Positions 1 through 64,000 of a stretch of DNA of 64,000 bases are shown here, in pieces. This stretch comes from a virus. Taxonomy: Duplodnaviria; Caudoviricetes. The stretch spans positions 192,001 to 256,000 of the IMG/VR virus record IMGVR_UViG_3300007171_000004; one strand, written 5' to 3'. How positions within the stretch are numbered: the first letter of the stretch is position 1; the number at the start of each line of letters is the position of its first letter. The notes beneath the pieces are model-generated. The model did not search any database. It saw only the letters and a program-made list of their open reading frames with translations, and had not been told where the DNA came from. A program made the position numbers and the translations under genes.

Positions 1-1407
1 TTCTCTTCTATTATCTTTTGATGCCCATACTAACATTCCATTACTATCAGAAGCAGTTGCAATGCCTCCTCCAATAGGTTCACCCATCATTACAGCAGGT
101 TCTAATATTCTTCCAACATTTCCAGCAGATGTATAGTTTAAATTAGCCATCTGTTGTGGTTGTTGAAGTTGAGGAGCTGCAGGTTGTCCTTGATTGATAG
201 GTCTTTGTTGTGCGGTTTGTCCAGTATCAACACCATCATCAATAATATCTTGCATTGTAGATTGTAAATCAGCCATAGACTTAGTGATTTTACCTACATG
301 TGCAAGATCGATGTTATCTTTCCTTGAGAACATATTCATCACAGCAACTTCCAAGAAATTCAGTGATAAATTAATCAAGTCTAAGATATTTAAGCCAGCT
401 CTTGGGTCGATTCCTAAAGCTTGCATGACAGCAGAAACAGTAGCATTTTGTCCTGCTCCTGGTTGTGCTAAGAGTTGTCCACCTACAAGAGTTCCAGCGC
501 TTTGTGCTAATCTGACTGCAGTATTAACAGTATGATTTGCTGTTTTAAGAGCTTGTTGATGTTCAGGAGATTCGTTTAAATGAAATGCTACTGCGATATT
601 TTTGTATAGTTCGTTAGCTTTCTTTTCTAATTGTCCAGCAGCTTGAAGAATTTCGTCTACATCGTAAATTTCTTCGATTTCACAGGATTCAAAAGCTCCA
701 TCGCCTACACAAGAGAGTTCAATAAATTTAACCCCATAGTTTTTTTCGTAGATGTGCTTTCCAGAATTAGGATGTTTCTTACCTTTCCACTTTTTAAGAC
801 AATCGCAGTAATCTTTTTCAGTGTAGGCTTTATTTGAACAATTAGAGCAGATACCGTATTCCACAGAAGCTCCCATAGAAACGTCATGGATTACTCCAGT
901 TCTAATATTTCTTGCAATATCTGGATAAGCTTCTTCATCTACGAAATAGGTACAGAAAACACAATTTTCTTTTTCGTCCCATTCTGCATATACAACCATA
1001 CCTTTAGCTTGTTCAATATCATCATTTTTATGGTTTGTATAGATTGGTACGCCTTCGAAAGTTTTATAAGAAGGGATTTTTTCGCCTTTAATTTCAACTT
1101 CTTTTAATAATTCTTCTTTACTAAAGTAATCGCCATTTGCATTTACTACATCTGCATCGATAGCTCTAGCACGAACCCAAAGAAGTTTTGCACCCTTTCT
1201 AGATTGCATTTCCTTAACGATATCGAAATCTTTATATTTTTTGAAAACATCATCAGGATTTGCATAGAGTGATTGAAGGCCAATTTTAGCAGCTTCTCTA
1301 AAATTTGTAGAAGCTGTTTTTAGAAGATGTTCTTTTACAAGTTCTCTATCATTAATATCTAGAAAACTCTCAATTGTAATTCTTCCACCTTTGGCAAACT
1401 TAAGCAT
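1..1407 (-). CDS. Prohead (capsid maturation) serine protease with C-terminal scaffold-like extension; runs off the left window edge (not in ORF track)
   Basis: Manual translation from ATG at 1407 stays open to base 1: MLKFAKGG...RAIDADVVNANGDYFSKEEL...YKTFEGVPIYTNHK...DVSMGASV...FIELSCVGDGAF. The NH, SMG and ELSxV motifs fit the HK97 gp4/assemblin-type protease. It lies directly downstream of the portal gene. Confidence 0.85.
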   Translation of the reverse strand, partial: MLKFAKGGRITIESFLDINDRELVKEHLLKTASTNFREAAKIGLQSLYANPDDVFKKYKDFDIVKEMQSRKGAKLLWVRARAIDADVVNANGDYFSKEELLKEVEIKGEKIPSYKTFEGVPIYTNHKNDDIEQAKGMVVYAEWDEKENCVFCTYFVDEEAYPDIARNIRTGVIHDVSMGASVEYGICSNCSNKAYTEKDYCDCLKKWKGKKHPNSGKHIYEKNYGVKFIELSCVGDGAFESCEIEEIYDVDEILQAAGQLEKKANELYKNIAVAFHLNESPEHQQALKTANHTVNTAVRLAQSAGTLVGGQLLAQPGAGQNATVSAVMQALGIDPRAGLNILDLINLSLNFLEVAVMNMFSRKDNIDLAHVGKITKSMADLQSTMQDIIDDGVDTGQTAQQRPINQGQPAAPQLQQPQQMANLNYTSAGNVGRILEPAVMMGEPIGGGIATASDSNGMLVWASKDNRRE

Positions 1408-1446
1408 ATAATATAATTCTCCGATCAGAGACTAGTCTTAATTTCT

Positions 1447-1472
1447 GTTCTAGAATTTGCCTCTAAATTCCT
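1447..1472 (-). promoter_or_regulatory. SigH-type promoter candidate AGGA-N18-GAAC upstream of the prohead protease gene
   Basis: Minus strand acAGGAatttagaggcaaattctaGAAC, ending 40 nt before the ATG; fits the B. subtilis sigma-H consensus (AGGAWWW...GAAT). Confidence 0.6.
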
Positions 1473-1487
1473 GTTATTTGTACAGAT

Positions 1488-3893
1488 TTAAACAAATTCT
1501 TCTGTCATATTAGAGTTACCCAATTTTTTTCTAATAGCTTGGGAAATGACATTAATTACATCTTGTGAATGTTCTTTAAGTTCTTTATCGGTAAATCTTA
1601 ATACAGTCCATCCATTGGCAGAAAGTTCAATATCTCTTCTTTTATCCCTAGCAATTTTTTCAGGATTATTGTGCCAAATTTCTCCATCGGCTTCAATTGC
1701 AATGCCTAATTCTGGAATAGCAGCATCTAGTTGATAATCCATTGTAGGTCCAGCTAAATATTGTCCATAAATTGCAAAAGGAAGATTCATAGAAAGAAGC
1801 ATGCTGTAAAGTGATTTTTCTAGACTTGTGAACATTTGTGCTTGAGGTCTATTTAGTTTCTTTTTAGCATATCTGTATCTAATATTTTCATCTTCAGAAT
1901 TTTGCCAGGATGAGAAAACTTGATTTGCTTCATAATTAACTGGGAAAGAAAATTCTCCTCCAAATTCAGCAATTCTTAGGCTATTTCCAAAGCCATCATA
2001 TTCCTCTGGTAATGCTCCTAAGTTTCCTCTTCCTGTCACTGGTGTAATTGATTTAAGGAAAAGTTCATGAGCAACAGATTTAAATTTAACGGAAGCTAGT
2101 CTTTGATTAGAATCTTGTAAATGTCCATTAAGTTTGTCTTTGTAGATTTCATTAATAACATTTGAAGCTAATCTATATGTTTCTGTTTTAGTCTTAGCGG
2201 TAGGAGCTGGTCCCGGTGCTGGTGCTGGTGCTGGAGGAGGTGCAGGAGCTCCCATTGGTGGTGCTCCTATACCCATATCTGGAGCACCCATTCCCATACC
2301 AGGCTCAGGCATTGCTGGTCCACCGCCTGTAAATCCTTGTCCTGTCACTGGTCCTGAAGAGAATCCTGTAAGCATGTCTGTATTAGCAATATTAGGATTG
2401 TTTACAAAACCTGATCCTTGTTCAAATCTTAATCTTTCAATTTCCTGATCTGGGTCAAGTCCAAAAGATTCAATAAGAGTCATATTAGAAATAACTCCAT
2501 TTGAATTAGCAGTAACAAGCATTTGAAGCTTTCCTGTATCGTCTCTTAATTGAAGATCATCGAATTTAATTTTAGGATAGATAATTTCATCTTGTCCTCT
2601 TTCGCCTTCAACAACAAAACCATTCCAGATTGCCACTTGTTTGAAAAGTTGTTCTTCAATCCAGTGTGCAACTTCTCTTCGGAAAGTTTCAAGTCTTTGG
2701 GCCATAGCAAGAAGACCAACTTGAGCATTTCCATATGTAGGACCTTCACCATTAAGTAGAGCCTTGTTGAGCATAAGACCATCTAAAATTTCTTGGTCAA
2801 TTAATTCATATTCGTTAGTTAATTGAAGAACCTTGCCAGAAGCACCATAAAATTCAAAATCAAAAGCATGGTGAGTAACAAGTGTGAGGTTAGGGTCATT
2901 TGCAATTGTGGCTAATTCTTCCTGAACATTGTCAATATCTTCTTGTGATGCAGGTCTTTGATCATTACCTACCTTGACAATTTTAATAGGGAGAATATGT
3001 CTTTCAGCGACTAACCATTGTGATTGTCTTAATTTATCTTTATATGCTAATGTTGGGAATAATGGTCTAATCATAGGTGTGCCATAATCTTCCCAAGGGT
3101 TAGATCCATGTTTAAAGTGCTTGATAGAAATAGGGTTTAATTTAATTGGTTCTCCCCTAAGTATCATTTTCTTTACTGAATCTGGAATTTGATCATAATA
3201 TTCTCTTGGTTGTTTTTCTTGGACAATTCTAATTTCTTCTGCGGATGGTCTGTAAACATATTGTCCTTCTTGATCAATCATTCCGGGCATTTTCATTACA
3301 CTATCAGGATTTAAAATAGAGATAGATTTCCAAGTTGCGCCTTCATGTTGACATTCTTGGTTCTTCTTAGTATCCCAGTTTGAACCATGACAGTGAGGAC
3401 AATCAATTGAGGCTAAAACAAATACATCTCCAAGTAAATGATAAACCTTGGATATTTCTGGGAGCCACTTTTGGAAATTAAGTTTTTGAATGAGTTTCTC
3501 GAAATAATCTTTGACATACGAGGAAGAACATTCGAGTTTCCATCCAGAGAAAGGGTAGTTAGTGTAGAAATTGATACCAGCTGCAATTTTAGGTTCATTA
3601 TTTCTCCACCAGTTCGCCCATAAATAAACTTCTTTTCGTGCATTTGGAATTTGGAATGAAGTAGCAGTAAGGAATGGGGAATAAAAGTTAGGAGATGTTG
3701 TAATATTACCAGACATCTGTGAAAACTTAGTCATATTTGGAGAAACATTTGCTCCAAGAGATGATGCAGCTCTAGATGATGCATAGGCTCTATCAATATT
3801 AAAGCCTTCGGATCCTGTTACTCTTTCTCCGGTTACTGTTTGAGCTGCAGTTTTAAATACTGTTTGTAATGATGAAATGTTTTCTGTTGACAA
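1488..3893 (-). CDS. Portal protein with Pro-rich linker and C-terminal DUF559/Vsr-like endonuclease domain
   Basis: Portal-like N-terminal ~500 aa (WRNNEPKIAAGINFYTNYPF; WEDYGTPMIRPLFPTLAYKDKLRQ; ILDGLMLNKALLNGEG). C-terminal DAAIPELGIAIEADGEIWH...RDKRRDIELSANGWTVLRF matches the DUF559 pattern. Located next to the protease gene. Confidence 0.85.
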   Translation of the reverse strand: MSTENISSLQTVFKTAAQTVTGERVTGSEGFNIDRAYASSRAASSLGANVSPNMTKFSQMSGNITTSPNFYSPFLTATSFQIPNARKEVYLWANWWRNNEPKIAAGINFYTNYPFSGWKLECSSSYVKDYFEKLIQKLNFQKWLPEISKVYHLLGDVFVLASIDCPHCHGSNWDTKKNQECQHEGATWKSISILNPDSVMKMPGMIDQEGQYVYRPSAEEIRIVQEKQPREYYDQIPDSVKKMILRGEPIKLNPISIKHFKHGSNPWEDYGTPMIRPLFPTLAYKDKLRQSQWLVAERHILPIKIVKVGNDQRPASQEDIDNVQEELATIANDPNLTLVTHHAFDFEFYGASGKVLQLTNEYELIDQEILDGLMLNKALLNGEGPTYGNAQVGLLAMAQRLETFRREVAHWIEEQLFKQVAIWNGFVVEGERGQDEIIYPKIKFDDLQLRDDTGKLQMLVTANSNGVISNMTLIESFGLDPDQEIERLRFEQGSGFVNNPNIANTDMLTGFSSGPVTGQGFTGGGPAMPEPGMGMGAPDMGIGAPPMGAPAPPPAPAPAPGPAPTAKTKTETYRLASNVINEIYKDKLNGHLQDSNQRLASVKFKSVAHELFLKSITPVTGRGNLGALPEEYDGFGNSLRIAEFGGEFSFPVNYEANQVFSSWQNSEDENIRYRYAKKKLNRPQAQMFTSLEKSLYSMLLSMNLPFAIYGQYLAGPTMDYQLDAAIPELGIAIEADGEIWHNNPEKIARDKRRDIELSANGWTVLRFTDKELKEHSQDVINVISQAIRKKLGNSNMTEEFV

Positions 3894-3918
3894 TTTATTC
3901 TCCCGTTAATATTATACT

Positions 3919-4296
3919 TCAGTTTAATGTAATATTAGAAGGGAGATCTTGAAACATGTCAGCGCCTTTGCCAACGTTATATTGAGGTACGCCCCTAATA
4001 AGCATGTCTCCTCTAATATTCTCTGTACTACTCATAGATTGAAATACTGGATCATCTTCTCTTGTGTTTTTTAGTTGCTCTTCTAAAGTTAAAAACTCTG
4101 GAGAATCTTTTGATATTGATAATAAATCTAATAATTGATTTCTTTGTTGTTCAGATAATTTTCTGTATGCATCTAAACTAATTTGCATTTGATCTAATAA
4201 ATTTTTTACTTGAGGTAATAATTGTTCATCCTCTTGCAAATTAGGGGAAGAAATAATTCCTCCCCCAATAGAATTTTGTGCGATTCTATACCACAT
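3919..4296 (-). CDS. Hypothetical protein, probable virion-associated (starts MWYRIAQ)
   Basis: 125-aa ORF in the head module, coupled to the upstream gene (TAAATG). Confidence 0.65.
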   Translation of the reverse strand: MWYRIAQNSIGGGIISSPNLQEDEQLLPQVKNLLDQMQISLDAYRKLSEQQRNQLLDLLSISKDSPEFLTLEEQLKNTREDDPVFQSMSSTENIRGDMLIRGVPQYNVGKGADMFQDLPSNITLN

Positions 4297-5793
4297 TTAG
4301 TCTTCTCTTGAATCCTCTAAAAGGGAATCCAATCCTAGTTCGCTAGCAAAATGTTTCAAATCATCATCAGAATATTGATGTCCCCAATCAGCTTCTTCAG
4401 CTAAAAGTTCTTCAATAGTTTTTTCAATATCTTCGTTAGTTCTTTTGGATTCTAACTCTTCTTCTCTGGTAATTGGTTCTTTTTTTGCTGTTTTGTTAAG
4501 ATGTTGAGAAACTGTCATGTCATCTCCATCCCCAGCATCTTTGAGAATTTGTTCAATGTACCACTTAGGAGCATTTTGTTTCTTGAGAAGTTCTTCAGCA
4601 TATGTTTCGAATCTCTCGTCTCTTCTGGAAATTAAATTGTCAGATTCATTGAGATTTTCTTCAATTGTTGCTTCAGTGTCAAATTCATTGTGGGATTCTA
4701 CATCTCTCATAGAATCATGTTTGTTTGTTCTTGGTAATTGATCTTCAAGAACTTTATCTGTATGAGTTTGTGCAGTTTTGGTAGATTTCTCATCGTTTCT
4801 TCTACCTAAATCTGCTGGCTTGGCTTTCCCTAAAGATTCTTCAATAGATGTGAAATTATCTTTGTTTTTGTGGGATTTAGAAGCTTCAAATCTTGCTTCG
4901 TATCCAATTTCACCTTCAGTAATTTCATTTTCTCTATTACTGTCAGAAAGGTTTAAAAGATTCTTAGCATTGTCAGGATGTCTATGAACATTAAGTCTAT
5001 TTTCCATCTTGGCATGTGTATCAGCAGTAACTCTTAACCAATCTTGATATGCACATGTAACGGAACCATCTTTTGCAATTCTAGAATCAATGCAGTTTTC
5101 TCTACACTTGCTTGTTTCCATAGGTACTGCATGACCGAGTTCAACTTTACCCTTTGGACATAGGAGATATGGTTCATTTCCCTGAGTTGATAATGAGGTG
5201 TAAGCAAGTCTTGTAGATTTTGTAGGAGTAATGGCATCAAAAGCTAATTTAATAGTATCTTTAGCTTCTTCAATATTTGCTGAAAGAATTTGATCCTTTG
5301 CAATATTGGCAATCTTTTTCATTTCAAGGGATGAATCTGAAATGATATATTGAATTGCGTTAAGAGCTTCTAATTGATGATGTCCTGGAGAAGATTTTGC
5401 AATTTTAGATGCAATTCTTTCCATTTGTGCAGCTTCATCATCTTCCATGCTTGCTAAAGAAGCGTAAGCATGTCTCAGAGCTTTTCTATGTTCGGATAGT
5501 CTAAAAGCTGATAGATTGTTAAATAAATCCTGAAGATGGTTTATAGGATTATTACCACTCATGATTTTGATAACTCTTACTGGACCGCCTAAAGAATTGA
5601 AATGATTTACTGTTGGATCTTGACTATTGAAATCAGAACCTTCTAATAAATTAAAAGGATGTTCAATTTTCTTGTGTAATGCATCAACAGAATCTTTAAT
5701 AGCTTGAAGTAATCCGCTGCCAGAAATTAAATTCTTTGCTTTTTCTGGATCATGTGTGTGATATTTTGTTGTAACTTTAAATCCTTTAGCCAT
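4297..5793 (-). CDS. Hypothetical charged protein with Cys cluster, probable head-associated
   Basis: About 498 aa. ATG at 5793 overlaps the upstream stop (the track uses TTG at 5805). Contains CPKG...CRENC...CAY and several [KR]xA sites. Confidence 0.7.
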   Translation of the reverse strand: MAKGFKVTTKYHTHDPEKAKNLISGSGLLQAIKDSVDALHKKIEHPFNLLEGSDFNSQDPTVNHFNSLGGPVRVIKIMSGNNPINHLQDLFNNLSAFRLSEHRKALRHAYASLASMEDDEAAQMERIASKIAKSSPGHHQLEALNAIQYIISDSSLEMKKIANIAKDQILSANIEEAKDTIKLAFDAITPTKSTRLAYTSLSTQGNEPYLLCPKGKVELGHAVPMETSKCRENCIDSRIAKDGSVTCAYQDWLRVTADTHAKMENRLNVHRHPDNAKNLLNLSDSNRENEITEGEIGYEARFEASKSHKNKDNFTSIEESLGKAKPADLGRRNDEKSTKTAQTHTDKVLEDQLPRTNKHDSMRDVESHNEFDTEATIEENLNESDNLISRRDERFETYAEELLKKQNAPKWYIEQILKDAGDGDDMTVSQHLNKTAKKEPITREEELESKRTNEDIEKTIEELLAEEADWGHQYSDDDLKHFASELGLDSLLEDSRED

Positions 5794-6682
5794 TTTTGCC
5801 CCCAAGCCCTAAATTTTGAACTAACTCTAAATCATAATCTCTTGCTTTGAGAGCTTTTTTAATTAGTTCTAACTCTTTTTTAGCAAGATTCTTATCAACT
5901 GGTTCTTTTCCATCATTCCCAACAGTCTTTTTATCTGTATCTACTACTGACATAAGAAAGATTGCTCTATTAATAAGATCGATAGTCGAAATTTTGTTAT
6001 AATCTTGCTCTACATCATAAATTGTTTCTGCTGCAGTTCTTAAATTGACATCAGAAGAACTTTTGGTTTTTCTTTCTTTTTTCTTATTATAGTCTTTTAC
6101 AAGGTCAACAGCTTTTTCAATAGTTTCGTTATTCCAATATTTTTGCTTTGATAAATATCTAACAATATCAGATTTTTCAATCCCATGGTCTAATAACTTT
6201 CCAACCTTACCCATTAAAACTCTAAATGGATTGCCTCTAGTTTTTTTCTTCTTTTTAGGGGCTTGGGCAACTTTTAAATTAAATTTGACAGTTGCTTCTT
6301 TAGTATTATTTTCCATTGGATTTTCCTTAAAACCATCTAATCTATTTAATTGGCGATATAATCTCTGAGCTAATTCTTTTGCATTAGGATCTTTTTTGCC
6401 AGTAGCTGGATCTTTTGTTTCTCTTCTAGGATCATTCGCTAAGTCAATTGCTCTAATAATAATGCCTAATTTCTTTTTGACATTTTCATCTTGTACTTTG
6501 AGAATAAAATCTTCATAAACAGCTTTTAATTCTTTAATCTTTTCAGAATCAGCATTAATTGTTTCTTTTAAGAGTTTATTTAATTGATTTTTTGAAACTC
6601 TACTAGAATCGCCACCACCTAAGTGAATGTTATTAATACCATTTGCTGGATTTGAAGCTATACCTGCATTCTCAGAATACAT
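5786..6682 (-). CDS. Hypothetical Lys-rich protein, probable head-associated
   Basis: 298-aa ORF with KVAQAPKKKKKTRGNPFR; coupled to its neighbours. Confidence 0.7.
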   Translation of the reverse strand: MYSENAGIASNPANGINNIHLGGGDSSRVSKNQLNKLLKETINADSEKIKELKAVYEDFILKVQDENVKKKLGIIIRAIDLANDPRRETKDPATGKKDPNAKELAQRLYRQLNRLDGFKENPMENNTKEATVKFNLKVAQAPKKKKKTRGNPFRVLMGKVGKLLDHGIEKSDIVRYLSKQKYWNNETIEKAVDLVKDYNKKKERKTKSSSDVNLRTAAETIYDVEQDYNKISTIDLINRAIFLMSVVDTDKKTVGNDGKEPVDKNLAKKELELIKKALKARDYDLELVQNLGLGGKNG

Positions 6683-7507
6683 TTAGTCCTCTTTGTCAAA
6701 ATCAAGATTAACTCTATTATAAATTTGATTAATTGTTTGTGCGCTTAATTCAGCTCTAGATTCAAATTCTTCTCTAGCCTTCTTCTCTAAAGCTAACTTA
6801 GATTCTCTTCTTTGTGCAGCTGTTGCAACTCTTAAAGCTTCTCTTTCATCAAGTGCTTTAAGGTCTACAGCGCCAAAAGATGCATCATAAGCATAATCTG
6901 TAGAAGATCTAAGAATATTATGTCCTCTTGAATTAACAACATTGGATTTTCTAAGCTCATTCATCTTTGAAGATTCCCAAGATTGATGCTTGGATGCTCT
7001 AGCTTCTCTTTGTTGTTGTTGATCAACAATAGCTTGTTGTGAGGTAGCTTCTTGGCTTTGCTTGAAAGATTCTGCAATATCAATCATATCAGGATTGAAA
7101 ATCGATGCAGATCTAGATAACATAGCTGCCATATAATCTTCAGATGAGAATGCCTTCAATCCACTAGTTAATGTTCTAGCGTTATCACCTTCATCATAAG
7201 CATATGAGGATCTCTTGATTGTCTCAGCACTCAAACCAGCTGTTCTCTCAATCTCTGCAACTCTTTCTTCAAAAGATAAATCTCTCAATTCATTGTAGAG
7301 AGATGGTCCTTGAATTTTTTCCCAGCTGTTGTTCTTAAAACTGGCTTCTTTATTAAATCCAGTTTGCTTTGCAATCTTAGTTCTATTGTCCTGAGAATTT
7401 GCCTTTAATTCAGCATATGGGTCATCGTTCTCTGGAGTGCCAAAGAAACTCTTTTCCAAAATTGATGGAATCTGTTCGATTTGTGAAACTTTCTTGAATT
7501 TACTCAT
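6683..7507 (-). CDS. Hypothetical helical protein, probable head-associated
   Basis: 274-aa ORF with a coiled-coil-like C-terminal half. Confidence 0.7.
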   Translation of the reverse strand: MSKFKKVSQIEQIPSILEKSFFGTPENDDPYAELKANSQDNRTKIAKQTGFNKEASFKNNSWEKIQGPSLYNELRDLSFEERVAEIERTAGLSAETIKRSSYAYDEGDNARTLTSGLKAFSSEDYMAAMLSRSASIFNPDMIDIAESFKQSQEATSQQAIVDQQQQREARASKHQSWESSKMNELRKSNVVNSRGHNILRSSTDYAYDASFGAVDLKALDEREALRVATAAQRRESKLALEKKAREEFESRAELSAQTINQIYNRVNLDFDKED

Positions 7508-7540
7508 ATCTTTTCCCTATTAAGCCCTAAAAATACTCAA

Positions 7541-7563
7541 TCCCCCTGTTATTCACAGGGGGA
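7541..7563 (-). terminator. Hairpin, probable intrinsic terminator or RNA processing site
   Basis: tccccctgt-tattc-acaggggga, a 9-bp stem between the 7586 and 7507 ORFs; the U-tract is weak. Confidence 0.55.
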
Positions 7564-7585
7564 ATTATCTCGAAGGGTTTATAAT

Positions 7586-8494
7586 TTAGTCGTATTTCTT
7601 AGTGAATAACTCGTCAATCCACTCTTGGTCGCCGTAACCAAGTTCTTCCTTCCAATATCTCTTAAGTCTGTCATAGTCAGCATTTGTAAGAGTTGCGACC
7701 TTTACGAGGCCTGTAACTGCTGCCTTCTTGACATTACCTGTGAGTTCGGATGCCATAACATTCTTGATTTCAGTAACTTCATTGCTCTCTGTGTGAACAG
7801 GAGTTCCAAGCATTGCATCGATATACTCTTGTGGGAATCCAGCTGCTTGAGCCTTCTTGATGAATGCAGTCTTTGCTGCAGAATTAGCTTCAGAAACCTT
7901 TACAAAGGTAGCTTCAGGAGCTGCAACCTTGACATTCTTCTTTGCTGCATTTTGAGCTTCTACAATCTTTTCAATCTTGTTAGCTAAACGAACTCTGCGC
8001 TCATGTCTAGCTGCAAGGATTGCATTTACCAATGGTTGATCACCAGCTGCAATAGCTGACTCAACTGCTTCAGCAGAAAGCTGACTTGGGTGATTGAAAT
8101 GAATTTGTCTATTTGCCTTCACGTCTTTACCTCTAACAACCTTTTCATGTTCTGTTTCATTCATAGCTTCTGTATCATCATCAGCTTCGCCGTCTTCGTC
8201 TTCAGTTTCTTCAACTTCTTCTTCGACTACAGCGCCATCTTCGTCTTCATCATCATCGTCGTCTTCTTCATCATCAGAATCTTCAGCAAGAGCTTTGAGA
8301 GCTGCTAAAACAGCATCTTCATCGCCTTCTGCAGTCACATGATTCTTGAAATGCTCAACGAGTTCTTTTGGCATCTTTGGGCTTTTCTTCTTGGCTTCAA
8401 CAATGTTTAAGCCTTCCCAGTTGATACCTTGATACACGAGTTCAGAGTCAAGTTCACCCTCTTGAACACGGTTTGGAAAAATTCTATCTGCCAT
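7586..8494 (-). CDS. Acidic scaffold/core-like hypothetical protein
   Basis: 302 aa with a long D/E tract (EDSDDEEDDDDDEDEDG...) and Ala/Lys-rich helices; has its own promoter candidate. Confidence 0.65.
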   Translation of the reverse strand: MADRIFPNRVQEGELDSELVYQGINWEGLNIVEAKKKSPKMPKELVEHFKNHVTAEGDEDAVLAALKALAEDSDDEEDDDDDEDEDGAVVEEEVEETEDEDGEADDDTEAMNETEHEKVVRGKDVKANRQIHFNHPSQLSAEAVESAIAAGDQPLVNAILAARHERRVRLANKIEKIVEAQNAAKKNVKVAAPEATFVKVSEANSAAKTAFIKKAQAAGFPQEYIDAMLGTPVHTESNEVTEIKNVMASELTGNVKKAAVTGLVKVATLTNADYDRLKRYWKEELGYGDQEWIDELFTKKYD

Positions 8495-8530
8495 ATTTTT
8501 TAGTTCCTTCGAGAAGAGTACAGAAAAAAA

Positions 8531-8556
8531 GTTCTTTATTAAAGCTTAATTTTCCT
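8531..8556 (-). promoter_or_regulatory. SigH-type promoter candidate AGGA-N18-GAAC
   Basis: Minus strand gcAGGAaaattaagctttaataaaGAAC, ending 37 nt before ATG 8494. Confidence 0.6.
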
Positions 8557-8587
8557 GCTAAATTAATATATTTAATTATAGTTTTTA

Positions 8588-8962
8588 TTACTTAGTTTCC
8601 TTGAAAACTTGTAATTCTCTATCCTTATACCAAATTCTGTCACCAATTTTAATGTCATTATCCTTAAAAGCATCTTTTCTAGCTTCTACTACATAACGAA
8701 CTTTGCTTGATTTTGGAGACTTCATTGTGCTGTCATTTTTCTTTAAATCAACAAAATCTACAATTCTTGAATTTTCATCTAAGAAAGCTAATGAAAGATC
8801 AAAGCTTACATTCTGATTCCAAAAACTATATTTATCTGGTGTGTTAAAAATAAAAATAACAGCTTCATCATCTTCAAGAGGTTCAGCAAACATCAGACCT
8901 TTTGTTCTTTTTTGGTCTGTGTCTGCAACGAATCTTACTTTAAAGACGAAATCGGGGGTCAT
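8588..8962 (-). CDS. DUF192 family protein
   Basis: VADTDQKRTKGLMF..L....AVIFIF......FWNQNV.FDLSLAFLD...I...YVVEA......IKIGD matches the DUF192 pattern. Confidence 0.85.
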   Translation of the reverse strand: MTPDFVFKVRFVADTDQKRTKGLMFAEPLEDDEAVIFIFNTPDKYSFWNQNVSFDLSLAFLDENSRIVDFVDLKKNDSTMKSPKSSKVRYVVEARKDAFKDNDIKIGDRIWYKDRELQVFKETK

Positions 8963-9462
8963 ATCTTTTTAAATTTAGACGAAGAAGCAGTTTTAACAGA
9001 AGCGGTCTTAACTGATTTTGCTTCTGTGTAATCAAACTTAGTCTTCTTTCTTGCCTTTCTAAATTCATTAACTGGATTATTTAAATAATGATCTCTTAAT
9101 GCAATTCTAGCCTTATCAGTAAGAGTTACGCTTCTTCCGTAACCTTGTAATAATCCAGCAGTTTTTAAATATAAGAGTTCATTATCAGAAATATCTCCAG
9201 GAACGCTACAAAACTTATCACCATTTCTAGTGTTTAAAGCTAATCCTGCAGCAGTTGTAATAGTATCTACATTCTTGTCAATCATCTCAAGAAGTTGAAT
9301 ATCTCTTTCAGAAACTCTTGCGGATGTCTTCTTATTATCATGCTCAGTTACACCTAATAATTGCAACTGAAGACCTGACATACCTGAATCGCTAAGACCT
9401 TTAAAATCAAAAAGTTCTTCATGTAAATCTAACTTATGTACTGGCTTAACTGGTAATGGCAT
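8959..9462 (-). CDS. Hypothetical protein with possible winged-helix-like segment; C-terminal VKTASVKTASS
   Basis: 167-aa ORF with SD AGGAG; ELLYLKTAGLLQGYGRSVTLTDKAR resembles a wHTH wing. Confidence 0.65.
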   Translation of the reverse strand: MPLPVKPVHKLDLHEELFDFKGLSDSGMSGLQLQLLGVTEHDNKKTSARVSERDIQLLEMIDKNVDTITTAAGLALNTRNGDKFCSVPGDISDNELLYLKTAGLLQGYGRSVTLTDKARIALRDHYLNNPVNEFRKARKKTKFDYTEAKSVKTASVKTASSSKFKKI

Positions 9463-9471
9463 ATAATTCTC

Positions 9472-9915
9472 CTATCTTAATGGACCGTATTTAATTCCTG
9501 GGTTATTTGCTTTTTCTTTTTCTATATTCTCGTCTAAAAAATCATCTAATTCTCTTAAACCTGGATTAGACATTGTAAATCCATCTTCGTAAATTAAAGC
9601 TGGACCGGGTACATCAGCTTCTCCATGTAACTGCTCTTCAATACCCTTAATTCCTTCATCTCCATCAGGCAAATCGTTGTATGTAGGAATTTTGTCTCTA
9701 TAATGTTTGTTTCTTAAAAAATCTGCATGACTGAAATCGTATGCAACATCTTTCCATTTTGTCATATGCCCAGAAAGATCATATGTAGTGTCGCTAATTG
9801 ATGGAATAATTTGAGCGATTTTAATATTAATAAGATCTGCAGAGTTAAATAGGCCGAGCTTGTCATAATAGTCGGCTTTTTTAATTAGTTTTAAAATCTT
9901 TTCAGTTGCTTTCAT
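9472..9915 (-). CDS. Hypothetical protein with N-terminal LxxxAxxxDxxGxFxxAD helix motif
   Basis: 147-aa ORF starting MKATEKILKLIKKADYYDKLGLFNSADLINIKIAQ. Confidence 0.7.
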   Translation of the reverse strand: MKATEKILKLIKKADYYDKLGLFNSADLINIKIAQIIPSISDTTYDLSGHMTKWKDVAYDFSHADFLRNKHYRDKIPTYNDLPDGDEGIKGIEEQLHGEADVPGPALIYEDGFTMSNPGLRELDDFLDENIEKEKANNPGIKYGPLR

Positions 9916-9939
9916 ATCTTAATCTATTGGCTACAAACT

Positions 9940-11034
9940 TTAAATTATTCCTTTGATATGATTTTCAAATGTTTTCAAAGAGCTTATGATTGTTTGATCC
10001 ATATTCATATAAGCATAATTAGCAAGTCTTCCACCAAAAATATATTTATCTTTATCAATCATCTTTAAATATTTTCTAAAGATTTCATTATTTTCAGAAG
10101 AATTAATTGGATAATATGGATCATTTAATTTGTTATATTCTTCAGGGAATTCATATGTAATAATAGATTCTTTAATTGGTCTATAATTGAAATATTTATG
10201 TTCTATGATTCTAGTCCAAGGTATGCTTTTGCTTGGAAAATTAACTTGTGCAATTCCCTGATAATCTTCGTGAACTAAATGATGGGAAAATTTAAGAGAT
10301 CTATATTCCAAATCTCCATGAATGTAACCAAAAAATCTATCAATAGGACCTGTATAGACAACATATTTTGCCATCTTATCAAAATCATCTCTAGAGGCAA
10401 AGTAATCTGTATTTAACTCTAGTGGAATATCACCTAAGATTTTTTTAAATAAATCTTCATATCCATCTTTAGGAACACCAGAATAAAGCTTTTCATGGTA
10501 ATCATCGTTGAAATTAAATCTTATCGGCAATCTATTGAATACAGAAGAATCTATTGTCTTAGCATCTCTTCCCCATTGCTTTTCTGTATAGCCTTTAATT
10601 AATAACTCGTAAATATGCTGTCCAACAGAATCTATAGCAAGTTCTTCAAAATTTATGGGGTTTTTAAATTTATAGAAAGATTGGAATAAATCTTTAACTT
10701 CGGAAATAGATGAAAGTTCTGGATAGATTTGATATATTGTTTGAAGATTTATAGGAAATGAATAATATTGTCCATTTGTAAACGATTTAACTTTGTGCCT
10801 GTAATGATTGAATTCTGAAAAGTTATTTACATATTCCCAGATTTTTTCGTTATTAGTGTTGAAAATATGAGGCCCGTATTCATGAACATTGATACCATTA
10901 TAATTTTTACTGTAACAATTTCCACCAATATGATTTCTTTTATCAATTACTAAGACTTTTTTGCCCAGATTATGAGCTTCTCTTGCAAATACTGACCCAA
11001 AAAATCCAGAACCAACAACTAAATAATCATACAT
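9940..11034 (-). CDS. glf: UDP-galactopyranose mutase
   Basis: FAD-binding VVGSGFFG, IDKRNHIGGNCY, HEYGPHIF, TRIIEHKYF, PYYP and GGRLANYAYMNMDQ motifs; 364 aa. Confidence 0.95.
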   Translation of the reverse strand: MYDYLVVGSGFFGSVFAREAHNLGKKVLVIDKRNHIGGNCYSKNYNGINVHEYGPHIFNTNNEKIWEYVNNFSEFNHYRHKVKSFTNGQYYSFPINLQTIYQIYPELSSISEVKDLFQSFYKFKNPINFEELAIDSVGQHIYELLIKGYTEKQWGRDAKTIDSSVFNRLPIRFNFNDDYHEKLYSGVPKDGYEDLFKKILGDIPLELNTDYFASRDDFDKMAKYVVYTGPIDRFFGYIHGDLEYRSLKFSHHLVHEDYQGIAQVNFPSKSIPWTRIIEHKYFNYRPIKESIITYEFPEEYNKLNDPYYPINSSENNEIFRKYLKMIDKDKYIFGGRLANYAYMNMDQTIISSLKTFENHIKGII

Positions 11035-11050
11035 AATAATCTTTTACAAT

Positions 11051-12025
11051 TTACCAACCAGGAGTGAATAATGGATCTGTAACTAAATTATGAACTGGAG
11101 TGATTTTTTCATCATCGTCATCATTATCTTTTAAAAAACTATCCCAAGACGAAAATGGTTCCTTGTGTAAATTACTCTCATAAGATTCTTCAAGATTTAA
11201 TTCTTTTTTTTGAAGTTGAGATTTATCTTTTTCAATATGATTTTTATAAGGAGCATCACCACCAGGAACATCAAAAGGCAAAGCTGGTGTGTTCCAAAAT
11301 TCACTATAACCACTTCTATTTTGCTTAGGTAAAACTTCCAAATACTCATCTAAAGTTAAATCTGCAGGGCCTAATAGCGGAACAGGATTAGGAAAGTGAG
11401 TTTTTCTATATGTTTCAAATTCGGATTGTTCTTCAGAATCGTCAACAGTTACTCTATCTCTTCTTTTAATTGGATAGGCAGCGACAATCTTATCTAAATC
11501 TCTAATAGCCCAATGAATTCTCTCAGGCTTAATTAAATCTGGAATATTATCAATTAAGTTAGATTTAAATCCATCTTCGTATTTTCTCTTAGAACTCAAT
11601 AACTCTTCAATTCCAACAACATGCTCATTTTTTGGTTTGTAATGCTCTTTGATAAATTTGACAGAGTTATTTCTTAATCTATTTCCAGCATCTTGAAGAA
11701 ATTTTTCGTGCTTTTCAATTTCTTCTTTAACCTTTTTCTTATATCTTTCTCTAGGAGTTAATTCAAAAGGGATAGTGTCATCTTCGGAGAATCTATGGAA
11801 AATTTCAAGGCGAACTTCAATGTTTCTCTCTTCAGAAGGGTCAACAGGATTATGGGTTCTTGCTAAAAAATGCTCAAATGAAATATCCTCAATAAAAGCA
11901 TTAATATCCCAACCTCCAGGATTATAACCACCTTTGCCTATAGGACTTCCACCTGGCGAATAAGGAGACGCTGTTCCACCACCACCAATACCGCCAAACT
12001 GAGCAATTTTAATAGATTTTTCCAT
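11051..12025 (-). CDS. Hypothetical protein with Gly/Pro-rich N-terminus after KIAQ
   Basis: 324-aa ORF starting MEKSIKIAQFGGIGGGGTASPYSPGG. Confidence 0.7.
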   Translation of the reverse strand: MEKSIKIAQFGGIGGGGTASPYSPGGSPIGKGGYNPGGWDINAFIEDISFEHFLARTHNPVDPSEERNIEVRLEIFHRFSEDDTIPFELTPRERYKKKVKEEIEKHEKFLQDAGNRLRNNSVKFIKEHYKPKNEHVVGIEELLSSKRKYEDGFKSNLIDNIPDLIKPERIHWAIRDLDKIVAAYPIKRRDRVTVDDSEEQSEFETYRKTHFPNPVPLLGPADLTLDEYLEVLPKQNRSGYSEFWNTPALPFDVPGGDAPYKNHIEKDKSQLQKKELNLEESYESNLHKEPFSSWDSFLKDNDDDDEKITPVHNLVTDPLFTPGW

Positions 12026-12028
12026 ATA

Positions 12029-13642
12029 TTAAGTCCTTGAAGTTGGATAAGAACCAGAGTCTAATGTAAATGTTTTGATAACAGTTGTATTATCACTTGC
12101 ATATAAAGATAATGTTGTTCCTGATATAACCCACTTGCCAAAACCATAAGCTCTAGCAGCATTCAACGCATCACCTACAGTATGGGCAGTGTTAGATGTA
12201 GGAACAGATTGGGACATGTCAATTTGTGTGTAAGCTAAATTAACAGTAAGAACAGCTCCATTAGTACCCGCTGCTCCTCTTACGTTAATTGTTACATCAG
12301 AAGAGCCTGAAGCAAAAGCAGCATTCGGCACGTCTAATCTATAAATTCCAGGCATTGTTGTTGAATTAATTTCTGCAAAACCACCTGAAGTCCAAGCTCC
12401 TGTTGCTGTCTGACTTACTAACGAAATCTGAACTGGAGTACTTCTATTTCTTACATAGTAGGCTTGCAGTCCTGATGTATTGAATGTTAGACCTTTCACA
12501 CCTAGGTACAGTTCGATGGATTGTGAGGTGCTACCGGGGGAGATTGTGATAGAAGATGAATTACGCTCCGTTGGAAGATAGGAGCCTATACCAGATAAAT
12601 TTCTATAAGTAGAAAAACCAATATCTGGATTTGCGCTTGTCCATGTGACACCATAAATGTCAGATCCAGGGGCATTAGTCATAGTACCTGTATTTATATT
12701 TGGACTAACTTGTTCTGGAGAAAAGATCATAATTGGATTAAATCCTAAAACTGTTTCATATCCATGAGAAATTCCATAAACGCCTACAGATTTTGAATTA
12801 GCTCCAATGGTTACATTAGAATATGCAGTTTGACATCCTATTACACGATTATAATCATCATCAATGTATGCTGTACCAGTACCAGAAATCCCAACACCAT
12901 TAACGTTTGCCACAAGAGTATTACGTATTTTTAACGGAAAAGATGCATCACCAATTGTTGCAGCTAAAGGACAGCGATAAAAAGTACAATTTATAACTAG
13001 GCCTTGAATATTACGGATTAGAGAAACGGTATTTCCAATGACCAAGCAGTCAGACATTTCAAATGTATCTGTAACATTTACTCCGTTAATCCAAGGAGTA
13101 TACGTATGACCAACAAAAACACATTTGCGTATCTTCAAATTACTGGCAGTAGCTGCGGTCGTAGTCCAATAAAAACTGGAACCGTTGACACCTGCGTAAT
13201 TTACATTTTGTTGGAAAATACATCTGGTCCAGGTAAAATTATTGCAAGTTAAACAATTGATAATATTATTATTGCCTCCACCGCCTCCCTGAAAATATAA
13301 TGAATCAAAACTCAAAAATGCTTTTGATGTTGCGTTTAATAAATTATTTGTATTTGCTGGAGAAGAATCCTCATTTGAATAATTTGAAATTTTTACAAAT
13401 CCTGGAGATATGCCAGTAAATTGATTACATAAAATGTCACCAATTATTGAAGTAGTACTAGAATATGTACCACCAATTGTAATATTTTCAGTATAAACGC
13501 CGGGAGCTATATATAAAGTGTCTCCTGAATTTATTCCAGTAGCACCTAAGGCTTTTTGTATTGTTCGCCAAGCTAAAGAAACACTTTGCCCTAAACCAGT
13601 GTTGCCATCATTTCCATCAGGTCGCACATAATAAGTTGCCAT
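12029..13642 (-). CDS. Right-handed beta-helix (pectin-lyase-like) protein, putative tail spike/fibre or head decoration
   Basis: N-terminal TYYVRPDGNDGNTG...AWRTIQKAL...GDTLYIAPGVYTE (DUF1565-like), Asn/Cys ladder repeats, Thr/Ser/Gly-rich C-terminus. Confidence 0.75.
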   Translation of the reverse strand: MATYYVRPDGNDGNTGLGQSVSLAWRTIQKALGATGINSGDTLYIAPGVYTENITIGGTYSSTTSIIGDILCNQFTGISPGFVKISNYSNEDSSPANTNNLLNATSKAFLSFDSLYFQGGGGGNNNIINCLTCNNFTWTRCIFQQNVNYAGVNGSSFYWTTTAATASNLKIRKCVFVGHTYTPWINGVNVTDTFEMSDCLVIGNTVSLIRNIQGLVINCTFYRCPLAATIGDASFPLKIRNTLVANVNGVGISGTGTAYIDDDYNRVIGCQTAYSNVTIGANSKSVGVYGISHGYETVLGFNPIMIFSPEQVSPNINTGTMTNAPGSDIYGVTWTSANPDIGFSTYRNLSGIGSYLPTERNSSSITISPGSTSQSIELYLGVKGLTFNTSGLQAYYVRNRSTPVQISLVSQTATGAWTSGGFAEINSTTMPGIYRLDVPNAAFASGSSDVTINVRGAAGTNGAVLTVNLAYTQIDMSQSVPTSNTAHTVGDALNAARAYGFGKWVISGTTLSLYASDNTTVIKTFTLDSGSYPTSRT

Positions 13643-13676
13643 TATTTAATTATCCACAAAATAATTTTCATATCTA

Positions 13677-16600
13677 TCAAATTCTTCTACCTAATGAAAT
13701 TGTCCTAGAACCTGGTAGTCTTTGCATGATTTTACTTGTTAAACATTCATAAGATACAGCAGCTATGGCATCACAAATATCATCTTTATATCCTTGCAAC
13801 GCTGAAATATAATATCTAGAACCTTTCCATTTTTTTTGTAGGAATTGAAATTGTATTTTTGCTTCCTGAATTTCATTAAGATCAAATTCTCTTCCAGTGG
13901 CATCTTTAAACTTACCTCCTGAAAGATCATAAATATCAATCCTATCCTCTCTCAATAATTGGGTAAGTTCTGTGTAAATCTTTTCCTTATATTCCTTATT
14001 AAATTGACGTTCTAATGCATTAATACCAGCACTTTGTAATTTAATAAGAGATGATTGAGAATGCCATTGATCAAAAGTCACTTGTTTAAACTTGAACCTT
14101 TTGTGTAATTCAATTATATATTCTTCAACTTCTCTCTCAGACACAGGTTGGTTTTTAATCATAGGATTCCAAAAATGAATATGATCAATTACAACTCTTC
14201 TTAGAGGTCTATTATCAGGTCCAATTGAGCCATAAATAGGTTCAGAGTGCGCTACAGCAAGAGCATAATAATCAGATGTTCGAGCTGGATCTAAATGACA
14301 ATAATAATCAACTAAAGGCTGACCCTGCTCTCTTCGTCCCACCATTGAAGAAGAATTGAAAAATCTATCAATAGCATCAGGGGTGAACATTGGATCTGAT
14401 GAAGAAGCTCCGAATTCCGCCCCATATTGCATTTGATGTTCTACAGGGTTTTTCTTTTTCTGATCATCTAGCCAAGCTTTATCAATATTAGGATTTGTTA
14501 ACCAAGTAGGTAATCTCATCACTAGAGTTGTTGGATCATCTTGCCTGTTCTCATGTAAATCATATAACAATCCAATAGGGCCTTTAGGGTTAGAAAGCAT
14601 CATCATCTTTCCATCCTTACCAAAAGTAGCTAGAGAAGGTTTCAAGTCATCATAAAGAGAGTAGTCAACACCAGAATCAGGATTGTCTCCGGCCATAGCA
14701 GCTACCTCGTCCATAATAATACACCAACAAGTAAGACCAACAAGACCTGAAGCATTACTAGAACCACAACGCAAAACAAGAGATCCAGGAAATAAATTAA
14801 TACCAGCTACTTCTCTTCTTTCATTTTCTTTTCGGTCATGGTCTGTATAGAATCTCATTTCAAGTTCAGTATCTTTTCCAATAAAGGGTTGAAAATATGG
14901 AGATGCTAAAACAGTCTGCTTAATTTTAGAGAAGATAGCTTTTTTAGCCTGTTCTTCGTTCCTAGCAACATTAAGTAGAACAATCTCGTCAAATTCCATC
15001 AAACCATATCTAGATTGAGGATGATCCATAGAAATTAAACGATATAATTCATAAAGAGCCATGGCAGAAACAAGGAACGAATTATGAGTTGGAATCATAC
15101 TCTTTCCAATTAAATACATATGGGATGGATGTTCTACCTGAATACATTGCATGCCCGGATTAGGAACAGGATTGCATTCTTTAATAAAAACTCTATATTT
15201 ATCAGATTTATCGATTGTTGGTTTATTATCTAATATTGCTTGCTTTCTTGGTAAATTAAATACTTTATCACCAGGGCGAACAGAGTAAGTAATTCTCCAA
15301 CGATCTGAGGTTTTTCTTCCATAAAGTGTTGCATCAGATTTCTTAATACTTGCCTTAAAACCTAACCCACAAACAAGTTCATAATAATCATAAGCTAGAG
15401 TTTCATTAGTGTTGCAAAATTCTACAGTATATTTTTTAGGATCTACATAACCATCAGTATCATTCAAACCTCTTAAAAGCTCTAATCTTTGTTCAATAGA
15501 TGCTTGCTTGTAGATTAATGGAATATGCTTGTTTTTAAATACGCCAATTTCTTTAATCAAATGTAAGAATATTTTATGTGTTTCTGTGTTAGGATGAATA
15601 TAATGTGATTTTTCAATTGTAGAACAGTGTTTAATTGTATGATTGCAATTAGCTTCAATATAATCAAAAATTTCCATATCAATTCCAGTTAATTGATAAG
15701 AAGATTTACAGCCATCTCCTAGCCATGCTCCAAGAAGATAGGGATGAATTAAAAGATCTTGCTCTGAAAATTGAAGGGGTTTTGTAATCTCTATAGCATG
15801 ATTGTACTCTACAGTAAATTTCTCTCTTCTTTCAGTTTGTGAGCCTTTTTTGAGCATCTGTCTAGGCTTACCATATGTTAAAGATTCATAGATTTGTTGA
15901 GTTGTAAATACTTGAGGAACAGGGTCTTTAGAATATTTACCTCTAGATGCGTTTTTTCTTTGAGCTTTCGTGAGAGTCACCCATTCATGATTTTCACCAG
16001 CGACAATTCTATCTCCATTGCTAAATACTAATTCATACGCTTGCTCATCATAATCTATATCAGATTTTGCAATGACTTTAGTAGCTGTTCCATCTGGTGC
16101 AAAAACATAATCTCCTACCTTGACTTCACCCATTGTTGACCACCCAGATGTCGTATATAATGGGGTGTCTAACAGTAACAATTTTCCCGAACGGCGACCA
16201 AGCACTAAAACTAGTTCTTGAAATTTGTATCTTTTAGTACATTTGTTAAGAACCTGCAATCTGAGTTTAGGATCGAACTCTTCAGAATATAGCAGATCTT
16301 TTTCGCTTTGGAAGTTATCTGTAATAGGTCTTGCTTCGAGTTCAAGTACCTGTCTTTCTGAGTCTGGGTTTGTGGCTTCTTCTTTTGCAGCTTTATATCT
16401 TGTTTCTCTAGCGGATTCTGAAAAATTTGAACATGTTAAGCAGGGTGAATTTACTACAGAGAAAATCGTTTTAAGATTCCTGCCTTCGTTATAAAAAGTT
16501 TCAAATTTAAGCTCATTGTCTTTAATATATTCCCAGACACAACCTTTACAGCCATTTCTATCCTCTGGTAAAATATCATCAATTTGCAGAGTAGTGTTGC

Positions 16601-16892
16601 CTTCTTGTCCCATATAGAAGCATTTGAGAATTAATCTTTGCCATGGGTAGGGTTTTAAGTTACAGTAATAAGGATGTTCAATAAATGTTACAATATCTAC
16701 AATTTGATCGGGGTTAAATCGGTCTTTGGGTGGAATCGCTGGTGGTAGTGATTCTGATCTAGTTGCTGGCAATACTTCATCTAAAAAATCGTATCCTTGA
16801 TCTTTAAGAAAGTTTGTAGCGTTAGCAGCATTTTGCAAGAGTTGAGTTTTGAAATCTTGCTGGTTATTTTTATCCTTAACTGTTTTTCGCAT
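13677..16892 (-). CDS. terL: Terminase large subunit with intein
   Basis: Walker A GRRSGK|S is interrupted by an intein. Walker B CIIMDE, MMMLSNP coupling motif, nuclease HLDPA...DDICDA. Confidence 0.93.
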   Translation of the reverse strand: MRKTVKDKNNQQDFKTQLLQNAANATNFLKDQGYDFLDEVLPATRSESLPPAIPPKDRFNPDQIVDIVTFIEHPYYCNLKPYPWQRLILKCFYMGQEGNTTLQIDDILPEDRNGCKGCVWEYIKDNELKFETFYNEGRNLKTIFSVVNSPCLTCSNFSESARETRYKAAKEEATNPDSERQVLELEARPITDNFQSEKDLLYSEEFDPKLRLQVLNKCTKRYKFQELVLVLGRRSGKLLLLDTPLYTTSGWSTMGEVKVGDYVFAPDGTATKVIAKSDIDYDEQAYELVFSNGDRIVAGENHEWVTLTKAQRKNASRGKYSKDPVPQVFTTQQIYESLTYGKPRQMLKKGSQTERREKFTVEYNHAIEITKPLQFSEQDLLIHPYLLGAWLGDGCKSSYQLTGIDMEIFDYIEANCNHTIKHCSTIEKSHYIHPNTETHKIFLHLIKEIGVFKNKHIPLIYKQASIEQRLELLRGLNDTDGYVDPKKYTVEFCNTNETLAYDYYELVCGLGFKASIKKSDATLYGRKTSDRWRITYSVRPGDKVFNLPRKQAILDNKPTIDKSDKYRVFIKECNPVPNPGMQCIQVEHPSHMYLIGKSMIPTHNSFLVSAMALYELYRLISMDHPQSRYGLMEFDEIVLLNVARNEEQAKKAIFSKIKQTVLASPYFQPFIGKDTELEMRFYTDHDRKENERREVAGINLFPGSLVLRCGSSNASGLVGLTCWCIIMDEVAAMAGDNPDSGVDYSLYDDLKPSLATFGKDGKMMMLSNPKGPIGLLYDLHENRQDDPTTLVMRLPTWLTNPNIDKAWLDDQKKKNPVEHQMQYGAEFGASSSDPMFTPDAIDRFFNSSSMVGRREQGQPLVDYYCHLDPARTSDYYALAVAHSEPIYGSIGPDNRPLRRVVIDHIHFWNPMIKNQPVSEREVEEYIIELHKRFKFKQVTFDQWHSQSSLIKLQSAGINALERQFNKEYKEKIYTELTQLLREDRIDIYDLSGGKFKDATGREFDLNEIQEAKIQFQFLQKKWKGSRYYISALQGYKDDICDAIAAVSYECLTSKIMQRLPGSRTISLGRRI
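13681..13706 (-). promoter_or_regulatory. SigH-type promoter candidate AGGA-N18-GAAT
   Basis: Minus strand AGGAcaatttcattaggtagaaGAAT at the 3' end of terL, ending 39 nt before ATG 13642. Confidence 0.5.
15081..16181 (-). mobile_element. Class 3 intein with LAGLIDADG homing endonuclease (367 aa) in the terminase P-loop
   Basis: Block A LLLLDTPLYTTSGWSTMGEVKVGD; block B AGENHEW; LAGLIDADG motifs YLLGAWLGDG and LLRGLNDTDG; block F MQCIQV; block G IPTHN followed by Ser. Confidence 0.92.
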
Positions 16893-17593
16893 TAGTGTTC
16901 CTGTTGTAGTCTATCTCGGAGTGTTTTAATTTCCATACTAACAATTCTCTTATCATCTGAACATACAAGTTTTTCATGTAAGTTGATAAGAATTTCAAAA
17001 ATATTAAGGGCTAAAACTCCTGCATTATCACGTTTTTCTTTAAGGTCCATGATTCTAGCAATTAATTTCTCAACCATGGCAGATCTTTTAAGTTTCAGCT
17101 CATTATTCTTACCGCAATCGATCCCTCTTACTTCATCTAGTTCTGTCATAAGGGCTACAAGGGCTAATTGGTGTTCACGAAAGATCCAAGGAGCTATCAT
17201 TTCTTCTCTTTGTTCATATCCTTTAAGTCCAGATACAGAGACTTTTCGGAAATCGCAGTGAGAATCCATGTGAGTTTTTACTTGAGTCCAGTTTAATCTT
17301 GCAGCATAATATTTATCAAAAAACTTAATTACAGCTTGAGGTTTCTTTCCGCTTTCAAGATAAACATGTTCGGCAAGAGTTCTAAATGGGCTTGAACATA
17401 TAGCACATCGAGTTTCAGTATATTGAGGATAGTGAACATCTAAATAGGAATCTTGAGGTAATTGCTGAAGAGGTTGATCATCAAACTTAAGATCTGCGAA
17501 GAGTTTTATTTTTGGTTTTACTTCAATTAGGGAATCTGTTTCAGTAAGTTCTTCAATTATAGTAAAGTCGTTATTGTCAAATTTATCGTCCAT
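16892..17593 (-). CDS. Putative terminase small subunit (Zn-finger/HTH plus helical C-terminus)
   Basis: Immediately upstream of and coupled to terL. CAIC...HMDSHC metal-binding pattern. Likely start MDDKF at 17593 (the track uses TTG at 17608). Confidence 0.5.
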   Translation of the reverse strand: MDDKFDNNDFTIIEELTETDSLIEVKPKIKLFADLKFDDQPLQQLPQDSYLDVHYPQYTETRCAICSSPFRTLAEHVYLESGKKPQAVIKFFDKYYAARLNWTQVKTHMDSHCDFRKVSVSGLKGYEQREEMIAPWIFREHQLALVALMTELDEVRGIDCGKNNELKLKRSAMVEKLIARIMDLKEKRDNAGVLALNIFEILINLHEKLVCSDDKRIVSMEIKTLRDRLQQEH

Positions 17594-17612
17594 ATTTAGA
17601 TTGTACAAAAAA

Positions 17613-17636
17613 AAGAACCTCGGTTAAGAGGTTCTT
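17613..17636 (-). terminator. Intrinsic terminator
   Basis: aagaacctc-N6-gaggttctt stem followed by T8 on the minus strand. Confidence 0.75.
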
Positions 17637-17662
17637 ATACTTTATGATATATTTAAATTATA

Positions 17663-18370
17663 TTAGATGTTAAGAGCTTTTTTAAGTCTTTCGTATGGAC
17701 TTGTGGCATCTGCAGCATAAACAAGAAATTCATCTGCAAGGCCAAAACTCTCATAATTTCCTTGGGTATATTTTTCGCTATTAGATTTACCAAGATTAAG
17801 ATCAACTTCTGCTTCATGGTTTTTGATAGCTACTCTGAAGGTATTATTTCCAGTAGAAGCAATTTTAGCGGTGGAATTTTGTGCAGTAAGAACGTTGCCT
17901 AATAAACACTCTTCGAACCATGGCTTTAATTCGCTATGAAGTGTTTGGAGTGCATTACTGTCTTTTTGTGCATATTCGGCTAATTTTACCAATGAATCAA
18001 AAGCCTTATTAGAAACTTTAACGATTGCATGGTCGCCTTGGCATAATCTCTTGGCGAATTCCTTAGCAGAAACATTCTTGAGGGTATTTTCTACAGCTGG
18101 TTTACAATCATCATACTTTGTTGGAACTACTGGGATAAATGTTGCTTTTTGGGCTTCCTTAACATTTTCTTGGAAGATAGAAGAAGCATACTTCTCTACC
18201 ATATCAAGATCGAAATTTTCACTAGCTAAAATTTCAATAGCGTCTGATCTGTTGTAGCCTTGTTGCTTTAGATCTGACGCTAATCGTTGAATTAACATGC
18301 CTTGACCAGAACTATGAGACTTAAGCTCATTCCTCCAGTTATAAATAAAGTCATTTTTTGTTTCGTACAC
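17663..18370 (-). CDS. Hypothetical protein, probable virion-associated
   Basis: 235 aa, GTG start with SD AGGAG; contains RLASD, KEAQ and KIAS. Confidence 0.7.
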   Translation of the reverse strand: MYETKNDFIYNWRNELKSHSSGQGMLIQRLASDLKQQGYNRSDAIEILASENFDLDMVEKYASSIFQENVKEAQKATFIPVVPTKYDDCKPAVENTLKNVSAKEFAKRLCQGDHAIVKVSNKAFDSLVKLAEYAQKDSNALQTLHSELKPWFEECLLGNVLTAQNSTAKIASTGNNTFRVAIKNHEAEVDLNLGKSNSEKYTQGNYESFGLADEFLVYAADATSPYERLKKALNI

Positions 18371-18505
18371 TCTTATTATCTCCTGGTATAAAATTTTCTT
18401 TCAAGCCCCTAAAATAAAAATAAGGGCCACGAAGAAAGGCAACCCAAGAAGAAGAGCAAGAAAGAAGAAGAACACATAAGATATAATGCAAAATTTTTGG
18501 GCAAA

Positions 18506-19057
18506 TTATACTATTTCTTCTTCTAGTAATTTCTTAAGTGATTCTAATGCTCGTTCTAATCTTCTTGAAAACGATGCTTGGGTAATTTTCAATAATTCTG
18601 CAGCTTCTTCTTGAGTATATTCTTCAAAGAAATATAACTTAATTGCCTCTCTTTGTTTTTCTTTCAATTTAAGCAATGCATCTTTTATTACAATTTTATC
18701 CAATATTCTATTAAATGGATCACTGGCTTTTAGTTCTTGAATTTCTTGTTCATCAATTTCTTCAAGATGCGTGAATTTGCATTTGATGAGATTAACAATT
18801 GCTCTATCTATTCTTGTTGCTAAGTAATATGAAAAGAAAGATAATTCTGGATCATAAAGTTCTACAAGCTTCTTAAAGATAAAATAAGATTCTTGAATTA
18901 CATCCTCTACATATCTTATAGAATTATATTTAACTGTGCATCTTCTAATTGATGTTCTAATTAAGGGAGTATAGAATTCGTAAAGTTTATTTAAAGAATA
19001 TTGATCATTATTTTTAGCTTTTTCTACCAGCTTATTTATTTCTTCATAATTGTCCAT
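18506..19057 (-). CDS. Sigma-70 family RNA polymerase sigma factor (short, ECF-like)
   Basis: Region 2 EDVIQESYFIF...YDP...FSYY; region 4 LKEKQREAIKLYFFEEYTQEEAAELLKITQASFSRR. Confidence 0.9.
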   Translation of the reverse strand: MDNYEEINKLVEKAKNNDQYSLNKLYEFYTPLIRTSIRRCTVKYNSIRYVEDVIQESYFIFKKLVELYDPELSFFSYYLATRIDRAIVNLIKCKFTHLEEIDEQEIQELKASDPFNRILDKIVIKDALLKLKEKQREAIKLYFFEEYTQEEAAELLKITQASFSRRLERALESLKKLLEEEIV

Positions 19058-20090
19058 TGGTTAAACTCTTTATATAAACTTTATCTGAAAGAGCTAAAGC
19101 TAATCTTGGGAATACAATATTTTCTTTAACGTTATTTCTCAAATCTATTATACTGTTCACTGTAGATAGATACATGTTGGTTATTTCTTCAGTATTGTTT
19201 TTGAAATTATTGTAAGCAATTTTAGCTCTGATTGGATTAGGAGCTGGTATATTGATATTCTTTATTTCTGCATATCCATTGTCGAAATATTTGTTAATGA
19301 AATCTTCTAATTTAATAAGTTTATCAATTTCTTGGATATTCAGATTTTTTTCTTTAATTTCAGCTATAGAGAAATAAAAATTTAATTGAGAAAGTAAGAT
19401 CATTAAAGTCGCTTGATGACCATGGCTTTTATTTAAATTATCTAAGCCTTGGAGAATTTTTTTAGAATCTTGTTGAAAGCAATCGTTTATAAAATCAAAT
19501 ATATTGTCATCGTTAGAAAAGTTGCAATCATTAAAGTCTTCTAAAGTAAGTGGTCTATCAAATGCAGATGTAAGTTTGTGAATTTCATTTGTAAGAAGAT
19601 ATAGATTATAAACAATAGCATCTTTCTTGACATTATTTTCCTTAATTTTAATTGTTTCTGTCGGGCAATTATTTAAAAGGAATTGAAAAGCTTCATTTGT
19701 CATTTGAATATTGCCAAGAAACTTTTTGAGATTATTCTGATCGTTCACTAAGATAGGTTGAATATTAACAATTCTTTTATATTTTTGGCAGTTTTTAGAA
19801 AAAGATGATCTCATATCTAAGGAATCATTTATAGCAAAAATTCCGATAATATTTGATATGTTTTCCACATTGTCATTAATAAGCTTTAGAATCTCAGCTT
19901 TGGGATTAATGATTTTGAATACTCTTTGATTTGAGAAAATATTGAATTGAAATAAGCTCTTGTGGATTGTATTTAAATCAGCATCATTATCAAAAAATAT
20001 CAGATCCTTGGAATTAACCAAAGATCTGAAATGCATGTTAGATAAGAAATCATCCCCTGTGTATACAAAAATATTATCCCACTTGTTCAT
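19044..20090 (-). CDS. holA: DNA polymerase III delta subunit-like (clamp loader)
   Basis: YTGDDF N-terminus, LTNEIHKL, NIFDFINDCF pattern; adjacent to dnaN; divergent. Confidence 0.65.
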   Translation of the reverse strand: MNKWDNIFVYTGDDFLSNMHFRSLVNSKDLIFFDNDADLNTIHKSLFQFNIFSNQRVFKIINPKAEILKLINDNVENISNIIGIFAINDSLDMRSSFSKNCQKYKRIVNIQPILVNDQNNLKKFLGNIQMTNEAFQFLLNNCPTETIKIKENNVKKDAIVYNLYLLTNEIHKLTSAFDRPLTLEDFNDCNFSNDDNIFDFINDCFQQDSKKILQGLDNLNKSHGHQATLMILLSQLNFYFSIAEIKEKNLNIQEIDKLIKLEDFINKYFDNGYAEIKNINIPAPNPIRAKIAYNNFKNNTEEITNMYLSTVNSIIDLRNNVKENIVFPRLALALSDKVYIKSLTNGQL

Positions 20091-21192
20091 TTGCTTTGAC
20101 CGGGAATATCATATGATTGATATCCTTATTATTACACAGTATACCATAGCTGTTCTCATTAATTTCTTTAAATTCAAATTCTAGTTTAAGATCCTGAAAT
20201 AAGTCAAAATATTTTAAAAAAGATCTATGGGATACAAGAGTCTCACATTGTCCATCTATTTCTTCACAGTCTAATGAATACTTCAAAATTCCAACACTAT
20301 CATCAGCTGCAGAAATATTGAGTTTTTCATCAAGCTGTAATTTAATATAAGAATCTTTAGCAATCAATGAAGAAAGTTTTAGTGCATTTTGTAATTCACT
20401 TGATAAGACTTTTACTTTAGCAATGGTTGGTTTTTCGATCCATACCTTTAGATCTGGAAAATTTTGAGAACCTTCCAGTAAAGAAGTATAGATTGTATTT
20501 CCCCAAGATATTTTAAAATGTTTCTTACATGGCCAAATCTTAATTTTACTATCTTGAATATTTAATGAAGATAAGAAATCAACAGCCTCTTTAGGTATGA
20601 GAAAAACATGGCTTTTATTGCAGTTTAAGCGACTTTCTTTTTGAACTATAGATATTCTTCCAAGATCACAAGATTCAGCTCTAATATGATTAAAATCAAC
20701 TGTAAACTTTAAAGCTGTCAAGGGAGCATTTTGCCATTCAGAACTTACAGAAAAATATGTATTCTTGATTAATCCCATGAATAAATTTGATTCTATTTCA
20801 AATTCATCATCTGTGGATAAAGGTTTAAATGAAGAAAAGTCATCACCTTTACCACAAGGAAATGCCATCTTTGTTTTCTTGTTTCCAGCAATTAATGCAT
20901 TATCATCTTGCTTATAGACACATTGAATCTTATCTTCAGGAAATTGATTAAAAAACTCTAAAAATAATGCAGCATTAATTGAAAACTGAAAATCATCTCC
21001 TTTATCTAAACTTTCATATGGCAGAATGATACTTTGTTCAGATATCTCGTTAATTGAAACGATACAAAGAATCTCATCTTTCTTGTAAATTAAAAATTCA
21101 GAATCTGCTTTGCCCTTTGATTTAGTATTACAAGTTTTCAAGGCTTGTTTTAAAATAGGCAAAGTGGAAGTTCTAGAAAATGTAATTTTCAA
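20074..21192 (-). CDS. dnaN: DNA polymerase III beta sliding clamp
   Basis: 372 aa; TLPIL, AESCDLGRIS, YTSLLEGSQNFPDL; typical three-domain beta-clamp length. Confidence 0.8.
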   Translation of the reverse strand: MKITFSRTSTLPILKQALKTCNTKSKGKADSEFLIYKKDEILCIVSINEISEQSIILPYESLDKGDDFQFSINAALFLEFFNQFPEDKIQCVYKQDDNALIAGNKKTKMAFPCGKGDDFSSFKPLSTDDEFEIESNLFMGLIKNTYFSVSSEWQNAPLTALKFTVDFNHIRAESCDLGRISIVQKESRLNCNKSHVFLIPKEAVDFLSSLNIQDSKIKIWPCKKHFKISWGNTIYTSLLEGSQNFPDLKVWIEKPTIAKVKVLSSELQNALKLSSLIAKDSYIKLQLDEKLNISAADDSVGILKYSLDCEEIDGQCETLVSHRSFLKYFDLFQDLKLEFEFKEINENSYGILCNNKDINHMIFPVKANEQVG

Positions 21193-22187
21193 TGAAGTTG
21201 CCCTTGGAATTCAATTTCGATGCCTGGATTGTATTTCATGATTTGACTCATTATGCAAAGCATAAACGAACCTTCATCATCAACAAAATGAAGTTTCCCA
21301 TCTTCATACCAATCCCAACCATTTTCAACTTGAGCTAAAACATCCATTTTATTCACAATGAGTTTAGTAACACCATTCATTTGACAAGCTTGATTTACTT
21401 CATCAAGATTCAACCAGTCTATTTGTCTTGGTCGTCCCGTAGTGGCTCCGTATTCTTGACCAATCTCACGCAACTTTTCAAATCTGTCGTCGTGTACTTG
21501 CTGGTAATCTTTGGCTCCAACATAGGTAGAATAACACTTGATAACCCCGACAACATTCCGTATTTGCTGATAATTGAAACCATTATTTAAAACTGCTCCT
21601 ACTCCTGTATTTGAAGATGTGACATATGGATAATCGCCAAAGTCAATATCTAGCCAATATCCTTGAGCACCTTCAGCTAAAAATTTTTTTGGAGACGAAT
21701 GAATAAGAGTATGCATATTCACAAGATAAGGTTGTAATTCAGGCACATCTTTGGCACGAATTCCTGTACGAGACACTTTATCCCGATAACAAGGACCATT
21801 TCCAGTACGTGTTGTTCCAATCTTAGTATCTTTGGAATCTTCTTCGATATGATCTCTAGTAATTATATGAGCGTTTTCAGCAATACGTAAGATCGATGTA
21901 TCAAAACCAAGATTTTCTAGATATTCGATTTCTTCGAATAACTTCTGGGTATTAATAACACATCCGTTGCCAATTACGCTAGGTATCCCATGAAGTATGC
22001 CACAAGGAACTAGGTGTGTAACAATTTTCTCTCCTTTGAGGTAAATTGTATGACCAGCATTTCCTCCACCGTTAAAACGAATCACATAATCATATTCGCC
22101 AGATGCAGCCATTTGATTAGCTATCTTGCCCTTACCCTCATCGCCATATTGCATTCCAATTACGACATCAACAACTGAAGTTTCCAT
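21189..22187 (-). CDS. purA: Adenylosuccinate synthetase (short form)
   Basis: GMQYGDEGKG, GGGNAGHT, EGAQGYWLDIDFGDYPYVTSS, EYGATTGRPR, NKMDVL; catalytic Asp retained. Confidence 0.95.
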   Translation of the reverse strand: METSVVDVVIGMQYGDEGKGKIANQMAASGEYDYVIRFNGGGNAGHTIYLKGEKIVTHLVPCGILHGIPSVIGNGCVINTQKLFEEIEYLENLGFDTSILRIAENAHIITRDHIEEDSKDTKIGTTRTGNGPCYRDKVSRTGIRAKDVPELQPYLVNMHTLIHSSPKKFLAEGAQGYWLDIDFGDYPYVTSSNTGVGAVLNNGFNYQQIRNVVGVIKCYSTYVGAKDYQQVHDDRFEKLREIGQEYGATTGRPRQIDWLNLDEVNQACQMNGVTKLIVNKMDVLAQVENGWDWYEDGKLHFVDDEGSFMLCIMSQIMKYNPGIEIEFQGQLH

Positions 22188-22221
22188 GTCTTATTATATC
22201 GGATTTTGCAATTAAATCAAG
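22188..22221 (-). promoter_or_regulatory. Sigma70-type promoter, probably leaderless, upstream of purA
   Basis: cTTGATTtaattgcaaaatccgaTATAATaagacATG; the -10 box ends 5 nt before the ATG and there is no SD. Confidence 0.65.
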
Positions 22222-22260
22222 ATTCAAATAGGCTGATTTCGATTTCTTTGTTATGTTCTT

Positions 22261-22992
22261 CTACTCGTTTTTCTTATCTTTACTTTGGATGTATTCTTCT
22301 ATTACTATGATTTCTTCTCTATATAATGAGCCTTCAAATTTGTGATTGGCATCTTTATAGACTGTGTATACATCTGTGGCTTTTTTTCTGATTCGAGTAA
22401 GAGCATTGTCTACACATTTTGCTGGAACATTTAGATTTTTTGAGATTTCTTTGTAAGTAGAATCGTATCCATATTCTTCAAAGATCTCAGTTTCTAATGG
22501 TGTAAGTTTTTTCTTTAAAATTTTTGATGCTTCTTCTAATTCTTCTTTAAGTAGAATGTCATCAATGATTTGAGTTTCTCTTGGTTCACCAAATGGATTA
22601 TCTCTATCTGGAATGAAATCTGCTAAAGTTTGTAAATTTCCATCATCTCCTAAAATAATTGGAGCATCTAATGAAATAGATTCGTTTAAAATTGTATTCT
22701 TCATTCGCTTTGCTGAAGAAATAGCTGTCGCAAGGTGTCTTTTACAAACTAAATTTACACAGAAATTTTTAAATGTTGTATCTTTAGTGCAGTCAAATGA
22801 ATTTATTGCTTTGAGAACTCCTAGTCTGAGTTCTTGTAAAACATCTTCTTTATCAGATCCCAATATAAAGAAGTGAAAAGTTAATTTCTTTAAATCTGGT
22901 TCAACCATTTTAAGAAGGGTGTCAAATGCTCTATTGTCACCCTTCTTAGCCTTTTCAACCAATCTTACTATTCTAACAGTTTCTGCTGCCAT
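22261..22992 (-). CDS. sigH: SigH-like RNA polymerase sigma factor
   Basis: DKEDVLQELRLGVLKAINSFD..K..TFKNF, SISLDAPI, LTPLE, YKEIS..L....KCVDNALTRIRKK. Likely start ATG 22992 with SD GGAGG. Confidence 0.9.
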   Translation of the reverse strand: MAAETVRIVRLVEKAKKGDNRAFDTLLKMVEPDLKKLTFHFFILGSDKEDVLQELRLGVLKAINSFDCTKDTTFKNFCVNLVCKRHLATAISSAKRMKNTILNESISLDAPIILGDDGNLQTLADFIPDRDNPFGEPRETQIIDDILLKEELEEASKILKKKLTPLETEIFEEYGYDSTYKEISKNLNVPAKCVDNALTRIRKKATDVYTVYKDANHKFEGSLYREEIIVIEEYIQSKDKKNE

Positions 22993-23023
22993 AATTTCCT
23001 CCACGGCAGCAATCAATTTTAAA

Positions 23024-24097
23024 TCATTTGTTACTTTGAGCAACAATCCCAATAGCTTTTAATACTGCTGTTTTAACAACAATATCTTCAGAAACGTTTT
23101 GCCGTATTTTTAATATTACATCCCAAAAATATTCATTTAGATTTAAAATTACATTTCCCTTTATCAATGCTCCTGAAAATTCATTAACATATTCATCAAC
23201 AAAATTATCATCTTTCAATAATTTAAATCGAAGAACATTCATCAAAATTTCTGACATATCTTGAAGAATTTGACCTAAATCTCTTCCCTCTAAATGGCAT
23301 GTTTCTACAATCCTAAATGATTTAGCTCTATCCATGTTTAGAATTGCATGAAGCAACTCTACTGATAGATGTTTTGGACTTTTGCCTAACAGTTCACGAA
23401 CATTATCATCTGTTGCGCCAATTGTAGAGACTTGTTCCAAAATAGCTAACGCAGTCCTTACACTTCCTTGTGATTCTTTGGCAATTAATTTTAAGCCTTC
23501 AGAATTTGAAGTTATTAATTCTTTTTTTACAATATTATCTAATATAGTTATAATATCTAACTCTGAAACCTTTTTAAGATGAAAATGTTGACATCTTGTT
23601 TTAATTGCTGGAAGAACTTTATTAGCATCTGTTGTGCAAAAAAAGAATTTTACATATGCTGGTGGTTCCTCTACAATCTTCAATAGTGAATTCTGTGCCT
23701 GAGGTGTTAGCATGTGACATTCATCAAAAATAAAGATCTTGTATTCTCCAATAGATGGCTGAATTCTAATCTTTTCGGCTACATTTTCACGAATATTGTC
23801 AATGCCATTATTAACAGCACAATTAATCTCAATCAAGTCTCGATGAGAGTCATTCATTATAAGTTTAGATGACTGAGAATTCAAATCAGGATTAGGGTCA
23901 TTTTCAGGACGATTTTCACAAAGCAAAGACATAGCAACAAGGCGAGCTAAAGTTGTCTTTCCAGTGCCAGGAGGACCAGAAAGGAGATACGCATGTGAAG
24001 TTTTATCGTGAACAATTTGTGCACTAAATATCTTAGTTGCAAAAGGTTGAATAACAGAATCAAAACTTACTGGTCTATATTTATTGTAAAGGCTCAT
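23024..24097 (-). CDS. dnaX: DNA polymerase III gamma/tau clamp-loader ATPase
   Basis: LYNKYRP..F, GPPGTGKTT, DLIEINCA, IFDECHML, LLKIVEEPP, IKTRCQ (SRC-like). Confidence 0.95.
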   Translation of the reverse strand: MSLYNKYRPVSFDSVIQPFATKIFSAQIVHDKTSHAYLLSGPPGTGKTTLARLVAMSLLCENRPENDPNPDLNSQSSKLIMNDSHRDLIEINCAVNNGIDNIRENVAEKIRIQPSIGEYKIFIFDECHMLTPQAQNSLLKIVEEPPAYVKFFFCTTDANKVLPAIKTRCQHFHLKKVSELDIITILDNIVKKELITSNSEGLKLIAKESQGSVRTALAILEQVSTIGATDDNVRELLGKSPKHLSVELLHAILNMDRAKSFRIVETCHLEGRDLGQILQDMSEILMNVLRFKLLKDDNFVDEYVNEFSGALIKGNVILNLNEYFWDVILKIRQNVSEDIVVKTAVLKAIGIVAQSNK

Positions 24098-24437
24098 CGA
24101 AACTCACTTTAAGTAAAAAATCTGGATCTTGATCCTCTGTCCAATCTAAATCTCTATCATAAAATTCAAATTGACAAATCCAAGGAACCAAAATGCCACC
24201 ACAAATTATATCACTAAAATCTTCTTGTTCAATACTATAAGTAATATTTTGTTCATCTAATTTTGCAACTACAATACTGATATCAGATTCTTCTTCGCAA
24301 TATATATAAGAATTATCATCTGAGCAATCTTGAAATGAATAGCTAGAAATTATCTTAGATATTTTGAGTTTTCTAAGTAACTTTCTGGGAACTTTCAAAT
24401 AAGAATTTTCTGAATCTGAATATAATTTAAGTTTCAA
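24081..24437 (-). CDS. Hypothetical protein
   Basis: 118-aa ORF coupled by overlaps; YLKVP...ISSYSFQ...YCEEESD resembles a small conserved phage family. Confidence 0.65.
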   Translation of the reverse strand: MKLKLYSDSENSYLKVPRKLLRKLKISKIISSYSFQDCSDDNSYIYCEEESDISIVVAKLDEQNITYSIEQEDFSDIICGGILVPWICQFEFYDRDLDWTEDQDPDFLLKVSFDEPLQ

Positions 24438-24919
24438 AAATCATACTCCTGAGGTAGTGGTATTTCGAGCGGATTTTTAGAATTAAGCAAGGAAGGAAGC
24501 ATATCATCAGTTTCCCATTTTGCACTTATTCCATTCTTGACAAAAAACTCAACAATAAACCCATAATCTTCTATATCAGGCTTTCTAAGTTTTCCATCAT
24601 TGTTTTGACCAATTGAATACAGACATCTAAATAGTTGCCACTCTTTCTGCGGATCATTTAGCTGCTTCCAATCATCAGACCAGACTGAAAAACAATAGTG
24701 CTTAGGGTCTCCACTTTTAGTAATCACAAGATCTCTTACCCAAGATTTATTTACTCCATCCATTGAACAGACTGGTGCAGATTTTGGCTTGACTCCATCA
24801 ATTTCACAAAAATGGATGTTATCAATATCAGCATGGCCAATATAAACATAATATCTCTCAATTAATTTTTCAGCTAATCTTTTGATATCTGGTGCGTCAT
24901 AAAATTCTACATTATTCAA
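24434..24919 (-). CDS. Putative phage metallopeptidase homologue lacking HExxH
   Basis: DIKRLAEKLI...HADIDNIHF...W..L..PQKEWQLFRCLYSI...KLRKPDIEDY matches the family layout, but FRCLYS replaces FHELxH. Confidence 0.55.
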   Translation of the reverse strand: MNNVEFYDAPDIKRLAEKLIERYYVYIGHADIDNIHFCEIDGVKPKSAPVCSMDGVNKSWVRDLVITKSGDPKHYCFSVWSDDWKQLNDPQKEWQLFRCLYSIGQNNDGKLRKPDIEDYGFIVEFFVKNGISAKWETDDMLPSLLNSKNPLEIPLPQEYDF

Positions 24920-24935
24920 TTTATTTTCTCCAAAA

Positions 24936-24963
24936 ATAAACCCGCCAGATTCGACGGGTTTAT
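24936..24963 (-). terminator. Intrinsic terminator
   Basis: 11-bp stem with one G-U pair on the minus strand, followed by Ts. Confidence 0.65.
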
Positions 24964-24966
24964 AAA

Positions 24967-25299
24967 CTAAATACTAAGTTGTGTTACAGCAACTACCTGA
25001 CCATTTTCATCTCGAATCGCAGAAGGTCCAGTATCTACACAAAATACATCTTCTCTTTGAAATGGAATATAATCCATACAAAGTCTACTTACAATATAAT
25101 AAGTTCCATCTTCAGGTTCTGGTAAGTTTACAAGCTTAATAAATTCTGTTTTTGCAATTGGAACACCAGCTAACTTACCAATAATCATTTGTTCGGTTTC
25201 TACACGACAAGGATTATCAGCTCTAGGTAATGTTGCATGACCTGAGATTGTAATATCATGTCCAATAAGATTTACAAACTTTTTAAATTCTGGATACAT
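24967..25299 (-). CDS. Conserved hypothetical phage protein
   Basis: FVNLIGHDITI...NLPEPEDGTYYIVS...IRDENGQVV pattern typical of a small phage family. Confidence 0.7.
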   Translation of the reverse strand: MYPEFKKFVNLIGHDITISGHATLPRADNPCRVETEQMIIGKLAGVPIAKTEFIKLVNLPEPEDGTYYIVSRLCMDYIPFQREDVFCVDTGPSAIRDENGQVVAVTQLSI

Positions 25300-25787
25300 T
25301 AAACTCCAGTACTCCCAAATCCACCTTCTCGATCTTCATTAGAACTAGATGTAAATTCTTCTACTACCTTAAACTCAATTTCAGGAAGTTTGCAGATTAC
25401 AAGTTGAGCAATTCTATCTCCGTGCTTAACTACAAAGCCATTCTTTGAATGATTGTGAAGAATTACCTTGACTTCGAAATTCTCTCCTGAACCAGAAAAA
25501 TCAGCATCAACTGTACCTGGAGAATTCAATACAACAACTGAGTTCTTTGCTGCTAATCCAGAGCGAGATCTAACTTGAACTTCATAGCCTTTAGGAATAT
25601 TAACATTCAAACCAGTTTTAATTAGTTTGGTGTCATTTGCAGTCACTAAAATCTGATTGTCATAAGAATCTAAACACCAAGCATGAACATCATATCCAGC
25701 TGCATTCGATGTTGACTTGACTGGATATATTACTCCGTCACGAAACGCCTTAATCTCTACTACTTCTTCACTCTTCATTTTTCTCAT
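25299..25787 (-). CDS. dut: dUTPase (trimeric)
   Basis: AAGYDV, RSRSGLAAK, NSPGTVDADF, GDRIAQL and REGGFGSTG motifs; SD GGAGGA before ATG 25787. Confidence 0.95.
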   Translation of the reverse strand: MRKMKSEEVVEIKAFRDGVIYPVKSTSNAAGYDVHAWCLDSYDNQILVTANDTKLIKTGLNVNIPKGYEVQVRSRSGLAAKNSVVVLNSPGTVDADFSGSGENFEVKVILHNHSKNGFVVKHGDRIAQLVICKLPEIEFKVVEEFTSSSNEDREGGFGSTGV

Positions 25788-26082
25788 ATAAATCCTCCGG
25801 GTTGAACTGACTTGCGCTAGTATCAATTACAAGTTTAACAGGCTTTTCTCTAGAGCGCAAGGCTGTAGCAAAATTATATAACTCTCGTCCTTGCAAATTA
25901 GATTTCATACCAGTAATCGCTCTAATATCATCTAAAGAAAGTATGCTGCTAAAAATCTTTTCAGTTTCTACATCCTGTAACATTAACCAAAGTGTCTTTA
26001 CTACAGAAGGTTCGTCCTCTGTTCCTTCGTCTTCTTTAATTGAAGCATCTATAATTTTTAACAATCTCTCTTGTTTAGCCAT
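25768..26082 (-). CDS. Hypothetical protein
   Basis: Likely start MAKQERLL at 26082. Confidence 0.65.
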   Translation of the reverse strand: MAKQERLLKIIDASIKEDEGTEDEPSVVKTLWLMLQDVETEKIFSSILSLDDIRAITGMKSNLQGRELYNFATALRSREKPVKLVIDTSASQFNPEDLYEKNEE

Positions 26083-26122
26083 ATGTATTAACCTGCCCTC
26101 AGAATATTTTACCATGAAAAGA

Positions 26123-26150
26123 AAAAAGAGGAGATTTCTCTCCTCTTTTT
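26123..26150 (-). terminator. Intrinsic terminator, 12-bp stem with GAAA loop
   Basis: AAAAAGAGGAGA-GAAA-TCTCCTCTTTTT followed by TCTTTT on the minus strand. Confidence 0.8.
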
Positions 26151-26928
26151 AATCTATGTTTATGCCATTATTTCTTAAAAAAATTATAAATTTTTCTTTA
26201 TCATATTTACAGTTTTTGCGAGCATTTTCATTCCTATCTAAGGGCTGTAAATTATCTAAGCTATTAATTAACCAAGCATTTTCTAAAGACAATAAACCAA
26301 AATCATCAAACGCTTTTACTGGAAAAATATGATCTATTGATAAATTATTATTTTTAGAAGCTTCTTCATAGTTTTTATGATTTACTATATGATTGTATAG
26401 CTCTTCAACTGTATATTTTTGTAAAATAACAATATTTTTTTCTCTACCTATTTGCAATCTATCAGTAAGTCTTTTTAAATTTGCTCTTAAAAATTTACCT
26501 ATTTTCTGTTTCTCTTTTAAAAGGTCTCTATCAGGATTTTTGGATCTGTTTTTATCTGCAGAAATGATATAACCACATTCCCTGCATCTGTGTCCTTTTA
26601 ACCAATGAGTTAAATAAATATTGCAATTATGTCCTTTAGGACATAGACATTTTAAAGCAGTTTTTACATTTATAAAAATATCATCTAATATTTGATATCC
26701 TTCTTGTTCAAGTATTTTTTTTACTTTTTCAAAGGTATAATTTTTTTCTTTGTAACAAATTCCACATCTTCTATTTCTTTTAAAACCATCATATGTTATT
26801 GAAGAATTATGATTGTTGGGGCAAATAAAGTCTACATAATGTTTATTATTTTTCTTATAAATATTTAGAACTGTGTAATTTTCTTTTGTAAAAATAGATA
26901 TTAAATTTTCTTCATTTAATCTAGACAT
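26149..26928 (-). CDS. Free-standing HNH homing endonuclease with two CPxxH zinc-ribbon repeats
   Basis: FICPNNH...CGIC and CLCPKGH...CREC repeats; C-terminal SIDHIFP...NSLDNLQPL...ENARKN; very AT-rich; directly after nrdA. Confidence 0.8.
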   Translation of the reverse strand: MSRLNEENLISIFTKENYTVLNIYKKNNKHYVDFICPNNHNSSITYDGFKRNRRCGICYKEKNYTFEKVKKILEQEGYQILDDIFINVKTALKCLCPKGHNCNIYLTHWLKGHRCRECGYIISADKNRSKNPDRDLLKEKQKIGKFLRANLKRLTDRLQIGREKNIVILQKYTVEELYNHIVNHKNYEEASKNNNLSIDHIFPVKAFDDFGLLSLENAWLINSLDNLQPLDRNENARKNCKYDKEKFIIFLRNNGINID

Positions 26929-26938
26929 AATTTAAAAT

Positions 26939-26970
26939 ACTTAAAGAGGGGATTTCTCCCCTCTTTAAGT
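26939..26970 (-). terminator. 14-bp hairpin with GAAA loop between the nrdA stop and the HNH start
   Basis: ACTTAAAGAGGGGA-GAAA-TCCCCTCTTTAAGT on the minus strand. Confidence 0.7.
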
Positions 26971-29411
26971 TAACTACCACATGAAAGGCAGTCTGGATTA
27001 TCTAATGAACAGACCTTGCCAGCAAACTCTTCTGGGTCAAATTCAACAATAGGTTCTTCCTGTTGAGGTTTTGGACTTGGGGTATTTTGAATTGAAGATA
27101 AATCAACACCAAGCCCCTTCAGAGCAGTAGTTTTTGACTTAGTTCTCAAGTAATACATCCCAGTTTTTAGACCTTGCTTCCATCCGTAAAAGTGTGCAGA
27201 AGAAAGCTTTGAATGTGAAGGTTCTGACATGAATAGATTGAACGATTGAGATTGATCGATAAAATATCCACGATCTCTTGACATATCAATTAATGTCTTG
27301 CCCTTCATCTCCCAAACAGTCTTATAAAGCTCCTTAATTTCTGTTGGAATTTCAGGAATATTTTGAACCGATCCACTCTCAGCAATCAATCTAAGGCGAA
27401 TATTATCATTCCAAAGTCCTAAATTATATAGATCATCAACAAGATGTTTATTAATAACAACATACTCACCACTTAAAGTATTTCTCTTGTAGATTAAAGC
27501 AGTGAATGGTTCGAATGCTTCATTGTTTCCAAGAATTTGAGCAGTAGAAGCAGTAGGCATTGGTGCTACTAACAAAGAGTTCCTGAGGCCATCTTGCTTA
27601 ATCTTTTCCTTGAGTTGTTGGAAATTCCATCTACCAGACAAATCTGATTCTGTAAGTCCCCAGAGATTGTACTGAAGAATTCCTTCTGATGCTGGTGACC
27701 CTTGAAATGAAGAGTAGGTTCCATGAATCTTGGCCAAATCATTAGAAGCTGTAAGGGCTGCAAAATAGATAGTTTCAAAAATATCCTTGTTGAGTTTTTG
27801 TGCTTCTTCTGATTCAAAAGGTAGACCCATCATGACGAAGGTATCTGCCAACCCTTGAACACCTAATCCAATAGGTCGATGACGATTATTAGATGTTGAA
27901 GTTTCTGTAGTAGGGTAATAATTGATATCAATTACTCTGTTGAGGTTGACTGTTGCTTGATATGTAACATCATAAAGCTTTTGAAAATCATACTTACGAA
28001 GCTTCTTATCCTTCTCACGTACCTTACCTGATGGAATTGATACAAATTTAGGAAGAGCAATAGATGCTAGATTACATACAGCAGTCTCTTCTTTACTGCT
28101 TTTTTCAATGATTTCACAGCATAAATTGCTACTATAAATTGTGCCCAGATTCTTTTGATTGCTCTTATAATTACATGCATCCTTATAGAGCATGTATGGG
28201 GTTCCAGTCTCAACTTGTGAATCAAGAATCTTTTCCCACAATTCACGAGCCTTAACTGTTTTAGTAGCTTGTCCTTCAGCTTCATACTTTTCATATAATT
28301 CTGTAAACGCCTTATGATCAGGAGTGTCATATGCATCTACAAGACCTGGAACTTCATTAGGTGAAAAAAGTGACCAAACGCCATCTTCTTCAACACGCTT
28401 CATGAACAAATCTGGAATCCACAGAGCAAGGAATAAATCTCTTGCACGGAGCTCTTCTTTACCATTGTTCTTGCGAAGGTCAAGGAAATCAAAAATATCA
28501 CCATGCCAAGGCTCAAGATACACAGCAATAGAACCTTTTCTACGTCCTCCACCCTGATCAACATATCTTGCAGTCTCGTTGAATACCTTGAGCATAGGAA
28601 TAATTCCATTGGAAGTTCCATTAGTGCCCTTGATGTAGCTACCCTTGGCACGAACCTTATGGATATTCAATCCGATACCGCCAGCATTTTGAGAGATATG
28701 AGCACAATCGGAAAGAGTCTTGTAAATACCCTCAATAGAATCTTCAATATCGAGCAAGAAGCATGAGGATAATTGTGGCTTGTTTGTACCAGCATTGAAG
28801 AGAGTTGGAGTAGCATGTGTGAATAATCCTTGAGACATCATTTCATATGTCTTCTGAACCATCTCAATATTGTCACCCCAAATTCCAACACTAACTCTCA
28901 TGTACATTTGTTGAGGAGTTTCTGCCGGTAAACCATTGATTTTAAGGAGATATGCTCGTTCAAGAGTCTTATATCCAAAATAATCAATATTAAAATCTCT
29001 ATCATGAACAATCATAGCATTCAGTTCTGTTGAATTGTTTTTAATTGTTTCATATACAGAATCAGAAATCATACCGGAAGGCTCACCAGTACGAGGATTG
29101 ATATAACTATAAAGACTATCGATTACAGTTGAAAAATCCTTAGGTACTCTCTTGTATAGTGCAGTGATTCCAAGTCTAGCTGCAAGAGTTGAATAATCTG
29201 GATGTACTGGAATTAGTGCTGCAGCAGTTTCTGCTGAAAGCTTATCTAATTCTTCAGATGTTACTCCATCATAAATTCCAGAAATAACCTTACGAGCTAC
29301 TTCATCTGAATCCACAAGTTCACTTAGTCCATAAGTTTGCTTCTTAATTCTTGAAGAAATCTTGTCAAATCTTACTGGCTCTTTACTGCCATCTCTTTTA
29401 ATTACATCCAT
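26970..29411 (-). CDS. nrdA: Class Ia ribonucleotide reductase alpha subunit with ATP cone
   Basis: VIKRDG ATP cone, [34 protein letters not shown]-terminal [13 protein letters not shown]. Confidence 0.97.
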
Positions 29412-29413
29412 AT

Positions 29414-30379
29414 TTAAAAATCCTCATCTGTACTAAAACCCTTGTTACCCTTGTCAAAGGTTCCACTTTTGTTATATTCTGCTACACGCTTCTCGAAAAA
29501 GTTTGTCTTGTTATCTAAGGCAATATTTGTCATGAAGTCAAACGGGTTCTCTGTGTTGTATACTTTACCAATCTTTAGGTCTACAAGCAATCTATCAGTA
29601 ACATATTCAAGATATTGTTTCATAAGATCTGAGTTCATTCCAATCAAAGATACTGGTAAAGCGTCAGTGATAAATTCCTTCTCGATTTCTAGAGCAGATT
29701 GTAAAATTTCAATTACTCTTTCTCGTGGGAGTTTATTTTCAATATGATTGTTATATAGATGAACTGCAAAATCTGTATGCAAACCTTCATCACGAGAAAT
29801 AAGTTCGTTTGAGAATGAAAGTCCTGGCATCAATCCACGCTTCTTGAGCCAGAAAATTGAACAGAATGATCCAGAAAAGAAAATTCCCTCAACGGCAGCG
29901 AAAGCAATTAAACGCTCACAAAAAGAACCAGAGGTAATCCAGCGCAATGCCCATTCTGCCTTCTTCTTGACCACAGGGACAGTTTCAATAGCTCTGAAGA
30001 GGTAATCTTGCTCAGCCTTATCAGTGATATAAGCATTGATCAAAAGGCTATACATTTGACTATGAATATTCTCCATCATAATCTGAAAGCCATAAAAATG
30101 CTTTGCTTCTGGATACTGAACTTCCTTTACAAAATTCTCAGCAAGGTTTTCATTTACAATGCCATCAGAAGCTGCAAAAAATGCTAATACATGCTTAATA
30201 AAGTGCTTCTCATTTTCACTGAGTTTAGTTTCCCAGTCAGTCTTATCTGGATATAAATCTACTTCCTTTGTAGTCCAGAACGTTGCTTCCGCCTTCTCAT
30301 AAAATTCAAAGATATCTTGAATCACTTCATCTGGTCGGAATACAAATCGATTGTTGTTTTCTTCTAATATTTTTTCCAT
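29414..30379 (-). CDS. nrdB: Class Ia ribonucleotide reductase beta subunit
   Basis: [42 protein letters not shown]. Confidence 0.97.
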
Positions 30380-30448
30380 TTAACTATCACCCTTAGGCCT
30401 CTCTATATTACCCGGTACTATATATTCACGCACGAAATTTCGACAAAA

Positions 30449-30472
30449 AAACCAACTTTAAATAGTTGGTTT
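30449..30472 (-). terminator. Intrinsic terminator
   Basis: aaaccaact-N6-agttggttt stem followed by Ts on the minus strand. Confidence 0.7.
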
Positions 30473-30510
30473 AGATGTTATTGAAAATAATTGTTAATTA
30501 TTAACAATTA

Positions 30511-30975
30511 TTATGTCATAAGATTATCAGGTATGATAACTCTTAATTTTTTTATAAGGTTGTGTACATCAGAATGCAAATCATTATCTTTTATATAATT
30601 TACAACCCTTGAATATGCTTCTCTGTAATCAATATTTAAATCATCGCCTACGAAAAAAGCAGTTTTTACTAATGCACAATGAACTAAATGATTTGCTTCT
30701 TCATTATTTTCAACAAGTAAAATAGAGTCATCTTCATCATTTGTGTCAACCTTCATTTTTGTATTTTCAAAGGCAAGAGACATTCTCAAAAGATCTCTCC
30801 AAGGGGTACTTGTTCTGATATTTTTATTCTGCAAGACACTGGGTAATTCCTTAGAATTTAAGGTCTTCATCGCAGTATAAACAGGCTGATTCTTATTGAT
30901 AACAGCTGATACTACCTTTTGTTTCCTACTGCGCCATAATTCAAATTTTTGATTCATTTTAATATTATCTGACAT
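30511..30975 (-). CDS. Hypothetical protein
   Basis: 154-aa ORF. Confidence 0.65.
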   Translation of the reverse strand: MSDNIKMNQKFELWRSRKQKVVSAVINKNQPVYTAMKTLNSKELPSVLQNKNIRTSTPWRDLLRMSLAFENTKMKVDTNDEDDSILLVENNEEANHLVHCALVKTAFFVGDDLNIDYREAYSRVVNYIKDNDLHSDVHNLIKKLRVIIPDNLMT

Positions 30976-30988
30976 TTATTGATACCTA

Positions 30989-31357
30989 TTACAGAGCTGC
31001 CTTGATGTCAATTGCAAAAATTCTTGTGCAAACACCCTTAGTTCGCTTGCCATTAATTTCAGCAAAGTATTCAGATTGTCTATTCACAAGAACAGATCCA
31101 TTAGTAAGAGATTCAACTTCTCTTGAGGCTAATCTAAATGCATTCATGGTTGCATTCAAGGCTGTTGGGCCTACAGAAAGAATTTTAACGTAATCATGTT
31201 CCTTTAAAACATGCAGAATACTCCTTGATAGGCCTACTGGATCTGTAGGCCTTCTGCTACCATCGGGGTCATTAGGATCTCCACCACGTACTCTTAAAAT
31301 TCTAGGATCCTTTTGATTCTTAATCTTATCATTATCTACATCATAAATATCGTTCAT
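30989..31357 (-). CDS. spoVS: SpoVS-like (Alba-fold) protein
   Basis: ILRVRG...TDPVGLSRSILHVLKEHDYVKILSVGPTALNATMNAFRLASREV...EINGKRTK aligns by eye with SpoVS (VLKVS..S.P..VAGAL...EIQAIGAGALNQAVKA.AIARG.V...IDGEERT). Confidence 0.7.
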   Translation of the reverse strand: MNDIYDVDNDKIKNQKDPRILRVRGGDPNDPDGSRRPTDPVGLSRSILHVLKEHDYVKILSVGPTALNATMNAFRLASREVESLTNGSVLVNRQSEYFAEINGKRTKGVCTRIFAIDIKAAL

Positions 31358-31360
31358 TTT

Positions 31361-32329
31361 TTAAACTTCCAACCCTAAAAGGGACATTTTATTTTTAAGA
31401 GAATTTAAAGCAGTATTAAATTCATCGATCGTACATCTATATACACTAGCATTAAACACAATTTTCTTTTTGCCAGAAAGTGCATTGCTAATAATCTTTT
31501 CTTCTAACAAACTAAGATTCATATTAACTAAGTCATTGATTTTATTTGAGTCCTCAATTCGATCATACGTACAATTTTCATCTCCCTCATTGTCATCTTG
31601 GTTATAAACACTCATTAATCTAGGGGATACTGTTTGATATCCTGGATACATTTCGTTGAATTTTTGAAATAATAGAGTTGAATGCTTTGATAATAAGTGC
31701 TTTTTAATTGCTTCTTTAAGTGCATTCTTTTTGCAAATTTCACAATCTTCATTGACTGTTTCACAAGTGCATTCGATAGTACGTGGAGTTTTAAAGCTTT
31801 TACAAAATGGACAGTGTGCCAAAGTTTCTAAATCAAATCCAGAATTATTCATATGATCCCACAAGATATCACTGTGACATTTTCTCAAGTGAGTAGAAAG
31901 AGGAGAAACAAATTTATCACAAATTGGACATTTACATGATGGATTTCTTTTAGCTGCATTATCTGCTTTTACCAAATTGATATAGTTATGATGTAAAGCT
32001 CCAATAAAATAATTCTTAAATTCTCCACTTCCACCGTATCTGGACACTTTTCTTAGATTTCTTGGCTGCCAATTAGAAAGTACATTACAAAAAATCTTCA
32101 TATATTCAATCGAAAAATCATCATAAGAGTCATATAGATAATAATATTGATTGTACCATTCTTGAATATGTAAATTTGGTGGATAAATAGCACAAATCTT
32201 ATTATAATACAAATCAATTGCTCTTTGATTATTTGTTTCAAGGGCTTTTTGATATCTTATAATTGCATCTTCTAACTGTGTCTGATATTCTTTAGACTTC
32301 TTATCAACTTTGGGTGTTACTACTGACAT
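31361..32329 (-). CDS. Sigma-factor-like protein with inserted Zn-finger domains
   Basis: Region-2-like YDDFSIEYMKIF...EFKNYFIGALHHNYINLVK...KRNP, then CPIC...HLRKCH and CPFC...C...C...HLLSKH, then LSLLEEKII. Confidence 0.5.
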   Translation of the reverse strand: MSVVTPKVDKKSKEYQTQLEDAIIRYQKALETNNQRAIDLYYNKICAIYPPNLHIQEWYNQYYYLYDSYDDFSIEYMKIFCNVLSNWQPRNLRKVSRYGGSGEFKNYFIGALHHNYINLVKADNAAKRNPSCKCPICDKFVSPLSTHLRKCHSDILWDHMNNSGFDLETLAHCPFCKSFKTPRTIECTCETVNEDCEICKKNALKEAIKKHLLSKHSTLLFQKFNEMYPGYQTVSPRLMSVYNQDDNEGDENCTYDRIEDSNKINDLVNMNLSLLEEKIISNALSGKKKIVFNASVYRCTIDEFNTALNSLKNKMSLLGLEV

Positions 32330-32387
32330 AATTTTTTAATTTCAAATCTTTCGATCTGAAACTATTTTGCCATAATTATTTAAAAAG

Positions 32388-34181
32388 TCAAGCTGTTTTA
32401 GATGGTTTGATGTCTTCTATGATAAGAGATATGTTTTTCCTACCATAAAATGAATCTTCAGACAATGTAAAAGCGACATCATAGAAATTTCCCTCAATAA
32501 ATGTATCAAATAAATATCCTTTGCGCCACCCATTTGCATCAATAGTATTAGTTGATGATTTACTTGAGAATTTTAATTTAAGATGTTTATCATTTGACAT
32601 AGTGCTTTTCTTGACTAACTTAAGATTAGAAATTGAAAATACAGGATTTAAGTTCATGGAGCCAAATGGAGAAAGTTTTGTTAATTCTTCATAAGTAAAA
32701 CTAGAAACATCACTGAAACTCATTTTAGAATCAATCAAAATCACTTTATCTTCAAAAGAAACTCCAGGTTGATTTTTAGCATACTCATCTAAAGCTTTTT
32801 GAAGTGGCTTTAAATTATCTTTATGTAACTCAAATCCTGCAGCAAAAGCATGACCTCCGCAAACAGTAGAACCATCAGCACGTTTCTTAAATAACGCCCA
32901 AGCCTTTTCAGATTTTAGAGCATCAAGAATATTAAAATCCCTTACTGAACGACAAGAACCTTTTGCATATCCATCATCTTTTATCGTGCAGCATAAAGTT
33001 GGCTTGTTAAATTTTTCAGCAATCTTTCCAGCAATCAACCCAATTAAACCAGCATGCCAAGATTTAGACCAAACAACAAGAATATTCGTATTATCTAAAT
33101 CGTAATTATTCAATACAAAATTAATAGCATCTTCTGTAGCTTTTTCCTGATCAGTTTGTCGTTTCTTATTAGCATGGTCAAGTTGAGTAGCCAAGAAATT
33201 TGCTCTAACTTCATTCTTTTCCAATAATAAATCTAAAGCTGTTCCAGAATCCGCAAGTCTTCCTATAGCATTAATTCTTGGACCAATTTGAAAGCCAATA
33301 GTAGTTGTATTTACTTCTTTAGCACCAGCAACTTTTAATAAGGCTTTAACACCGGGCTTATTAGAATTTGAAAGTTTATCGCAGCCTAGATGAACTAAGA
33401 TTCTATTCTCGTCAATCATAGGAGCAACATCAGCAACAGTACCTAGAGCAACATATTCAATATTCTCCTCTACCATAGTTTTGATTGAAAATTTCCTAGA
33501 ATGCGCAAGGGCTAACATTACCTTAAAAGCAATGCCAACACCAGCTAAAGCATCAAAAGGATATCGCTTAAAGTCTTTGTTAGATTCATTAGAAAAAATA
33601 TGCCCAGGATAATGTGGATCATCTCTATTTGGATTAATGACAGCCAAACTACAAGGCAAGCTTCCATCTTCCGAGGGGTGGTGGTGATCTGTGATAATCA
33701 AATCTAGACCCTTTTGTTTCGCATATTCAGCAGTTTCAAAAGCAACAATCCCACAGTCAACAGATAGCATTAGGGTAGCATTACGTTTTATTGCTTCATC
33801 TACAGAATGCATTTTAATATCGTAACCATCTTCCATTCTGTGTGGAACTTTGTATTCGATGTTAGCACCAAGAAGATTTAGAGATGTGACAATAACAGCA
33901 GTCGCAGTAACGCCATCAACATCATAATCACCCCAGACAAAAATCTTTTCATTATTATCAATTGCTCTATTTAATCTATCAACTGCAATTCTGATGTCAG
34001 GCAAAAGAAAAGGATTGTGCATTTTTTTAATATTGACATCGAAATATTCATGAGCATCTTCTGGAGTATGAATATTTCTAGATGCCATGATGTTAGCTAC
34101 AGGCAAAGGAATCTCAAGTTCATCAGCCAAATTTGAGGCTATTTCTTTATCAAAATCAATATATTTCCAAACAGTATTCAT
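32388..34181 (-). CDS. recJ: ssDNA 5'-3' exonuclease RecJ
   Basis: GDYDVDG, SVDCG, ITDHH, ALGTVADV, GPRINAIGRL, GSCRS and GGHAFAAG motifs. Confidence 0.96.
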   Translation of the reverse strand: MNTVWKYIDFDKEIASNLADELEIPLPVANIMASRNIHTPEDAHEYFDVNIKKMHNPFLLPDIRIAVDRLNRAIDNNEKIFVWGDYDVDGVTATAVIVTSLNLLGANIEYKVPHRMEDGYDIKMHSVDEAIKRNATLMLSVDCGIVAFETAEYAKQKGLDLIITDHHHPSEDGSLPCSLAVINPNRDDPHYPGHIFSNESNKDFKRYPFDALAGVGIAFKVMLALAHSRKFSIKTMVEENIEYVALGTVADVAPMIDENRILVHLGCDKLSNSNKPGVKALLKVAGAKEVNTTTIGFQIGPRINAIGRLADSGTALDLLLEKNEVRANFLATQLDHANKKRQTDQEKATEDAINFVLNNYDLDNTNILVVWSKSWHAGLIGLIAGKIAEKFNKPTLCCTIKDDGYAKGSCRSVRDFNILDALKSEKAWALFKKRADGSTVCGGHAFAAGFELHKDNLKPLQKALDEYAKNQPGVSFEDKVILIDSKMSFSDVSSFTYEELTKLSPFGSMNLNPVFSISNLKLVKKSTMSNDKHLKLKFSSKSSTNTIDANGWRKGYLFDTFIEGNFYDVAFTLSEDSFYGRKNISLIIEDIKPSKTA

Positions 34182-34202
34182 ATCTTTATTCCTAAACCTA
34201 AA

Positions 34203-34952
34203 CTATGTAATTTTAACCTTTTTGTGGCCTTTTTCTAAACTATCAATTATCAAATTTTCAAGAAAGTCGCACCCATATTCAAGAGCAAATTCATCTGGAT
34301 CAAGATTCTCTGGTAGCAGTATATTGCAGTAATTCATTTTATGCTCTTCAATTTTCTTGATTTGTTTTTCAGAAGACATTATTCCAGCTTGATCAGAATC
34401 TAGCATTAATACTATATTTCTTGTGTAACGATAAATAAGAGCTAAATGAACTTCTGATAAATTTGTTCCACAGACAGCAACTACATTGTCAATACCTAAA
34501 GATGAAAGAATAATAGCGTCAAAATATCCTTCGACAACTACAACGTAATTTTTATTCTTTATTGAAGTTTTAGCATTATTAAGATTATATAGATGGTTTG
34601 ATTTAGAATAAGACTCATTTATCCATTTGCCTTTAAGCCATTTATTAACTCTATCTTCTTTCTTTTTTGGAGATAAATAAGGATCATTCCAAATTTCAGA
34701 AATCATGGCTTCTTTAAGTGGGTCAAAATGTCTTCCAGCAAAAGCTACATGTCTGTTGTGACAATCTTTGATAGATAAAACAATTCGACCCTTAATAAGA
34801 GGAAACCAGTGTTCATCCTGAGGATTGCATACACCAAGGTTAAACTTATGGAATAATTCTTTTTTTATTCCCCTAGATATTAAGTATTCAATAGCTTCTT
34901 TATTCATATCAAGATTGCTAGCAAATAGTTTATATTTATCTAAAATTTCCAT
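34203..34952 (-). CDS. dnaG: DnaG-type primase catalytic core plus TOPRIM (no zinc-binding domain)
   Basis: EYLISRGI, RIVLSI...FAGR, KWINESYSKS..LYN, VVEGYFD, MLDSDQAG, DPDE; 249 aa with no CHC2 finger. Confidence 0.88.
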   Translation of the reverse strand: MEILDKYKLFASNLDMNKEAIEYLISRGIKKELFHKFNLGVCNPQDEHWFPLIKGRIVLSIKDCHNRHVAFAGRHFDPLKEAMISEIWNDPYLSPKKKEDRVNKWLKGKWINESYSKSNHLYNLNNAKTSIKNKNYVVVVEGYFDAIILSSLGIDNVVAVCGTNLSEVHLALIYRYTRNIVLMLDSDQAGIMSSEKQIKKIEEHKMNYCNILLPENLDPDEFALEYGCDFLENLIIDSLEKGHKKVKIT

Positions 34953-34967
34953 CTATATAAATAGAAA

Positions 34968-34987
34968 ATGCTCTCTTTCGAGAGCAT
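34968..34987 (-). terminator. Hairpin with GAAA loop after recA
   Basis: ATGCTCTC-GAAA-GAGAGCAT followed by TTTCT on the minus strand. Confidence 0.6.
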
Positions 34988-34991
34988 CATC

Positions 34992-36158
34992 TTACTCCTC
35001 AGTCTGCTCTTCTTGCTCTGTAGGCCCTTCAAGCACGTCAGTAACAAGCTTTGCATAATTTGCCCCAGAGATTTTAATCCTACCACAAATGTACTCGAAT
35101 ACGGTAGCAGAATTATCGTTTCTCGTCTTATTAGACGGGGCTGGTTGGTCCATCAAAGCTTCTAGGAATTCATACTTATCCTTAGATTCAATTACTTCTC
35201 CTGTATCAGGATGAACATAACTGAACTTCTTTCTGACTTCTTTGATATATTCGAAGCCCTTAGACTTTGCCTTGAAAATAAATTCATCAATAAGATTTGG
35301 TGCTTCATCATCTCCAAAGAGAATTCTAAACTCACAAGAGACTCCAGGTTGAGAGTATCGAGCTTTCTCTACTCTACAAACAGATTTGCCACCAATTACT
35401 TCATCGACTCCATTTTCATCTTTACGAGTCACCTTACCAGCAGCTCCGTTAATTTTATTAATCCAGAGTCTTGCACTAGTGAAGTAACTCATAGCATTTC
35501 CACCAGAGGCTTGCTTTACCATAGAACCTGGCATTGCTCCTGAACCCATATAGAGTTGATTGATAATAATTGCCAAAGTATCAGTGGCATTACATTCTGC
35601 AACAAGTTTTTGGACAAAACGCTTTGTAAATCTTGCATGAGCTCCAATGGTAGCCACATCTTCAAGTGACTTATCATGTTCTACCGAAGGAATCATAGCT
35701 GTAATTGAGTCAATTACAATTACTCCTGCTTGACCACTATGAGCAATTTCAAGAGCAAGTTCACCATATAATTCAGCAGTTGCAACATTTTCAATCAGCA
35801 ATAAAGATTCAGTATCTACTCCGCACATTTTTGCTCTACGTGCCAAATATGAACCTTCTACATTTATAAAAACACATTGTTTTCCAAGCTTTTGTGCTTC
35901 TGCAATCACCTTATATGCTAACCAAGTTTTACCTGATTGAGTTTCTCCAGCAAATTCAACCACAATACCCTCAGGTAATCCCATTCCAGGAGCTAGAATT
36001 GCATCAATTTCAGGCACTCCTGTTGGAATATAATTTGGTTCAACTGTTTCACCGCTTGAGAGAGCCTTTTCATTAATCTTAAGAGCCTTCATTTTAGAAG
36101 CAATAAGATTCCTCAGGTCTTTGCCATTTGAATTATTATCTAATTTTACTTTTTCCAT
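34992..36158 (-). CDS. recA: RecA/UvsX recombinase
   Basis: IPTG...ID, GETQSGKT Walker A, VIDSITA, IINQL, SGGNAM.YFTS.R. Confidence 0.93.
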   Translation of the reverse strand: MEKVKLDNNSNGKDLRNLIASKMKALKINEKALSSGETVEPNYIPTGVPEIDAILAPGMGLPEGIVVEFAGETQSGKTWLAYKVIAEAQKLGKQCVFINVEGSYLARRAKMCGVDTESLLLIENVATAELYGELALEIAHSGQAGVIVIDSITAMIPSVEHDKSLEDVATIGAHARFTKRFVQKLVAECNATDTLAIIINQLYMGSGAMPGSMVKQASGGNAMSYFTSARLWINKINGAAGKVTRKDENGVDEVIGGKSVCRVEKARYSQPGVSCEFRILFGDDEAPNLIDEFIFKAKSKGFEYIKEVRKKFSYVHPDTGEVIESKDKYEFLEALMDQPAPSNKTRNDNSATVFEYICGRIKISGANYAKLVTDVLEGPTEQEEQTEE

Positions 36159-36171
36159 AATGTTTAAATCA

Positions 36172-36195
36172 AATTAGCCCCCTAAGGGGCTAATT
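36172..36195 (-). terminator. Hairpin after the SSB gene
   Basis: aattagcccc-N4-ggggctaatt, a 10-bp stem. Confidence 0.6.
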
Positions 36196-36196
36196 C

Positions 36197-37147
36197 TTAA
36201 TCCCACTCCATCCCTTCGTCAGAAATAGAATCAGTTTCCTCAACAGGTTGAGGCTTAGGCTTTGCCACTGGTTTCTCAACAACAACTTCTTCGACAACCT
36301 TAGTTGGCTTAGATGCTTCTGAGTTATAAGGCTCACGAACTGGAGCAGGTTCAGTCATGACAGGTGTAAACTTAAACATCTTGTCAAGTTGATATCCCCA
36401 TGCGAAATGCTCTTGCCACTCAGGAAGATAGGTGTTATGAGCACGATACTTATTGTACTCTGAACGGCGTTGAGCAACATCATCATCTGAAAGATTTGAA
36501 GCAGCCATCTTAAGTTCAGCCAGCATTTCCTGAGTAAGAGTCAAGTCCTTAGAATCAGCACTAACACTATATTCAATAGATTTTGGTCCAGTAAGACCTG
36601 TCTTACGAGCAGTGATGCGGAAGCATGGAGCACTATGACCACCTGCAAGGGTAGAAAAGTCTTCACGCTCATCCTCATCAAGTTCCATAGATTCATCATA
36701 ACGATTTACTTCCCACTCTGCAATTGGGCGAAAAACGCTCTTACCCTTAGTAAGGATTGCAAGTTCCCAAGTGCCATCTTCATTTCGGACGAAGCAGTTT
36801 TGTGCATACTTTTGAACGCCAACATATCCAAGCTTCTTCCATGGACACTGATTTGGGTCAGCGTGACCAATGCGAGTGATGCGATTGTTGAATTCAGCAT
36901 CTGGAAATGGAGCTAGAACAGTCTTGCCCTTCTCGGAGCCATCATACTTATATGAACCGTACTCTACGAAAGAATATGGAAGGCCTACGAGGCGAACCTT
37001 ATGAGTAATCTTAGACTCAGAGGTCTTTGAAAGTGAGAAGTTTACGAACGTGGCCTTCTTGTAAGTACCACCATTTGACGAGTTGTTGTACGTTTGTTGA
37101 GTGCGCTCTCCGATGATGTCTCGGGCAGAGCTGAAAGTATACGACAT
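36197..37147 (-). CDS. Phage single-stranded DNA-binding protein (gp32-like layout)
   Basis: Aromatic-rich OB-like core (VRLVG, KGKSVF, FRITARKTG..IEYSV) with an acidic C-terminal tail (DSISDEGMEWD); directly upstream of recA. Confidence 0.7.
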   Translation of the reverse strand: MSYTFSSARDIIGERTQQTYNNSSNGGTYKKATFVNFSLSKTSESKITHKVRLVGLPYSFVEYGSYKYDGSEKGKTVLAPFPDAEFNNRITRIGHADPNQCPWKKLGYVGVQKYAQNCFVRNEDGTWELAILTKGKSVFRPIAEWEVNRYDESMELDEDEREDFSTLAGGHSAPCFRITARKTGLTGPKSIEYSVSADSKDLTLTQEMLAELKMAASNLSDDDVAQRRSEYNKYRAHNTYLPEWQEHFAWGYQLDKMFKFTPVMTEPAPVREPYNSEASKPTKVVEEVVVEKPVAKPKPQPVEETDSISDEGMEWD

Positions 37148-37197
37148 AATTTATTTTTCTCCTAATAATAAAAGCTAGGCTTTTTCACTAACGACTA

Positions 37198-37226
37198 ATA
37201 ATACCACACTAATCAGAGACTGCAAG
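37198..37226 (-). promoter_or_regulatory. Sigma70-type promoter with extended -10, upstream of the SSB gene
   Basis: CTTGCA-17 nt-TATTAT with TGTG-N just before the -10 box; SD AGGAG downstream. Confidence 0.55.
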
Positions 37227-37967
37227 TTATTTTGAGTTATAATTGAAACTATTTATTCTCACTTCTCTACTAGGTGTTTTTGGAACATCAATTGACCTTG
37301 TTGAAGGGTCATAAGAAATGCTCGCACCTTCACTATACATGCCATTATTAATCTTTGCAATAGCTAATCTCTCTCGATATAACCGTTCCATTTGTAGTGA
37401 ATTAAATTCAATTGTTTTAACGGTGTAATCTAAAAATGTAGCTACTCTTTTTGCTTGGGCGATAGCAATGCTAAGTCTGTTTGTGTAAAAAGTACCAACA
37501 GCATCTTTATCATGCTTTGCGCCTTCTGCTAATTTGACAGTCATCTCTTTAATATTTTTTTGAGCGTTTGTCAAAATCTCTGTATGAGCATTAACGATAT
37601 CTACGAATGCTCTAATTCTATTTCTATATCTAACAAAGTTTGCATAAGTTACATAAATAGAATCCAAATTGTAATTATCTTGATGAGGTAAATCTAATTC
37701 CCAAGAATTGATTTCTTTGCGAATCTGCCCTTCATCAAAGCTAGGAAGCATTTTAATTGCATCAAACCAAGCTTGACATTCTTCCTTAAAATCTTCGACA
37801 GTAATTCCTCTAAGCTTATTACCAATTTCTTTTGAAAAATCCAGAGCAGAATAGTCGATAGTGGGCATATTTTCAGCCCACTCAAATTCAACTCCCTTTA
37901 AGATATCTTTTTTTGATAATAATTCTTGTTCAAAGTCGTTATCTAAATCGTTTTCAAAATCTTCCAT
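37227..37967 (-). CDS. Hypothetical helical protein, possible recombination mediator
   Basis: 246-aa coiled-coil-like ORF between dnaE and SSB; the function is inferred from context only. Confidence 0.6.
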   Translation of the reverse strand: MEDFENDLDNDFEQELLSKKDILKGVEFEWAENMPTIDYSALDFSKEIGNKLRGITVEDFKEECQAWFDAIKMLPSFDEGQIRKEINSWELDLPHQDNYNLDSIYVTYANFVRYRNRIRAFVDIVNAHTEILTNAQKNIKEMTVKLAEGAKHDKDAVGTFYTNRLSIAIAQAKRVATFLDYTVKTIEFNSLQMERLYRERLAIAKINNGMYSEGASISYDPSTRSIDVPKTPSREVRINSFNYNSK

Positions 37968-37975
37968 AATTTACC

Positions 37976-40900
37976 TCAATCAAATAAATCATCATCAAAA
38001 AGCTTAGAGGATGAATTCAGTTTTCTTTCAACTGGTTTCGATTGTCTTATAATCTTACCATCAGTTTTATCAGTTAGAATTTCCGGTGCTGCAGAAATAA
38101 ATTTCCTTTTAGCATCTCTTAATTTTTGCTTTTCTAATTCATTTCTTTTTTCAACAACATTATCCCAGAATTCTAAGAAACTATCTATATCATAAAACTT
38201 CTGGCCTTGCAACAAACAATCTAAAGCACCATTCTCCGCAAGTGCCTTAACCATTCCACGATTTGGTCGAGCTCTTGCAGCAAAATCTTCTAAATTGTCA
38301 AATGGTTGCAACTTAATAAGATCATCAACTCTTGTTCCAACACCCTTAATTGAAGTTAATGGAAGCATAATATCTCCCTTTGTATTAACTAATGTTGTTG
38401 TTCCAGATTCATTGATAGAAGGTTTAGAAATTTGAATGCCATCTAATGCACATTCTCTCCTATAAATAGCAAGCTTGTCCTCATCATCCTTTTCCACATG
38501 TATTGCTGAAGCCATCCATTCGTTAGGGTAATAGAGTCTAAGCCAAGCATTCCAGTAAGACAGAATAGCGTATGTGCAAGCATGGGATTTGTTAAAAGCA
38601 TAGCCCCCAAACTTTTCCATAAGAGACAAAACTTCATCTACAGCCTTCTCAGGTATTTCTCTTTGAATAGCTTTTGTTCTAAATAAATTACATGCATCAT
38701 CAAAATCTTTCCCTGACTTCTTAGAAATTGCTTTACGTAGTTTGTCCACCTCTAGCCAATTGAAACCAGCCATATCTCTTGCCATTTCCATTGCTTGTTC
38801 CTGGTAAACCATAATTCCATACGTTACAGATAAATGTTTTTCAATAATAGGATGAGCATATTTAATTTCATGAGGTCTAGATTTTCCTTGAGCATAAACA
38901 GGAATATAATCTTTAGGACCTGGGCGAAATAGAGCAACAACAGCAATAAGGTCATTCGTACAAGTAGGGTTGATTATTTTTAACGATTCTTGCATACCTT
39001 TAGAAGCACATTGGAATACTGATGAAGTTTTACCTTTAGCATAAATATTCTTAAAAACCATTGGATCTTCAAGAGGTATTTCATTTAAAGTAAGTTTTTT
39101 CCCATGACGTTCTTCTATCAATTTAAATGCATAATCAATCTGTCTTAAATTTGCCAAGCCAAGATAATCATATTTAACTAGACCAACTCTTTCGCAATGC
39201 TTCCACTCTAATGCAGAACAAATTGTGCCTTTAGAGTTTTCAATAGGAGTAGATTCAGAAATTCTATTCTTAGATATCAATACACCAGCAGCATGAATTC
39301 CAAAATTACTAATAGTGCCAACAAGTTCTTTAGCAGTATCAATTTCTTCTCGCCACACACTGTAATAATATTTAAACTCTGGTGATTCTAAAAGAGCTGA
39401 ATCAATGGTAGTATCGGGCATTTTAGGAATTGTGGCAGTAATTTTTAAAGCTTCTTGATGAACATTTGATCCATACTTGTTATTGAATCTTTCAGAAGTT
39501 TTTAAAGCACTTAATACAGCAGCTTTTGCCTTATAAGTACCCCAAGTTCCAATTTGAGCTACATTTTCCTCACCAAATCTATTCTTAGCCCAGTTAATAA
39601 TCCTATCTCTTTTAGAATCATCAACATCAGTATCTACATCGGGTAGTGGAGCAACTTTGGCGATTTTTAGATCTGCCTCAGGAGCTTGATTTGAAATACC
39701 AGAAGCAAGAGCCACCCATGATTGTGCAATATTGTCTTTAACTTCAATATTGTTATCTATCATCTCGCACATATAAGAAGATAAACCTTGATTCTCTAAA
39801 ACCCATAATTCTTTAGCAATTTCAGGCCCTTTATGTGCAAATTCTGGATGATCAAGAAGCCATTGATCAGTCATCTTTTTAAGTCGCAATGAGGCTAAAG
39901 ATTGATCAGCAATACCATGGTTCTTGATATATTCTTTAGATGAATACTCTTTAAAATCAATTTCATATTGTGTGCCACGACCAGGGTTAAGAAATCTTTC
40001 AAACAATAATCCCCATTTAATCGGGTCCACAGGGCAAACTTCTAGGCAAAAATTCACTAATGATCCAACACCAGATCCACGAATACCAAAAAGAATCTCA
40101 TCACCCTTCATAAATTCAACAAGTTCACGTTGAATTAAAAAGTAATCAGTTACACCCATATGCCAGATTTGCTTTAGTTCATATTTTAATCTATCTCTGT
40201 AAGTTGAATTCTTATCAAGCCCAGCACGTTTTAGCCCAGCAAGAGAAAGATATGCTAAATAAGCTTCATTGTCTTTGTGGTACGGAAGATTCTTAGCCTT
40301 AAAATTATTAAAAGCTTCGTTATTTTTAGGAATAATTGCTGAAGGAAGAAGATGAGGAACATCAATTTTAAAATAATCCTCAATAGAATCAGCTAAGTCC
40401 AATGTGTTATAAAGAGCTTCTGGTTTCTTATTGAAAATCATCATCATTTCATCAAAAGATTTTAAGAAGAATTGACGACTTCCATAGGCTTCTTTCTTAC
40501 CATTCTTTTTAGCTACACCAGAAGAAGCTTCACGAAGGTCTCTCATTTGGATCAAGATATCGTGAAGTTTCCAATCCTTAGCTTCTAAATAGTGAACATC
40601 ATTTGAAGCAACATACTTGACGTTATATTTATCCGCAAGTCTTATGAGTTTTGGGAGATTAGATTTCTGTTCTTCTATTTTATGATACTGAAGTTCTACA
40701 AAGTATCTATCGCCATATAGATTTTTGAATTTACTAACTACATTGTTTGCTTCTTCATCATCTTCTTTAATTAGAGCTTGAGATAGTTCACTAGCAAGAC
40801 AGCCAGATAAAGCAATTACGCCTTCTGAATGCTTTTCAAGAACACTCCAGTCAACTCTTGGAGAATAATAAAATGCATTAGGATCTGCCCCATATTCAGT

Positions 40901-41248
40901 GATTCTAAGGAGATTTTTATATCCAGTTTCATTTTGAGCAAGCAGAGTTAAATGGTTGAGTTTCTGCCTTCTATTGTCTTCAGTTCTGGATTTATCAAAG
41001 CGATCTGGACAAGTGTAAACCTCAATGCCAATGATAGGTTTAATAGTCGGATAATCTACAGAAGTTGTCCTACATCCGTCAACAAAATCACAAACACCAC
41101 CTAATTTGCCATGGTCTGTTATTGCCGTGGCCTTAAAACCCATTTCACGAGCTTTTATTGCATAAGCTTGAGGAGATGGCAAAGCATCTTGAATTGAAAA
41201 GTGAGTATGGGCATGTAAATGAACAAAATCTTGTTTACTGTTACACAT
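37976..41248 (-). CDS. dnaE: DNA polymerase III alpha subunit (family C)
   Basis: PHP domain HLHAHTHFS, RGSGVGSL, FERFLNP, PDVDTD catalytic motif, GIHAAGV, KYDYLG, YAFNKSH, HhH IKGVG. Confidence 0.96.
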   Translation of the reverse strand: MCNSKQDFVHLHAHTHFSIQDALPSPQAYAIKAREMGFKATAITDHGKLGGVCDFVDGCRTTSVDYPTIKPIIGIEVYTCPDRFDKSRTEDNRRQKLNHLTLLAQNETGYKNLLRITEYGADPNAFYYSPRVDWSVLEKHSEGVIALSGCLASELSQALIKEDDEEANNVVSKFKNLYGDRYFVELQYHKIEEQKSNLPKLIRLADKYNVKYVASNDVHYLEAKDWKLHDILIQMRDLREASSGVAKKNGKKEAYGSRQFFLKSFDEMMMIFNKKPEALYNTLDLADSIEDYFKIDVPHLLPSAIIPKNNEAFNNFKAKNLPYHKDNEAYLAYLSLAGLKRAGLDKNSTYRDRLKYELKQIWHMGVTDYFLIQRELVEFMKGDEILFGIRGSGVGSLVNFCLEVCPVDPIKWGLLFERFLNPGRGTQYEIDFKEYSSKEYIKNHGIADQSLASLRLKKMTDQWLLDHPEFAHKGPEIAKELWVLENQGLSSYMCEMIDNNIEVKDNIAQSWVALASGISNQAPEADLKIAKVAPLPDVDTDVDDSKRDRIINWAKNRFGEENVAQIGTWGTYKAKAAVLSALKTSERFNNKYGSNVHQEALKITATIPKMPDTTIDSALLESPEFKYYYSVWREEIDTAKELVGTISNFGIHAAGVLISKNRISESTPIENSKGTICSALEWKHCERVGLVKYDYLGLANLRQIDYAFKLIEERHGKKLTLNEIPLEDPMVFKNIYAKGKTSSVFQCASKGMQESLKIINPTCTNDLIAVVALFRPGPKDYIPVYAQGKSRPHEIKYAHPIIEKHLSVTYGIMVYQEQAMEMARDMAGFNWLEVDKLRKAISKKSGKDFDDACNLFRTKAIQREIPEKAVDEVLSLMEKFGGYAFNKSHACTYAILSYWNAWLRLYYPNEWMASAIHVEKDDEDKLAIYRRECALDGIQISKPSINESGTTTLVNTKGDIMLPLTSIKGVGTRVDDLIKLQPFDNLEDFAARARPNRGMVKALAENGALDCLLQGQKFYDIDSFLEFWDNVVEKRNELEKQKLRDAKRKFISAAPEILTDKTDGKIIRQSKPVERKLNSSSKLFDDDLFD

Positions 41249-41309
41249 TATAAATTCCTTAGAGCGCCGTCAAAGACAGTCATACACTCATGATTAGTAT
41301 AGAGATAGT

Positions 41310-42050
41310 TTACTTAATTGTCAAGCTAAAATTTGGATTAAGCTTTTTCAATTCTTTTGGTCTAGTTTTAAGAGGTAAACGATATGCCTCTAAAAATTGA
41401 TAAGAATTTGGCAGTTGAGTAATAAGATTGCTGCCAGATAAATATGTTGCTTTATTTTCTGACCTTAGTGCTTGGTATGCTTCAGAAATAGGCTCAATTT
41501 TAATGTTTTTGAGTACTTTAACATGGGGACAATCTCTTAGTGCATTTCTTACAGTAGATTCAGATTGGCCTGTATTTTCACATAAAGATTTGATACTAAT
41601 AGGCCTCTCATCAACATATCTAGACGCAATAAGGCTGATCATAATATTCTTTACATCTTTAGTATTTTTGTAACCATGAGAATCAAACAGGTTTATAGGA
41701 ATTACAAATGGCTCAGATCTATTAATATTAAATTCAATTTTAAGACAAACTTTTTTCAAAGAAATTATATAAAATAGCTTTCTGTCTTTTTTAGATCTAT
41801 TCCAAAAAACATCTTCGCCTTTTTCGATTAGCTTGTAAATATGAGTAGATTGTAAGCCCAAATAATCTGCAGTTAAACTTTTTAATGTGCTAATATGAAA
41901 TTGGCCAGATGAAATGTCCATATTCCTTAGCATAGTCCATAATAGAAATTGAGATGTTAAATCAATCTTTATGAAATGAGAAACTAATTCAGGATTAAAG
42001 ATTAAATTATCAGTCTTGAATTTTTGACCAGATGTGAGATAGTTTTTCAA
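41310..42050 (-). CDS. Hypothetical protein with possible HTH motifs
   Basis: SIKSLCENTGQSESTVRNAL is HTH-like; located in the replication cluster. Confidence 0.6.
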   Translation of the reverse strand: MKNYLTSGQKFKTDNLIFNPELVSHFIKIDLTSQFLLWTMLRNMDISSGQFHISTLKSLTADYLGLQSTHIYKLIEKGEDVFWNRSKKDRKLFYIISLKKVCLKIEFNINRSEPFVIPINLFDSHGYKNTKDVKNIMISLIASRYVDERPISIKSLCENTGQSESTVRNALRDCPHVKVLKNIKIEPISEAYQALRSENKATYLSGSNLITQLPNSYQFLEAYRLPLKTRPKELKKLNPNFSLTIK

Positions 42051-42240
42051 TTTCTTTTTCTGCTCCCTGACGAACTAAATATGCAATAATTTCTTCTTCA
42101 CTATAATCTTTAAATACACTTGAAAGAAGAGTTTTAGCAAAATGAAATCTATGAGCTGATTTGCCTTTGAGTCTGATATTCATTTCAATATAGTCAGGTG
42201 GATTTTTGTATGCTTCTTTTATCTCATCAATATTTGGCAT
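42010..42240 (-). CDS. Small hypothetical protein, possible ribbon-helix-helix
   Basis: MNIRL strand followed by two helices; start uncertain (42240 or 42294). Confidence 0.5.
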   Translation of the reverse strand: MPNIDEIKEAYKNPPDYIEMNIRLKGKSAHRFHFAKTLLSSVFKDYSEEEIIAYLVRQGAEKEIEKLSHIWSKIQD

Positions 42241-42250
42241 TTGAATATTA

Positions 42251-42856
42251 TTATCCCATATGTCTTTTTGCATGTTCTTTAACTTTATCTCCAATTTTAT
42301 TCCATATCAAATTAAGTTTATTTGTGTCATTAATATTATATGCATCATCTACATCTAAATATACCCTTTCAAAAAAATCATCTAAAAAGGGATATTTGCT
42401 TTGATATTTATGAATTCTATCAGTTATAGCAAAAAGATATGTATTTTTATTTAAACCACCAATTAATCCACTAGTAAAGCTTCTATTCAAATAATCGTTG
42501 ATAGTACTTTTAATTTTATTTACTGTCAATGACATCTCATATTCTTCAGCTTGTGCAGAAACGCCAGCACAAATTGAAAGCTTTTGTATTGCAGCTGGAA
42601 AAGAGATAGATTCAATCTTTTGAACTAAATTAATTAAATTTCCAGTCTCACCACATCCAAAACAATTAAAATAATCAGATTCAAGATTATAACCAAAAGA
42701 TGGAGACCTGTCGTTATGATCTGGAAAAGGGCATGAACAATTAAGCCAGTTATTTCCAGACTCAACAAATTCTAAATCGTATTCATTTTCTAAAAAAGCC
42801 CTAGAGTCTAGAGCTTTTAGTATTTCTTTAATGTATTCTTGAGAGTATTGAATCAT
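42251..42856 (-). CDS. Stand-alone primase CHC2 zinc-binding domain with helical C-terminal extension
   Basis: CPFPDHNDRSPSF...FNCFGCGETGNLINLVQKIESISFPAAIQKL; directly downstream of dnaB. Confidence 0.88.
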   Translation of the reverse strand: MIQYSQEYIKEILKALDSRAFLENEYDLEFVESGNNWLNCSCPFPDHNDRSPSFGYNLESDYFNCFGCGETGNLINLVQKIESISFPAAIQKLSICAGVSAQAEEYEMSLTVNKIKSTINDYLNRSFTSGLIGGLNKNTYLFAITDRIHKYQSKYPFLDDFFERVYLDVDDAYNINDTNKLNLIWNKIGDKVKEHAKRHMG

Positions 42857-44406
42857 TATAATTTCCAGCCAGATAAATCCATTGTATCGATAATAGAAGA
42901 TGTGTCAAGAGGAGCAAAGTCATCATCATCTTCATCTTTTGAACTTCCTATAATATTAGTTGCTTTAATTTCAGCAGTTGGTTTATCAGTTTTTTGCCCA
43001 TTAGATAGATCATGAAAAGCCATAATAGTTTCTTTCTCTCGTTCATCCATTTCTCTGATTTTATTATATTCTGGATCTAAAGAAATAGGGAATGGGAAGA
43101 AATATGCATCTCTCATTTTGACAGGATGGACAATACAATAATTCTTTTCACGATTGGGTTCAATGGCTACAGCATAGGTACAAAGGTGCAAAAGAGCTTG
43201 TCCTCCAGATGCAGCAGCCTGATCGTAAGACATGAATTTCTTATTTTCTTTTTGCTTTCTTGCATCACGAATTGTTTCTCTATTAATCTGTTGTGCTGTA
43301 ATGACTGGAATACTATATCGCTTTGCCATCTTAAATAATTCATTAACAGCCTTAGTTTGATTTTCCCAATCCTTGGAGCCATTAGGAGCATTTCTGACAG
43401 TCATATTTCCAATATAGTCAACAACAAGAAGATCTGGCTTGCCCTTGGTTTTTATAAGCTCTTTGATTCTAGAGTCAATATATTCTGGAGTAGGATCTTC
43501 CATGTTAACATCGTATTCAAAATATGGGCCATCTTTCATAGATTTTAGGCCATTTAATACTTTCTTTAGTTCTGCTGCATCAAGTTGTTGGTCTTTAACT
43601 TGTGCATAAGGAATTTCAAACTTCAATGAAATGTGCCTAAGTAAACAAAGCCAAGAATTCATTTCAAAGGACATGTACAGAACATTTTTCTTAGCAACTT
43701 CATTTGCATGTAAAGCTGCATTGAGCATAAATACACTCTTACCACCAGAAGATGGAGCCAAGAATACAATAATCTGTCCTGGAAGAAATCCAAAAGTTTT
43801 AGAATCAAGCTCTTTAATTCCACAAGTTATGCCCTTATATAACTCAGGGTTTTCAATTCTCTTTGTATATTCTTTTTCAAAATATTCTGAAGAATCAGCA
43901 ATATCCAAAGTATGGGCTTCTCCACCTCTGTCATGAAGTTCTTTATCTAATTGTTCGACTACTTCTGTAATTGATTTATAAGTTTCATCAAGATTCTTAC
44001 TTACAAGATTATTATGAGTATCATCCATAAGTTGTTTGATGATACGTAAAGCTTGTCGTTTTTTAAGTTCTTCAATTAATTGAGGAAGATCATCAGGATT
44101 AACGTCACAATCATTAATCTCAGACCACAAAAGCATGAATTTAGTGCGTTCAGCTTCACTAACTCCGCTAGAATTTAATTTATGCTGAAATACAAAATCA
44201 GTGTAAGAAGAAACATCATTCTTCTTATAATATGCACAAATCATATTATAAATAGCTCTTACAAATGATTTGTTACTTTCGACATCCATAGAATAGAAAT
44301 GCTTACTTGTAATTGCTTTTTCATTAAATTTATCATAAGTCTTAACGGTAGACTTCAGGTGTGCTAATGCTAGGATTTCAAGTTCAAGTTGGTCAAATTT
44401 ATTCAT
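42856..44406 (-). CDS. dnaB: Replicative DnaB-like helicase
   Basis: TCGIKELD, LAPSSGGKS, YMSFEM, LVVDYI, PVITAQQINR; likely start 44406 (ATGA overlap). Confidence 0.9.
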   Translation of the reverse strand: MNKFDQLELEILALAHLKSTVKTYDKFNEKAITSKHFYSMDVESNKSFVRAIYNMICAYYKKNDVSSYTDFVFQHKLNSSGVSEAERTKFMLLWSEINDCDVNPDDLPQLIEELKKRQALRIIKQLMDDTHNNLVSKNLDETYKSITEVVEQLDKELHDRGGEAHTLDIADSSEYFEKEYTKRIENPELYKGITCGIKELDSKTFGFLPGQIIVFLAPSSGGKSVFMLNAALHANEVAKKNVLYMSFEMNSWLCLLRHISLKFEIPYAQVKDQQLDAAELKKVLNGLKSMKDGPYFEYDVNMEDPTPEYIDSRIKELIKTKGKPDLLVVDYIGNMTVRNAPNGSKDWENQTKAVNELFKMAKRYSIPVITAQQINRETIRDARKQKENKKFMSYDQAAASGGQALLHLCTYAVAIEPNREKNYCIVHPVKMRDAYFFPFPISLDPEYNKIREMDEREKETIMAFHDLSNGQKTDKPTAEIKATNIIGSSKDEDDDDFAPLDTSSIIDTMDLSGWKL

Positions 44407-45203
44407 TTTTGTACGCTCGGCAATTTTATGTTCAAACATTCTTCTAACAGCGAAGTCCATCCAGATACTTTTGAAATCTGGTCATGAGTTCCATTAGATG
44501 AAATTACAGTAGGATATCCAGAATTTAATCTAGCTTTACATATTCTATCCAAAGATTGATTAAAGAATGGATTGTTGTTTGAAATATGTTCTACTCCATC
44601 AATACATACTAACTCATAATTAGCAAAAATATCTTTAACCTCATCAATTTCAGATCTATTGTCAAAATCAGACATAAGACTAACTAAGTCAGACCATTCA
44701 TAGTACATTGTTGTCAAAGATTGATTGATAGCTGATTGTGCAATTACAGAATTAATAAAAGATTTTCCTGAACCTTGATTGCCAGTAAATAAAATAGAAT
44801 GAAGTTTGCTTTTTACATTGCCATCATGTTGTAAATAGATACTCTTGCCTTGAACAATAACTGATAAATTAGACGAATAAAATTTAACTAACTTCTTGAT
44901 ATTTGTACTTGTTATTTGTTGAGATCCTAATGAATTGCCACTAGAATCAGCATGAATATTCCAGTCTTCTATAGTTTTGTGCCAATATTTTCTAGGCAAG
45001 TTTGATTTGATGTAAATTTCTTTAAGCATCTTAGATTTAGCACAAGAGCATACAATAACTTGACCATCTGAATTAAGAGCATATCCACGGTAGCTGCATT
45101 CAACACAGCCCTTACCAGTTTTTTTACGTTCTTCTAAAGCTCTTGAATCAATTGAATCAACATCAACACCTAAAGATTTCAGAAAATTGGAATTAGCACT
45201 CAT
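44403..45203 (-). CDS. DnaC/IstB-like helicase-loader ATPase with N-terminal Zn finger
   Basis: CVECSYRGY...CSC, GNQGSGKS, VCIDGV, R..SGYPTVISSN; coupled to dnaB. Confidence 0.75.
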   Translation of the reverse strand: MSANSNFLKSLGVDVDSIDSRALEERKKTGKGCVECSYRGYALNSDGQVIVCSCAKSKMLKEIYIKSNLPRKYWHKTIEDWNIHADSSGNSLGSQQITSTNIKKLVKFYSSNLSVIVQGKSIYLQHDGNVKSKLHSILFTGNQGSGKSFINSVIAQSAINQSLTTMYYEWSDLVSLMSDFDNRSEIDEVKDIFANYELVCIDGVEHISNNNPFFNQSLDRICKARLNSGYPTVISSNGTHDQISKVSGWTSLLEECLNIKLPSVQK

Positions 45204-45218
45204 GCATCTATTGTACCG

Positions 45219-46781
45219 TTAGAATTTCTGTGATGCATTCCTTGCTCTATTATTTGCCCATTTTCTTAAGGCATTTATTGATTCAGCCATAGTTTTGGAC
45301 AAAGGAACAGTTTCTTTGATAGCTTTTTCTAAATCACTATTATTTATTTCTCTAGAATAATAAAATGCTTCATACATAGCAGATACAATAGAAGCTTCAA
45401 TCTCAGCGCCAGTGAATCCATCAGTTTTTTCAACTAATCTAACAACATCGAAATTTTTTGGGTCTCTATTTCGTTTTTTAAGATGAATTTCAAAAATAAC
45501 TTGTCTTTCGTATGCATCAGGAAGATCTACAAAGAATATTTCGTCGAATCTACCCTTGCGTAAAAGTTCAGGAGGTAATTGAGAAACATCATTGGCAGTA
45601 GCAACAACAAATACAGGACTTTTCTTTTCTTGCATCCATGTTAGCCAAGATCCCATAACTCTTGAAGTTGTTCCACCATCAGTCATAGAAGAGCTTGAAG
45701 TGCCTGACATTCCCTTGTCAATTTCATCACACCATAAAATAGCTGGCGCAACACTTTCTGCAACTTTAAAAACTTGTCTCATGTTGCTTTCAGAGGAGCC
45801 TACTAGACCAGAAAAGATTTTGCCCATATCCAATCTTAGTAGGGGAAAATTCCAATAGTTTGCAACAGCCTTGGCACATAATGATTTACCAGCTCCCTGA
45901 ACTCCAACTAATAATATGCCCTTAGGATTTTCAGGTAAGCCAAATTCTACTGCTTCTTGTGTAAATGCTCGTTTTCTTGTATTAAGCCAGTTTTTGAGCT
46001 CATCTAAACCACCAACTGAATCTAAATCTGCATTTACATCAATCCAATCTAACAACCCTGACTTCCTAATAATATCTTTCTTTTGTTTGATAATTTCTTC
46101 AGGATTTAATTCATTGTTTTTGATAAAATTGTATGCACAAACTTGCTCACACTCAGTTAAAGTTAGTCCCTGAAATGAATCTACAATTTTCTCAAGTTCT
46201 TCTTTTGAATAATCTAATTTTAATTTTGTACTTTTTCTGGACTTAAGAGTTTCTAACATTTGTAGAATTTTTTCATTCAAATGTTCTTTTTCAGGAAGTG
46301 GCCAATCAATAATAGCTACATTTTTTTCTAATTCTTGTGGTAATTCAAGTTCAGGAGAAAGAATTATAAGAGCTTTATTCTTAGTGATGCAATTTATAGA
46401 TAGATTTCTCAAATGTCTTGTCAGAGAAATTTCAATTTGACCTTGTATAGATTTTAGACCAAAAAATTTATTAAAATCTTTCAATATTAAAATAAAAAAC
46501 TTATCTCTGGGAACTTCAAGATCATCGAACCATTGTAAAATTTCTACCTGATCCATTTTTCTTTGAGCTTTGTCAGGCAATAATTCATCTGAAGTTCCTG
46601 ATAAACCGCTAATAATATCCCAGAATCCAATATTAAATTCCATAGTTGCGTTTTTGAATAGATTCTTAATTGATTCTATCACTCGCATTTCTTCATGGGA
46701 TATTAAATAAATGATTGGCCTCTTAGATCTAAGATGCCAATCAAGTTCTTTCAATGCAATGTCGTGGTTAGAGTTATTCAT
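45219..46781 (-). CDS. Ycf46-type AAA+ ATPase
   Basis: Degenerate N-terminal AAA domain; SVGGLDELK.WL, GVQGAGKS, RLDMG, WCDEIDK, ATAN...LPPELLRKGRFDEIFFVDLP. Confidence 0.88.
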   Translation of the reverse strand: MNNSNHDIALKELDWHLRSKRPIIYLISHEEMRVIESIKNLFKNATMEFNIGFWDIISGLSGTSDELLPDKAQRKMDQVEILQWFDDLEVPRDKFFILILKDFNKFFGLKSIQGQIEISLTRHLRNLSINCITKNKALIILSPELELPQELEKNVAIIDWPLPEKEHLNEKILQMLETLKSRKSTKLKLDYSKEELEKIVDSFQGLTLTECEQVCAYNFIKNNELNPEEIIKQKKDIIRKSGLLDWIDVNADLDSVGGLDELKNWLNTRKRAFTQEAVEFGLPENPKGILLVGVQGAGKSLCAKAVANYWNFPLLRLDMGKIFSGLVGSSESNMRQVFKVAESVAPAILWCDEIDKGMSGTSSSSMTDGGTTSRVMGSWLTWMQEKKSPVFVVATANDVSQLPPELLRKGRFDEIFFVDLPDAYERQVIFEIHLKKRNRDPKNFDVVRLVEKTDGFTGAEIEASIVSAMYEAFYYSREINNSDLEKAIKETVPLSKTMAESINALRKWANNRARNASQKF

Positions 46782-47620
46782 AATTTGGTTAGCCTATTAT
46801 ATTCTTTTAGTGGCTTACCCTTATAATCCTCATCTCTCCACCATTTTTCATTATAATAGTCTTTGCAATATTTAGATAAAGACACTCTCCAGTCAAGCAT
46901 AGAAAAATTATCTGAATATGGAGAACGGAGAATTGATCTTTGGAATATTTGAGAAACCCTTAATTGAGATTGTATATCGCCTTGTCTAAGCTTTTCAATA
47001 TATGCAATTAGACCTTTAAATACAACATCATAAGAAACTCCCTTATACTGAACGAAATATGTTGCAGCTACGGGAATTCCAAATCTTGCAAAAATTTCAC
47101 TAACCTTGCCTTCTCGATCTGCTTCCTGAATCTCATCTAAAATATTCTCTTCTTGATGTGATCTGTCTATTTTATTATCTTCAACTTGTGGCAAAATTTC
47201 TTCTTGAAAAAAGTAATTAATCATTTTAAAGACAGCATTAGAATCAATAAATGAAGTATGTTTTAGAACTTCATCTGTGTTTTCAAATACCCAGTCGATT
47301 AATTTTTTAGTATAAATTCGTTTATTGACACCATTTGAAGCCATAAATCTCATGATATCGTTGAAAACTTTACCATCAGATCCATAGACTTTTCGGTATT
47401 TATTATTAAACTTCTTATAATACTCCAAAGAAAAATAGTCAACAAATGTTCTTGCAGTCCAATCTTTAACATCATGGGCAAGAAGATTTGGGGTTAATCT
47501 CTTATCTTCAGTTGATATTTTTCTAGTTCTTGTGATTTTGAAAGGGTTTGATAAACTTTCTTTTTCAGGAACAGGTGTAGCCATTATCTCTTTAACCATT
47601 TCTAACAATTCATCGCTCAT
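46778..47620 (-). CDS. Hypothetical protein, possible replication initiator/origin-binding
   Basis: About 280 aa, upstream of the AAA-dnaC-dnaB genes; the function is inferred from context only. Confidence 0.6.
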   Translation of the reverse strand: MSDELLEMVKEIMATPVPEKESLSNPFKITRTRKISTEDKRLTPNLLAHDVKDWTARTFVDYFSLEYYKKFNNKYRKVYGSDGKVFNDIMRFMASNGVNKRIYTKKLIDWVFENTDEVLKHTSFIDSNAVFKMINYFFQEEILPQVEDNKIDRSHQEENILDEIQEADREGKVSEIFARFGIPVAATYFVQYKGVSYDVVFKGLIAYIEKLRQGDIQSQLRVSQIFQRSILRSPYSDNFSMLDWRVSLSKYCKDYYNEKWWRDEDYKGKPLKEYNRLTKL

Positions 47621-48332
47621 CGATTGCTTCAATATCCTCTGACAAATTCATTTCATCCATTAAATCATCATAATTCATTTCAACCACAAGAGCATGTTTT
47701 TCTTCGTTGTGTTTTACTTGAAATATTTGATTAGCTGGTTTGCCAAATACATCTACTCTATGAGATGTAAATATTAATTGTATGTTCTCTGACTCAGAAT
47801 ATTCTTTCAGAAAACTAGCTAATTTAATAATCTTGTCGTCAGCAGAAAGATGTTTTAAAGTCTCATCTAGTAATACAGGTCCTTGATATCCCTTAAACTT
47901 TAATAGAGCAAAACTAAATGCTAATCCAACAACTTCAATTAAACCACCGCCTCTAGAATTTACAACACCAGTCTCTAGAATTGAATCATTATAAACTGAT
48001 CTAATTCTAATCTCACATTTAAAATCATTTTTGCCTTTTTCTCTTTGTTCATCATGAGTATCAAAGAAAACAGCATAGTCTGAACCATAAATCTCTTGAA
48101 TAAAGGTAGTTGCAGTTACTTCAAGAAAATCAAAAAACTCTTTCTTTTTTTCAAGTGCGATTCTATTCAAAAGTGCTACAGATTTTACCAATTGATTTTT
48201 AAGAGCTTTATTGTCAGCTATTTTAGATTCTAGTGTTTCAATTCTTTGCTTTAAATCATCTCTAAGGTTGACCTGAGTATTCAAGTCAACCTTATAATTA
48301 TCTAAAAACTGTTTACATTCAAGCAGATTCAT
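47610..48332 (-). CDS. SbcC/Rad50 C-terminal half (ABC signature and Walker B)
   Basis: Short coiled coil followed by SRGGG signature, LLDE Walker B and FTSH H-loop; no Walker A. Confidence 0.85.
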   Translation of the reverse strand: MNLLECKQFLDNYKVDLNTQVNLRDDLKQRIETLESKIADNKALKNQLVKSVALLNRIALEKKKEFFDFLEVTATTFIQEIYGSDYAVFFDTHDEQREKGKNDFKCEIRIRSVYNDSILETGVVNSRGGGLIEVVGLAFSFALLKFKGYQGPVLLDETLKHLSADDKIIKLASFLKEYSESENIQLIFTSHRVDVFGKPANQIFQVKHNEEKHALVVEMNYDDLMDEMNLSEDIEAIDER

Positions 48333-48573
48333 TTTCAATGTTCTCAATACTCTGATTCAACTTTGTGATTTCTTCCTCTAGCTCAATTGTAAGAGAGTCA
48401 ATCTTTTCTTTCAGCATCTTTGGAAGGCAATTATAAAGTTCTTGGCATTGAGTCTCAAGATCTGTCTTTTCCTTTAGCAATGTCTCATACTGCTCATTAA
48501 GGGTTTTCGTTGCTCCCTTGGCTTCTGAAATCTTGGTGTTAATCTTTTCAATTTCTTCAATATAATTCATCAT
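48319..48573 (-). CDS. Small coiled-coil protein, probable SbcC accessory fragment
   Basis: About 84 aa of heptad repeats between sbcD and the SbcC C-half; SD GGAG. Confidence 0.65.
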   Translation of the reverse strand: MMNYIEEIEKINTKISEAKGATKTLNEQYETLLKEKTDLETQCQELYNCLPKMLKEKIDSLTIELEEEITKLNQSIENIENESA

Positions 48574-48574
48574 T

Positions 48575-49558
48575 CTACTCCTGACTGTAAATAGTATCAC
48601 GCATTCTATCAACTGACAATGCTATTACATCTTCTTCAATGTTATTTTCTTTGCCATATTCTTTAATAAGTTGAATAGGATCATTAATAAGATTGAATTT
48701 CTTCATATCAATTTCAGAGAGCTTGCGAATATAAGCACTATTAGATTTGATTTCCTTTTTCTTAGTCTCTTTAGCTGAAAAATTAAAAATCATCTCTGCT
48801 GGTAAAGAACTTTCAAGCTTATGATATTCGACATTATAGATAGTACCCTCAAGATCATAAACAACAGATACTACATTAATATCCCTGCAAATAATTTCAG
48901 GTTGCATAGCGTATCTACCAACACTACCCGGATTTATAAACTGAACTCCATCTTCTCGCTTTTGTTGCATAGGAGAATGAATATGTCCACTTAAAACCAA
49001 TTTAGTTGATGGATGAAACTTAGTGTCCTTAAAAATTACACCCTCAAAATCTCTTGCTGGAACTGTCATTAAAGAAGCATGTAAAGCAAGGATAGGATAA
49101 TTTACGTTTTGAAGTTTACCAGCACGAATATCAGCATCAAGTTTAGGATAAAAATGTCCCAAATAGATTCCTAGATGATCTATGCTTTCACAATACTCCA
49201 ATAATCCGCTTGAAAACAATGTATTTAAACTAGACATTGGAAGATTAGACATGTTGTGACCAATATCATGATTGCCAATAACTGCGTAAGATTTAAATGG
49301 CCAAGGTTTACCAGTTTCATCACTTCTTAAAGCATGTAAAAGCTTAGATACAATTGTAGGCTGCACAACTGTTTTATCAAAAATATCTCCAAGAAAAACA
49401 ACAGCATCAACTTTCTGATCCCGCCCAATTTGAAGACACTCTAGAAATTCTTTAGCAGAAGTTTCACAATAATTATCTAATCTTCCCGGAGGTTGCTTTG
49501 ATGCGCAGTGATTATCTCCTACAAATAAAACCTTAAATTTACTCAACTTCTTCTCCAA
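48575..49558 (-). CDS. sbcD: SbcD/Mre11 metallophosphoesterase nuclease
   Basis: VGDNH, LGDIFD, IGNHD, LHAS, SGHIH and NPGS motifs; start possibly TTG at 49546. Confidence 0.92.
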   Translation of the reverse strand: MEKKLSKFKVLFVGDNHCASKQPPGRLDNYCETSAKEFLECLQIGRDQKVDAVVFLGDIFDKTVVQPTIVSKLLHALRSDETGKPWPFKSYAVIGNHDIGHNMSNLPMSSLNTLFSSGLLEYCESIDHLGIYLGHFYPKLDADIRAGKLQNVNYPILALHASLMTVPARDFEGVIFKDTKFHPSTKLVLSGHIHSPMQQKREDGVQFINPGSVGRYAMQPEIICRDINVVSVVYDLEGTIYNVEYHKLESSLPAEMIFNFSAKETKKKEIKSNSAYIRKLSEIDMKKFNLINDPIQLIKEYGKENNIEEDVIALSVDRMRDTIYSQE

Positions 49559-50840
49559 TTAAGTTTACTGTACCACAACTTGAGCACTCAAAAGATTTCA
49601 TAGACTTAAGTTTTTCAAGTTGTTCGATCTGCCCATAAAAGAAATCTATCTCTTCCTGTTTTGCTTTTAATGAATTTTTAACTTCATTGTAAGATACGAT
49701 TTGGCTCTTACATGTTGAAAAGAAATTTTGCATATTAACCAAAGCTTCTTTCTTTTCATTGATGGATTTAATTTGAGCTACAATCTTTTTATCAGCTATC
49801 AGTTTACATCGTTCTAGCTCAGCCCTATTCTTATTAATTTTAAGGCTCAAATCTTCATGTTTTTTAACCATTTCCTTAGAAGATCTATATAATGACATTT
49901 TTGATTTAATAACTTCAAATTGTTCAATATTATCTTCTGACAAAATGCTATCATAAATCCGTTTCTTGTTTTTTAAATTGCTAATATTATCAGAGACTTT
50001 ATTATAATTTGATTGAAACGAGGCAAGAGATTGTATAGTCTTGTTGTTTTCTTTAATTAATTGAAAACTAGGCTCATGGTTAGCAATACTTTGATGATAT
50101 TCTAGGCTCTTCTTAGTATTTTTAATCTGCCTTATGTTGTTCAATGCAGTTTGGTAAAAATCACTTAAAATTTCAAGATTAGATTCTTTAACTGAGCAAT
50201 TTTCATAGATTAAAGACATTCTGTTAAGATCGATAAGTTTGTCATCCAAATTATCATAATCTTTCATCTTGTCATTTAATTCAGATAGAGTAGTTAAGTC
50301 GTCTTTAATTTTGCTTTCAACTTGATTGGCTTCAGAGTTCATCTTTTTACCACACGAATCAAAATAATCAAGTTTAATTAGTCTTGATATAAATCTTGGT
50401 AACTCTGTGGAAGATAAGCTAGTAAGACAGGGTGGCGTAAATTGTCCTAGATATGCTAAAGAACCTAAACCAGAATCATCAACTATATCACTGTTTCCAA
50501 GAAGCTTTTTAATTGCATCAGTGTATTTAGAGCCAAAGTTGTGAAATTCTTGAGGTTCTTCATCAGGTGCGTAGTAAGTAAATACATTCTTAGATGGTCC
50601 TTTAGATCTAACAAATTTACGACCATCTACAAGTTCTACTGTGACTGTTGTATATTGAGCGCCTAAAGTTACAAAGCCTTTATCAAACTCATCATGTAGG
50701 ACAAAATTCATAGCTCTATTAATAGCTGTTTTGCCTCCATTACTTGTACCCGTGATAAGGTTAATGTTGCTATCAAAATCAATAACAGTGTGGTGATGAT
50801 TTTGAAAGTTCTCTAATGTAAGTGTTTTAATTTTGTCCAT
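49539..50840 (-). CDS. sbcC: SbcC/Rad50 N-terminal half ending in a CxxC zinc hook
   Basis: LENFQNH, GTSNGGKT Walker A, LGQF Q-loop, long coiled coil, terminal FECSSCG. Confidence 0.88.
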   Translation of the reverse strand: MDKIKTLTLENFQNHHHTVIDFDSNINLITGTSNGGKTAINRAMNFVLHDEFDKGFVTLGAQYTTVTVELVDGRKFVRSKGPSKNVFTYYAPDEEPQEFHNFGSKYTDAIKKLLGNSDIVDDSGLGSLAYLGQFTPPCLTSLSSTELPRFISRLIKLDYFDSCGKKMNSEANQVESKIKDDLTTLSELNDKMKDYDNLDDKLIDLNRMSLIYENCSVKESNLEILSDFYQTALNNIRQIKNTKKSLEYHQSIANHEPSFQLIKENNKTIQSLASFQSNYNKVSDNISNLKNKKRIYDSILSEDNIEQFEVIKSKMSLYRSSKEMVKKHEDLSLKINKNRAELERCKLIADKKIVAQIKSINEKKEALVNMQNFFSTCKSQIVSYNEVKNSLKAKQEEIDFFYGQIEQLEKLKSMKSFECSSCGTVNLIGEEVE

Positions 50841-50842
50841 AA

Positions 50843-51334
50843 TTAGTCCAGTAATATTTTATCCATAATAGTAGCAAAGTGCAATGAGATAAATTCTTCT
50901 TTTGGCTGATAATTCATAGATGGGGTTATTTTGTTATGTATCTCAATTCGGTCAATACTAGGATTTATTAATTGTATAGGACTATGAACCAATTCACAGC
51001 ACCTTTCTTGTGAATCACTTAAATTGTAATATCTCTTACAATGCAAACATTCAAAAGCAGATTTTTTGAAATATATAAGAAAACCAAGTTCATTTAGGTT
51101 CAAATCAGATTGAAATTCAAAAATCACTTTGTCATAATTTTTGTAGAATTTTTTAAGAAACCCAAGAGAATGATTTTTGTATATTATTCTTACTTGTTTT
51201 TGGCTGCTAATTGAAAAATTTTTAATATCAATAAGAAATCCACAAGTAGTGAGCATGTTGTTTTCAAAAAGTATCGCATGAAATTTATTAGAATCTTGAG
51301 TAAGAGATTCACGATTTAAAAGAGAGAGATTCAT
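50843..51334 (-). CDS. Hypothetical protein with CxxC/CC motif
   Basis: 163 aa; FECLHCKRYY...ERCCE. Confidence 0.6.
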   Translation of the reverse strand: MNLSLLNRESLTQDSNKFHAILFENNMLTTCGFLIDIKNFSISSQKQVRIIYKNHSLGFLKKFYKNYDKVIFEFQSDLNLNELGFLIYFKKSAFECLHCKRYYNLSDSQERCCELVHSPIQLINPSIDRIEIHNKITPSMNYQPKEEFISLHFATIMDKILLD

Positions 51335-51532
51335 ATGATTATTAAAATTGACAGAGATATGATTGTAACTGAATTATATCAACTTAGAGCTATTGTTACA
51401 AATATTTCCACTGACCCATTAGAAACAGAAGACGCTAGAAAAAAGATTGATGAATTAATCAATTTAATTTCTCTAGCGCCTCAAAGTGAAAACAATTCTA
51501 GCTTTCCGAAAATTTCAGTTAAAAGAGGTTAG
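51335..51532 (+). CDS. Small hypothetical protein in the opposite orientation
   Basis: 65 aa with a helical, protein-like composition; exactly fills the gap between two minus-strand genes. Confidence 0.4.
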   Translation: MIIKIDRDMIVTELYQLRAIVTNISTDPLETEDARKKIDELINLISLAPQSENNSSFPKISVKRG

Positions 51533-52251
51533 ATCTCCAAATCCGGTAATGAAATGTTTACATAAAAAGGCTCATCTGTCTCAACACTAGCGTATACAGA
51601 TGTGGAAATTCGATAAACATTTCTAGATCCTGTGTGCGGACATTCAATTTGCCAGCTGTTATCATCGCAAGGTATAATCTTTCCTCTCTTAAGAGATTTA
51701 GGATTATTGATAGCATATGATGTGGAAGAACTTACCTCTTCATTCCATTTAAAAATTCCGTTAGCTCTTAAACCTTCATCAGACATTTCTTCTTCCGTCA
51801 TATCGTCGAGTAAATCGAGCATATCAATAAGGAAATCTTGTCCATCTTCTGTGGTCACTGTCTCATAGTTAGCCATTGCATCAGAGTTTTCTTGAATTTC
51901 ATCATTGAACTTTGAATTGTCTACAGATGAAACTGAAGATTCTTTTGGAATAATTGAATTGTAAGAACCGCTTTGATAAGTTTTAAATACATCAAAGACA
52001 GAAACATTATTTTGCTTTTGTAATGTGTAAAGAACGCTGTATGCAAGCTTCTTAAATGATGGAGCGAAGCCATTCAGTTTTACAGTACAATTGTCGTCAT
52101 TAAATTCAAGCTTACCAACTTCCATAACACCAACATTGGGAGACAGCAAAGCAGTGAACAATTTCATTCCAGATTCATTTTCTGAGGTTGTCAAATCACT
52201 CATCAATGCTTCAAATCGTTCACGACCACGAGTAAGATTAAAGTTTTCCAT
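51529..52251 (-). CDS. Hypothetical acidic protein
   Basis: 240-aa ORF. Confidence 0.65.
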   Translation of the reverse strand: MENFNLTRGRERFEALMSDLTTSENESGMKLFTALLSPNVGVMEVGKLEFNDDNCTVKLNGFAPSFKKLAYSVLYTLQKQNNVSVFDVFKTYQSGSYNSIIPKESSVSSVDNSKFNDEIQENSDAMANYETVTTEDGQDFLIDMLDLLDDMTEEEMSDEGLRANGIFKWNEEVSSSTSYAINNPKSLKRGKIIPCDDNSWQIECPHTGSRNVYRISTSVYASVETDEPFYVNISLPDLEI

Positions 52252-52252
52252 A

Positions 52253-53074
52253 TCAAACAGTATTATACTCAGAAGGCACTAATATGTCAAAGCGAATTTC
52301 AATCGGATAGTCAATTCCGCCAATAGGATAAAAAAAGAATTTATGATTTTCATTCTTTTGCACTTTAATATATAAAAAGTCATTTCTAGAATATGCTTTT
52401 TTAAATCCTGATTCATAAATTGTGTCTTTGTATTTGAAGATTATGTTGCCACTACCGCCTCTTGGACTGTATGACATTTTCAAAATACCTGATTTCTTTA
52501 TATCTACATTTAAACAAACTTCATACCCAAATTGACCATTTATATCATTGGGCGGATTTTCTCCAAGCCTGTGTATTGCGAAATTATCTAACTGATAATT
52601 ATAAACTTTTTTCCAATCATCATCAATAAGTAAGACGTGATTAATTTTTTTAGAAGAATTATCGAAAGAAATTTTAAATACAGAATTTTTTTTAAATTTG
52701 CCTTCTATTGCGCCTGATACGGTTTGATTAGGCTGCAAAATAATAGTTTTTTTAATTTGACCATCAATCTTATTATTTTTAAGAAACGAAACTGTAGCAT
52801 TAGAACCAGCTCTACCAGGATCTTTATCGACATTAAGGCCAAAAGATGCATTAGAAACAAAACTGGAATACAAATTAAATTTGATATTTCTATTTGTTTT
52901 GTTTATATAATGGAAGAAAAATTTATTTTTTGATTCTTCATTGAATCTATGTTCTATAATCGATCCACTTGAATAAATCTTCTCAGGATTATTCAAATAG
53001 ATAAATTTCCCAGGTTGAATCATATTCCAAACTACCAAAAAACAGTATAAAGATAACTTAGAATAATAAAACAT
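52253..53074 (-). CDS. Putative exported protein (NNPE...FFFHYIN...GQFG...SPRGG domain)
   Basis: Hydrophobic N-terminus. The motif spacing recalls the DUF3370-like extracellular domain (from memory, unverified). SD GGAGG. Confidence 0.55.
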   Translation of the reverse strand: MFYYSKLSLYCFLVVWNMIQPGKFIYLNNPEKIYSSGSIIEHRFNEESKNKFFFHYINKTNRNIKFNLYSSFVSNASFGLNVDKDPGRAGSNATVSFLKNNKIDGQIKKTIILQPNQTVSGAIEGKFKKNSVFKISFDNSSKKINHVLLIDDDWKKVYNYQLDNFAIHRLGENPPNDINGQFGYEVCLNVDIKKSGILKMSYSPRGGSGNIIFKYKDTIYESGFKKAYSRNDFLYIKVQKNENHKFFFYPIGGIDYPIEIRFDILVPSEYNTV

Positions 53075-53087
53075 CTCAACCCCTCCA

Positions 53088-53113
53088 AGGAAAAGAAAGT
53101 CTGTAAGTTGTAA
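53088..53113 (+). promoter_or_regulatory. SigH-type promoter candidate AGGA-N18-GTAA
   Basis: AGGAaaagaaagtctgtaagttGTAA, 67 nt upstream of the 773-aa ORF. Confidence 0.4.
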
Positions 53114-53179
53114 TTAAAAAACAAATCACAGATAAAATACTTTTCTGAAAAATCTATTTTTTATCTTTTAGGTCAAGTC

Positions 53180-55501
53180 ATGAAATTCAATCTTTCGAAA
53201 TTAAAAACAGCAGCAAAGCCAACCGCACAAGATTTAGAGAATCAGCTTAGAGCAGAATTAGCACCTTTAGCAGAAATGTATCAACAAGGCAAGATTTCTC
53301 AAAAGGATATTTATAGACTCCTTGGTACTACAATCAAGAACTACCAAAATGAAATTATTGCTGAGGAACTTGAAAGATTTAGAAAGCCAGTTCAAGATTT
53401 AACAAGGCAAATTTCAAAACTTAAACCTGATTATGATCCTTCTGATATTTTATCTGAAGTTATGTCTAGCATTAATGTTGCAGTTATTCCTGAATTAAGA
53501 AGACTTTATATTTTAGCAAAGAAGAGAACAGAAGAATTATTTAAAGAAATTTCAATTACTACTGAACCAGAAAAACAAACCTGGGGCACATTTGTAGCAG
53601 ACGAAAAAACAAGAATTTTAGATGACACTAAAGCATCTTTTGAAGAGTTTGTAGATAAGATTTCTAGTATGTTCGGAAATATTTCTGAAGATGAAGCCAA
53701 AGTCTTAATTAGAAATATTCCTCAGCCAGCTAATATTGAAAAAAATCCTGAGTTGCTTGCAAATAGATTCAGTGGAATTGACTCTTATTTTTCAACAAAT
53801 ATTGTAGAGAAAAATCCACTTCCTCAATCCATGTCCAAATATGTAGAAGCCTCAAAAGCTGTGTTTTCATTTTTGACAGGTATCAGAAATAAGGCAAAAG
53901 AAACTTGGACCCAATATATGTCTGGAAGAGATCCAATGGCATTGGAACATTTGCCTAAGGTTGATATGCAAATTGATACAGACCCTTGGAATTTGTTAGA
54001 TCAAGCTGGTTATCAACTATCTGCTTTAATTGGCCCTATATCATATTGGAAAGTTGAAAATAAATCTGGCAATATTGAAAGCGATAGTAGTATAGATAGA
54101 TCATTCAATTCTGATGATGAAATTATTCGAAGAGTTCAAGAAACAGTAGCACAAGGTTATGATGACGATAGATTATTGTATATTTTAACAGATCCAAAAG
54201 AATTACAAGGCAACCCAATTTTAAATGATCCTAATTACAAAAGATTAAGAGCCTTGTTTACTGAAATTTTAAGAAGTAATCGATCTAGATTTAAAGACAT
54301 CTTGGTAAAAGCTGGTTTTCATGATCTTCCTGAAATTGTAGAAAGAGTAGATAAACTTCAAAAAGATCCTGTCTATGCAGATTTTAATCTTTATGTAAGG
54401 TCAAGACCAGAATCAAAACTATATAAAGTTTTAAGAGACGAATTTGACTTAAATCCATTGCCTTTTGAATCTAATATGAGAATGCCATCAGAATTTCCAT
54501 GGGGCAGTACAATTAAAACAGACTTTCTTTTACCAGCAGATGTCATTCAATATTCTGGTAGTGAATTGACAATTAAAAGACAAATTGTTTTCACTGGTGA
54601 ATATCTCGAAGGCCGAACAAAGTCTCAAGATCCTAAACAATTATATGGAGAAAAGCAATTCTTAGGTCCAGACGGTAAGCCTCATAAATTCAATATTAAT
54701 GTTGGTGGAATTTCAATCTCTAAAGAGATGAAGACTGGTGTTTCAGTAAAAGAACAAGATATTTATAATGCTACTGCTGATTGGAAAAAAGTCGCTCAAC
54801 CTGTTGTAGCATCTATGATTGGTTCAGCATCTCTCTACTTTACTGATGAAGATGCTAGACCTCCATATACTTCAGCTGCTAAAAAATTAGATCAACATTT
54901 TATTATTTACGATTTTGCTGGATGTAATGATGATACATGTGTAGCCATGAATTTACTCAAAAAAGTTGCTTCTGAAAATCCTAATAGTGAAGCTGCAAGA
55001 TATCTCGCTACACCAAGAGAATTTGATCAGAAGAAAAAACAACTTGATTATTTAGATGTTGTAAAGGCTAATTTTTTGATGTCTAAAGTATTTTCTGCTG
55101 CCATTGAGCGTTCATCTTCAAATAGTTTCACAGCAGAGTCCATGTATGCTCATTATGAATATTTGAAACAATTAAATCTTGACGAGCAAGATATTTTAAG
55201 AGAATATAGAAATACTCCAGATCAAAATGAAAAATTAAAACAAATTGCAGAATTAAAATTGTCTTTAAACAATTCACCTATGCAAGAATTTAAAGATAAT
55301 TTCGAAGAAGCTAAAAATCAAAAAAGATTTGCAAGAATTTTAGCTGGTTTTGATTACTTAAAAGAATTAGTAAGAAGCACAGATATATCCGATGTTGATC
55401 TTAGAGTTAAAACTAACGATTTACAAAGAGGCTTAAATATCATGGAGCTTAAAACCTCAGCTGAAAGAATTAAGTTAATTAGAAAATATGCCTCTTCTTA
55501 G
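53180..55501 (+). CDS. Large hypothetical protein, probable virion internal protein
   Basis: 773 aa; starts MKFNLSKLKTAAK and ends RKYASS. Confidence 0.75.
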   Translation: MKFNLSKLKTAAKPTAQDLENQLRAELAPLAEMYQQGKISQKDIYRLLGTTIKNYQNEIIAEELERFRKPVQDLTRQISKLKPDYDPSDILSEVMSSINVAVIPELRRLYILAKKRTEELFKEISITTEPEKQTWGTFVADEKTRILDDTKASFEEFVDKISSMFGNISEDEAKVLIRNIPQPANIEKNPELLANRFSGIDSYFSTNIVEKNPLPQSMSKYVEASKAVFSFLTGIRNKAKETWTQYMSGRDPMALEHLPKVDMQIDTDPWNLLDQAGYQLSALIGPISYWKVENKSGNIESDSSIDRSFNSDDEIIRRVQETVAQGYDDDRLLYILTDPKELQGNPILNDPNYKRLRALFTEILRSNRSRFKDILVKAGFHDLPEIVERVDKLQKDPVYADFNLYVRSRPESKLYKVLRDEFDLNPLPFESNMRMPSEFPWGSTIKTDFLLPADVIQYSGSELTIKRQIVFTGEYLEGRTKSQDPKQLYGEKQFLGPDGKPHKFNINVGGISISKEMKTGVSVKEQDIYNATADWKKVAQPVVASMIGSASLYFTDEDARPPYTSAAKKLDQHFIIYDFAGCNDDTCVAMNLLKKVASENPNSEAARYLATPREFDQKKKQLDYLDVVKANFLMSKVFSAAIERSSSNSFTAESMYAHYEYLKQLNLDEQDILREYRNTPDQNEKLKQIAELKLSLNNSPMQEFKDNFEEAKNQKRFARILAGFDYLKELVRSTDISDVDLRVKTNDLQRGLNIMELKTSAERIKLIRKYASS

Positions 55502-56354
55502 TCCTGAATATATTTCTAAATGGTACTATTTAGAAGATTTAAACAATACAAATAATATTGTTTTAGTTCAGACCTGTAATCAAAATTTAGTAACTTCAGC
55601 AGAATCTAATCAATTAATGACTGGCCATGCTGGATCAATGTCTATAACTCCATCTCAATTTGACTGGAGTACATCTTTAAACAGCCCTATATTAGTAATT
55701 AATAATATAGTTCCAAGTGATTCAAGAATTCATAAAGATTTATTCACATTTGTTAAAGAAAAATATGATTATCTTTGTAATCATTTAAATTATGGCGGAG
55801 AACAATATCCATTAGACTCAAGTTATCTAATGAAAAAGTTCACAATAAAAATTGAAAATGATGTAGAAATAGATGCTGATTTAATTGGCAATATAGGAAG
55901 TTATTTTAAAAATACATTAGCCGTTGATAATGAAAATTATCAATTATCATCAAAAGACTTTATTGCTAGAACTATCAAATTCTATGACATTAATTTTTAT
56001 GTTAATGGAACTCAATTAAAATTGTTGACTGCAGATATTACTGCAAATTTTGATTATTCGAAAAATTATTTTATAAATTCAATGACTAGCATGCCATTTT
56101 ATGGTGTTAATTTTTTAAGAATCAATGGAAGAATAGAGTTCTTAATACCAGTAAGTGAATGGACAAGCTTTTCTGTCATAGAGCAGGAATACAACGCTTT
56201 ATTTACAGAACAAGCAAATGTATCGATACAAATACAAAATGAATATTTAAATCTAGGTCAAATTAATTTAAAAAATAGCCTTACGTTTAATTTAAATGGT
56301 TCATTAACTACAGTCTCCTTGACATTTGAAACGTATGCAAGATATCGAGAATAG
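55488..56354 (+). CDS. Beta-rich structural protein, possibly tail-tube-like (paralogue of the next gene)
   Basis: MPLLSPEYISKWY...; shares several blocks with 56363-57373. Confidence 0.6.
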   Translation: MPLLSPEYISKWYYLEDLNNTNNIVLVQTCNQNLVTSAESNQLMTGHAGSMSITPSQFDWSTSLNSPILVINNIVPSDSRIHKDLFTFVKEKYDYLCNHLNYGGEQYPLDSSYLMKKFTIKIENDVEIDADLIGNIGSYFKNTLAVDNENYQLSSKDFIARTIKFYDINFYVNGTQLKLLTADITANFDYSKNYFINSMTSMPFYGVNFLRINGRIEFLIPVSEWTSFSVIEQEYNALFTEQANVSIQIQNEYLNLGQINLKNSLTFNLNGSLTTVSLTFETYARYRE

Positions 56355-56362
56355 GATCTTTT

Positions 56363-57373
56363 ATGCCACTTCTAGCCCCACAGCTTATTTCTACATGGTA
56401 TTTGTTTCAGCAAAATCTCAATAATCAAAGCCTTATTCGTATTGTTGAAGATTGGACAGAACAACAAACCCAAGATTTAAATGAAAAGAAATTAATACAG
56501 GGTTCAAACGGAACTCATGTAATGGATGTTGGTGGTATTATTTGGGAAAATACAGTTAGAGCACCAGTTTTAATTATTAATCAAGCTACTGGTTATTCTA
56601 GTAGATATACAGACATTTTTGATCTATTATCTTATTCTTTCAATGCAACAAGATCCCCGTTTTTAGATCCTACATTAACTTTTTTAATGAAAAGTGCTGA
56701 TATAACAGTTGATCAATCTGGTGGTAGATGTGATATATCTTATTTATCTCCTATTCCAATGTCAAGAACACTAAATGCAGAAACTTATAAGACTATTGAT
56801 GGAAATGGAAATTATATAAATGTTTCTCCTCCATTTTTAAGAGTTTATGCACCTGAAAATTATAATGTATTGCCAGACTTTATTGGAAGAGTTGCTAGAT
56901 TCTATGATTTTTATGTTTCGTTTTTTGATACTGCAACACAATCATATACATCTTTCCCAGTATTGAATGCAAAGATTAATTTTACTTGTAATATTCAAAA
57001 GAATTATTTTATTGGTTTTTACTCTCAAACTCCATTTTTGTCTGTTCAAGATTATTCTATTTCTGGAACTATGACAATTATGGCAGCTCCAGCAAGTTTT
57101 AGATCTTTTGAAATTGATCCGCAAGTTGGGTATAACTCTGAAGAAAATTCATTTACGGGACCTGGTGTTCTTACTCCTATCAATGTTCAAATGGCAATAG
57201 GAGTAGCTGGTACTGCTTCAGATAGTTCAACAATTAGATCCCCTCAAAGAGAAATTTATTTAGGTTCAGCATCAATGAGATCTAATGTAACAAGAAATAT
57301 GTCTCCTAACGAGATTACAAAGATTACTATAGACTTCAAGACATATACAAGACCATCTACTTCTGTATCTTAA
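56363..57373 (+). CDS. Beta-rich structural protein, possibly tail-tube-like (paralogue of the previous gene)
   Basis: MPLLAPQLISTWY...; FIGRVARFYDF aligns with FIARTIKFYDI. Confidence 0.6.
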   Translation: MPLLAPQLISTWYLFQQNLNNQSLIRIVEDWTEQQTQDLNEKKLIQGSNGTHVMDVGGIIWENTVRAPVLIINQATGYSSRYTDIFDLLSYSFNATRSPFLDPTLTFLMKSADITVDQSGGRCDISYLSPIPMSRTLNAETYKTIDGNGNYINVSPPFLRVYAPENYNVLPDFIGRVARFYDFYVSFFDTATQSYTSFPVLNAKINFTCNIQKNYFIGFYSQTPFLSVQDYSISGTMTIMAAPASFRSFEIDPQVGYNSEENSFTGPGVLTPINVQMAIGVAGTASDSSTIRSPQREIYLGSASMRSNVTRNMSPNEITKITIDFKTYTRPSTSVS

Positions 57374-57390
57374 ACTGTACAAAATAATTA

Positions 57391-57876
57391 ATGTGTACTT
57401 ATGAGAGTCTTGAAAATTATCAAGAAATTTTAACCTTTACTATTCCAGGTCGTCCAGCTACTAAAAAAACTTCTCAAAGAGTTGTAAGAATTGGAAGGAT
57501 GACTAAAGTTCTTCCTTCTGTGACTTATGAAAAATACGAGAAGAATTGTAGAGAGCATTGCGAAAACATCTGGAAAAATGCTGGAAATGATCCAATTGAT
57601 TGTGGTATTGGAATTTATTATAAGGTTTATCTAGATTCTTATATCATTGGAGACTCTACAGGATATTTTCAAGCTATTGGTGATATTCTAGAAAAATTTG
57701 GAGTGATTGCTAACGATATGTGGATTCATTGGCTTTCTGATGATACACATGCAATTGCCATAGATAAAGCTAATCCAAGATGTGAAATCAAAATTGTAAG
57801 ATATAAACATCCTTATGAAGCATATAGGATGGAAAAGATTGCTAAAGAAAATAAGAAAAATAAAACCCCAGTTTAA
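57391..57876 (+). CDS. RusA-like Holliday junction resolvase
   Basis: FTIPGRPATKK, D....QAIGDILEKFGVIAND, IDKANPRCEIKI; catalytic motif diverged. Confidence 0.7.
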   Translation: MCTYESLENYQEILTFTIPGRPATKKTSQRVVRIGRMTKVLPSVTYEKYEKNCREHCENIWKNAGNDPIDCGIGIYYKVYLDSYIIGDSTGYFQAIGDILEKFGVIANDMWIHWLSDDTHAIAIDKANPRCEIKIVRYKHPYEAYRMEKIAKENKKNKTPV

Positions 57877-57891
57877 CCTGGGGTTTTATTT
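57858..57891. terminator. Bidirectional terminator between convergent genes
   Basis: aaataaaaccccag-N6-ctggggttttattt, a 14-bp stem. Confidence 0.8.
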
Positions 57892-58225
57892 ACTCTGCAG
57901 CTGGTTCTTCAACAACTGGAGGAGGAGCTACAGGACGAACATAGTGTGGTTCGGTATCTGTAATACTAAACTCACCTTCAACACCAAGAGGCTCAATTAC
58001 TGTCTTAAATGATTCTTGAAGATCATCTTGTGCCTTCATGATATCGTTGTCGAGAGTTGCCTTTCGCTCCTTGGCTTGCTCATACTGCTTCAAATTCTCT
58101 TCAAAACTCATGAGCCAATCAAGAATGTCCGACTTCTGTGCCTTAAGCTCCAATACAACTTGACGCTTTGCAACGAGCATCAAATAATCATCATGCGAAA
58201 TCTGTGGATCTGTATTTTCTTCCAT
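57890..58225 (-). CDS. Hypothetical coiled-coil protein
   Basis: 111-aa ORF. Confidence 0.65.
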   Translation of the reverse strand: MEENTDPQISHDDYLMLVAKRQVVLELKAQKSDILDWLMSFEENLKQYEQAKERKATLDNDIMKAQDDLQESFKTVIEPLGVEGEFSITDTEPHYVRPVAPPPVVEEPAAE

Positions 58226-58252
58226 AATTTTCCTACCCTTATTAACTAGGTA

Positions 58253-58286
58253 CTTGTATTATACCCAAAATCAGATAGAATAAGAC
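58253..58286 (+). promoter_or_regulatory. Sigma70-type promoter, probably leaderless
   Basis: cTTGTATtatacccaaaatcagaTAGAATaagacATG; 29 of 37 positions identical to the purA promoter. Confidence 0.65.
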
Positions 58287-58958
58287 ATGATTATTTACAT
58301 TAGTCCATCTGATTTTGCATTTCTTTATAAGCAATCAAAATGGGGATTTCATCAAAAGTGTATGAAGAATATTCGTAGACCTTTTCTTCCAATGCCAGGT
58401 ATTTTTAATGTTATTGATGCTGGAATGAAAGAATATCTCAAGAGTACTAAAAAACCTAATATTAAAAATACAGATATCTTTAATGATTTTGAATTTAAAT
58501 TTGAAGACGCTGCTGTTTGTTCACGTCCTATTGTAAATTCAGATTTTCCAGATGTTCAAGTATGTCTTCGTGGAAAGCTAGATGGTATTTACACTAATGG
58601 ATCTCAAAACTATTTAATCGACTTAAAGACAAGTTTTACAGACCCTGATTCTCTTAAAAAATACAATTTACAACTTAATTCATATGCTTTTGCTCTTCAA
58701 AATCCTTATGATGAATTTTGTGTAACCATGGACATTTATAAAGCTGGATTAATTGTGTATGAACCAGAGTCTTTTAATGAATTGGGCTTGATGGGCGGAA
58801 TGGCATGGCATGAGACAAAACTGAATTTAAATGCTTTTGAAAAATATATTCAAGATACAATTATTCCATTTTTAGCTGGACCAGAACCTAATGCAGAAGA
58901 ATCAGATCCTTTTTATGATTATTTATATAAATTAGGCTTTAGAAACTCAGAAAGCTAA
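58287..58958 (+). CDS. PD-(D/E)XK nuclease (RecB/Cas4-like fold, no Fe-S cysteines)
   Basis: LRGKLDG...LIDLKTS...QLNSYA motifs. Confidence 0.85.
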   Translation: MIIYISPSDFAFLYKQSKWGFHQKCMKNIRRPFLPMPGIFNVIDAGMKEYLKSTKKPNIKNTDIFNDFEFKFEDAAVCSRPIVNSDFPDVQVCLRGKLDGIYTNGSQNYLIDLKTSFTDPDSLKKYNLQLNSYAFALQNPYDEFCVTMDIYKAGLIVYEPESFNELGLMGGMAWHETKLNLNAFEKYIQDTIIPFLAGPEPNAEESDPFYDYLYKLGFRNSES

Positions 58959-58959
58959 A

Positions 58960-59003
58960 AGGAATTTATGTTGACACTCCTGTAAAATAACTTCAGGAGT
59001 GTC
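58960..59003 (+). promoter_or_regulatory. AGGA-N18-GTAA promoter candidate overlapping a 10-bp hairpin that covers the downstream SD
   Basis: gacactcctg-N11-caggagtgtc (58973-59003); its 3' arm contains AGGAG 11 nt before ATG 59011. Confidence 0.5.
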
Positions 59004-59010
59004 TTTTATT

Positions 59011-59979
59011 ATGCCAAAGTTTGTGGATGATTTTGTTTCCGAAAGATTAAAAGATAAATCGTTCTATCCTGAGCTAAGTGAAAAAGAACGCAAGTCTATT
59101 GCATTCGCAATAGCATATAAAACATTAAATGAAAAAAAGCAAAAGAAAAATAAAAAGAAAAGCTTTTTTATTGGTGTTAATACAAGATACTCCGAACTCT
59201 TAAGATTATGTCGTCATTTAGATCATAAAGGTCAATATCGTACTGCTGATAAAATTGTAGAGGCTTTAAACCGTGGAGAATTCTGGATTGAGGATGATGG
59301 CTCCACTATATATGCAGATGGTGATGTTGGTGATTTGAATCATGCAATGGTAGCTGAACAAGAAATGATATCTAGGTTGGGTATTTATTTCGAAGATGAA
59401 ATCTACTCTATCGAAAATGCTAGAGAATTGTTTTATCAATCTATTAATGACGAAGGTGCTTATGGCCCTGATGGTATAGAAGATTATATTCAAGATCTTA
59501 AATCTGATTATGGAGATGATTGGGTTGATGAAGCTTCATTTGATCATTTTATTGTGTGGAATTCTACAAAACAAGCCCATAATCATCCTGCAATGTTAAT
59601 AGAGAGCCAAAAAACTTTAGAAGGATTTAAAGATCCTGTAACTTTTGCAATTGAAAACTATGGATGGATTAGAGCTGAGATTAATAGAAATTATGCAGCA
59701 TTTCAAACTAAAAATTTGAACAAGATGAATTTTGATAAAATCTTAGCATGTCTTCTTGGAGATTATCCTGAAGAGTCTAATATACAGCCAGATTATAAAA
59801 TTTCATTAGAAGTACAATCTCCAGTGGTTACATCTTTAAAATTTAATTATGATGAATTTAATTGGGATCATGTATGGGAAGAATTTAAAAGCTCTATTGG
59901 ATTAAAAGAGCCTGTTTCTGAACCTAATTTAGCTACTCCAAATATGCCTGAGTATTATCAAGGAAGAGAAGGCGATTAA
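59011..59979 (+). CDS. Hypothetical acidic protein with LxxLCxxLDxxGxYxxAD motif
   Basis: Likely start MPKFV at 59011 (the track uses GTG at 58999). Confidence 0.7.
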   Translation: MPKFVDDFVSERLKDKSFYPELSEKERKSIAFAIAYKTLNEKKQKKNKKKSFFIGVNTRYSELLRLCRHLDHKGQYRTADKIVEALNRGEFWIEDDGSTIYADGDVGDLNHAMVAEQEMISRLGIYFEDEIYSIENARELFYQSINDEGAYGPDGIEDYIQDLKSDYGDDWVDEASFDHFIVWNSTKQAHNHPAMLIESQKTLEGFKDPVTFAIENYGWIRAEINRNYAAFQTKNLNKMNFDKILACLLGDYPEESNIQPDYKISLEVQSPVVTSLKFNYDEFNWDHVWEEFKSSIGLKEPVSEPNLATPNMPEYYQGREGD

Positions 59980-61448
59980 TGACTAATTCCTTAGAACTAT
60001 TAAAACTTGCGGATTCATTAGATCGTCAAGGCTTTTATAGATTAGCACAAGAAGCCGAAGAATCAGCACAAGAACAAGCAACATCTCAACAAGAATTACA
60101 ACAAAATAATATTAATTTTTATGAAATGACTGGAAATACAGCTGAGTTATACAGTGCATATAATTATTTAAGACAACTTATTGGGCTTGGTCTTAATTCT
60201 AGATATTTTCAACAACTTATAACAACTTATAAATTAAATAATATTGATCAGATGATTGGTGTTTTTGCTAGATTAGGGAATACAAAAGCTGCTGATCTCT
60301 TAAAATCAATAAGTAATAATAAATTTTTAGCAGCTAGACAAAACAAATTATTTACTTATTTGAAAACATTTGAACCAGGAGCGCTTTTTACAGCTGATGA
60401 ATTGAAAATTCTTCAGAATGCTACAAAATATAATGCTCCTGCAATTGGGTCTGGTTTAAATACTATTGAAAGATTTAAAAATCTTTCTGGTATTTCACAA
60501 GAAGTTATTAACGCAAATCCAACTAAATTCAGAGATGTTTTAAGATTTATTGGAAATGGCCAAATCGAAGAAGCAGCAAATATTTTAAAAAGCATCGAAG
60601 GTTTAAATTCAAGTCAAGTGGATGCAATCTTATTTAATTCAAAAGCTATTCAAAGTGAAATAAAAGCTGCTGAAAATGTTTTAAAATTTGATCAAGTAGC
60701 CCTTCAAAAGGGTAATTCTGTATTCACAGCTTTAAGAGCTATGGCAGCAGAAATTCCCGTCATTGGTAAAGTAATTCAAGTTCTAGAATGGGGTATGTCA
60801 AAAGGACTTCCTATTCTTGGTATTATTGCTGGAGCTGTAGAAGTGGTTGCATATTCAAACCAACTTAAAAGTGCTCCAGAAGAAGAAAAAGCAGATATTA
60901 GAATGGACATTGCACAGGGAGTAATTAATATAATTGGTAATATTTTAATGCTTGTCCCAAATCCAATAGCACAATCAGCAGGTGGCATAATTCTTGGTTT
61001 AAATTTAGCTGCAGATGTAGTACAAGGTAAATCAAAAGATTGGATGGCACAAGCTGAAGGTTTCGATAATGCAGAGCAGATGAAACAAACAAAGCAAATT
61101 GCCGAACAAGATCTTTCTGTTGTTTCAAGCAATCCTGAAGTAACAAAAGCAATGGATTATCTAATCAAAAAAAATTGGGTGTATTTTGAATCCCCAGCTA
61201 GATATAAAAATGAAATTTCTCAAAAGTTAATGCCAAACAATGCTCTTGCAGATGTTGGTGGACTTTATGGTAGTGATAGAAATGCAAACTTTTGGAAGTG
61301 GTCTGGAAATACAAATTCTCCTGAATATTTAGAATTTGTTCAATCTCTGACTCAGTTGAAAAAGAAACTCTTTGATAGTTTTAGGCAACCTAGACAAATG
61401 ACTCAAAGAACTTCATGTAGAGCTAAAATTAAGCTAAAATATGCTTAA
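59979..61448 (+). CDS. Helical protein with hydrophobic hairpins, probable virion internal/ejected protein
   Basis: N-terminal LLKLADSLDRQGFYRLAQ; hydrophobic segments LPILGIIAGAVEVV and IAQGVINIIGNILMLVP...AGGIILGLNLAADVV. Confidence 0.7.
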   Translation: MTNSLELLKLADSLDRQGFYRLAQEAEESAQEQATSQQELQQNNINFYEMTGNTAELYSAYNYLRQLIGLGLNSRYFQQLITTYKLNNIDQMIGVFARLGNTKAADLLKSISNNKFLAARQNKLFTYLKTFEPGALFTADELKILQNATKYNAPAIGSGLNTIERFKNLSGISQEVINANPTKFRDVLRFIGNGQIEEAANILKSIEGLNSSQVDAILFNSKAIQSEIKAAENVLKFDQVALQKGNSVFTALRAMAAEIPVIGKVIQVLEWGMSKGLPILGIIAGAVEVVAYSNQLKSAPEEEKADIRMDIAQGVINIIGNILMLVPNPIAQSAGGIILGLNLAADVVQGKSKDWMAQAEGFDNAEQMKQTKQIAEQDLSVVSSNPEVTKAMDYLIKKNWVYFESPARYKNEISQKLMPNNALADVGGLYGSDRNANFWKWSGNTNSPEYLEFVQSLTQLKKKLFDSFRQPRQMTQRTSCRAKIKLKYA

Positions 61449-61485
61449 AATTGTATAAATAAAAATAAAAAAAGGAATTGATATT

Positions 61486-61737
61486 ATGGACAGAACATTT
61501 GTAATTTTTGATGTAACAGAAGTTGATAAGGTTGACTTCACCCAAGTACTTGAAACATCTGCAGATACTTTGAGAAAGAGTGTTGATGGAACTAAGACTT
61601 TCGTTAAGTGGGAAAGTGCAGAACCTACATTCTTAGCAGATCTTGAAACAAAGAGTGATCTTTATTCTTATGAAGAAATTCTTGCAATTCTTCAAACTCC
61701 AGAATGGACTGCACCAATGGATATGCCTACTCCTTAG
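61486..61737 (+). CDS. Small acidic conserved phage protein
   Basis: FVIFDVTEVDKVDFTQVLETSADTLRKSVDGTKTFVKW; SD AAGGA. Confidence 0.75.
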   Translation: MDRTFVIFDVTEVDKVDFTQVLETSADTLRKSVDGTKTFVKWESAEPTFLADLETKSDLYSYEEILAILQTPEWTAPMDMPTP

Positions 61738-61915
61738 TCTTTTTCTTTCCTAAGGTTTTTAAATAAGCCTCAAGATTCTGACATATTTCTTGTTGAGATA
61801 ATTCAGTTTCTTGAGGCTTTGGTTTATAATTTATTAAAAAACCAATTAATATTCCACAAAAGAAAAAGAATATTAGGATTTTAAATTGCGAGATAATATT
61901 TCCAGTTTTCATCAA
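61727..61915 (-). CDS. Small single-pass membrane protein
   Basis: ILIFFFFCGILIGFLI transmembrane-like segment. Confidence 0.5.
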   Translation of the reverse strand: MMKTGNIISQFKILIFFFFCGILIGFLINYKPKPQETELSQQEICQNLEAYLKTLGKKKTKE

Positions 61916-62387
61916 TTGAATCTTTATGTTTACTTAAAATAGTACTAAATGAATATCGGGGTACTTTTGGACTAGACAAAAGCTTCATTCCAGATTTTTC
62001 TAAAGTTTTGCCAGCCTTTTTATAATTACATTTCTTGCAGCTTGTTACTAAATTTTGCCAAGATGTAATTCCACCTAAATGTCTTGGATAAACATGATCA
62101 AGAGTCAAATCAATATGTTTTTGACCACAATATTGACATGTAAAATTATCTCTTGCATAAACACCATAACGAGAAACTTTAAATTCAGTTCTAAACTTTC
62201 TCTTAGCCTTATAATTTAATCTAATAACAGAGGGAATTTCAAAACTTAATCCTCCACCTGAAACAAAAGTATCACCACTATAATGAAGAACATCAGCTTT
62301 ATTAAGAATAATTAATTTAATCGCTTTGTGAAGGGTGCAAATATTCAAAGGCTCATAATCTGAATTAAGCAAAAGAACTCTAGACAT
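61881..62387 (-). CDS. HNH endonuclease (McrA-like family)
   Basis: VLLLNSDYEPL, IPSVIRL, RDNFTCQYCG, TLDHVYPR..GG..SWQNLVTSCKKCN.KK. Confidence 0.92.
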   Translation of the reverse strand: MSRVLLLNSDYEPLNICTLHKAIKLIILNKADVLHYSGDTFVSGGGLSFEIPSVIRLNYKAKRKFRTEFKVSRYGVYARDNFTCQYCGQKHIDLTLDHVYPRHLGGITSWQNLVTSCKKCNYKKAGKTLEKSGMKLLSSPKVPRYSFSTILSKHKDSIDENWKYYLAI

Positions 62388-62421
62388 GTTTTATTCTACC
62401 ATCTATTATGATCATCTACAA
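62388..62421 (-). promoter_or_regulatory. Sigma70-type promoter, probably leaderless
   Basis: TTGTAG-17 nt-TAGAAT-aaaac-ATG, with extended -10 TG. Confidence 0.6.
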
Positions 62422-62422
62422 A

Positions 62423-62456
62423 AAAATTACCCCAGCTTTTTTGCCGGGGTAATTTT
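62423..62456 (-). terminator. Intrinsic terminator after dnaK
   Basis: 14-bp stem with one G-U pair on the minus strand, followed by a T-run. Confidence 0.8.
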
Positions 62457-62470
62457 CTTTCCGATGATTT

Positions 62471-64000
62471 TTAGCCTTGTGGACTTTCTTCTACAACTTC
62501 GGGCTCTACGACTTCAGCATCTACAATATTTTCATCTGTAGGAGGCTGATTTTCTTGAGACTGTTCATAAATTCTTTGGGAAAGTTCAAAAGCTTTAGTC
62601 TGGAGTTCATTCAAAGCAGTATTAAATGCCTCTTCATCTTCAGACTCCATGACATCCTTGAGAGCTGTAATCTTTTCATTGATTGCAGTTTTCTCTTCTT
62701 CAGTAACCTTTTCTCCAAGATCATTCATAGATTTCTCAACACTATAAATTAATCCATCTGCTGAATTATGACGCTCAATCTTTTCCTTCTGCTTCTTATC
62801 TTCTTCAGCATACTCAGCAGCTTCTTGAACCATGCGCTCAACTTCATCCTTAGAAAGATTTGAAGATCCAGTAACAGTAATCTTTGCTTCCTTATTTGTG
62901 CCTTCATCCTTGGCAGTTACAGAAAGAATACCGTTTGCATCAATGTCAAATGCAACCTTAATCTTTGGAACACCTCTTGGAGCTGGCATAATTCCCGAAA
63001 GTTCAAAGTCTCCAAGCTTCTTGTTATGTTGCGCAATTTCTCGCTCACCTTGGAAAATGTTGACACTTACAGCAGTTTGTCCATCAGCTGCGGTCGAAAA
63101 TACTTCCTCTTTACGGGTAGGAATTGTTGTATTTCTGTCGATGAGCTTTGTAAATACTCCACCCATTGTCTCCAACCCAAGCGATAGAGGAGTGACATCA
63201 AGAAGCACAACACCCTTGACATCTCCGCTAAGTACACCCCCTTGAACTGCAGCACCAATTGCAACAACTTCATCAGGATTAACAGAGCGATTAGGTTCCT
63301 TGCCAGTTAGAGATTTGACAAGATCCTGAACAGCTGGAATACGAGTAGAACCACCAACCAGAATTACCTGCGCAATATCCGAAGCAGAAAGATTAGCATC
63401 AGAAAGAGCTTGGTTTACAGATACCTTAGTGCGCTCAACAAGATCCCGTGTTAAATCATCAAACTTGGCACGGGTAAGATTCACATCAAGGTGCTTTGGA
63501 CCATCTGCATCTGCTGTAATAAATGGAAGATTAACATTAGTAGTCAAAGATGATGAAAGTTCAATCTTAGCCTTTTCTGCAGCTTCCTTGAGACGTTGAG
63601 ATGCTTGCTTATCCTTGCGAAGATCAATCCCGTTGTCCTTCATAAATTCTGTAGCAAGATAATCCATAACCTTATCGTCAAAGTCATCACCACCAAGATT
63701 TGTATCTCCAGAAGTAGATTTAACTTCAAAGACTCCATCACCAACCTCAAGGATAGAAACATCAAAAGTTCCACCACCAAGGTCGTATACAAGAATAGTC
63801 TCATTTGTATTCTTGTCAAGTCCATATGCTAAAGCTGCAGAAGTAGGTTCATTAATAATACGAAGAACTTCAAGCCCAGCAATCTCACCTGCATTCTTAG
63901 TAGCAGTACGTTGTGCATCATTAAAATAAGCTGGTACAGTAATAACAGCCTTGTCTACCGTTTCGCCAAGATACTTTTCTGCATCATTCTTAAGCTTAGT
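62471..64000 (-). CDS. dnaK: Hsp70 chaperone DnaK (N-terminus beyond the window edge)
   Basis: Frame open to base 64000: [60 protein letters not shown]. Confidence 0.97.

Follow-up and report, generated by a model that had tools for sequence, protein, structure and literature searches.

Short, precisely spaced sites precede the head genes of the giant phage recorded as IMGVR_UViG_3300007171_000004, and they probably form a phage-specific promoter class that is read by way of a phage-encoded SigH-like sigma factor on the host core polymerase. Phages are known to redirect host RNA polymerase, and the case described here would be a new form of this strategy, in which a SigH-like sigma is combined with AGG-N19-GAA boxes that appear to fit it. 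In the scheme we propose, the phage would have no RNA polymerase of its own, and its early genes, at the right end of the genome, would be transcribed from sigma-A-type promoters by the host holoenzyme. The SigH-like sigma would be made next, bind the host core polymerase and steer it to the AGG-N19-AGAA motif, where transcription could restart after terminators. In relatives, the class would also drive leaderless mRNAs with the AUG 10-11 nt after GAA. Within this scheme, we infer the SigH-like sigma as reader, the start site and the timing.

Positions below refer to the window, i.e. the whole 64,000-nt stretch that was analysed (positions 192,001 to 256,000 of the record), unless they are marked "genome". 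The phage is an uncultured freshwater giant phage; its genome is 84% complete, and its DNA has a G+C content of 33%.

Promoter-like sites ahead of the head genes

The original prediction named three AGGA-N18-GAAY sites, and all three were confirmed on the minus strand. P2 (1447..1474, minus strand) has the form R-M-AGG-W-N17-AGAA, with the AGGA-N18-GAAY core at 1447-1472, and lies between the portal stop and a protease-fusion gene, ending 40 nt before the ATG at 1407. The portal gene (1488..3893, minus) is the end of the transcription unit that precedes P2. The protease-fusion gene behind P2 has its 5' part at 1..1407 (minus) and continues as an open frame to genome 189217 (1396 aa); it matches phrog_18299, head maturation protease, at E 2e-17. 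P3 (8531..8558, minus; same form, core at 8531-8556) is the top weight-matrix match in the genome (20.6 bits) and ends 37 nt before the ATG at 8494 of an acidic scaffold-like gene (7586..8494, minus), an open frame whose place in the head module is conserved and for which family searches gave no match.

P4 (13681..13706, minus) is a candidate promoter that carries AGG-N19-GAA with CT, not R-M, before AGG, and its score on the weight matrix derived from relatives is under 9 bits. It ends 39 nt before the ATG at 13642 of a 537-aa gene (12029..13642, minus), an additional gene that none of the six relatives in the synteny comparison has. Since P4 overlaps the 3' end of the large terminase gene (13677..16892, minus; with an inserted LAGLIDADG domain) and falls within its last codons, protein coding constraint may supply part of its conservation. 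A fourth site of the form AGGA-N18-GAAY, P1, is found beyond the window (genome 189119-189144); it precedes by 55 nt the gene that spans genome 187409-189064. The 551-aa product of this first P1-driven gene gave no usable lead in an atlas look-up; the major head protein is the third gene of the P1 unit. The motif in this genome thus precedes the post-terminase gene, the scaffold-like gene, the protease gene and the operon ending in the major head protein. The -35 box is AGGA at every site in this genome, and the base after GAA in the window sites is C, C and T.

Two plus-strand AGGA-N18-GTAA sites, at 53088..53113 and 58960..58985, had also been proposed as members of the class. Both lack the conserved AGAA box, the first finds no support in relatives, and the second overlaps a terminator-like hairpin; they were rejected.

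A single enriched spacing in related phages

Comparison with 69 related loci (1.17 Mb) and two complete genomes, G003 and G004, supports the motif very strongly. In the intergenic DNA of the 69 loci, unique AGG-Nx-GAA sequences numbered 112 at N19 and 12-42 at the other spacings between N13 and N25, so that N19 is the only enriched spacing in this range. The difference is sharper 15-90 nt before a same-strand start, with 70 occurrences at N19 versus 0-9 at other spacings, and 201 of the 203 intergenic AGG-N19-GAA occurrences lie on the coding strand. Similar results came from the complete genomes: an unbiased scan of trinucleotide pairs and spacings in G004 ranked AGG-N19-GAA second (z = 16), and G003 has 17 sites at N19 versus about 3 at other spacings.

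Sites across the relatives share four gene positions, at which the spacers have diverged while AGG and GAA are fixed. Within 160 nt upstream of the protease ortholog, AGG-N19-GAA is present in 42/43 loci (26 distinct sequences), and in most relatives this P2-equivalent site directly follows a terminator hairpin. A P3-equivalent site precedes the ortholog of the scaffold-like gene in all 27 loci with an aligned N-terminus (13 distinct sequences), and the first gene after the terminase has the motif upstream in 46/56 loci; in the nearest subclade this post-terminase motif sits inside the terminase 3' end, as P4 does here. Seven operon-internal genes, by comparison, had the motif upstream in 0-4 of 25-58 loci.

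Positions outside the selection criteria are conserved as well, namely R at -2 and M at -1 of AGG, and an A before GAA at a frequency of 0.97. AGG itself is fixed in relatives and is followed by A or T as the fourth -35 base; the spacer is rich in A/T. Averaged over position groups, the base following GAA is A at 0.34, C at 0.29, G at 0.28 and T at 0.10; because it is not T, the predicted -10 box is AGAA rather than GAAT. As read from these alignments, the class consensus is R-M-AGG-W, a 17-nt A/T-rich spacer and AGAA. Published SigH promoters have AGGA at -35, GAAT at -10 and a spacer of 17-18 nt (PMC12456013). The earlier claim that the phage sites match the SigH consensus therefore stands for the AGGA -35 box and the 18-nt spacing, but not for the T of GAAT, which is found in only 10% by the group average.

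The targets of the class are not confined to virion genes. It had been proposed to lie upstream of late, virion genes, which agrees with the head genes seen here, but the G004 sites precede PhoH, RNA ligase, a CCA-adding enzyme and a transposase in addition to virion genes, so the term "late" is drawn from the head genes only. In the present genome there is a candidate PhoH promoter at genome 68502; the motif occurs before PhoH in G004 also, and is absent there in G003.

A SigH-like sigma factor as the probable reader

The proposed reader is encoded at 22261..22992 on the minus strand (243 aa; the ATG is at 22992 and has a GGAGG ribosome site). The protein carries Pfam Sigma70_r2 and r4_2, i.e. 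regions 2 and 4, and its best NCBIfam matches are the SigH models (TIGR02859 and NF006145-NF006148; 105-113 bits, E 1e-30 to 1e-33). The sigma-70 superfamily model gave 57 bits and the next specific family, SigF/SigG, 40 bits, and SigH models were also best for the sigma of three relatives. The best match among solved structures was 3mzy, "RNA polymerase sigma-H factor" (E 1e-15). The cut-offs of the SigH models (208-295 bits) were reached neither by this protein nor by three clade members, compared with 398 bits for a true SigH; with a score at half the cut-offs, the protein is best described as SigH-like rather than as a SigH equivalog. Its identity to the bona fide SigH of L106 is 31%, and its region 2.4 contains a short insertion. 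On the other hand, the region 4.2 helix K-x-V/I-D-N-A-L-x-R-I/V-R/K-K-K is invariant among six phage-clade sequences and the L106 protein. The original identification of a SigH-like sigma in the window thus holds, the SigH models being the best by a wide margin. The gene is syntenic, beside the head module, in 5/5 large relatives. One database entry, MT835476.1, was considered as an independent phage with a SigH-like gene and set aside: its mixed strands and 47% G+C suggest bacterial DNA, and the motif is not enriched in it.

From these comparisons we infer that the SigH-like sigma reads the AGG-N19-GAA motif. An assignment of the motif to another phage sigma, either the ECF-like protein encoded at 18506..19057 (minus; 183 aa) or a third sigma of the relatives, would be unlikely, although it has several points in its favor. 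The ECF-like gene adjoins the SigH-like gene within 3-4 kb and is conserved in 5/5 relatives, which also have one or two further sigma genes, so the co-occurrence of sigma and motif does not single out the SigH-like protein. Moreover, when we searched for a second spacing-specific motif that could be assigned to the ECF-like sigma, only repeated hairpins and a conserved terminator emerged. However, the AGG/GAA motif is unlike the promoters typical of ECF sigmas, which have AAC at -35 and CGT at -10. The ECF-like protein has no significant similarity to SigH, its match not reaching the C-terminal (region 4) part, and no SigH-type region 4.2 helix, whereas the SigH-like protein keeps that helix exactly. 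AGG and GAA at the present spacing are the published SigH pattern (PMC12456013), and no third sigma was found in this 84%-complete genome.

The geometry that argues for a SigH-like reader equals that of cellular SigH promoters, and the motif might accordingly be read by a host SigH, leaving the phage sigma in another role, e.g. on host genes. Among cellular proteins, those closest to the phage sigma come from Bacillota, and among cultured phages it is Bacillus phage G that has the closest portal. We nevertheless consider this arrangement quite improbable: a portal search of 185,579 species genomes found no related sequence and identified no host, the -10 box departs from GAAT, and the use of a host stationary-phase sigma for head genes would be less economical than that of a sigma encoded beside the head module in every large relative.

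The rest of the transcription apparatus is compatible with a phage sigma on host core polymerase. Searches for RNA polymerase families found neither beta nor beta-prime in this genome, and beta was likewise missing from four relatives, with the reservation that very divergent polymerases could escape such searches. Sigma-A-type promoters of the form TTGaca-N17-TGnTATAAT stand behind repeated hairpins at 283-291 kb and are distinct from the AGG-N19-GAA class before the head genes. A scan for the sigma-70 consensus around the sigma genes gave 106 matches versus 85 +/- 9, with no clear excess.

Predicted start sites and a putative leaderless class

The distance from GAA to the start codon in the relatives has two sharp peaks. 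The first, at 9-12 nt, comprises 50 sites, of which 86% have ATG and 14% a Shine-Dalgarno-like sequence, while 81% of the 63 sites in the second peak, at 35-45 nt, have such a sequence. Because the 9-12 nt class consists mostly of ATG starts without a Shine-Dalgarno sequence, it suggests leaderless mRNAs whose AUG would lie 10-11 nt after GAA. The two peaks would accordingly place GAA near -12/-10 and AGG near -34/-32. Overall, the fixed spacing, strict orientation, position after terminators and two sharp start-codon distances support the view that the motif behaves as a promoter.

Metatranscriptome evidence consisted of contigs assembled from four runs; runs with small shares were left out as habitat evidence. 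In three of the four, the contigs cover genome 187409-189064 at a depth of 18-40 and stop at the P1 motif, with a contig depth of 0-3 in the bins upstream of P1, and the P1 unit is the best covered part. These contigs lend weak support to the promoter reading, against which two details speak: the contigs end 7-15 nt upstream of the predicted start, and one crosses P3.

The contig that reads across P3 could also be taken to mean that AGG-N19-GAA is a regulator binding site or an RNA processing or translation signal instead of a promoter. This seems very improbable indeed, as a pair of short boxes set a constant 19 nt apart, with A/T-rich spacers that vary freely, fits the geometry of the sigma-70 family, and the element follows terminators. 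Furthermore, where ATG comes 10-11 nt after GAA with no Shine-Dalgarno sequence, an RNA signal would fall outside the mRNA.

The motif within a single genome

Taken by itself, this genome offers modest support, since the class is small here, with 3-4 clear sites. The original prediction implied a positional enrichment upstream of late genes genome-wide; in this genome the motif stands out by position and not by number. Base composition predicts 16.9 occurrences of AGGA-N18-GAAY and 16 were counted, which is no overall excess; four of these, however, end 37-56 nt before a same-strand start, where 0.195 were expected (Poisson P = 5e-5). The weight matrix from relatives, which is too unspecific in DNA of this G+C content, gave 4 matches in this genome at the top threshold versus 2.2 in shuffles, which is not significant. 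De novo enrichment of k-mers and pairs in this genome only was dominated by repeated early hairpins and A/T runs; AGGA-N17-AGAA ranked 19th of 4268 pairs (p = 1e-5), short of significance once multiple testing is allowed for. That the three sites are chance matches, as the unremarkable overall count and weight-matrix scan might suggest, is scarcely credible given the positional excess and the fact that dozens of diverged relatives conserve the orthologous sites.

Implications

Phage-encoded sigma factors are already known, and according to reviews, jumbo phages that lack a polymerase probably use theirs on phage-specific promoters (PMC13282480). To our knowledge, cognate promoters have been defined for very few phages, all of them cultured. 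The class described here was derived from sequence comparison only, within a large clade of uncultured phages, and its geometry is precise; a transcription start is predicted for it, and it has a candidate sigma and a putative leaderless subclass. The predicted sigma-promoter pair is directly testable and could be used for in vitro transcription or orthogonal expression, while the motif may allow annotation of operons and timing in hundreds of metagenomic giant-phage genomes. The finding would also add the SigH branch to the cellular sigma lineages that phages are known to have acquired.

A more far-reaching proposal, which we offer tentatively and which is somewhat unlikely to hold in full, is that giant phages of fresh waters and estuaries, forming a clade with a worldwide distribution, operate an orthogonal, SigH-derived sigma system. 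Its AGG-N19-AGAA promoters would give rise to two types of transcript, of which one would be leaderless and have its AUG at +1. The host would be a non-spore-former, perhaps one without SigH, and the sigma would be a fully private switch rather than a borrowed one.

Comparison with known systems

The phage class resembles the SigH promoters of Bacillota in its -35 core AGG(A), its -10 core GAA, the 18 nt from AGGW to GAA, the purine two bases before AGG and the A/T-rich spacer. It differs from them in lacking the conserved T of GAAT, in the A before GAA that makes the box AGAA, and in the fourth -35 base, which is A or T in relatives. Likewise, the phage sigma shares with SigH sigma factors its best model matches and the region 4.2 helix, but is set apart from them by scores of 105-113 bits against cut-offs of 208-295, an identity of 31% and the region 2.4 insertion. 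Unlike the SigH of Bacillota, it is phage-encoded, and its proposed targets are phage head genes and other phage genes, not stationary-phase or sporulation genes.

SPO1 is a polymerase-less phage in which sigma-70-family factors redirect the host core polymerase from sigma-A-type early promoters to phage-specific ones (PMC13401047). Its cascade, with gp28 for middle genes and gp34 together with gp33 for late genes, is similar to the present system in having a phage sigma-70-family protein, no polymerase found, and distinct promoter classes for early and putatively later genes. The -35 box of gp28, AGGAGA, is a further resemblance; its -10 box is T-rich, whereas the -10 box here is AGAA. In a published tree, gp28 is grouped with sigD, sigH and sigI. 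A search among 50,697 phage records found no sequence match to SPO1-like phages at E 1e-3.

Bacillus phage G (Donellivirus), also a jumbo phage, is the nearest cultured relative by portal (30% identity over 81% of the queried portal fragment). The two phages have major head proteins of comparable size, and phage G, too, has sigma genes within the head module or close to it. Neither of the two sigma genes annotated in phage G is related to the SigH-like one, however, and no upstream region in the first 50 kb of its genome contains AGG-N19-GAA.

Finally, Bacillus phages carry SigF/SigG-like sporulation sigmas that are apparently non-essential and have been discussed as acting on host sporulation genes (Schwartz et al. 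2022). Those sigmas and the one described here are all phage-borne homologs of Bacillota alternative sigma factors. The present one, in contrast, is SigH-like, is encoded beside the head module, and appears to match a promoter class that stands before the phage's own genes.

Results

The viral contig (300,536 bp, 33% G+C, completeness estimate 84%) belongs to a giant phage, and 12 metagenome studies, covering estuary, freshwater, reservoir, sediment and aquaculture samples, contain near-identical DNA. Across the window's first 53 kb, genes lie on the minus strand. From high to low coordinates, family matches place here a SigH-like sigma gene (22261-22992), an ECF-like sigma gene (18506-19057), the large terminase gene (13677-16892), the portal gene (1488-3893) and a protease-fusion gene starting at 1407; by gene order, a head-gene block lies between terminase and portal. 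Beyond the window, the protease-fusion gene is followed by a 551-aa and then a 222-aa gene, and genome 185824-186678 encodes the major head protein (phrog_2522, E 3e-67).

Several of these genes have unusual features. The terminase has 1071 aa here versus about 704 aa in relatives, which align as two blocks flanking a LAGLIDADG domain (residues 467-528); judged from the alignment, this looks like an intein or in-frame homing-endonuclease insertion. At the C-terminus of the portal protein lies a DUF559/restriction-endonuclease-like domain (residues 688-787), a fusion that is conserved, since most relatives align across the full 801 aa. A 537-aa gene (12029-13642) separates the terminase from the next conserved head gene; it is missing from six synteny-compared relatives and therefore looks like a lineage-specific insertion. 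The right end of the contig (genome 283000-291000), where repeated G/C hairpins, with sigma-A-type promoters behind them (TTGaca, 17 nt, TGnTATAAT), lie between small genes, is the early region.

The original prediction placed three minus-strand AGGA-N18-GAAY sites ahead of virion genes, and all three were found exactly there: at window 1447 before the protease-fusion gene, at 8531 before an acidic scaffold-like gene, and at 13681 before the 537-aa gene. A fourth (genome 189119-189144) lies 55 nt ahead of the 551-aa gene, and three of the four have in common the extended form R-C-AGGA-W-W-W ... W-AGAA-Y. Genome-wide there are 16 such sites versus 16.9 expected from base composition; four have their end 37-56 nt ahead of a start on the same strand, versus 0.195 expected (P = 5e-5), and spacings other than N18 give one or two such start-proximal sites each. 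The targets are head genes: the protease gene, the scaffold-like gene, the gene that follows the terminase, and the unit whose last gene encodes the major head protein. Further candidates lie before PhoH (genome 68502) and, possibly leaderless, at genome 22222 and 278334. Two plus-strand AGGA-N18-GTAA sites that had been counted in fall outside the class, and one of them overlaps a terminator-like hairpin. Within this genome alone neither unbiased motif discovery nor a weight-matrix scan was decisive, but the comparison with relatives was compelling.

For that comparison, 69 distinct related loci were drawn from viral metagenome contigs via the portal protein (50-93% identity). AGG-N19-GAA (equivalent to AGGW-N18-GAA) stands between portal and protease in 57 of the 60 loci that include the end of the portal gene; the spacers of these sites differ widely among loci, and most sites lie directly behind a conserved terminator hairpin. 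Across all loci (1.17 Mb), unique intergenic AGG-Nx-GAA occurs 112 times at N19 versus 12-42 times at twelve other spacings, and within 15-90 nt of a same-strand start 70 times versus 0-9; 201 of 203 intergenic occurrences have coding-strand orientation. The motif precedes protease orthologs in 42/43 loci, the scaffold-like gene in 27/27 and the first gene after the terminase in 46/56, versus 0-4 of 25-58 loci for seven operon-internal genes, and a fourth group of sites marks the beginning of the 551-aa gene. Gene order is conserved, and the window site at 13681, which overlaps the terminase 3' end as it does in the nearest subclade, is the positional equivalent of the relatives' promoter after the terminase. 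Conservation extends to positions outside the selection criteria: a purine at -2, A or C at -1, W after AGG, and A before GAA at a frequency of 0.97. The proposed GAAT -10 box did not hold, as the base after GAA is not T in relatives.

Two complete relatives show the same spacing preference, with 41 intergenic sites at N19 versus 4-10 at other spacings in G004 (379 kb, 41% G+C) and 17 versus about 3 in G003 (347 kb). In a scan of all trinucleotide pairs at 10-25 nt spacings in G004, AGG-N19-GAA ranks second, behind a repeated element. Its targets there include PhoH, RNA ligase, tRNA nucleotidyltransferase, a baseplate-hub-like protein and a transposase. Late transcription had been proposed, and the head genes fit this by function only, but the G004 targets are mixed, so that phage-specific and non-early describes the class best. 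IS200/IS605 OrfB (TnpB)-type transposase genes lie 10-11 nt behind the motif in both relatives (G004 144287-145456, phrog_506, E 2e-127; G003 near 4766), so that the phage's own type of promoter would drive the inserted elements.

Measured to the first start codon of long open frames, distances from GAA peak sharply in two ranges, at N19 only: 35-45 nt (63 sites, 81% with a Shine-Dalgarno-like sequence) and 9-12 nt (50 unique sites, 86% ATG, 14% with such a sequence). The shorter class fits leaderless mRNAs beginning at the A of ATG, which would place GAA around -12 to -10 and AGG around -34 to -32, a placement that would match sigma-70-family promoter geometry. Sites with ATG 10-11 nt after GAA and lacking a ribosome site, which imply leaderless mRNAs, occur about 7.5 kb upstream of the portal in related loci (e.g. 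L010:2309), at G004 183284 and 343529 and at genome 278334; several genes behind them encode proteins starting MWY(R/K).

Another sequence, TGTACAA (window 1479-1485; e.g. genome 185520, 67535, 249376, 64486), is rarer than expected overall (39 sites versus 69) yet enriched before genes (14 within 100 nt of a same-strand start versus 1.8 expected). It peaks 9-10 nt before ATGs without Shine-Dalgarno sequences, and likewise in G003 at 6-9 nt. Read as TG plus TACAAT, it could represent the -10 box in a second class of leaderless promoters; however, in related loci it directly precedes the terminator hairpin after the portal stop, which a promoter reading leaves unexplained.

RNA data came as assembled metatranscriptome contigs. 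The first gene behind the fourth site (genome 187409-189064) is covered at depth 18-40 in three of four runs; at related locus L105 the contigs stop at 2617-2625, inside the motif (2620-2644) or a few bases past it on the downstream side, with upstream bins at 0-3. These contigs end 7-15 nt short of the predicted start, on its upstream side; a further contig runs across the site at 8531. The boundary at the fourth site weakly hints at a transcription start there. Separately, window 1838-2504 (L105:7338-8004), in the C-terminal, nuclease-domain third of the portal gene, has summed contig depths of 1025 and 703 in two runs, with adjacent bins at 0-6, probably from cross-mapping of other organisms.

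Sigma regions 2 and 4 are both recognised in the 22261-22992 protein. Among families, it best matches the five SigH models (E 1e-24 to 1e-33, 86-113 bits, all below curated cut-offs of 208-414), with the next specific family at 40 bits; three clade members score in the same pattern. Among solved structures, a sigma-H factor (3mzy) is the best match. A bona fide SigH reaches 398 bits on NF006147 and shares 31% identity with the phage protein (E 5e-31); it derives from a record that carries a Listeria phage label but is probably host DNA. Aligned with this SigH, the phage proteins have an invariant region 4.2 helix, K-x-V/I-D-N-A-L-x-R-I/V-R/K-K-K, and a largely common region 2.4 with a short insertion of their own. 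The gene is syntenic in all five large relatives (46-75% identity). The gene for the rival candidate reader, the ECF-like sigma, is likewise present and syntenic in all five, and relatives carry one or two additional sigma genes; the ECF-like protein has neither significant similarity to SigH nor the SigH-type region 4.2 helix. RNA polymerase beta and beta-prime families were not detected in this genome, nor was the beta family in four relatives.

Discussion

The three minus-strand sites are real, and the case is compelling once relatives are included. AGG-N19-GAA is very probably a promoter class. The whole chain, in which a SigH-type promoter pairs with the SigH-like sigma of the phage, best explains the findings and is reasonably likely; within it, we infer the pairing of sigma and promoter, the transcription start and the timing. 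Spacing, AGG, GAA and affinity to SigH models speak for this match; the T of GAAT and the GTAA sites do not.

The literature searched, of incomplete coverage, yielded no SigH-like phage sigma described together with its promoters, and cultured phages held no close homolog of this one (SPO1 absent at E 1e-3). Bacillus phage G, whose portal makes it the nearest cultured relative, has no AGG-N19-GAA in upstream regions of its first 50 kb, and its two annotated sigma genes show no relationship to the SigH-like gene. These genes (L125 3213-3839 and 45667-46287, one directly after terminase and peptidase) contrast with a comparative paper that describes phage G's group as without sigma factors (PMC7824862). 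SPO1 is the classic phage sigma cascade on host core polymerase (PMC13401047), and its gp28 groups with sigD, sigH and sigI in a published tree. The sporulation-like sigma genes found in Bacillus phages resemble SigF/SigG, and host genes seem to be their targets. According to a 2026 review, jumbo phages without a polymerase often carry sigma homologs that likely use phage-specific promoters (PMC13282480). In the Sporomusa transcriptome, SigH motifs have a -35 AGGA, a -10 GAAT and 17-18 nt spacers, and resemble those of Bacillus subtilis and Clostridioides difficile (PMC12456013). The phage motif differs from these in the missing T after GAA and in the A ahead of it, but is like them in AGG(A), GAA and the 18-nt spacing.

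Follow-up and report, generated by a model that had tools for sequence, protein, structure and literature searches.

The window analyzed here (64,000 nucleotides of a 300.5-kb uncultured phage genome) encodes three unrelated proteins that have in common a two-helix module of about 37 residues. This tag is a modular, portable element found on many unrelated small proteins, mostly at the extreme N terminus, and it is maintained by selection on the protein. Judged by sequence, it is a single TPR_10/TPR_12-type repeat followed by a tag-specific ending; the TPR match is new here. The carriers are a clade of uncultured huge phages with head genes related to those of Bacillus phage G. We tentatively propose, at a little under even chances, that the tag is an address label that would load proteins into the prohead and then be cut.

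Mapping of the open reading frames placed the three copies exactly where the first-pass annotation had reported them: residues 10 to 27 of the 147-aa ORF 9472-9915 on the minus strand (9835-9888), residues 67 to 84 of ORF 58999-59979 on the plus strand (59197-59250) and residues 7 to 24 of ORF 59979-61448 on the plus strand (59997-60050). An HMM trained solely on the 10 copies outside the window (the leave-out HMM) ranked the 9472 ORF (E 2e-4) and the 58999 ORF (E 3e-3) highest of all non-seed sequences, and scored the 59979 copy weakly (E 7). The genes and tag copies are as follows.

9472..9915, minus strand: gene for a tagged protein of 147 aa, located between terminase and portal in the head-assembly operon
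9802..9909, minus strand: tag copy 1, residues 3-38; helix, Gly turn, helix, with a KIAQ ending at 9811-9822
58999..59979, plus strand: gene for a mosaic protein of 326 aa, in the order small N-terminal domain, K-rich linker, tag and payload
59179..59295, plus strand: tag copy 2, residues 61-99; internal, without the terminal K-x-A motif; leave-out HMM E 3e-3
59979..61448, plus strand: gene for a tagged protein of 489 aa; the C-terminal half contains hydrophobic segments
59979..60086, plus strand: tag copy 3, residues 1-36; shortened variant with [KR]LAQ at 60039-60050 directly after the turn
18236..18298, minus strand: rejected fourth copy in the 17663 ORF; not a family member, no HMM hit there

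The KIAQ (residues 32-35 of the 9472 ORF) and RLAQ (residues 21-24 of the 59979 ORF) motifs noted in the first-pass annotation are present. It had also placed the copies in the N-terminal parts of the proteins, which holds for the 9472 and 59979 ORFs; in the 58999 ORF the tag lies behind a domain of about 55 residues that is a free-standing 63-89-aa gene in relatives. The weaker fourth copy that it saw in the 17663 ORF was matched by none of the HMMs. Orthologues of that protein retain the helix-Gly pattern without the tag signature, and it was rejected as a tag carrier.

The 147-aa protein has syntenic orthologues (30 to 38% identical) in G001, G002 and G005, three of five related huge phages (G001-G005). 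In all four phages the gene lies between terminase and portal, and at this level of identity the tag and its K-x-[AS]-Q are retained. In the AF2 model of this protein the tag (helices 3-20 and 23-40, pLDDT 72-80) was the sole confident element. The 58999 gene probably starts at the ATG at 59011. Residues 4-57 of its product match the free-standing 63-89-aa genes of G001, G002 and G005, and residues 90-280 match a 316-aa gene of G003, which retains a degenerate tag. The 489-aa protein has 34 homologues, none of them in G001-G005; its residues 1-20 are 90% conserved in 28 homologues (52 to 94% identity) and are followed by an indel-rich Q/E linker.

The first-pass annotation had called the tag modular on the strength of three copies, and the family proved to be far larger. 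The HMM search that it suggested, of the genome and of other large phages, found 13 to 14 copies in at least 13 proteins of the 300.5-kb genome, 8 to 23 copies apiece in the five relatives and none in phage G, and the tag profile matched 1,124 metagenome protein clusters at E<=1e-3. The database tags mostly occur once per protein, at residues 2-42, ahead of unrelated sequence. The tag lies within residues 1-45 in 11 of 13 copies in the genome and in about 89 of about 95 phage-type database hits; the exceptions in the genome are the 58999 ORF (internal) and ORF 75432-76097 (C-terminal). Some tags are internal, C-terminal or tandem, and a few proteins carry two or three copies, either adjacent or about 200 residues apart, the tandem arrays having a spacing of about 40 residues. 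The carriers are otherwise unrelated, as had been claimed, because all-against-all BLASTP of the 13 carriers with their tags masked gave nothing better than E 0.02.

The tag ends in the consensus V-M-x-[KR]-[IL]-[AS]-Q, and its boundary is sharp: the information content falls from more than 2 bits to less than 0.8 bits directly past [KR]-[IL]-[AS]-Q. Downstream there is usually an acidic or low-complexity linker. Neither Pfam nor PHROGs matched the tag on the three carriers or on 10 further tagged proteins, and the few payload domains found with these databases were FHA, a weak LPD1 and a weak DUF5754; a half-tag protein has an endolysin-like domain in its payload. Searches with tblastn gave no match to the 147-aa protein or the canonical tag among 50,697 GenBank phages, and no cultured carrier was found. 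The tag profile, which was positive on the window's own genome as a control, had no match in phage G, Tunturi_5 or LR745208.1, and the tag pattern was absent from the approximately 185,000 cellular genomes scanned. A literature search found no mention of the tag sequence strings.

A chance likeness of amphipathic helices is hardly credible. The motif is short and the 59979 copy did poorly in the leave-out test, both of which would fit such a reading; on the other hand, a strict regular expression of the shared pattern matched 5 ORFs in the 300.5-kb genome and not even one in 200 residue-shuffled proteomes, and neither the 1,124 database matches nor the consistent N-terminal position would be expected by chance. 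Chance resemblance is refuted for the tag family overall. It is also highly improbable that conservation acts on DNA or RNA, with a recombination cassette or a translation-initiation region at the 5' ends of genes being retained instead of a peptide. Tagged genes are grouped in cassette-like islands, as a cassette would predict. However, between paralogous tags 0.47 to 0.75 of synonymous sites were changed compared with 0.21 to 0.31 of nonsynonymous sites, and Leu, Ser and Ala of the tags are each encoded by several codons. Residues were thus retained while 47 to 75% of synonymous sites differed, and tags also occur inside proteins and at C-terminal ends. On the synonymous-site analysis we rejected the DNA-level explanation.

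AF2 predicted the isolated tag to be an antiparallel helix-turn-helix hairpin (helices 3-19 and 23-42, pLDDT 91), with the turn centered on the L-D-x-x-G motif between helix A (about 3-19) and helix B (about 23-40). L10, A14, L17, D18, G21 and M33 are invariant in the tag. In a profile comparison with hhalign, the tag matched TPR_10/TPR_12 (PF13374, PF13424) with a probability of 96.5% and an E value of 8.7e-10 over 28 columns (tag columns 4-31). With an HMM built only from cellular TPRs, the best-scoring members of the phage proteome were the tagged proteins, and TPR_10/12 proteins occur among the tag-profile hits. Like these repeats, the tag bears the sequence signature from helix A through the turn into the first part of helix B, and is predicted to form an antiparallel hairpin. 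Unlike them, it is found in phage proteins only, its helix B carries the tag-specific V-M-x-[KR]-[IL]-A-Q ending, and it is usually solo rather than in an array, so that most carriers, with one tag per protein, fall below the three or more tandem repeats of a TPR solenoid. The curated Pfam TPR models matched neither six tag sequences, even with the threshold relaxed to E<=10, nor the full-length tagged proteins, and Foldseek of the hairpin against the PDB returned generic helical hairpins only (E>2). TPR repeats are general protein-binding units. The tag as a single TPR-like repeat, a feature that the first-pass annotation had missed, argues for a generic protein-docking hairpin, whose target would not necessarily be the capsid.

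Besides the synteny of the 147-aa gene, the ending of the tag points to the head, being the same as a motif of the head-module proteins. The head module includes the capsid protein (284 aa) and proteins of 551, 502, 302, 298 and 274 aa; its relevant features are as follows.

13677..16892, minus strand: large terminase gene, marking the start of the head module
11999..12025, minus strand: short MEKSIKIAQ leader of a 324-aa Gly-rich head-module ORF; leader and motif conserved in 4 orthologues
4276..4296, minus strand: short MWYRIAQ leader of a 125-aa ORF beside the portal gene; second leader type with the same motif ending
1488..3893, minus strand: portal gene, with two R-L-A-S sites at 2163-2174 and 2091-2102
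1..1407, minus strand: prohead protease, N-terminal part (1,396 aa, long extension); phrog_18299 head maturation protease, E 7e-17

In the 8,309 residues of the head module, [KR][ILVT]A[QS] occurs 20 times, compared with 2.0 expected by shuffling (maximum 6 in 500 shuffles) and with 5 occurrences of the reversed motif; its density there is 7.3 times that of the remaining proteome (P 1e-9). Orthologues of 45 to 68% identity retain the sites, which lie at domain borders in the protease and the portal. In the portal, the R-L-A-S sites separate the portal core from a C-terminal HNH-like domain. The prohead protease has an extension of about 1,100 residues and shares 39% identity with gp19 of phage G. 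Its K-x-A-[QS] sites, at 1309-1320 and 502-513, are conserved in 4 orthologues; neither Pfam nor PDB sequences yielded a match to the protease domain. Phage G likewise has an excess of the motif in its head module (7 compared with 1.5), including a site just past the gp19 protease domain. Candidate sites of the form E-K-[ILV]-A lie in phage G gp14, gp19, gp7 and gp4, and the portions of the phage G literature examined give no cleavage sites for phage G proteins. The MWY[KR]xAQ and MEKSIKIAQ leaders have the same motif ending as the tag and cluster with tagged genes. The [KR]-[IL]-[AS]-Q ending of the tag, a motif about 10-fold enriched in head-module proteins, is a candidate cleavage site. The residue after Ala is mostly Q, E or D in the tags and S in the head proteins.

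Only 1 of the 13 tagged genes is in the head module, and the other 12 lie outside the recognized virion modules. Most tagged genes are in accessory islands, which differ among phages whose capsid proteins are 96% identical. A SigH-like CAGGA-N18-GAAY box precedes three head operons, and a similar box precedes only one tagged gene. Scans for the plain SigH pattern and for TGTACA were uninformative on timing, and around the tagged island a sigma-70 scan did no better than chance.

In the loading reading that we favor, the hairpin would attach its payload to some component of the prohead during assembly, and accessory proteins would in this way be enclosed. The best docking candidates would be elements of the head module that are specific to the clade, the protease extension among them. 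The prohead protease would then cut after the Ala of the [KR]-x-A-[QS] ending, a code found also in that protease, in the portal and in further head-module proteins, and the cut would free the payload within the head for delivery together with the DNA. For this proposal we counted the portable tag family, the selection on the protein, the predicted hairpin and its TPR nature, the sharp boundary, the head-operon synteny, the motif enriched in the head modules of this phage and of phage G, the short leaders with the same ending, and the propeptide precedents of T4 and giant phages. Against it we counted the position of 12 of the 13 tagged genes; the internal, C-terminal and tandem copies; the two of three window copies without a canonical K-x-A ending at the aligned position; the different residue after Ala in tags and head proteins; and the membrane-active appearance of some payloads. 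The load-then-cleave interpretation of the first-pass annotation is supported in part, for the modular tag and its head-enriched ending. A repeat-stacking form of loading is also conceivable but unlikely. Here the solo TPR hairpins of different cargoes would stack as in one solenoid, either mutually or by completing a partial array on a head component, and the bundle would be enclosed and freed by cutting between Ala and Gln of [KR]-x-A-Q.

The capsid targeting sequence (CTS) of phage T4 is about 10 residues long and ends in L/I-x-E. Like the CTS of IPI-III and Alt, the tag serves unrelated proteins as a portable leader, mostly at the N terminus, and the motif behind it also occurs in head proteins, a layout suggestive of loading followed by cleavage. 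Unlike the CTS, it is a folded hairpin of about 37 residues with a [KR]-x-A-Q ending and has no sequence or length similarity, and the likeness is by analogy only. In T4, the gp21 prohead protease cleaves the CTS off the internal proteins IPI-III and Alt (Mullaney and Black 1996, as cited in PMC10052503), and propeptides target proteins to the prohead core (PMC10052503). In giant phages, the prohead protease removes N-terminal propeptides of 20 to 254 residues, and in SPN3US and phiKZ it cuts those of head and ejection proteins at A-X-E (PMC10052503). SPN3US and phiKZ resemble the phage described here in being jumbo phages with many processed head proteins, several motif copies per substrate and self-processing of the protease, features that are predicted here from sequence. 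However, their propeptides are protein specific, with no one shared module, and both the motif and the phage lineage are different. The C-terminal coat-binding helix-turn-helix of the P22 scaffolding protein and the cargo-loading peptides of encapsulins dock proteins inside an HK97-fold shell and can carry foreign cargo. These are small terminal elements like the tag, with no sequence relation to it expected, but they sit at the C terminus and no protease removes them, whereas the mostly N-terminal tag would be cut off. Huge phages package many proteins, and we know of no shared, transferable loading signal outside T4.

It is quite possible, though we lean against it, that the solo TPR hairpin is a docking or oligomerization module unrelated to the capsid, which would bring accessory proteins to another common partner. 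The partner could be a host protein (including the TPR-array STAND NTPases that the tag resembles), a phage replication or takeover hub, or other tags by stacking, and K-x-A-Q would merely be the end of helix B. The general protein binding of TPR repeats and the match to TPR_10/12 agree with this, as do the tandem arrays of two to three tags and the internal and C-terminal copies; the FHA, AP2 and zinc-ribbon payloads look like host-takeover functions, and most tagged genes are in variable accessory islands. However, a capsid-free partner does not account for a tag-specific, non-TPR ending that matches a conserved, strongly enriched head motif, nor for a tagged gene that is a conserved member of the head operon, and no multi-TPR partner was found among the proteins encoded by the phage. 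The tag could instead serve a chaperone or protease system as a handle for recognition or folding, controlling stability or folding rather than location, with one candidate in the window.

62471-64000, minus strand: phage-encoded Hsp70, 1 kb from two tagged genes

Co-chaperones use TPR domains to bind Hsp70 tails. Such a handle nevertheless seems very unlikely: the argument is one of pure proximity, the C terminus of this Hsp70 has no EEVD-type motif, and a single repeat is not a TPR clamp.

The tag constitutes a new, uncurated protein family with more than 1,000 clusters. If it is a loading tag, it would mark a cargo or effector set on hundreds of unannotated proteins across a clade of uncultured phages, would point to an anti-host arsenal and could serve as a handle for bringing foreign proteins into HK97-fold shells. 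The stacking variant, if true, would be a programmable repeat-complementation mechanism for phage capsid loading. If the target is not the capsid, the tag would still clearly exemplify the conversion of one TPR repeat into a portable address module. At least two of the payloads look membrane active, with hydrophobic segments (in the 489-aa protein) and a glycine zipper as the features seen.

The ~37-residue tag is a portable, selected, phage-restricted hairpin that resembles a solo tetratricopeptide repeat (TPR) and is carried by many unrelated proteins. Its three copies in the window lie in the 9472 ORF (147 aa), the 58999 ORF (326 aa) and the 59979 ORF (489 aa), and their claimed positions agreed exactly with the sequence. 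When the shared pattern was written as a strict regular expression, it matched 5 ORFs of the genome, against no match across 200 shuffled proteomes. A hidden Markov model (HMM) seeded with these matches found further copies beyond the regular expression, each located at residues ~10-30 of its protein. The search of the rest of the genome proposed by the first-pass annotation raised the total to 13 clear copies, plus one or two partial ones. The carriers had been described as otherwise unrelated, and the 13 indeed showed no mutual similarity once the tags were masked. The fourth, weaker copy suggested in the 17663 ORF was detected by none of the models.

Using a leave-out HMM trained on the ten copies outside the window, we found that the 9472 ORF (E 2e-4) and the 58999 ORF (E 3e-3) ranked on top among the non-seed proteins, and that the 59979 copy scored poorly. 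The latter represents a shortened variant, in which the N-terminal ~24 residues, ending in [KR]LAQ, are near-invariant across 28 homologues (52-94% identity) and are followed by an indel-rich Q/E linker. A 221-aa protein (genome 75432-76097, plus strand) has its tag at the extreme C-terminus; if translated from Met24, it would begin with a short MKFNKLAQ leader and so combine both leader types. A 474-aa protein (genome 23029-24453, plus strand) carries just the tag's second half, at residues 19-43 and ending in KIAG, as well as an endolysin-like domain (phrog_315, E 3e-11).

The canonical tag starts at Met1, with the consensus MNKRQIIASLNKIANELDNSGLYKEANxITKVMxK[IL]AQ. Among 80 database representatives, the information content was 2-5 bits per position through residue 37 and under 0.8 bits from residue 39 on, the point at which the tag gives way to an acidic or low-complexity linker and unrelated sequence. 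AlphaFold2 predicted helices at residues 3-19 and 23-42 from a 51-sequence tag alignment (mean pLDDT 91), and in the model of the 147-aa protein the tag was the sole confident part. Between paralogous tags within one gene island, 47-75% of synonymous sites were changed versus 21-31% of non-synonymous sites; selection therefore acts on the tag peptide. Identical Leu, Ser and Ala positions in paralogous tags were also written with differing codons, which together with the synonymous-site divergence ruled out a DNA or RNA element as the conserved entity.

The long profile matches with multiple matching stretches were TPR_10/TPR_12 proteins. In a profile-profile comparison with 11 cellular TPR_10/12 repeats, tag columns 4-31 matched with a probability of 96.5% (E 8.7e-10), and an HMM of the cellular repeats alone placed the tagged proteins at the top of the phage's proteome, in which it found no multi-TPR protein. 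From these matches the tag appears to behave like one TPR repeat, from which it was probably derived. Pfam TPR models gave no score on the tag, which by sequence falls outside the curated TPR family. The final seven residues of the tag, V-M-x-[KR]-[IL]-A-Q, lie beyond the TPR match.

We scored 1.84 billion representative proteins with a 45-position profile of the 13 copies; 1124 matched at E<=1e-3 and 79 at E<=1e-10. Among the best 150 of the 1124, 74 had a single copy at residues ~2-42 ahead of unrelated sequence, and 30 were long cellular TPR-array proteins. Of the other 46, ~17 were phage-type proteins in which the tag occurred two or three times, or once away from the N-terminus (N-terminal plus internal or C-terminal, adjacent tandem, or single internal, the last of which may be a start-codon miscall), and the rest had a few weak TPR-like stretches only. 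Every annotation in the sampled tag clusters was "hypothetical protein." The tag was not found among 50,697 GenBank phage records, in ~185,000 prokaryote species (one genome each), or in phage G, Tunturi_5 and LR745208.1, and a literature search found the tag string in no published paper.

In five related huge-phage contigs from IMG/VR (114-358 kb), the tag occurs 8-23 times per contig, with the tagged genes mostly side by side in islands. The capsid protein of three of these (G001-G003) is 96% identical to that of the window phage, and a fourth (G005) has a syntenic head module. Most payloads are unannotated, the few exceptions being FHA, AP2 and zinc-ribbon domains, and the payload set turns over fast among related phages. 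The 489-aa protein is missing from all five relatives, and only G003 has the payload of the 326-aa protein; the first ~55 residues of the latter protein form a free small gene elsewhere.

The window covers bases 192001-256000 of a single IMG/VR virus record (300,536 bp, 32.8% GC, CheckV completeness 84%) and has a head-assembly module on the minus strand. Features of this module and of other parts of the sequence are as follows.

Genome 189217-193407, minus strand: prohead protease, 1396 aa; N-terminal part at window 1-1407
Just beyond the window edge: major capsid protein, 284 aa, without delta domain
Window 1488-3893, minus strand: portal
Window 13677-16892, minus strand: large terminase
Window 1447-1473 and 8531-8557 and genome 189119-189145, minus strand: SigH-like box CAGGA-N18-GAA[CT], 37-55 nt upstream of three head operons
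Window 18506-19057, minus strand: phage sigma factor gene
Window 62471-64000, minus strand: Hsp70/DnaK homologue extending past the window end (PF00012, E 8e-143)
Both flanks and the long extension of the protease domain: K-x-A sites
N-terminus of a Gly-rich 324-aa protein: K-x-A site

Identity to Bacillus phage G was 50% for the capsid protein, 39% for the protease domain and 30% for the portal, with no other phage G match in the head module. From these partial matches we infer that the source virus is uncultured and distantly related to phage G. A ~1100-residue extension with six conserved K-x-A-[QS] sites is fused to the protease domain (residues ~54-246). This extension is absent from phage G gp19 (300 aa) and might act as a scaffold or as a tag receptor.

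The proteome contains 49 instances of the motif [KR][ILVT]A[QS]. Of these, 20 fall within the head module (8309 residues), where within-protein shuffles gave an expectation of 2.0 (maximum 6 in 500) and the reversed motif occurred 5 times. The other proteins carry the motif at a 7.3-fold lower density (P 1e-9). The sites, which likely lie at domain borders, are kept in orthologues with 45-68% overall identity; two conserved R-L-A-S sites separate the portal core from a C-terminal HNH-like domain (residues 677-795; phrog_503, phrog_559). The head module of phage G is likewise enriched (7 versus 1.5), with two sites immediately after the gp19 protease domain. The ending at the aligned position is [KR]-x-[AS]-x in 8 of the 13 tags and x-x-A-Q in 3 more. 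A second leader type, MWY[KR]xAQ, ends in the same motif and heads a portal-adjacent ORF and two genes inside one tagged island. Syntenic orthologues of the 147-aa protein retain the tag and K-x-[AS]-Q, with the remainder down to 30-38% identity.

The tag has a sharp C-terminal boundary, which falls on a short motif typical of the head proteins of this lineage. It was proposed that the tag loads cargo into the head and is then cleaved. The hairpin would dock cargo into the prohead, and [KR]-x-[AS]-Q would be a putative prohead-protease site. The precedents are the capsid targeting sequence of T4 and the N-terminal propeptides of SPN3US and phiKZ (PMC10052503). Against this proposal, 12 of the 13 tagged genes are located away from virion modules, the tag also occurs internally, C-terminally or in tandem, Ala is mostly followed by Q/E/D in tags versus S in head proteins, and certain payloads look membrane-active. 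On balance, we consider capsid loading plausible, at a little below an even chance. A docking role without a link to the capsid is a somewhat less probable but substantial alternative, and minor alternatives share the remaining probability.

The large terminase is 1071 aa long versus 703-708 aa in four related phages (71-82% identity), which suggests a ~360-residue insertion, perhaps of the intein or homing-endonuclease type. Adjoining it, a 537-aa ORF (window 12029-13642, minus strand) has an orthologue in none of the four related head modules and is probably a mobile insertion. The C-terminus of the phage Hsp70/DnaK is acidic and lacks the EEVD motif. A 364-aa gene within the head operon (window 9940-11034, minus strand), present in G001 and G003 and absent from G002 and G005, has phrog_9677, of unknown function, as its sole strong match (E 4e-112). 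It encodes an N-terminal dinucleotide-binding motif, and we take it to be reminiscent of UDP-galactopyranose mutase.

What the first reader, a model, noticed from the sequence alone, without database searches (positions are those of the whole stretch)
31361..32329. Candidate sigma factor with zinc fingers inserted between regions 2 and 4
Seen: the N-terminal ~135 aa parallels sigma region 2 of the window's own SigH (DDFSIEY...F...EFKNYF...NYINLVKADNAAKRNP versus EDVLQEL...SFD...TFKNFC...HLATAISSAKRMKN). About 120 aa of Cys/His fingers follow, then SVYNQDD...TYDRIED (cf. SLDAP...TLADFI) and a short LSLLEEKII region-4-like helix with no clear HTH. Inference: a sigma or sigma mimic whose -35 recognition is replaced or aided by Zn fingers; I do not know this architecture from characterised sigmas.
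Basis: inference. Interest (0 to 1): 0.62.

Follow-up and report, generated by a model that had tools for sequence, protein, structure and literature searches.

The report
Zinc-finger sigma-like factor of huge phages
An uncultured 300-kb phage and its relatives encode a protein built like a bacterial sigma factor (the subunit that tells RNA polymerase where to start), but two zinc fingers of the type common in animals and plants sit where the usual middle domain would be; I found this layout in no paper, solved structure or named family, and its function is untested.

Summary
It has over 100 metagenomic homologues, all unnamed. The predicted structure has three parts:
- a sigma domain 2-like N-terminus (residues ~10-127);
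- a ~105-residue zinc module (128-236), followed by a uniformly acidic linker (237-260);
- a four-helix sigma domain 4-like C-terminus (261-322).

In a structure search the 27 best solved chains were all sigma factors (SigB Z 8.5, SigH Z 7.7), each spanning both end domains. Sequence evidence is weaker. The window protein hits no sigma profile. Two relatives at about 25% identity hit Pfam Sigma70_r2 just under threshold (23.9 and 20.6 bits, cut-off 24).

The eight zinc ligands (two C-x2-C...H-x4-H sets, Di19-like) are the best conserved positions in the family. The gene always ends the SSB-RecA-primase-exonuclease operon. These phages carry one to four canonical sigma region 2 matches each, and I detected no RNA polymerase genes in them.

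Best reading (about 0.58): a sigma70-derived factor for host RNA polymerase with C2H2 fingers in place of sigma domain 3. RNAP binding and DNA reading are untested. Earlier agents of this scan reached the same reading on other genomes.

The parts
31361..32329 (-). Whole ORF, 322 aa plus stop: zinc-finger sigma-like factor
   Evidence: ORF list. 116 homologues at 40-98% identity. 52 representatives with E up to 0.001 in an exhaustive HMMER search. AlphaFold2 mean pLDDT 83.
31949..32302 (-). Sigma domain 2-like helical domain (residues ~10-127; regions 1.2-2.4)
   Evidence: pLDDT 88-96. VIA-align: nearly every hit covering 80 or more residues of this domain is a sigma domain 2, e.g. pro-sigmaK Z 7.7, SigI6 7.6, SigW 7.4, sigma32 7.0, T4 gp55 complex chain 7d7d_F 6.4. 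hhalign to the window's SigH-like family P 0.016. Relatives P0149 and the L083 ORF hit Sigma70_r2 over the equivalent residues.
32030..32071 (-). Extended conserved loop between the helix 2.2 and helix 2.3 equivalents (residues 87-100; invariant W87, P89, R93, G100; G102 just beyond)
   Evidence: Invariant columns. About 9 residues longer than in the SigH-like sigma (gap in the alignment). Conserved basic and aromatic columns R90, R93, R97, Y98. A role as a base-binding loop, as in ECF sigmas, is inference.
31622..31948 (-). Zinc module in the place of sigma domain 3 (residues 128-236)
   Evidence: Alignments A1, A2, A4. 12 of 28 family members hit Pfam zf-Di19. Folded alone: pLDDT 77. No solved structure resembles the module as a whole: best Z 3.3; Foldseek E > 8.
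31874..31930 (-). Finger 1: C134-x2-C137-x9-H147-x4-H152
   Evidence: C134, C137, H147 invariant and H152 kept in at least 90% of A2. Predicted hairpin followed by a helix.
31682..31813 (-). Finger 2: C173-x2-C176 ... H211-x4-H216, with a variable insert between knuckle and helix
   Evidence: C176 invariant; C173, H211, H216 kept in at least 90%. The insert is absent or short in distant relatives, which gives classical C2H2 spacing.
31733..31774 (-). Clade-specific extra Cys cluster (C186, C188, C196, C199) inside finger 2: possible third metal site
   Evidence: Present in the nearer loci and absent in L075-L081. pLDDT 56-63. Metal binding is inferred only.
31550..31621 (-). Acidic, poorly ordered linker (residues 237-260), region 3.2-like
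   Evidence: pLDDT 43-57. Net charge -6.4 +/- 1.0 in all 58 homologues. S240 in at least 90% and Y255 invariant. The analogy to sigma region 3.2 or the ECF linker is inference.
31364..31549 (-). Sigma domain 4-like four-helix HTH domain (residues 261-322)
   Evidence: pLDDT 77-93. SigF domain 4 8jzt_A Z 5.8, rmsd 2.3 A, 56 residues. All 27 top full-length sigma alignments extend to residues 319-322. Sequence level not significant: hhalign E 0.21-0.32, only the L-S/T-x-x-E-x-x-I helix.
30989..31357 (-). SpoVS-like ORF (122 aa), starting 3 nt after the target's stop; conserved partner gene in the nearer clade
   Evidence: Pfam SpoVS E 0.0084, below cut-off. Adjacent to the target in all 35 viral loci at 43-92% identity. 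Not found next to the distant homologue in L083.
32388..34181 (-). RecJ-like exonuclease, upstream neighbour in the same operon
   Evidence: Pfam DHH, DHHA1, RecJ_OB. PHROG RecJ-like 2.8e-99. Conserved upstream in the viral loci that reach that far.
22261..23052 (-). Canonical SigH-like sigma factor of the same phage (comparator)
   Evidence: Pfam Sigma70_r2 and r4_2. NCBIfam SigH models E 1e-30 to 1e-33.
18506..19057 (-). Second canonical, ECF-type sigma factor of the same phage
   Evidence: PF04542 match at 27.4 bits. TIGR02937 at 84.5 bits.

Best explanation
The gene encodes a very diverged member of the sigma-70 lineage.

Anatomy:
- An N-terminal sigma domain 2, the part that in known sigmas docks on the beta-prime clamp helices and opens the -10 element.
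- A C-terminal sigma domain 4-like helix-turn-helix domain, the part that in known sigmas holds the beta flap tip.
- An acidic region 3.2-like linker in front of domain 4.
- Two conserved C2H2 zinc fingers (plus a third, clade-specific cysteine cluster) where group 1-3 sigmas carry domain 3.

Proposed mechanism:
- The phage and its complete relatives show no detectable RNA polymerase of their own but carry ordinary sigma factors. The protein therefore most likely binds the host core enzyme as an extra, phage-specific promoter-specificity subunit.
- It is made from the replication/recombination operon. It would then direct a later class of phage genes, much as T4 makes its late sigma among replication genes.
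- The zinc module would contact spacer or upstream promoter DNA, or a partner protein, in place of domain 3. This partly compensates for a domain 4 that has few conserved basic residues.

Shown here: the gene, its conservation, the domain layout, the fold resemblance, the near-threshold profile hits and the conserved gene order.
Inferred: RNA polymerase binding, promoter recognition, timing, zinc binding and the role of the fingers.
For: - Fold. AlphaFold2 model pLDDT 83. In a search of 48,161 representative chains, nearly every hit that covers the N-terminal domain is a sigma domain 2 (Z 5.9-7.7, 83-101 residues, rmsd 2.4-4.2 A). The best hit overall is S. aureus SigB (Z 8.5, 150 residues over model 16..320). 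In the second look, ranks 1-27 are all sigma factors, including B. subtilis SigB and SigH models and SigA of five genera. They align 146-165 residues across both end domains (one chain covers domain 2 only), and the best non-sigma chain has Z 5.2 over 42 residues. Foldseek's top three PDB hits are also sigmas (E 0.02-0.95).
- Sequence. The window protein matches P0149 by phmmer at E 8e-16 over residues 39-253. P0149 hits Pfam Sigma70_r2 at E 3.7e-5, 23.9 bits against a cut-off of 24, residues 65-111 on profile positions 22-68. A second member of that clade scores 20.6 bits at the same place. Both have TIGR02937 sigma70-ECF as their only NCBIfam hit (E 0.004-0.005). hhalign of the family against the phage's SigH-like family gives P 0.016 in the expected register. 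The family motif D-F-x-Q-[DE]-Y lines up with the region 2.2 hallmark D-L-x-Q-E.
- Language-model look-alikes include seven viral Sigma70_r2 clusters (score 0.94).
- Context. Two canonical sigmas lie in the same window. No beta or beta-prime Pfam match in the 300-kb record. No beta-prime match in five relatives 89-100% complete, each of which has 1-4 ORFs matching PF04542.
- The linker is uniformly acidic, as in sigma region 3.2.
- Gene order SSB-RecA-primase-exonuclease-target is kept in all viral loci long enough to show it and in a distant clade.
Against: - The window protein itself hits no sigma model in Pfam, PHROGs or NCBIfam.
- Family profiles do not retrieve sigma chains from PDB sequences at significant E; SigB appears only at E 1.6.
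- All Z-scores are 8.5 or lower. The tool warns that for helical domains such values can reflect a common arrangement.
- hhalign probabilities are low (2.9% or less). The P-value of 0.016 is for one chosen comparison.
- The domain 4 resemblance rests on a predicted structure only (E 0.21-0.32 by profile). That domain is net acidic on average, with one conserved basic column, which is unlike a -35-reading domain.
- The conserved position inside a replication/recombination operon would also suit a replication protein.
- No promoter motif could be tied to the factor.
- No experiment exists. Multimer co-folding with RNA polymerase was not available.
Confidence: 0.58

Rival explanations
1. The protein descends from a sigma factor but no longer initiates transcription. 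It would bind host core RNA polymerase through its domain 2 and 4 surfaces. There it would act as a decoy or shut-off factor that displaces host sigmas, or as an adaptor tethering the polymerase to another phage protein or to DNA through the zinc fingers.
For: It rests on the same fold and profile evidence as the main explanation. The domain 4-like part is net acidic with one conserved basic column. The region 2.3 equivalent (F104, Y107, F108) lacks the tryptophan pair that housekeeping sigmas carry there (my knowledge of sigma-70), although the phage's own SigH-like sigma lacks it too. The phage already has two ordinary sigmas for its own promoters.
Against: The loop and helix that in sigmas touch the -10 strand are the most conserved non-ligand part, with invariant basic and aromatic residues (W87, R90, R93, R97, Y98, F104, K105, Y107, F108). 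A pure decoy would not need this. The acidic linker is also kept, and in sigmas it functions inside the active-site channel.
Confidence: 0.2
2. It is a replication or recombination accessory protein, such as an origin-binding or loader protein. It would use zinc fingers and a helix-turn-helix domain to bind DNA, and its likeness to sigma domain 2 would be a coincidence of helical packing.
For: It is always the last gene of the SSB-RecA-primase-exonuclease operon, even in a distant clade where the exonuclease is of another family. Z-scores are in the range the tool calls uncertain for helical domains. The window protein has no direct sigma profile hit.
Against: No replication protein appears among the structural matches. 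Two independent HMM libraries pick a sigma-70 model as the only or best hit for distant members, in the right register. The order domain 2, acidic linker, domain 4 matches sigma factors end to end. From my own knowledge, T4 also places its late sigma gene 55 between recombination-nuclease and nucleotide-reductase genes, so the position does not argue against a sigma.
Confidence: 0.14
3. The N-terminal domain is a bromodomain-like or other unrelated helical module, and the protein is a zinc-finger regulator unconnected with RNA polymerase.
For: The family profile hits the TRIM24 bromodomain sequence (helices B-C) at E 5.5e-4, 22.6 bits, over profile positions 48-125.
Against: Only TRIM24 and its paralogue TRIM33 (E 0.23) are hit, out of the many bromodomains in the PDB. 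No bromodomain is among the top 50 structural matches. The aligned stretch is a helix-loop-helix with a similar amphipathic pattern, and the bromodomain's acetyl-lysine-binding Asn position (my knowledge of the fold) falls on non-conserved family columns.
Confidence: 0.03

Closest known systems
Group 3 sigma-70-family factors (SigB, SigH, SigF type), including the phage's own SigH-like sigma at 22261..23052
   Same: Same order of parts: region 1.2-2.4 domain, acidic 3.2-like linker, four-helix domain 4. These are the best structural matches (SigB Z 8.5, SigH Z 7.7). The register of the 2.2 and 2.3 motifs is shared.
   Different: No three-helix domain 3: a ~105-residue module with two C2H2 zinc fingers sits in its place. 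A loop about 9 residues longer lies between helices 2.2 and 2.3. Domain 4 has few conserved basic residues. The window protein scores below every curated sigma model.
ECF (group 4) sigma factors, TIGR02937 / Pfam Sigma70_r2 + r4_2
   Same: A two-domain logic (domain 2, linker, domain 4) without domain 3. TIGR02937 is the only NCBIfam hit of distant family members. SigW, SigK, SigC and sigmaE domain 2 structures match at Z 5.9-7.4.
   Different: From my own knowledge, ECF sigmas join the two domains by a short linker. Here a folded zinc module of about 105 residues is interposed. The protein is about 130 residues longer than typical ECF sigmas.
Phage T4 late transcription factors gp55 (sigma domain 2 only) and gp33 (flap-binding co-activator)
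   Same: A phage-made, highly diverged sigma that standard sequence models miss. The chain 7d7d_F of the T4 gp45-dependent activation complex matches at Z 6.4 over 94 residues, with the highest identity (14%) among the domain 2 hits. The gene sits among replication, recombination and nucleotide genes (position in T4 is from my own knowledge).
   Different: Here one polypeptide carries both a domain 2 and a domain 4-like part, plus zinc fingers. No clamp-binding tail was identified. Dependence on the sliding clamp is unknown.
Di19 / KCMF1-type paired C2H2 zinc fingers (Pfam PF05605)
   Same: Two C-x2-C...H-x4-H fingers in tandem. 12 of 28 family members hit PF05605, one just over the cut-off (27.6 against 27.5 bits). 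KCMF1 appears weakly in the PDB sequence search (E 1.7).
   Different: The window protein itself has no PF05605 hit. Finger 2 carries a long insert with four extra cysteines. From my own knowledge, Di19 and KCMF1 are eukaryotic, and bacterial C2H2-like fingers of the Ros/MucR type are single domains, not parts of a sigma.
Sigma factors with cysteine-rich appendages (e.g. the Burkholderia ECF sigma OrbS, PMC9023288)
   Same: A sigma-70-family factor carrying an additional cysteine-containing element. The paper was found; only its title and abstract were read.
   Different: The OrbS abstract describes an on-board iron sensor of an iron-starvation sigma. From my own knowledge, such cysteine-rich elements are terminal extensions that regulate activity. 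They are not a folded C2H2 pair standing in for domain 3.

Membership tests
Sigma-70 family (Pfam Sigma70_r2/r4, NCBIfam TIGR02937) | Domain 2 fold (helices of regions 1.2-2.4) | tested here: met
   This rests on a predicted structure. Nearly every structural hit covering 80 or more residues of residues 11-143 is a sigma domain 2 (Z 5.9-7.7). Ranks 1-27 of the second look are all sigmas.
Sigma-70 family (Pfam Sigma70_r2/r4, NCBIfam TIGR02937) | Profile-level sequence match to region 2 | tested here: inconclusive
   Window protein: no hit. Relatives: P0149 at 23.9 bits and the L083 ORF at 20.6 bits, against a cut-off of 24. TIGR02937 at 16.6-16.7 bits against 42.9. hhalign P 0.016.
Sigma-70 family (Pfam Sigma70_r2/r4, NCBIfam TIGR02937) | Domain 4 helix-turn-helix | tested here: inconclusive
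   The predicted four-helix domain matches SigF domain 4 (Z 5.8, rmsd 2.3 A, 56 residues). By profile the match is not significant (E 0.21-0.32). Only one basic column is conserved.
Sigma-70 family (Pfam Sigma70_r2/r4, NCBIfam TIGR02937) | Binding to core RNA polymerase (beta-prime clamp helices, beta flap) | not testable with these tools
   Only single-chain prediction was available. The host polymerase is unknown.
Sigma-70 family (Pfam Sigma70_r2/r4, NCBIfam TIGR02937) | Promoter-specific initiation | not testable with these tools
   Motif searches in the phage's intergenic DNA found candidate words, but none could be linked to this factor.
Group 3 sigma factors specifically | Three-helix domain 3 between domains 2 and 4 | tested here: not met
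   Residues 128-236 are a zinc module. Sigma alignments cover only about 150-165 residues, roughly the size of the two end domains together. The module folded alone matches no solved fold (best Z 3.3).
C2H2 zinc fingers, Di19 type (PF05605) | Two conserved C-x2-C ... H-x(3-5)-H ligand sets | tested here: met
   C134/C137/H147/H152 and C173/C176/H211/H216 are invariant or kept in at least 90% across relatives at 16-42% identity.
C2H2 zinc fingers, Di19 type (PF05605) | Score above the curated Pfam cut-off | tested here: inconclusive
   The window protein shows only zf-C2H2_4 at E 0.93. 12 of 28 relatives hit PF05605 at E up to 1. One is over the cut-off (P0158, 27.6 against 27.5 bits).
C2H2 zinc fingers, Di19 type (PF05605) | Zinc binding and beta-beta-alpha fold | not testable with these tools
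   Finger 1 is predicted as a hairpin plus helix. Metal content needs an experiment.
T4 gp55-type late sigma | Minimal domain 2-only architecture working with a separate flap-binding co-activator and the sliding clamp | tested here: not met
   The protein has its own domain 4-like C-terminus. Clamp dependence was not testable.
Zinc-binding anti-sigma (ZAS) domains | H-x3-C-x2-C motif | tested here: not met
   The translation contains H147-x3-C151, but no cysteine follows at the x2 position. The conserved ligands follow the C-x2-C...H-x4-H pattern.

The most novel reading that the evidence does not exclude
A clade of huge phages has built a new class of sigma factor in which eukaryote-style C2H2 zinc fingers replace domain 3 and read promoter DNA between or upstream of the -10 and -35 positions. 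The acidic domain 4 would serve mainly as a flap anchor. Made from the replisome operon, the factor would couple a late gene class to replication. This would be the first sigma whose promoter specificity comes partly from zinc fingers.
Probability: 0.3. Interest if true: 0.82.

Novelty: new variant of a known kind. Interest (0 to 1): 0.6.

Why it matters
Sigma factors are among the best studied transcription proteins. As far as I know, their promoter-reading parts are all helical domains (2, 3 and 4).

A natural sigma in which a pair of C2H2 zinc fingers stands in for domain 3 would add a new way of building promoter specificity onto bacterial RNA polymerase. It would also give a rare case of classical zinc fingers working in a bacterial virus. 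C2H2 fingers are modular and reprogrammable, so the design would interest people who engineer orthogonal transcription.

For phage biology, it would mark a third, hidden transcription factor in a widespread clade of 260-480-kb uncultured phages that apparently rely on the host polymerase. Current annotation pipelines leave the gene as 'hypothetical protein' in every one of over 100 records.

Tried and rejected
- Direct family scans of the window protein gave nothing useful (Pfam, PHROGs, NCBIfam).
- tblastn against 50,697 phage records found no match at E up to 1e-3, so no cultured phage there shows a detectable homologue.
- Family profiles against PDB sequences gave no significant sigma hit (A1, A5, A6). 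A2 gave TRIM24 bromodomain at E 5.5e-4. I judge this a chance helix-loop-helix match, since only TRIM24 and TRIM33 were hit and no bromodomain appeared in the fold search.
- A second word-indexed homologue search, with the diverse alignment, returned the same set and reached no named sigma.
- The search with the SigH-like sigma returned only close relatives (at least 66% identity), so the comparator profile is shallow.
- The zinc module folded alone matched no solved fold (best Z 3.3; Foldseek E > 8). This does not show a new fold, because single fingers are too small to score.
- BFVD viral structures gave only weak hits (E at least 0.12), several of them named phage sigma factors.
- Promoter discovery in the 300-kb genome used k-mer enrichment and an EM motif finder. 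They converged on a nine-copy hairpin cassette outside the window and on a modestly enriched TTGTACAA word. Neither can be tied to this factor.
- The consensus promoter/terminator scan around the gene was at background level.
Alignment-based locus searches failed for lack of a conserved stretch. A scan of viral contigs with P0149 found nothing. One metagenome locus (L083) was obtained instead.
- A ZAS anti-sigma reading was rejected because the motif is absent.
- A spurious-ORF reading was rejected because of the conservation.
Full report
**The gene and its genome**

The window is bases 192001-256000 of a 300,536-bp IMG/VR virus record that CheckV rates 84% complete. The ORF named in the finding runs from 32329 down to 31361 on the minus strand and encodes 322 residues.

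It lies in a long minus-strand operon. In transcription order the operon holds:
- a large DNA polymerase gene;
- a 246-aa ORF of unknown function;
- a gp32-like SSB (36197-37147);
- a RecA/UvsX recombinase;
- a primase Toprim part;
- a RecJ-like exonuclease;
- the target;
- a SpoVS-like ORF that starts 3 nt after the target's stop;
- a 154-aa ORF of unknown function;
- the two ribonucleotide reductase subunits.

Two ordinary sigma factors lie further along the same strand. One is SigH-like (22261-23052). The other is ECF-type (18506-19057).

**Is it a real, conserved protein?**

Yes. The 90%-clustered protein collection holds 116 homologues at 40-98% identity, all unnamed or called 'hypothetical protein'. 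An exhaustive HMMER pass over 1.84 billion representatives finds 52 clusters with E up to 0.001, down to about 16-30% identity to the window protein.

IMG/VR holds 35 loci with the gene, on contigs of up to 478,840 bp. No record in a collection of 50,697 phage genomes has a detectable homologue. The polymerase of this phage is under 36% identical to anything there. This is therefore an uncultured clade of huge phages.

**Anatomy**

An AlphaFold2 model built on 58 homologues has mean pLDDT 83. It shows four parts:
- a five-helix N-terminal domain (residues 10-127, pLDDT mostly 88-96);
- a zinc module (128-236);
- a poorly ordered stretch (237-260);
- a four-helix C-terminal domain (261-322).

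Among 28 relatives at 16-42% identity to the window protein, only five columns are invariant: the start Met, C134, C137, H147 and C176. H152, C173, H211 and H216 are kept in at least 90%. These eight residues make two C-x2-C...H-x4-H sets.

Finger 1 has near-classical C2H2 spacing and is predicted as a hairpin plus helix. Finger 2 has a variable insert between knuckle and helix. In this phage and its nearer relatives the insert carries four more cysteines. In distant relatives it is short or absent.

Twelve of the 28 relatives hit Pfam zf-Di19, a paired C2H2 domain, and one exceeds the curated cut-off. Folded alone (pLDDT 77), the module resembles no solved structure as a whole (best Z 3.3).

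The following linker is acidic in every homologue (net -6.4 +/- 1.0 over 24 residues).

**Is the N-terminus a sigma domain 2?**

Three lines of evidence agree, none of them strong alone.

1. Structure.
   - Against 48,161 representative PDB chains, nearly every match covering 80 or more residues of the domain is a sigma domain 2. Examples are pro-sigmaK, SigI6, SigW, sigma32, SigA, ShbA, SigK, RpoS, SigC and sigmaE, plus a chain of the T4 gp45-dependent activation complex (7d7d_F) and one of the AR9 polymerase holoenzyme (Z 5.9-7.7).
   - The other rows are mostly ~45-residue matches to the first helical hairpin.
   - The top hit is full-length S. aureus SigB (Z 8.5, 150 residues).
   - In a second look at Foldseek's candidates, ranks 1-27 are all sigma factors. 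They align 146-165 residues from model residue ~14 to ~322 (one chain covers domain 2 only). The best non-sigma chain reaches Z 5.2 over 42 residues.
2. Profiles.
   - The window protein matches P0149 at E 8e-16 across the domain.
   - P0149 hits Pfam Sigma70_r2 at E 3.7e-5, 0.1 bit under the gathering score, in the register expected.
   - A 62%-identical relative of P0149 on a metagenome contig hits the same positions at 20.6 bits.
   - In NCBIfam, the only hit of both proteins is the sigma70-ECF superfamily model.
3. Profile-profile alignment. The family consensus D-F-x-Q-[DE]-Y lines up with the D-L-x-Q-E signature of region 2.2.

A protein-language-model search also places seven viral Sigma70_r2 clusters among the nearest neighbours.

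Against this:
- The window protein itself hits no sigma model.
- PDB sequence searches with family profiles give no significant sigma hit.
- The Z-scores are in a range the tool flags as uncertain for helical domains.

**Is the C-terminus a sigma domain 4?**

Structurally it looks so. SigF domain 4 superposes at Z 5.8, rmsd 2.3 A, over 56 of 57 residues. All full-length sigma alignments run to the end of the model.

By sequence, only the first helix (L-S-x-x-E-x-x-I against L-T-P-L-E-x-E-I) aligns, and not significantly.

The domain is net acidic on average and has a single conserved basic column, K312. It may therefore hold the beta flap rather than read a -35 element. That is inference.

In one distant sub-clade this domain has gained four conserved cysteines of its own.

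**Context that bears on function**

Neither the 300-kb record nor five relatives that are 89-100% complete (347-479 kb) show a beta-prime match. The own record was also checked for beta, with no match. Each relative has one to four ORFs matching Sigma70_r2.

The clade therefore apparently uses the host polymerase and re-programmes it with sigma factors. That gives a sigma-like protein an obvious client. A published survey of jumbo phages describes the same strategy for its group 2. [quoted passage not shown] The order SSB-RecA-primase-exonuclease-target is kept in every viral locus long enough to show it. It is also kept in the distant locus L083, where the exonuclease is a PD-(D/E)XK enzyme instead of RecJ.

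The SpoVS-like neighbour is kept in all 35 viral loci and is often more conserved than the target. It is absent beside the L083 homologue.

**Most likely mechanism**

I read the protein as a sigma-70-derived specificity factor for host core polymerase. Each step below is inference from the roles these parts have in known sigmas:
- Domain 2 docks on the clamp helices.
- The unusually long, invariant basic and aromatic loop (residues 87-100, with G102 just beyond) and the following helix handle the -10 region.
- The acidic linker takes the path of region 3.2.
- The C-terminal domain holds the flap.
- The zinc fingers occupy the place from which domain 3 normally touches the extended -10 and spacer. 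They could read DNA there or bind a partner such as the SpoVS-like protein.

Expression from the replication operon suggests that the factor switches on a later gene class.

Rivals are set out in the report's sections, with the evidence for and against each:
- a sigma-derived decoy or adaptor;
- a replication accessory protein;
- an unrelated helical module.

**Comparison with what is known, and novelty**

The protein works like, and probably descends from, group 3/4 sigma factors. It fails the curated sequence thresholds and lacks domain 3, so I do not file it as an ordinary member.

I found no paper describing a sigma with internal C2H2 fingers in five full-text searches, and no Pfam, PHROG or NCBIfam family for it.

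Earlier agents of this scan reached the same reading for homologues in other genomes (e1-5337355, e1-5811637). Those are unchecked AI notes, not independent evidence, but they mean the scan has seen this family before.

I rate it a new variant of a known kind, with interest 0.6. The architecture would surprise specialists and is directly testable, but every functional step is still inferred.

Noticed in passing
window 30989-31357 (-): SpoVS-like 122-aa ORF (Pfam SpoVS E 0.0084, below cut-off) starts 3 nt after the target's stop. It is kept next to the target in all 35 viral loci at 43-92% identity, often better conserved than the target. It is absent beside the distant homologue in L083. It may be a partner protein.
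   Followed up: partly
own genome G000:C1 282424-290502 (outside the window): Nine copies of a ~100-nt intergenic cassette centred on the perfect hairpin GGGGGGTTAACCCCCC. It has ATTATTT/AAATAAT arms and a TTGACA-like hexamer, and lies between short, mostly minus-strand genes. It looks like a repeated terminator/promoter unit of an early region.
   Followed up: partly
own genome, e.g. G000:C1 28283, 185519 and 193478 (the last is window 1478): The palindromic word TTGTACAA, and CTTGTA[AC]AA, occur about 6-7 times more often than expected in intergenic DNA (6 found against 0.8-0.9 expected). They often lie in gaps between divergent genes. This is a candidate phage promoter or operator word, not linked to any factor.
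   Followed up: partly
window 36197-37147 (-): A 316-aa ORF with no Pfam or PHROG hit is probably the phage's gp32-like single-strand DNA-binding protein. It matches the syntenic L083 ORF at BLASTP 2e-11, and that ORF has a weak Pfam gp32 match.
   Followed up: partly
L083:9651-16930 (metagenome contig Ga0315284_10004128): Beside the distant homologue lie PrkA, DUF444 and SpoVR-like genes. The PrkA and SpoVR genes are each interrupted by an intein with a LAGLIDADG endonuclease.
   Followed up: no
L084 and L085 (JALRHN010000152.1, JALRHN010000253.1): Two short, low-coverage contigs binned into a 'Candidatus Kapaibacterium' MAG carry copies of the gene, one 100% identical and one 59% identical. 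They are probably phage fragments in the bin. At most this is a weak host hint.
   Followed up: no
alignment A5 (P0137, P0141, P0143, P0147, P0149, P0155-P0157): A distant sub-clade of the family has four invariant cysteines (P0149 numbering C262, C285, C288, C297) inside the sigma4-like domain. This suggests an additional zinc site there.
   Followed up: no
window 34203-34952 (-) and 42251-42856 (-): The primase appears split into two separate genes about 7 kb apart. One carries the Toprim/catalytic part and the other the CHC2 zinc-ribbon part.
   Followed up: no
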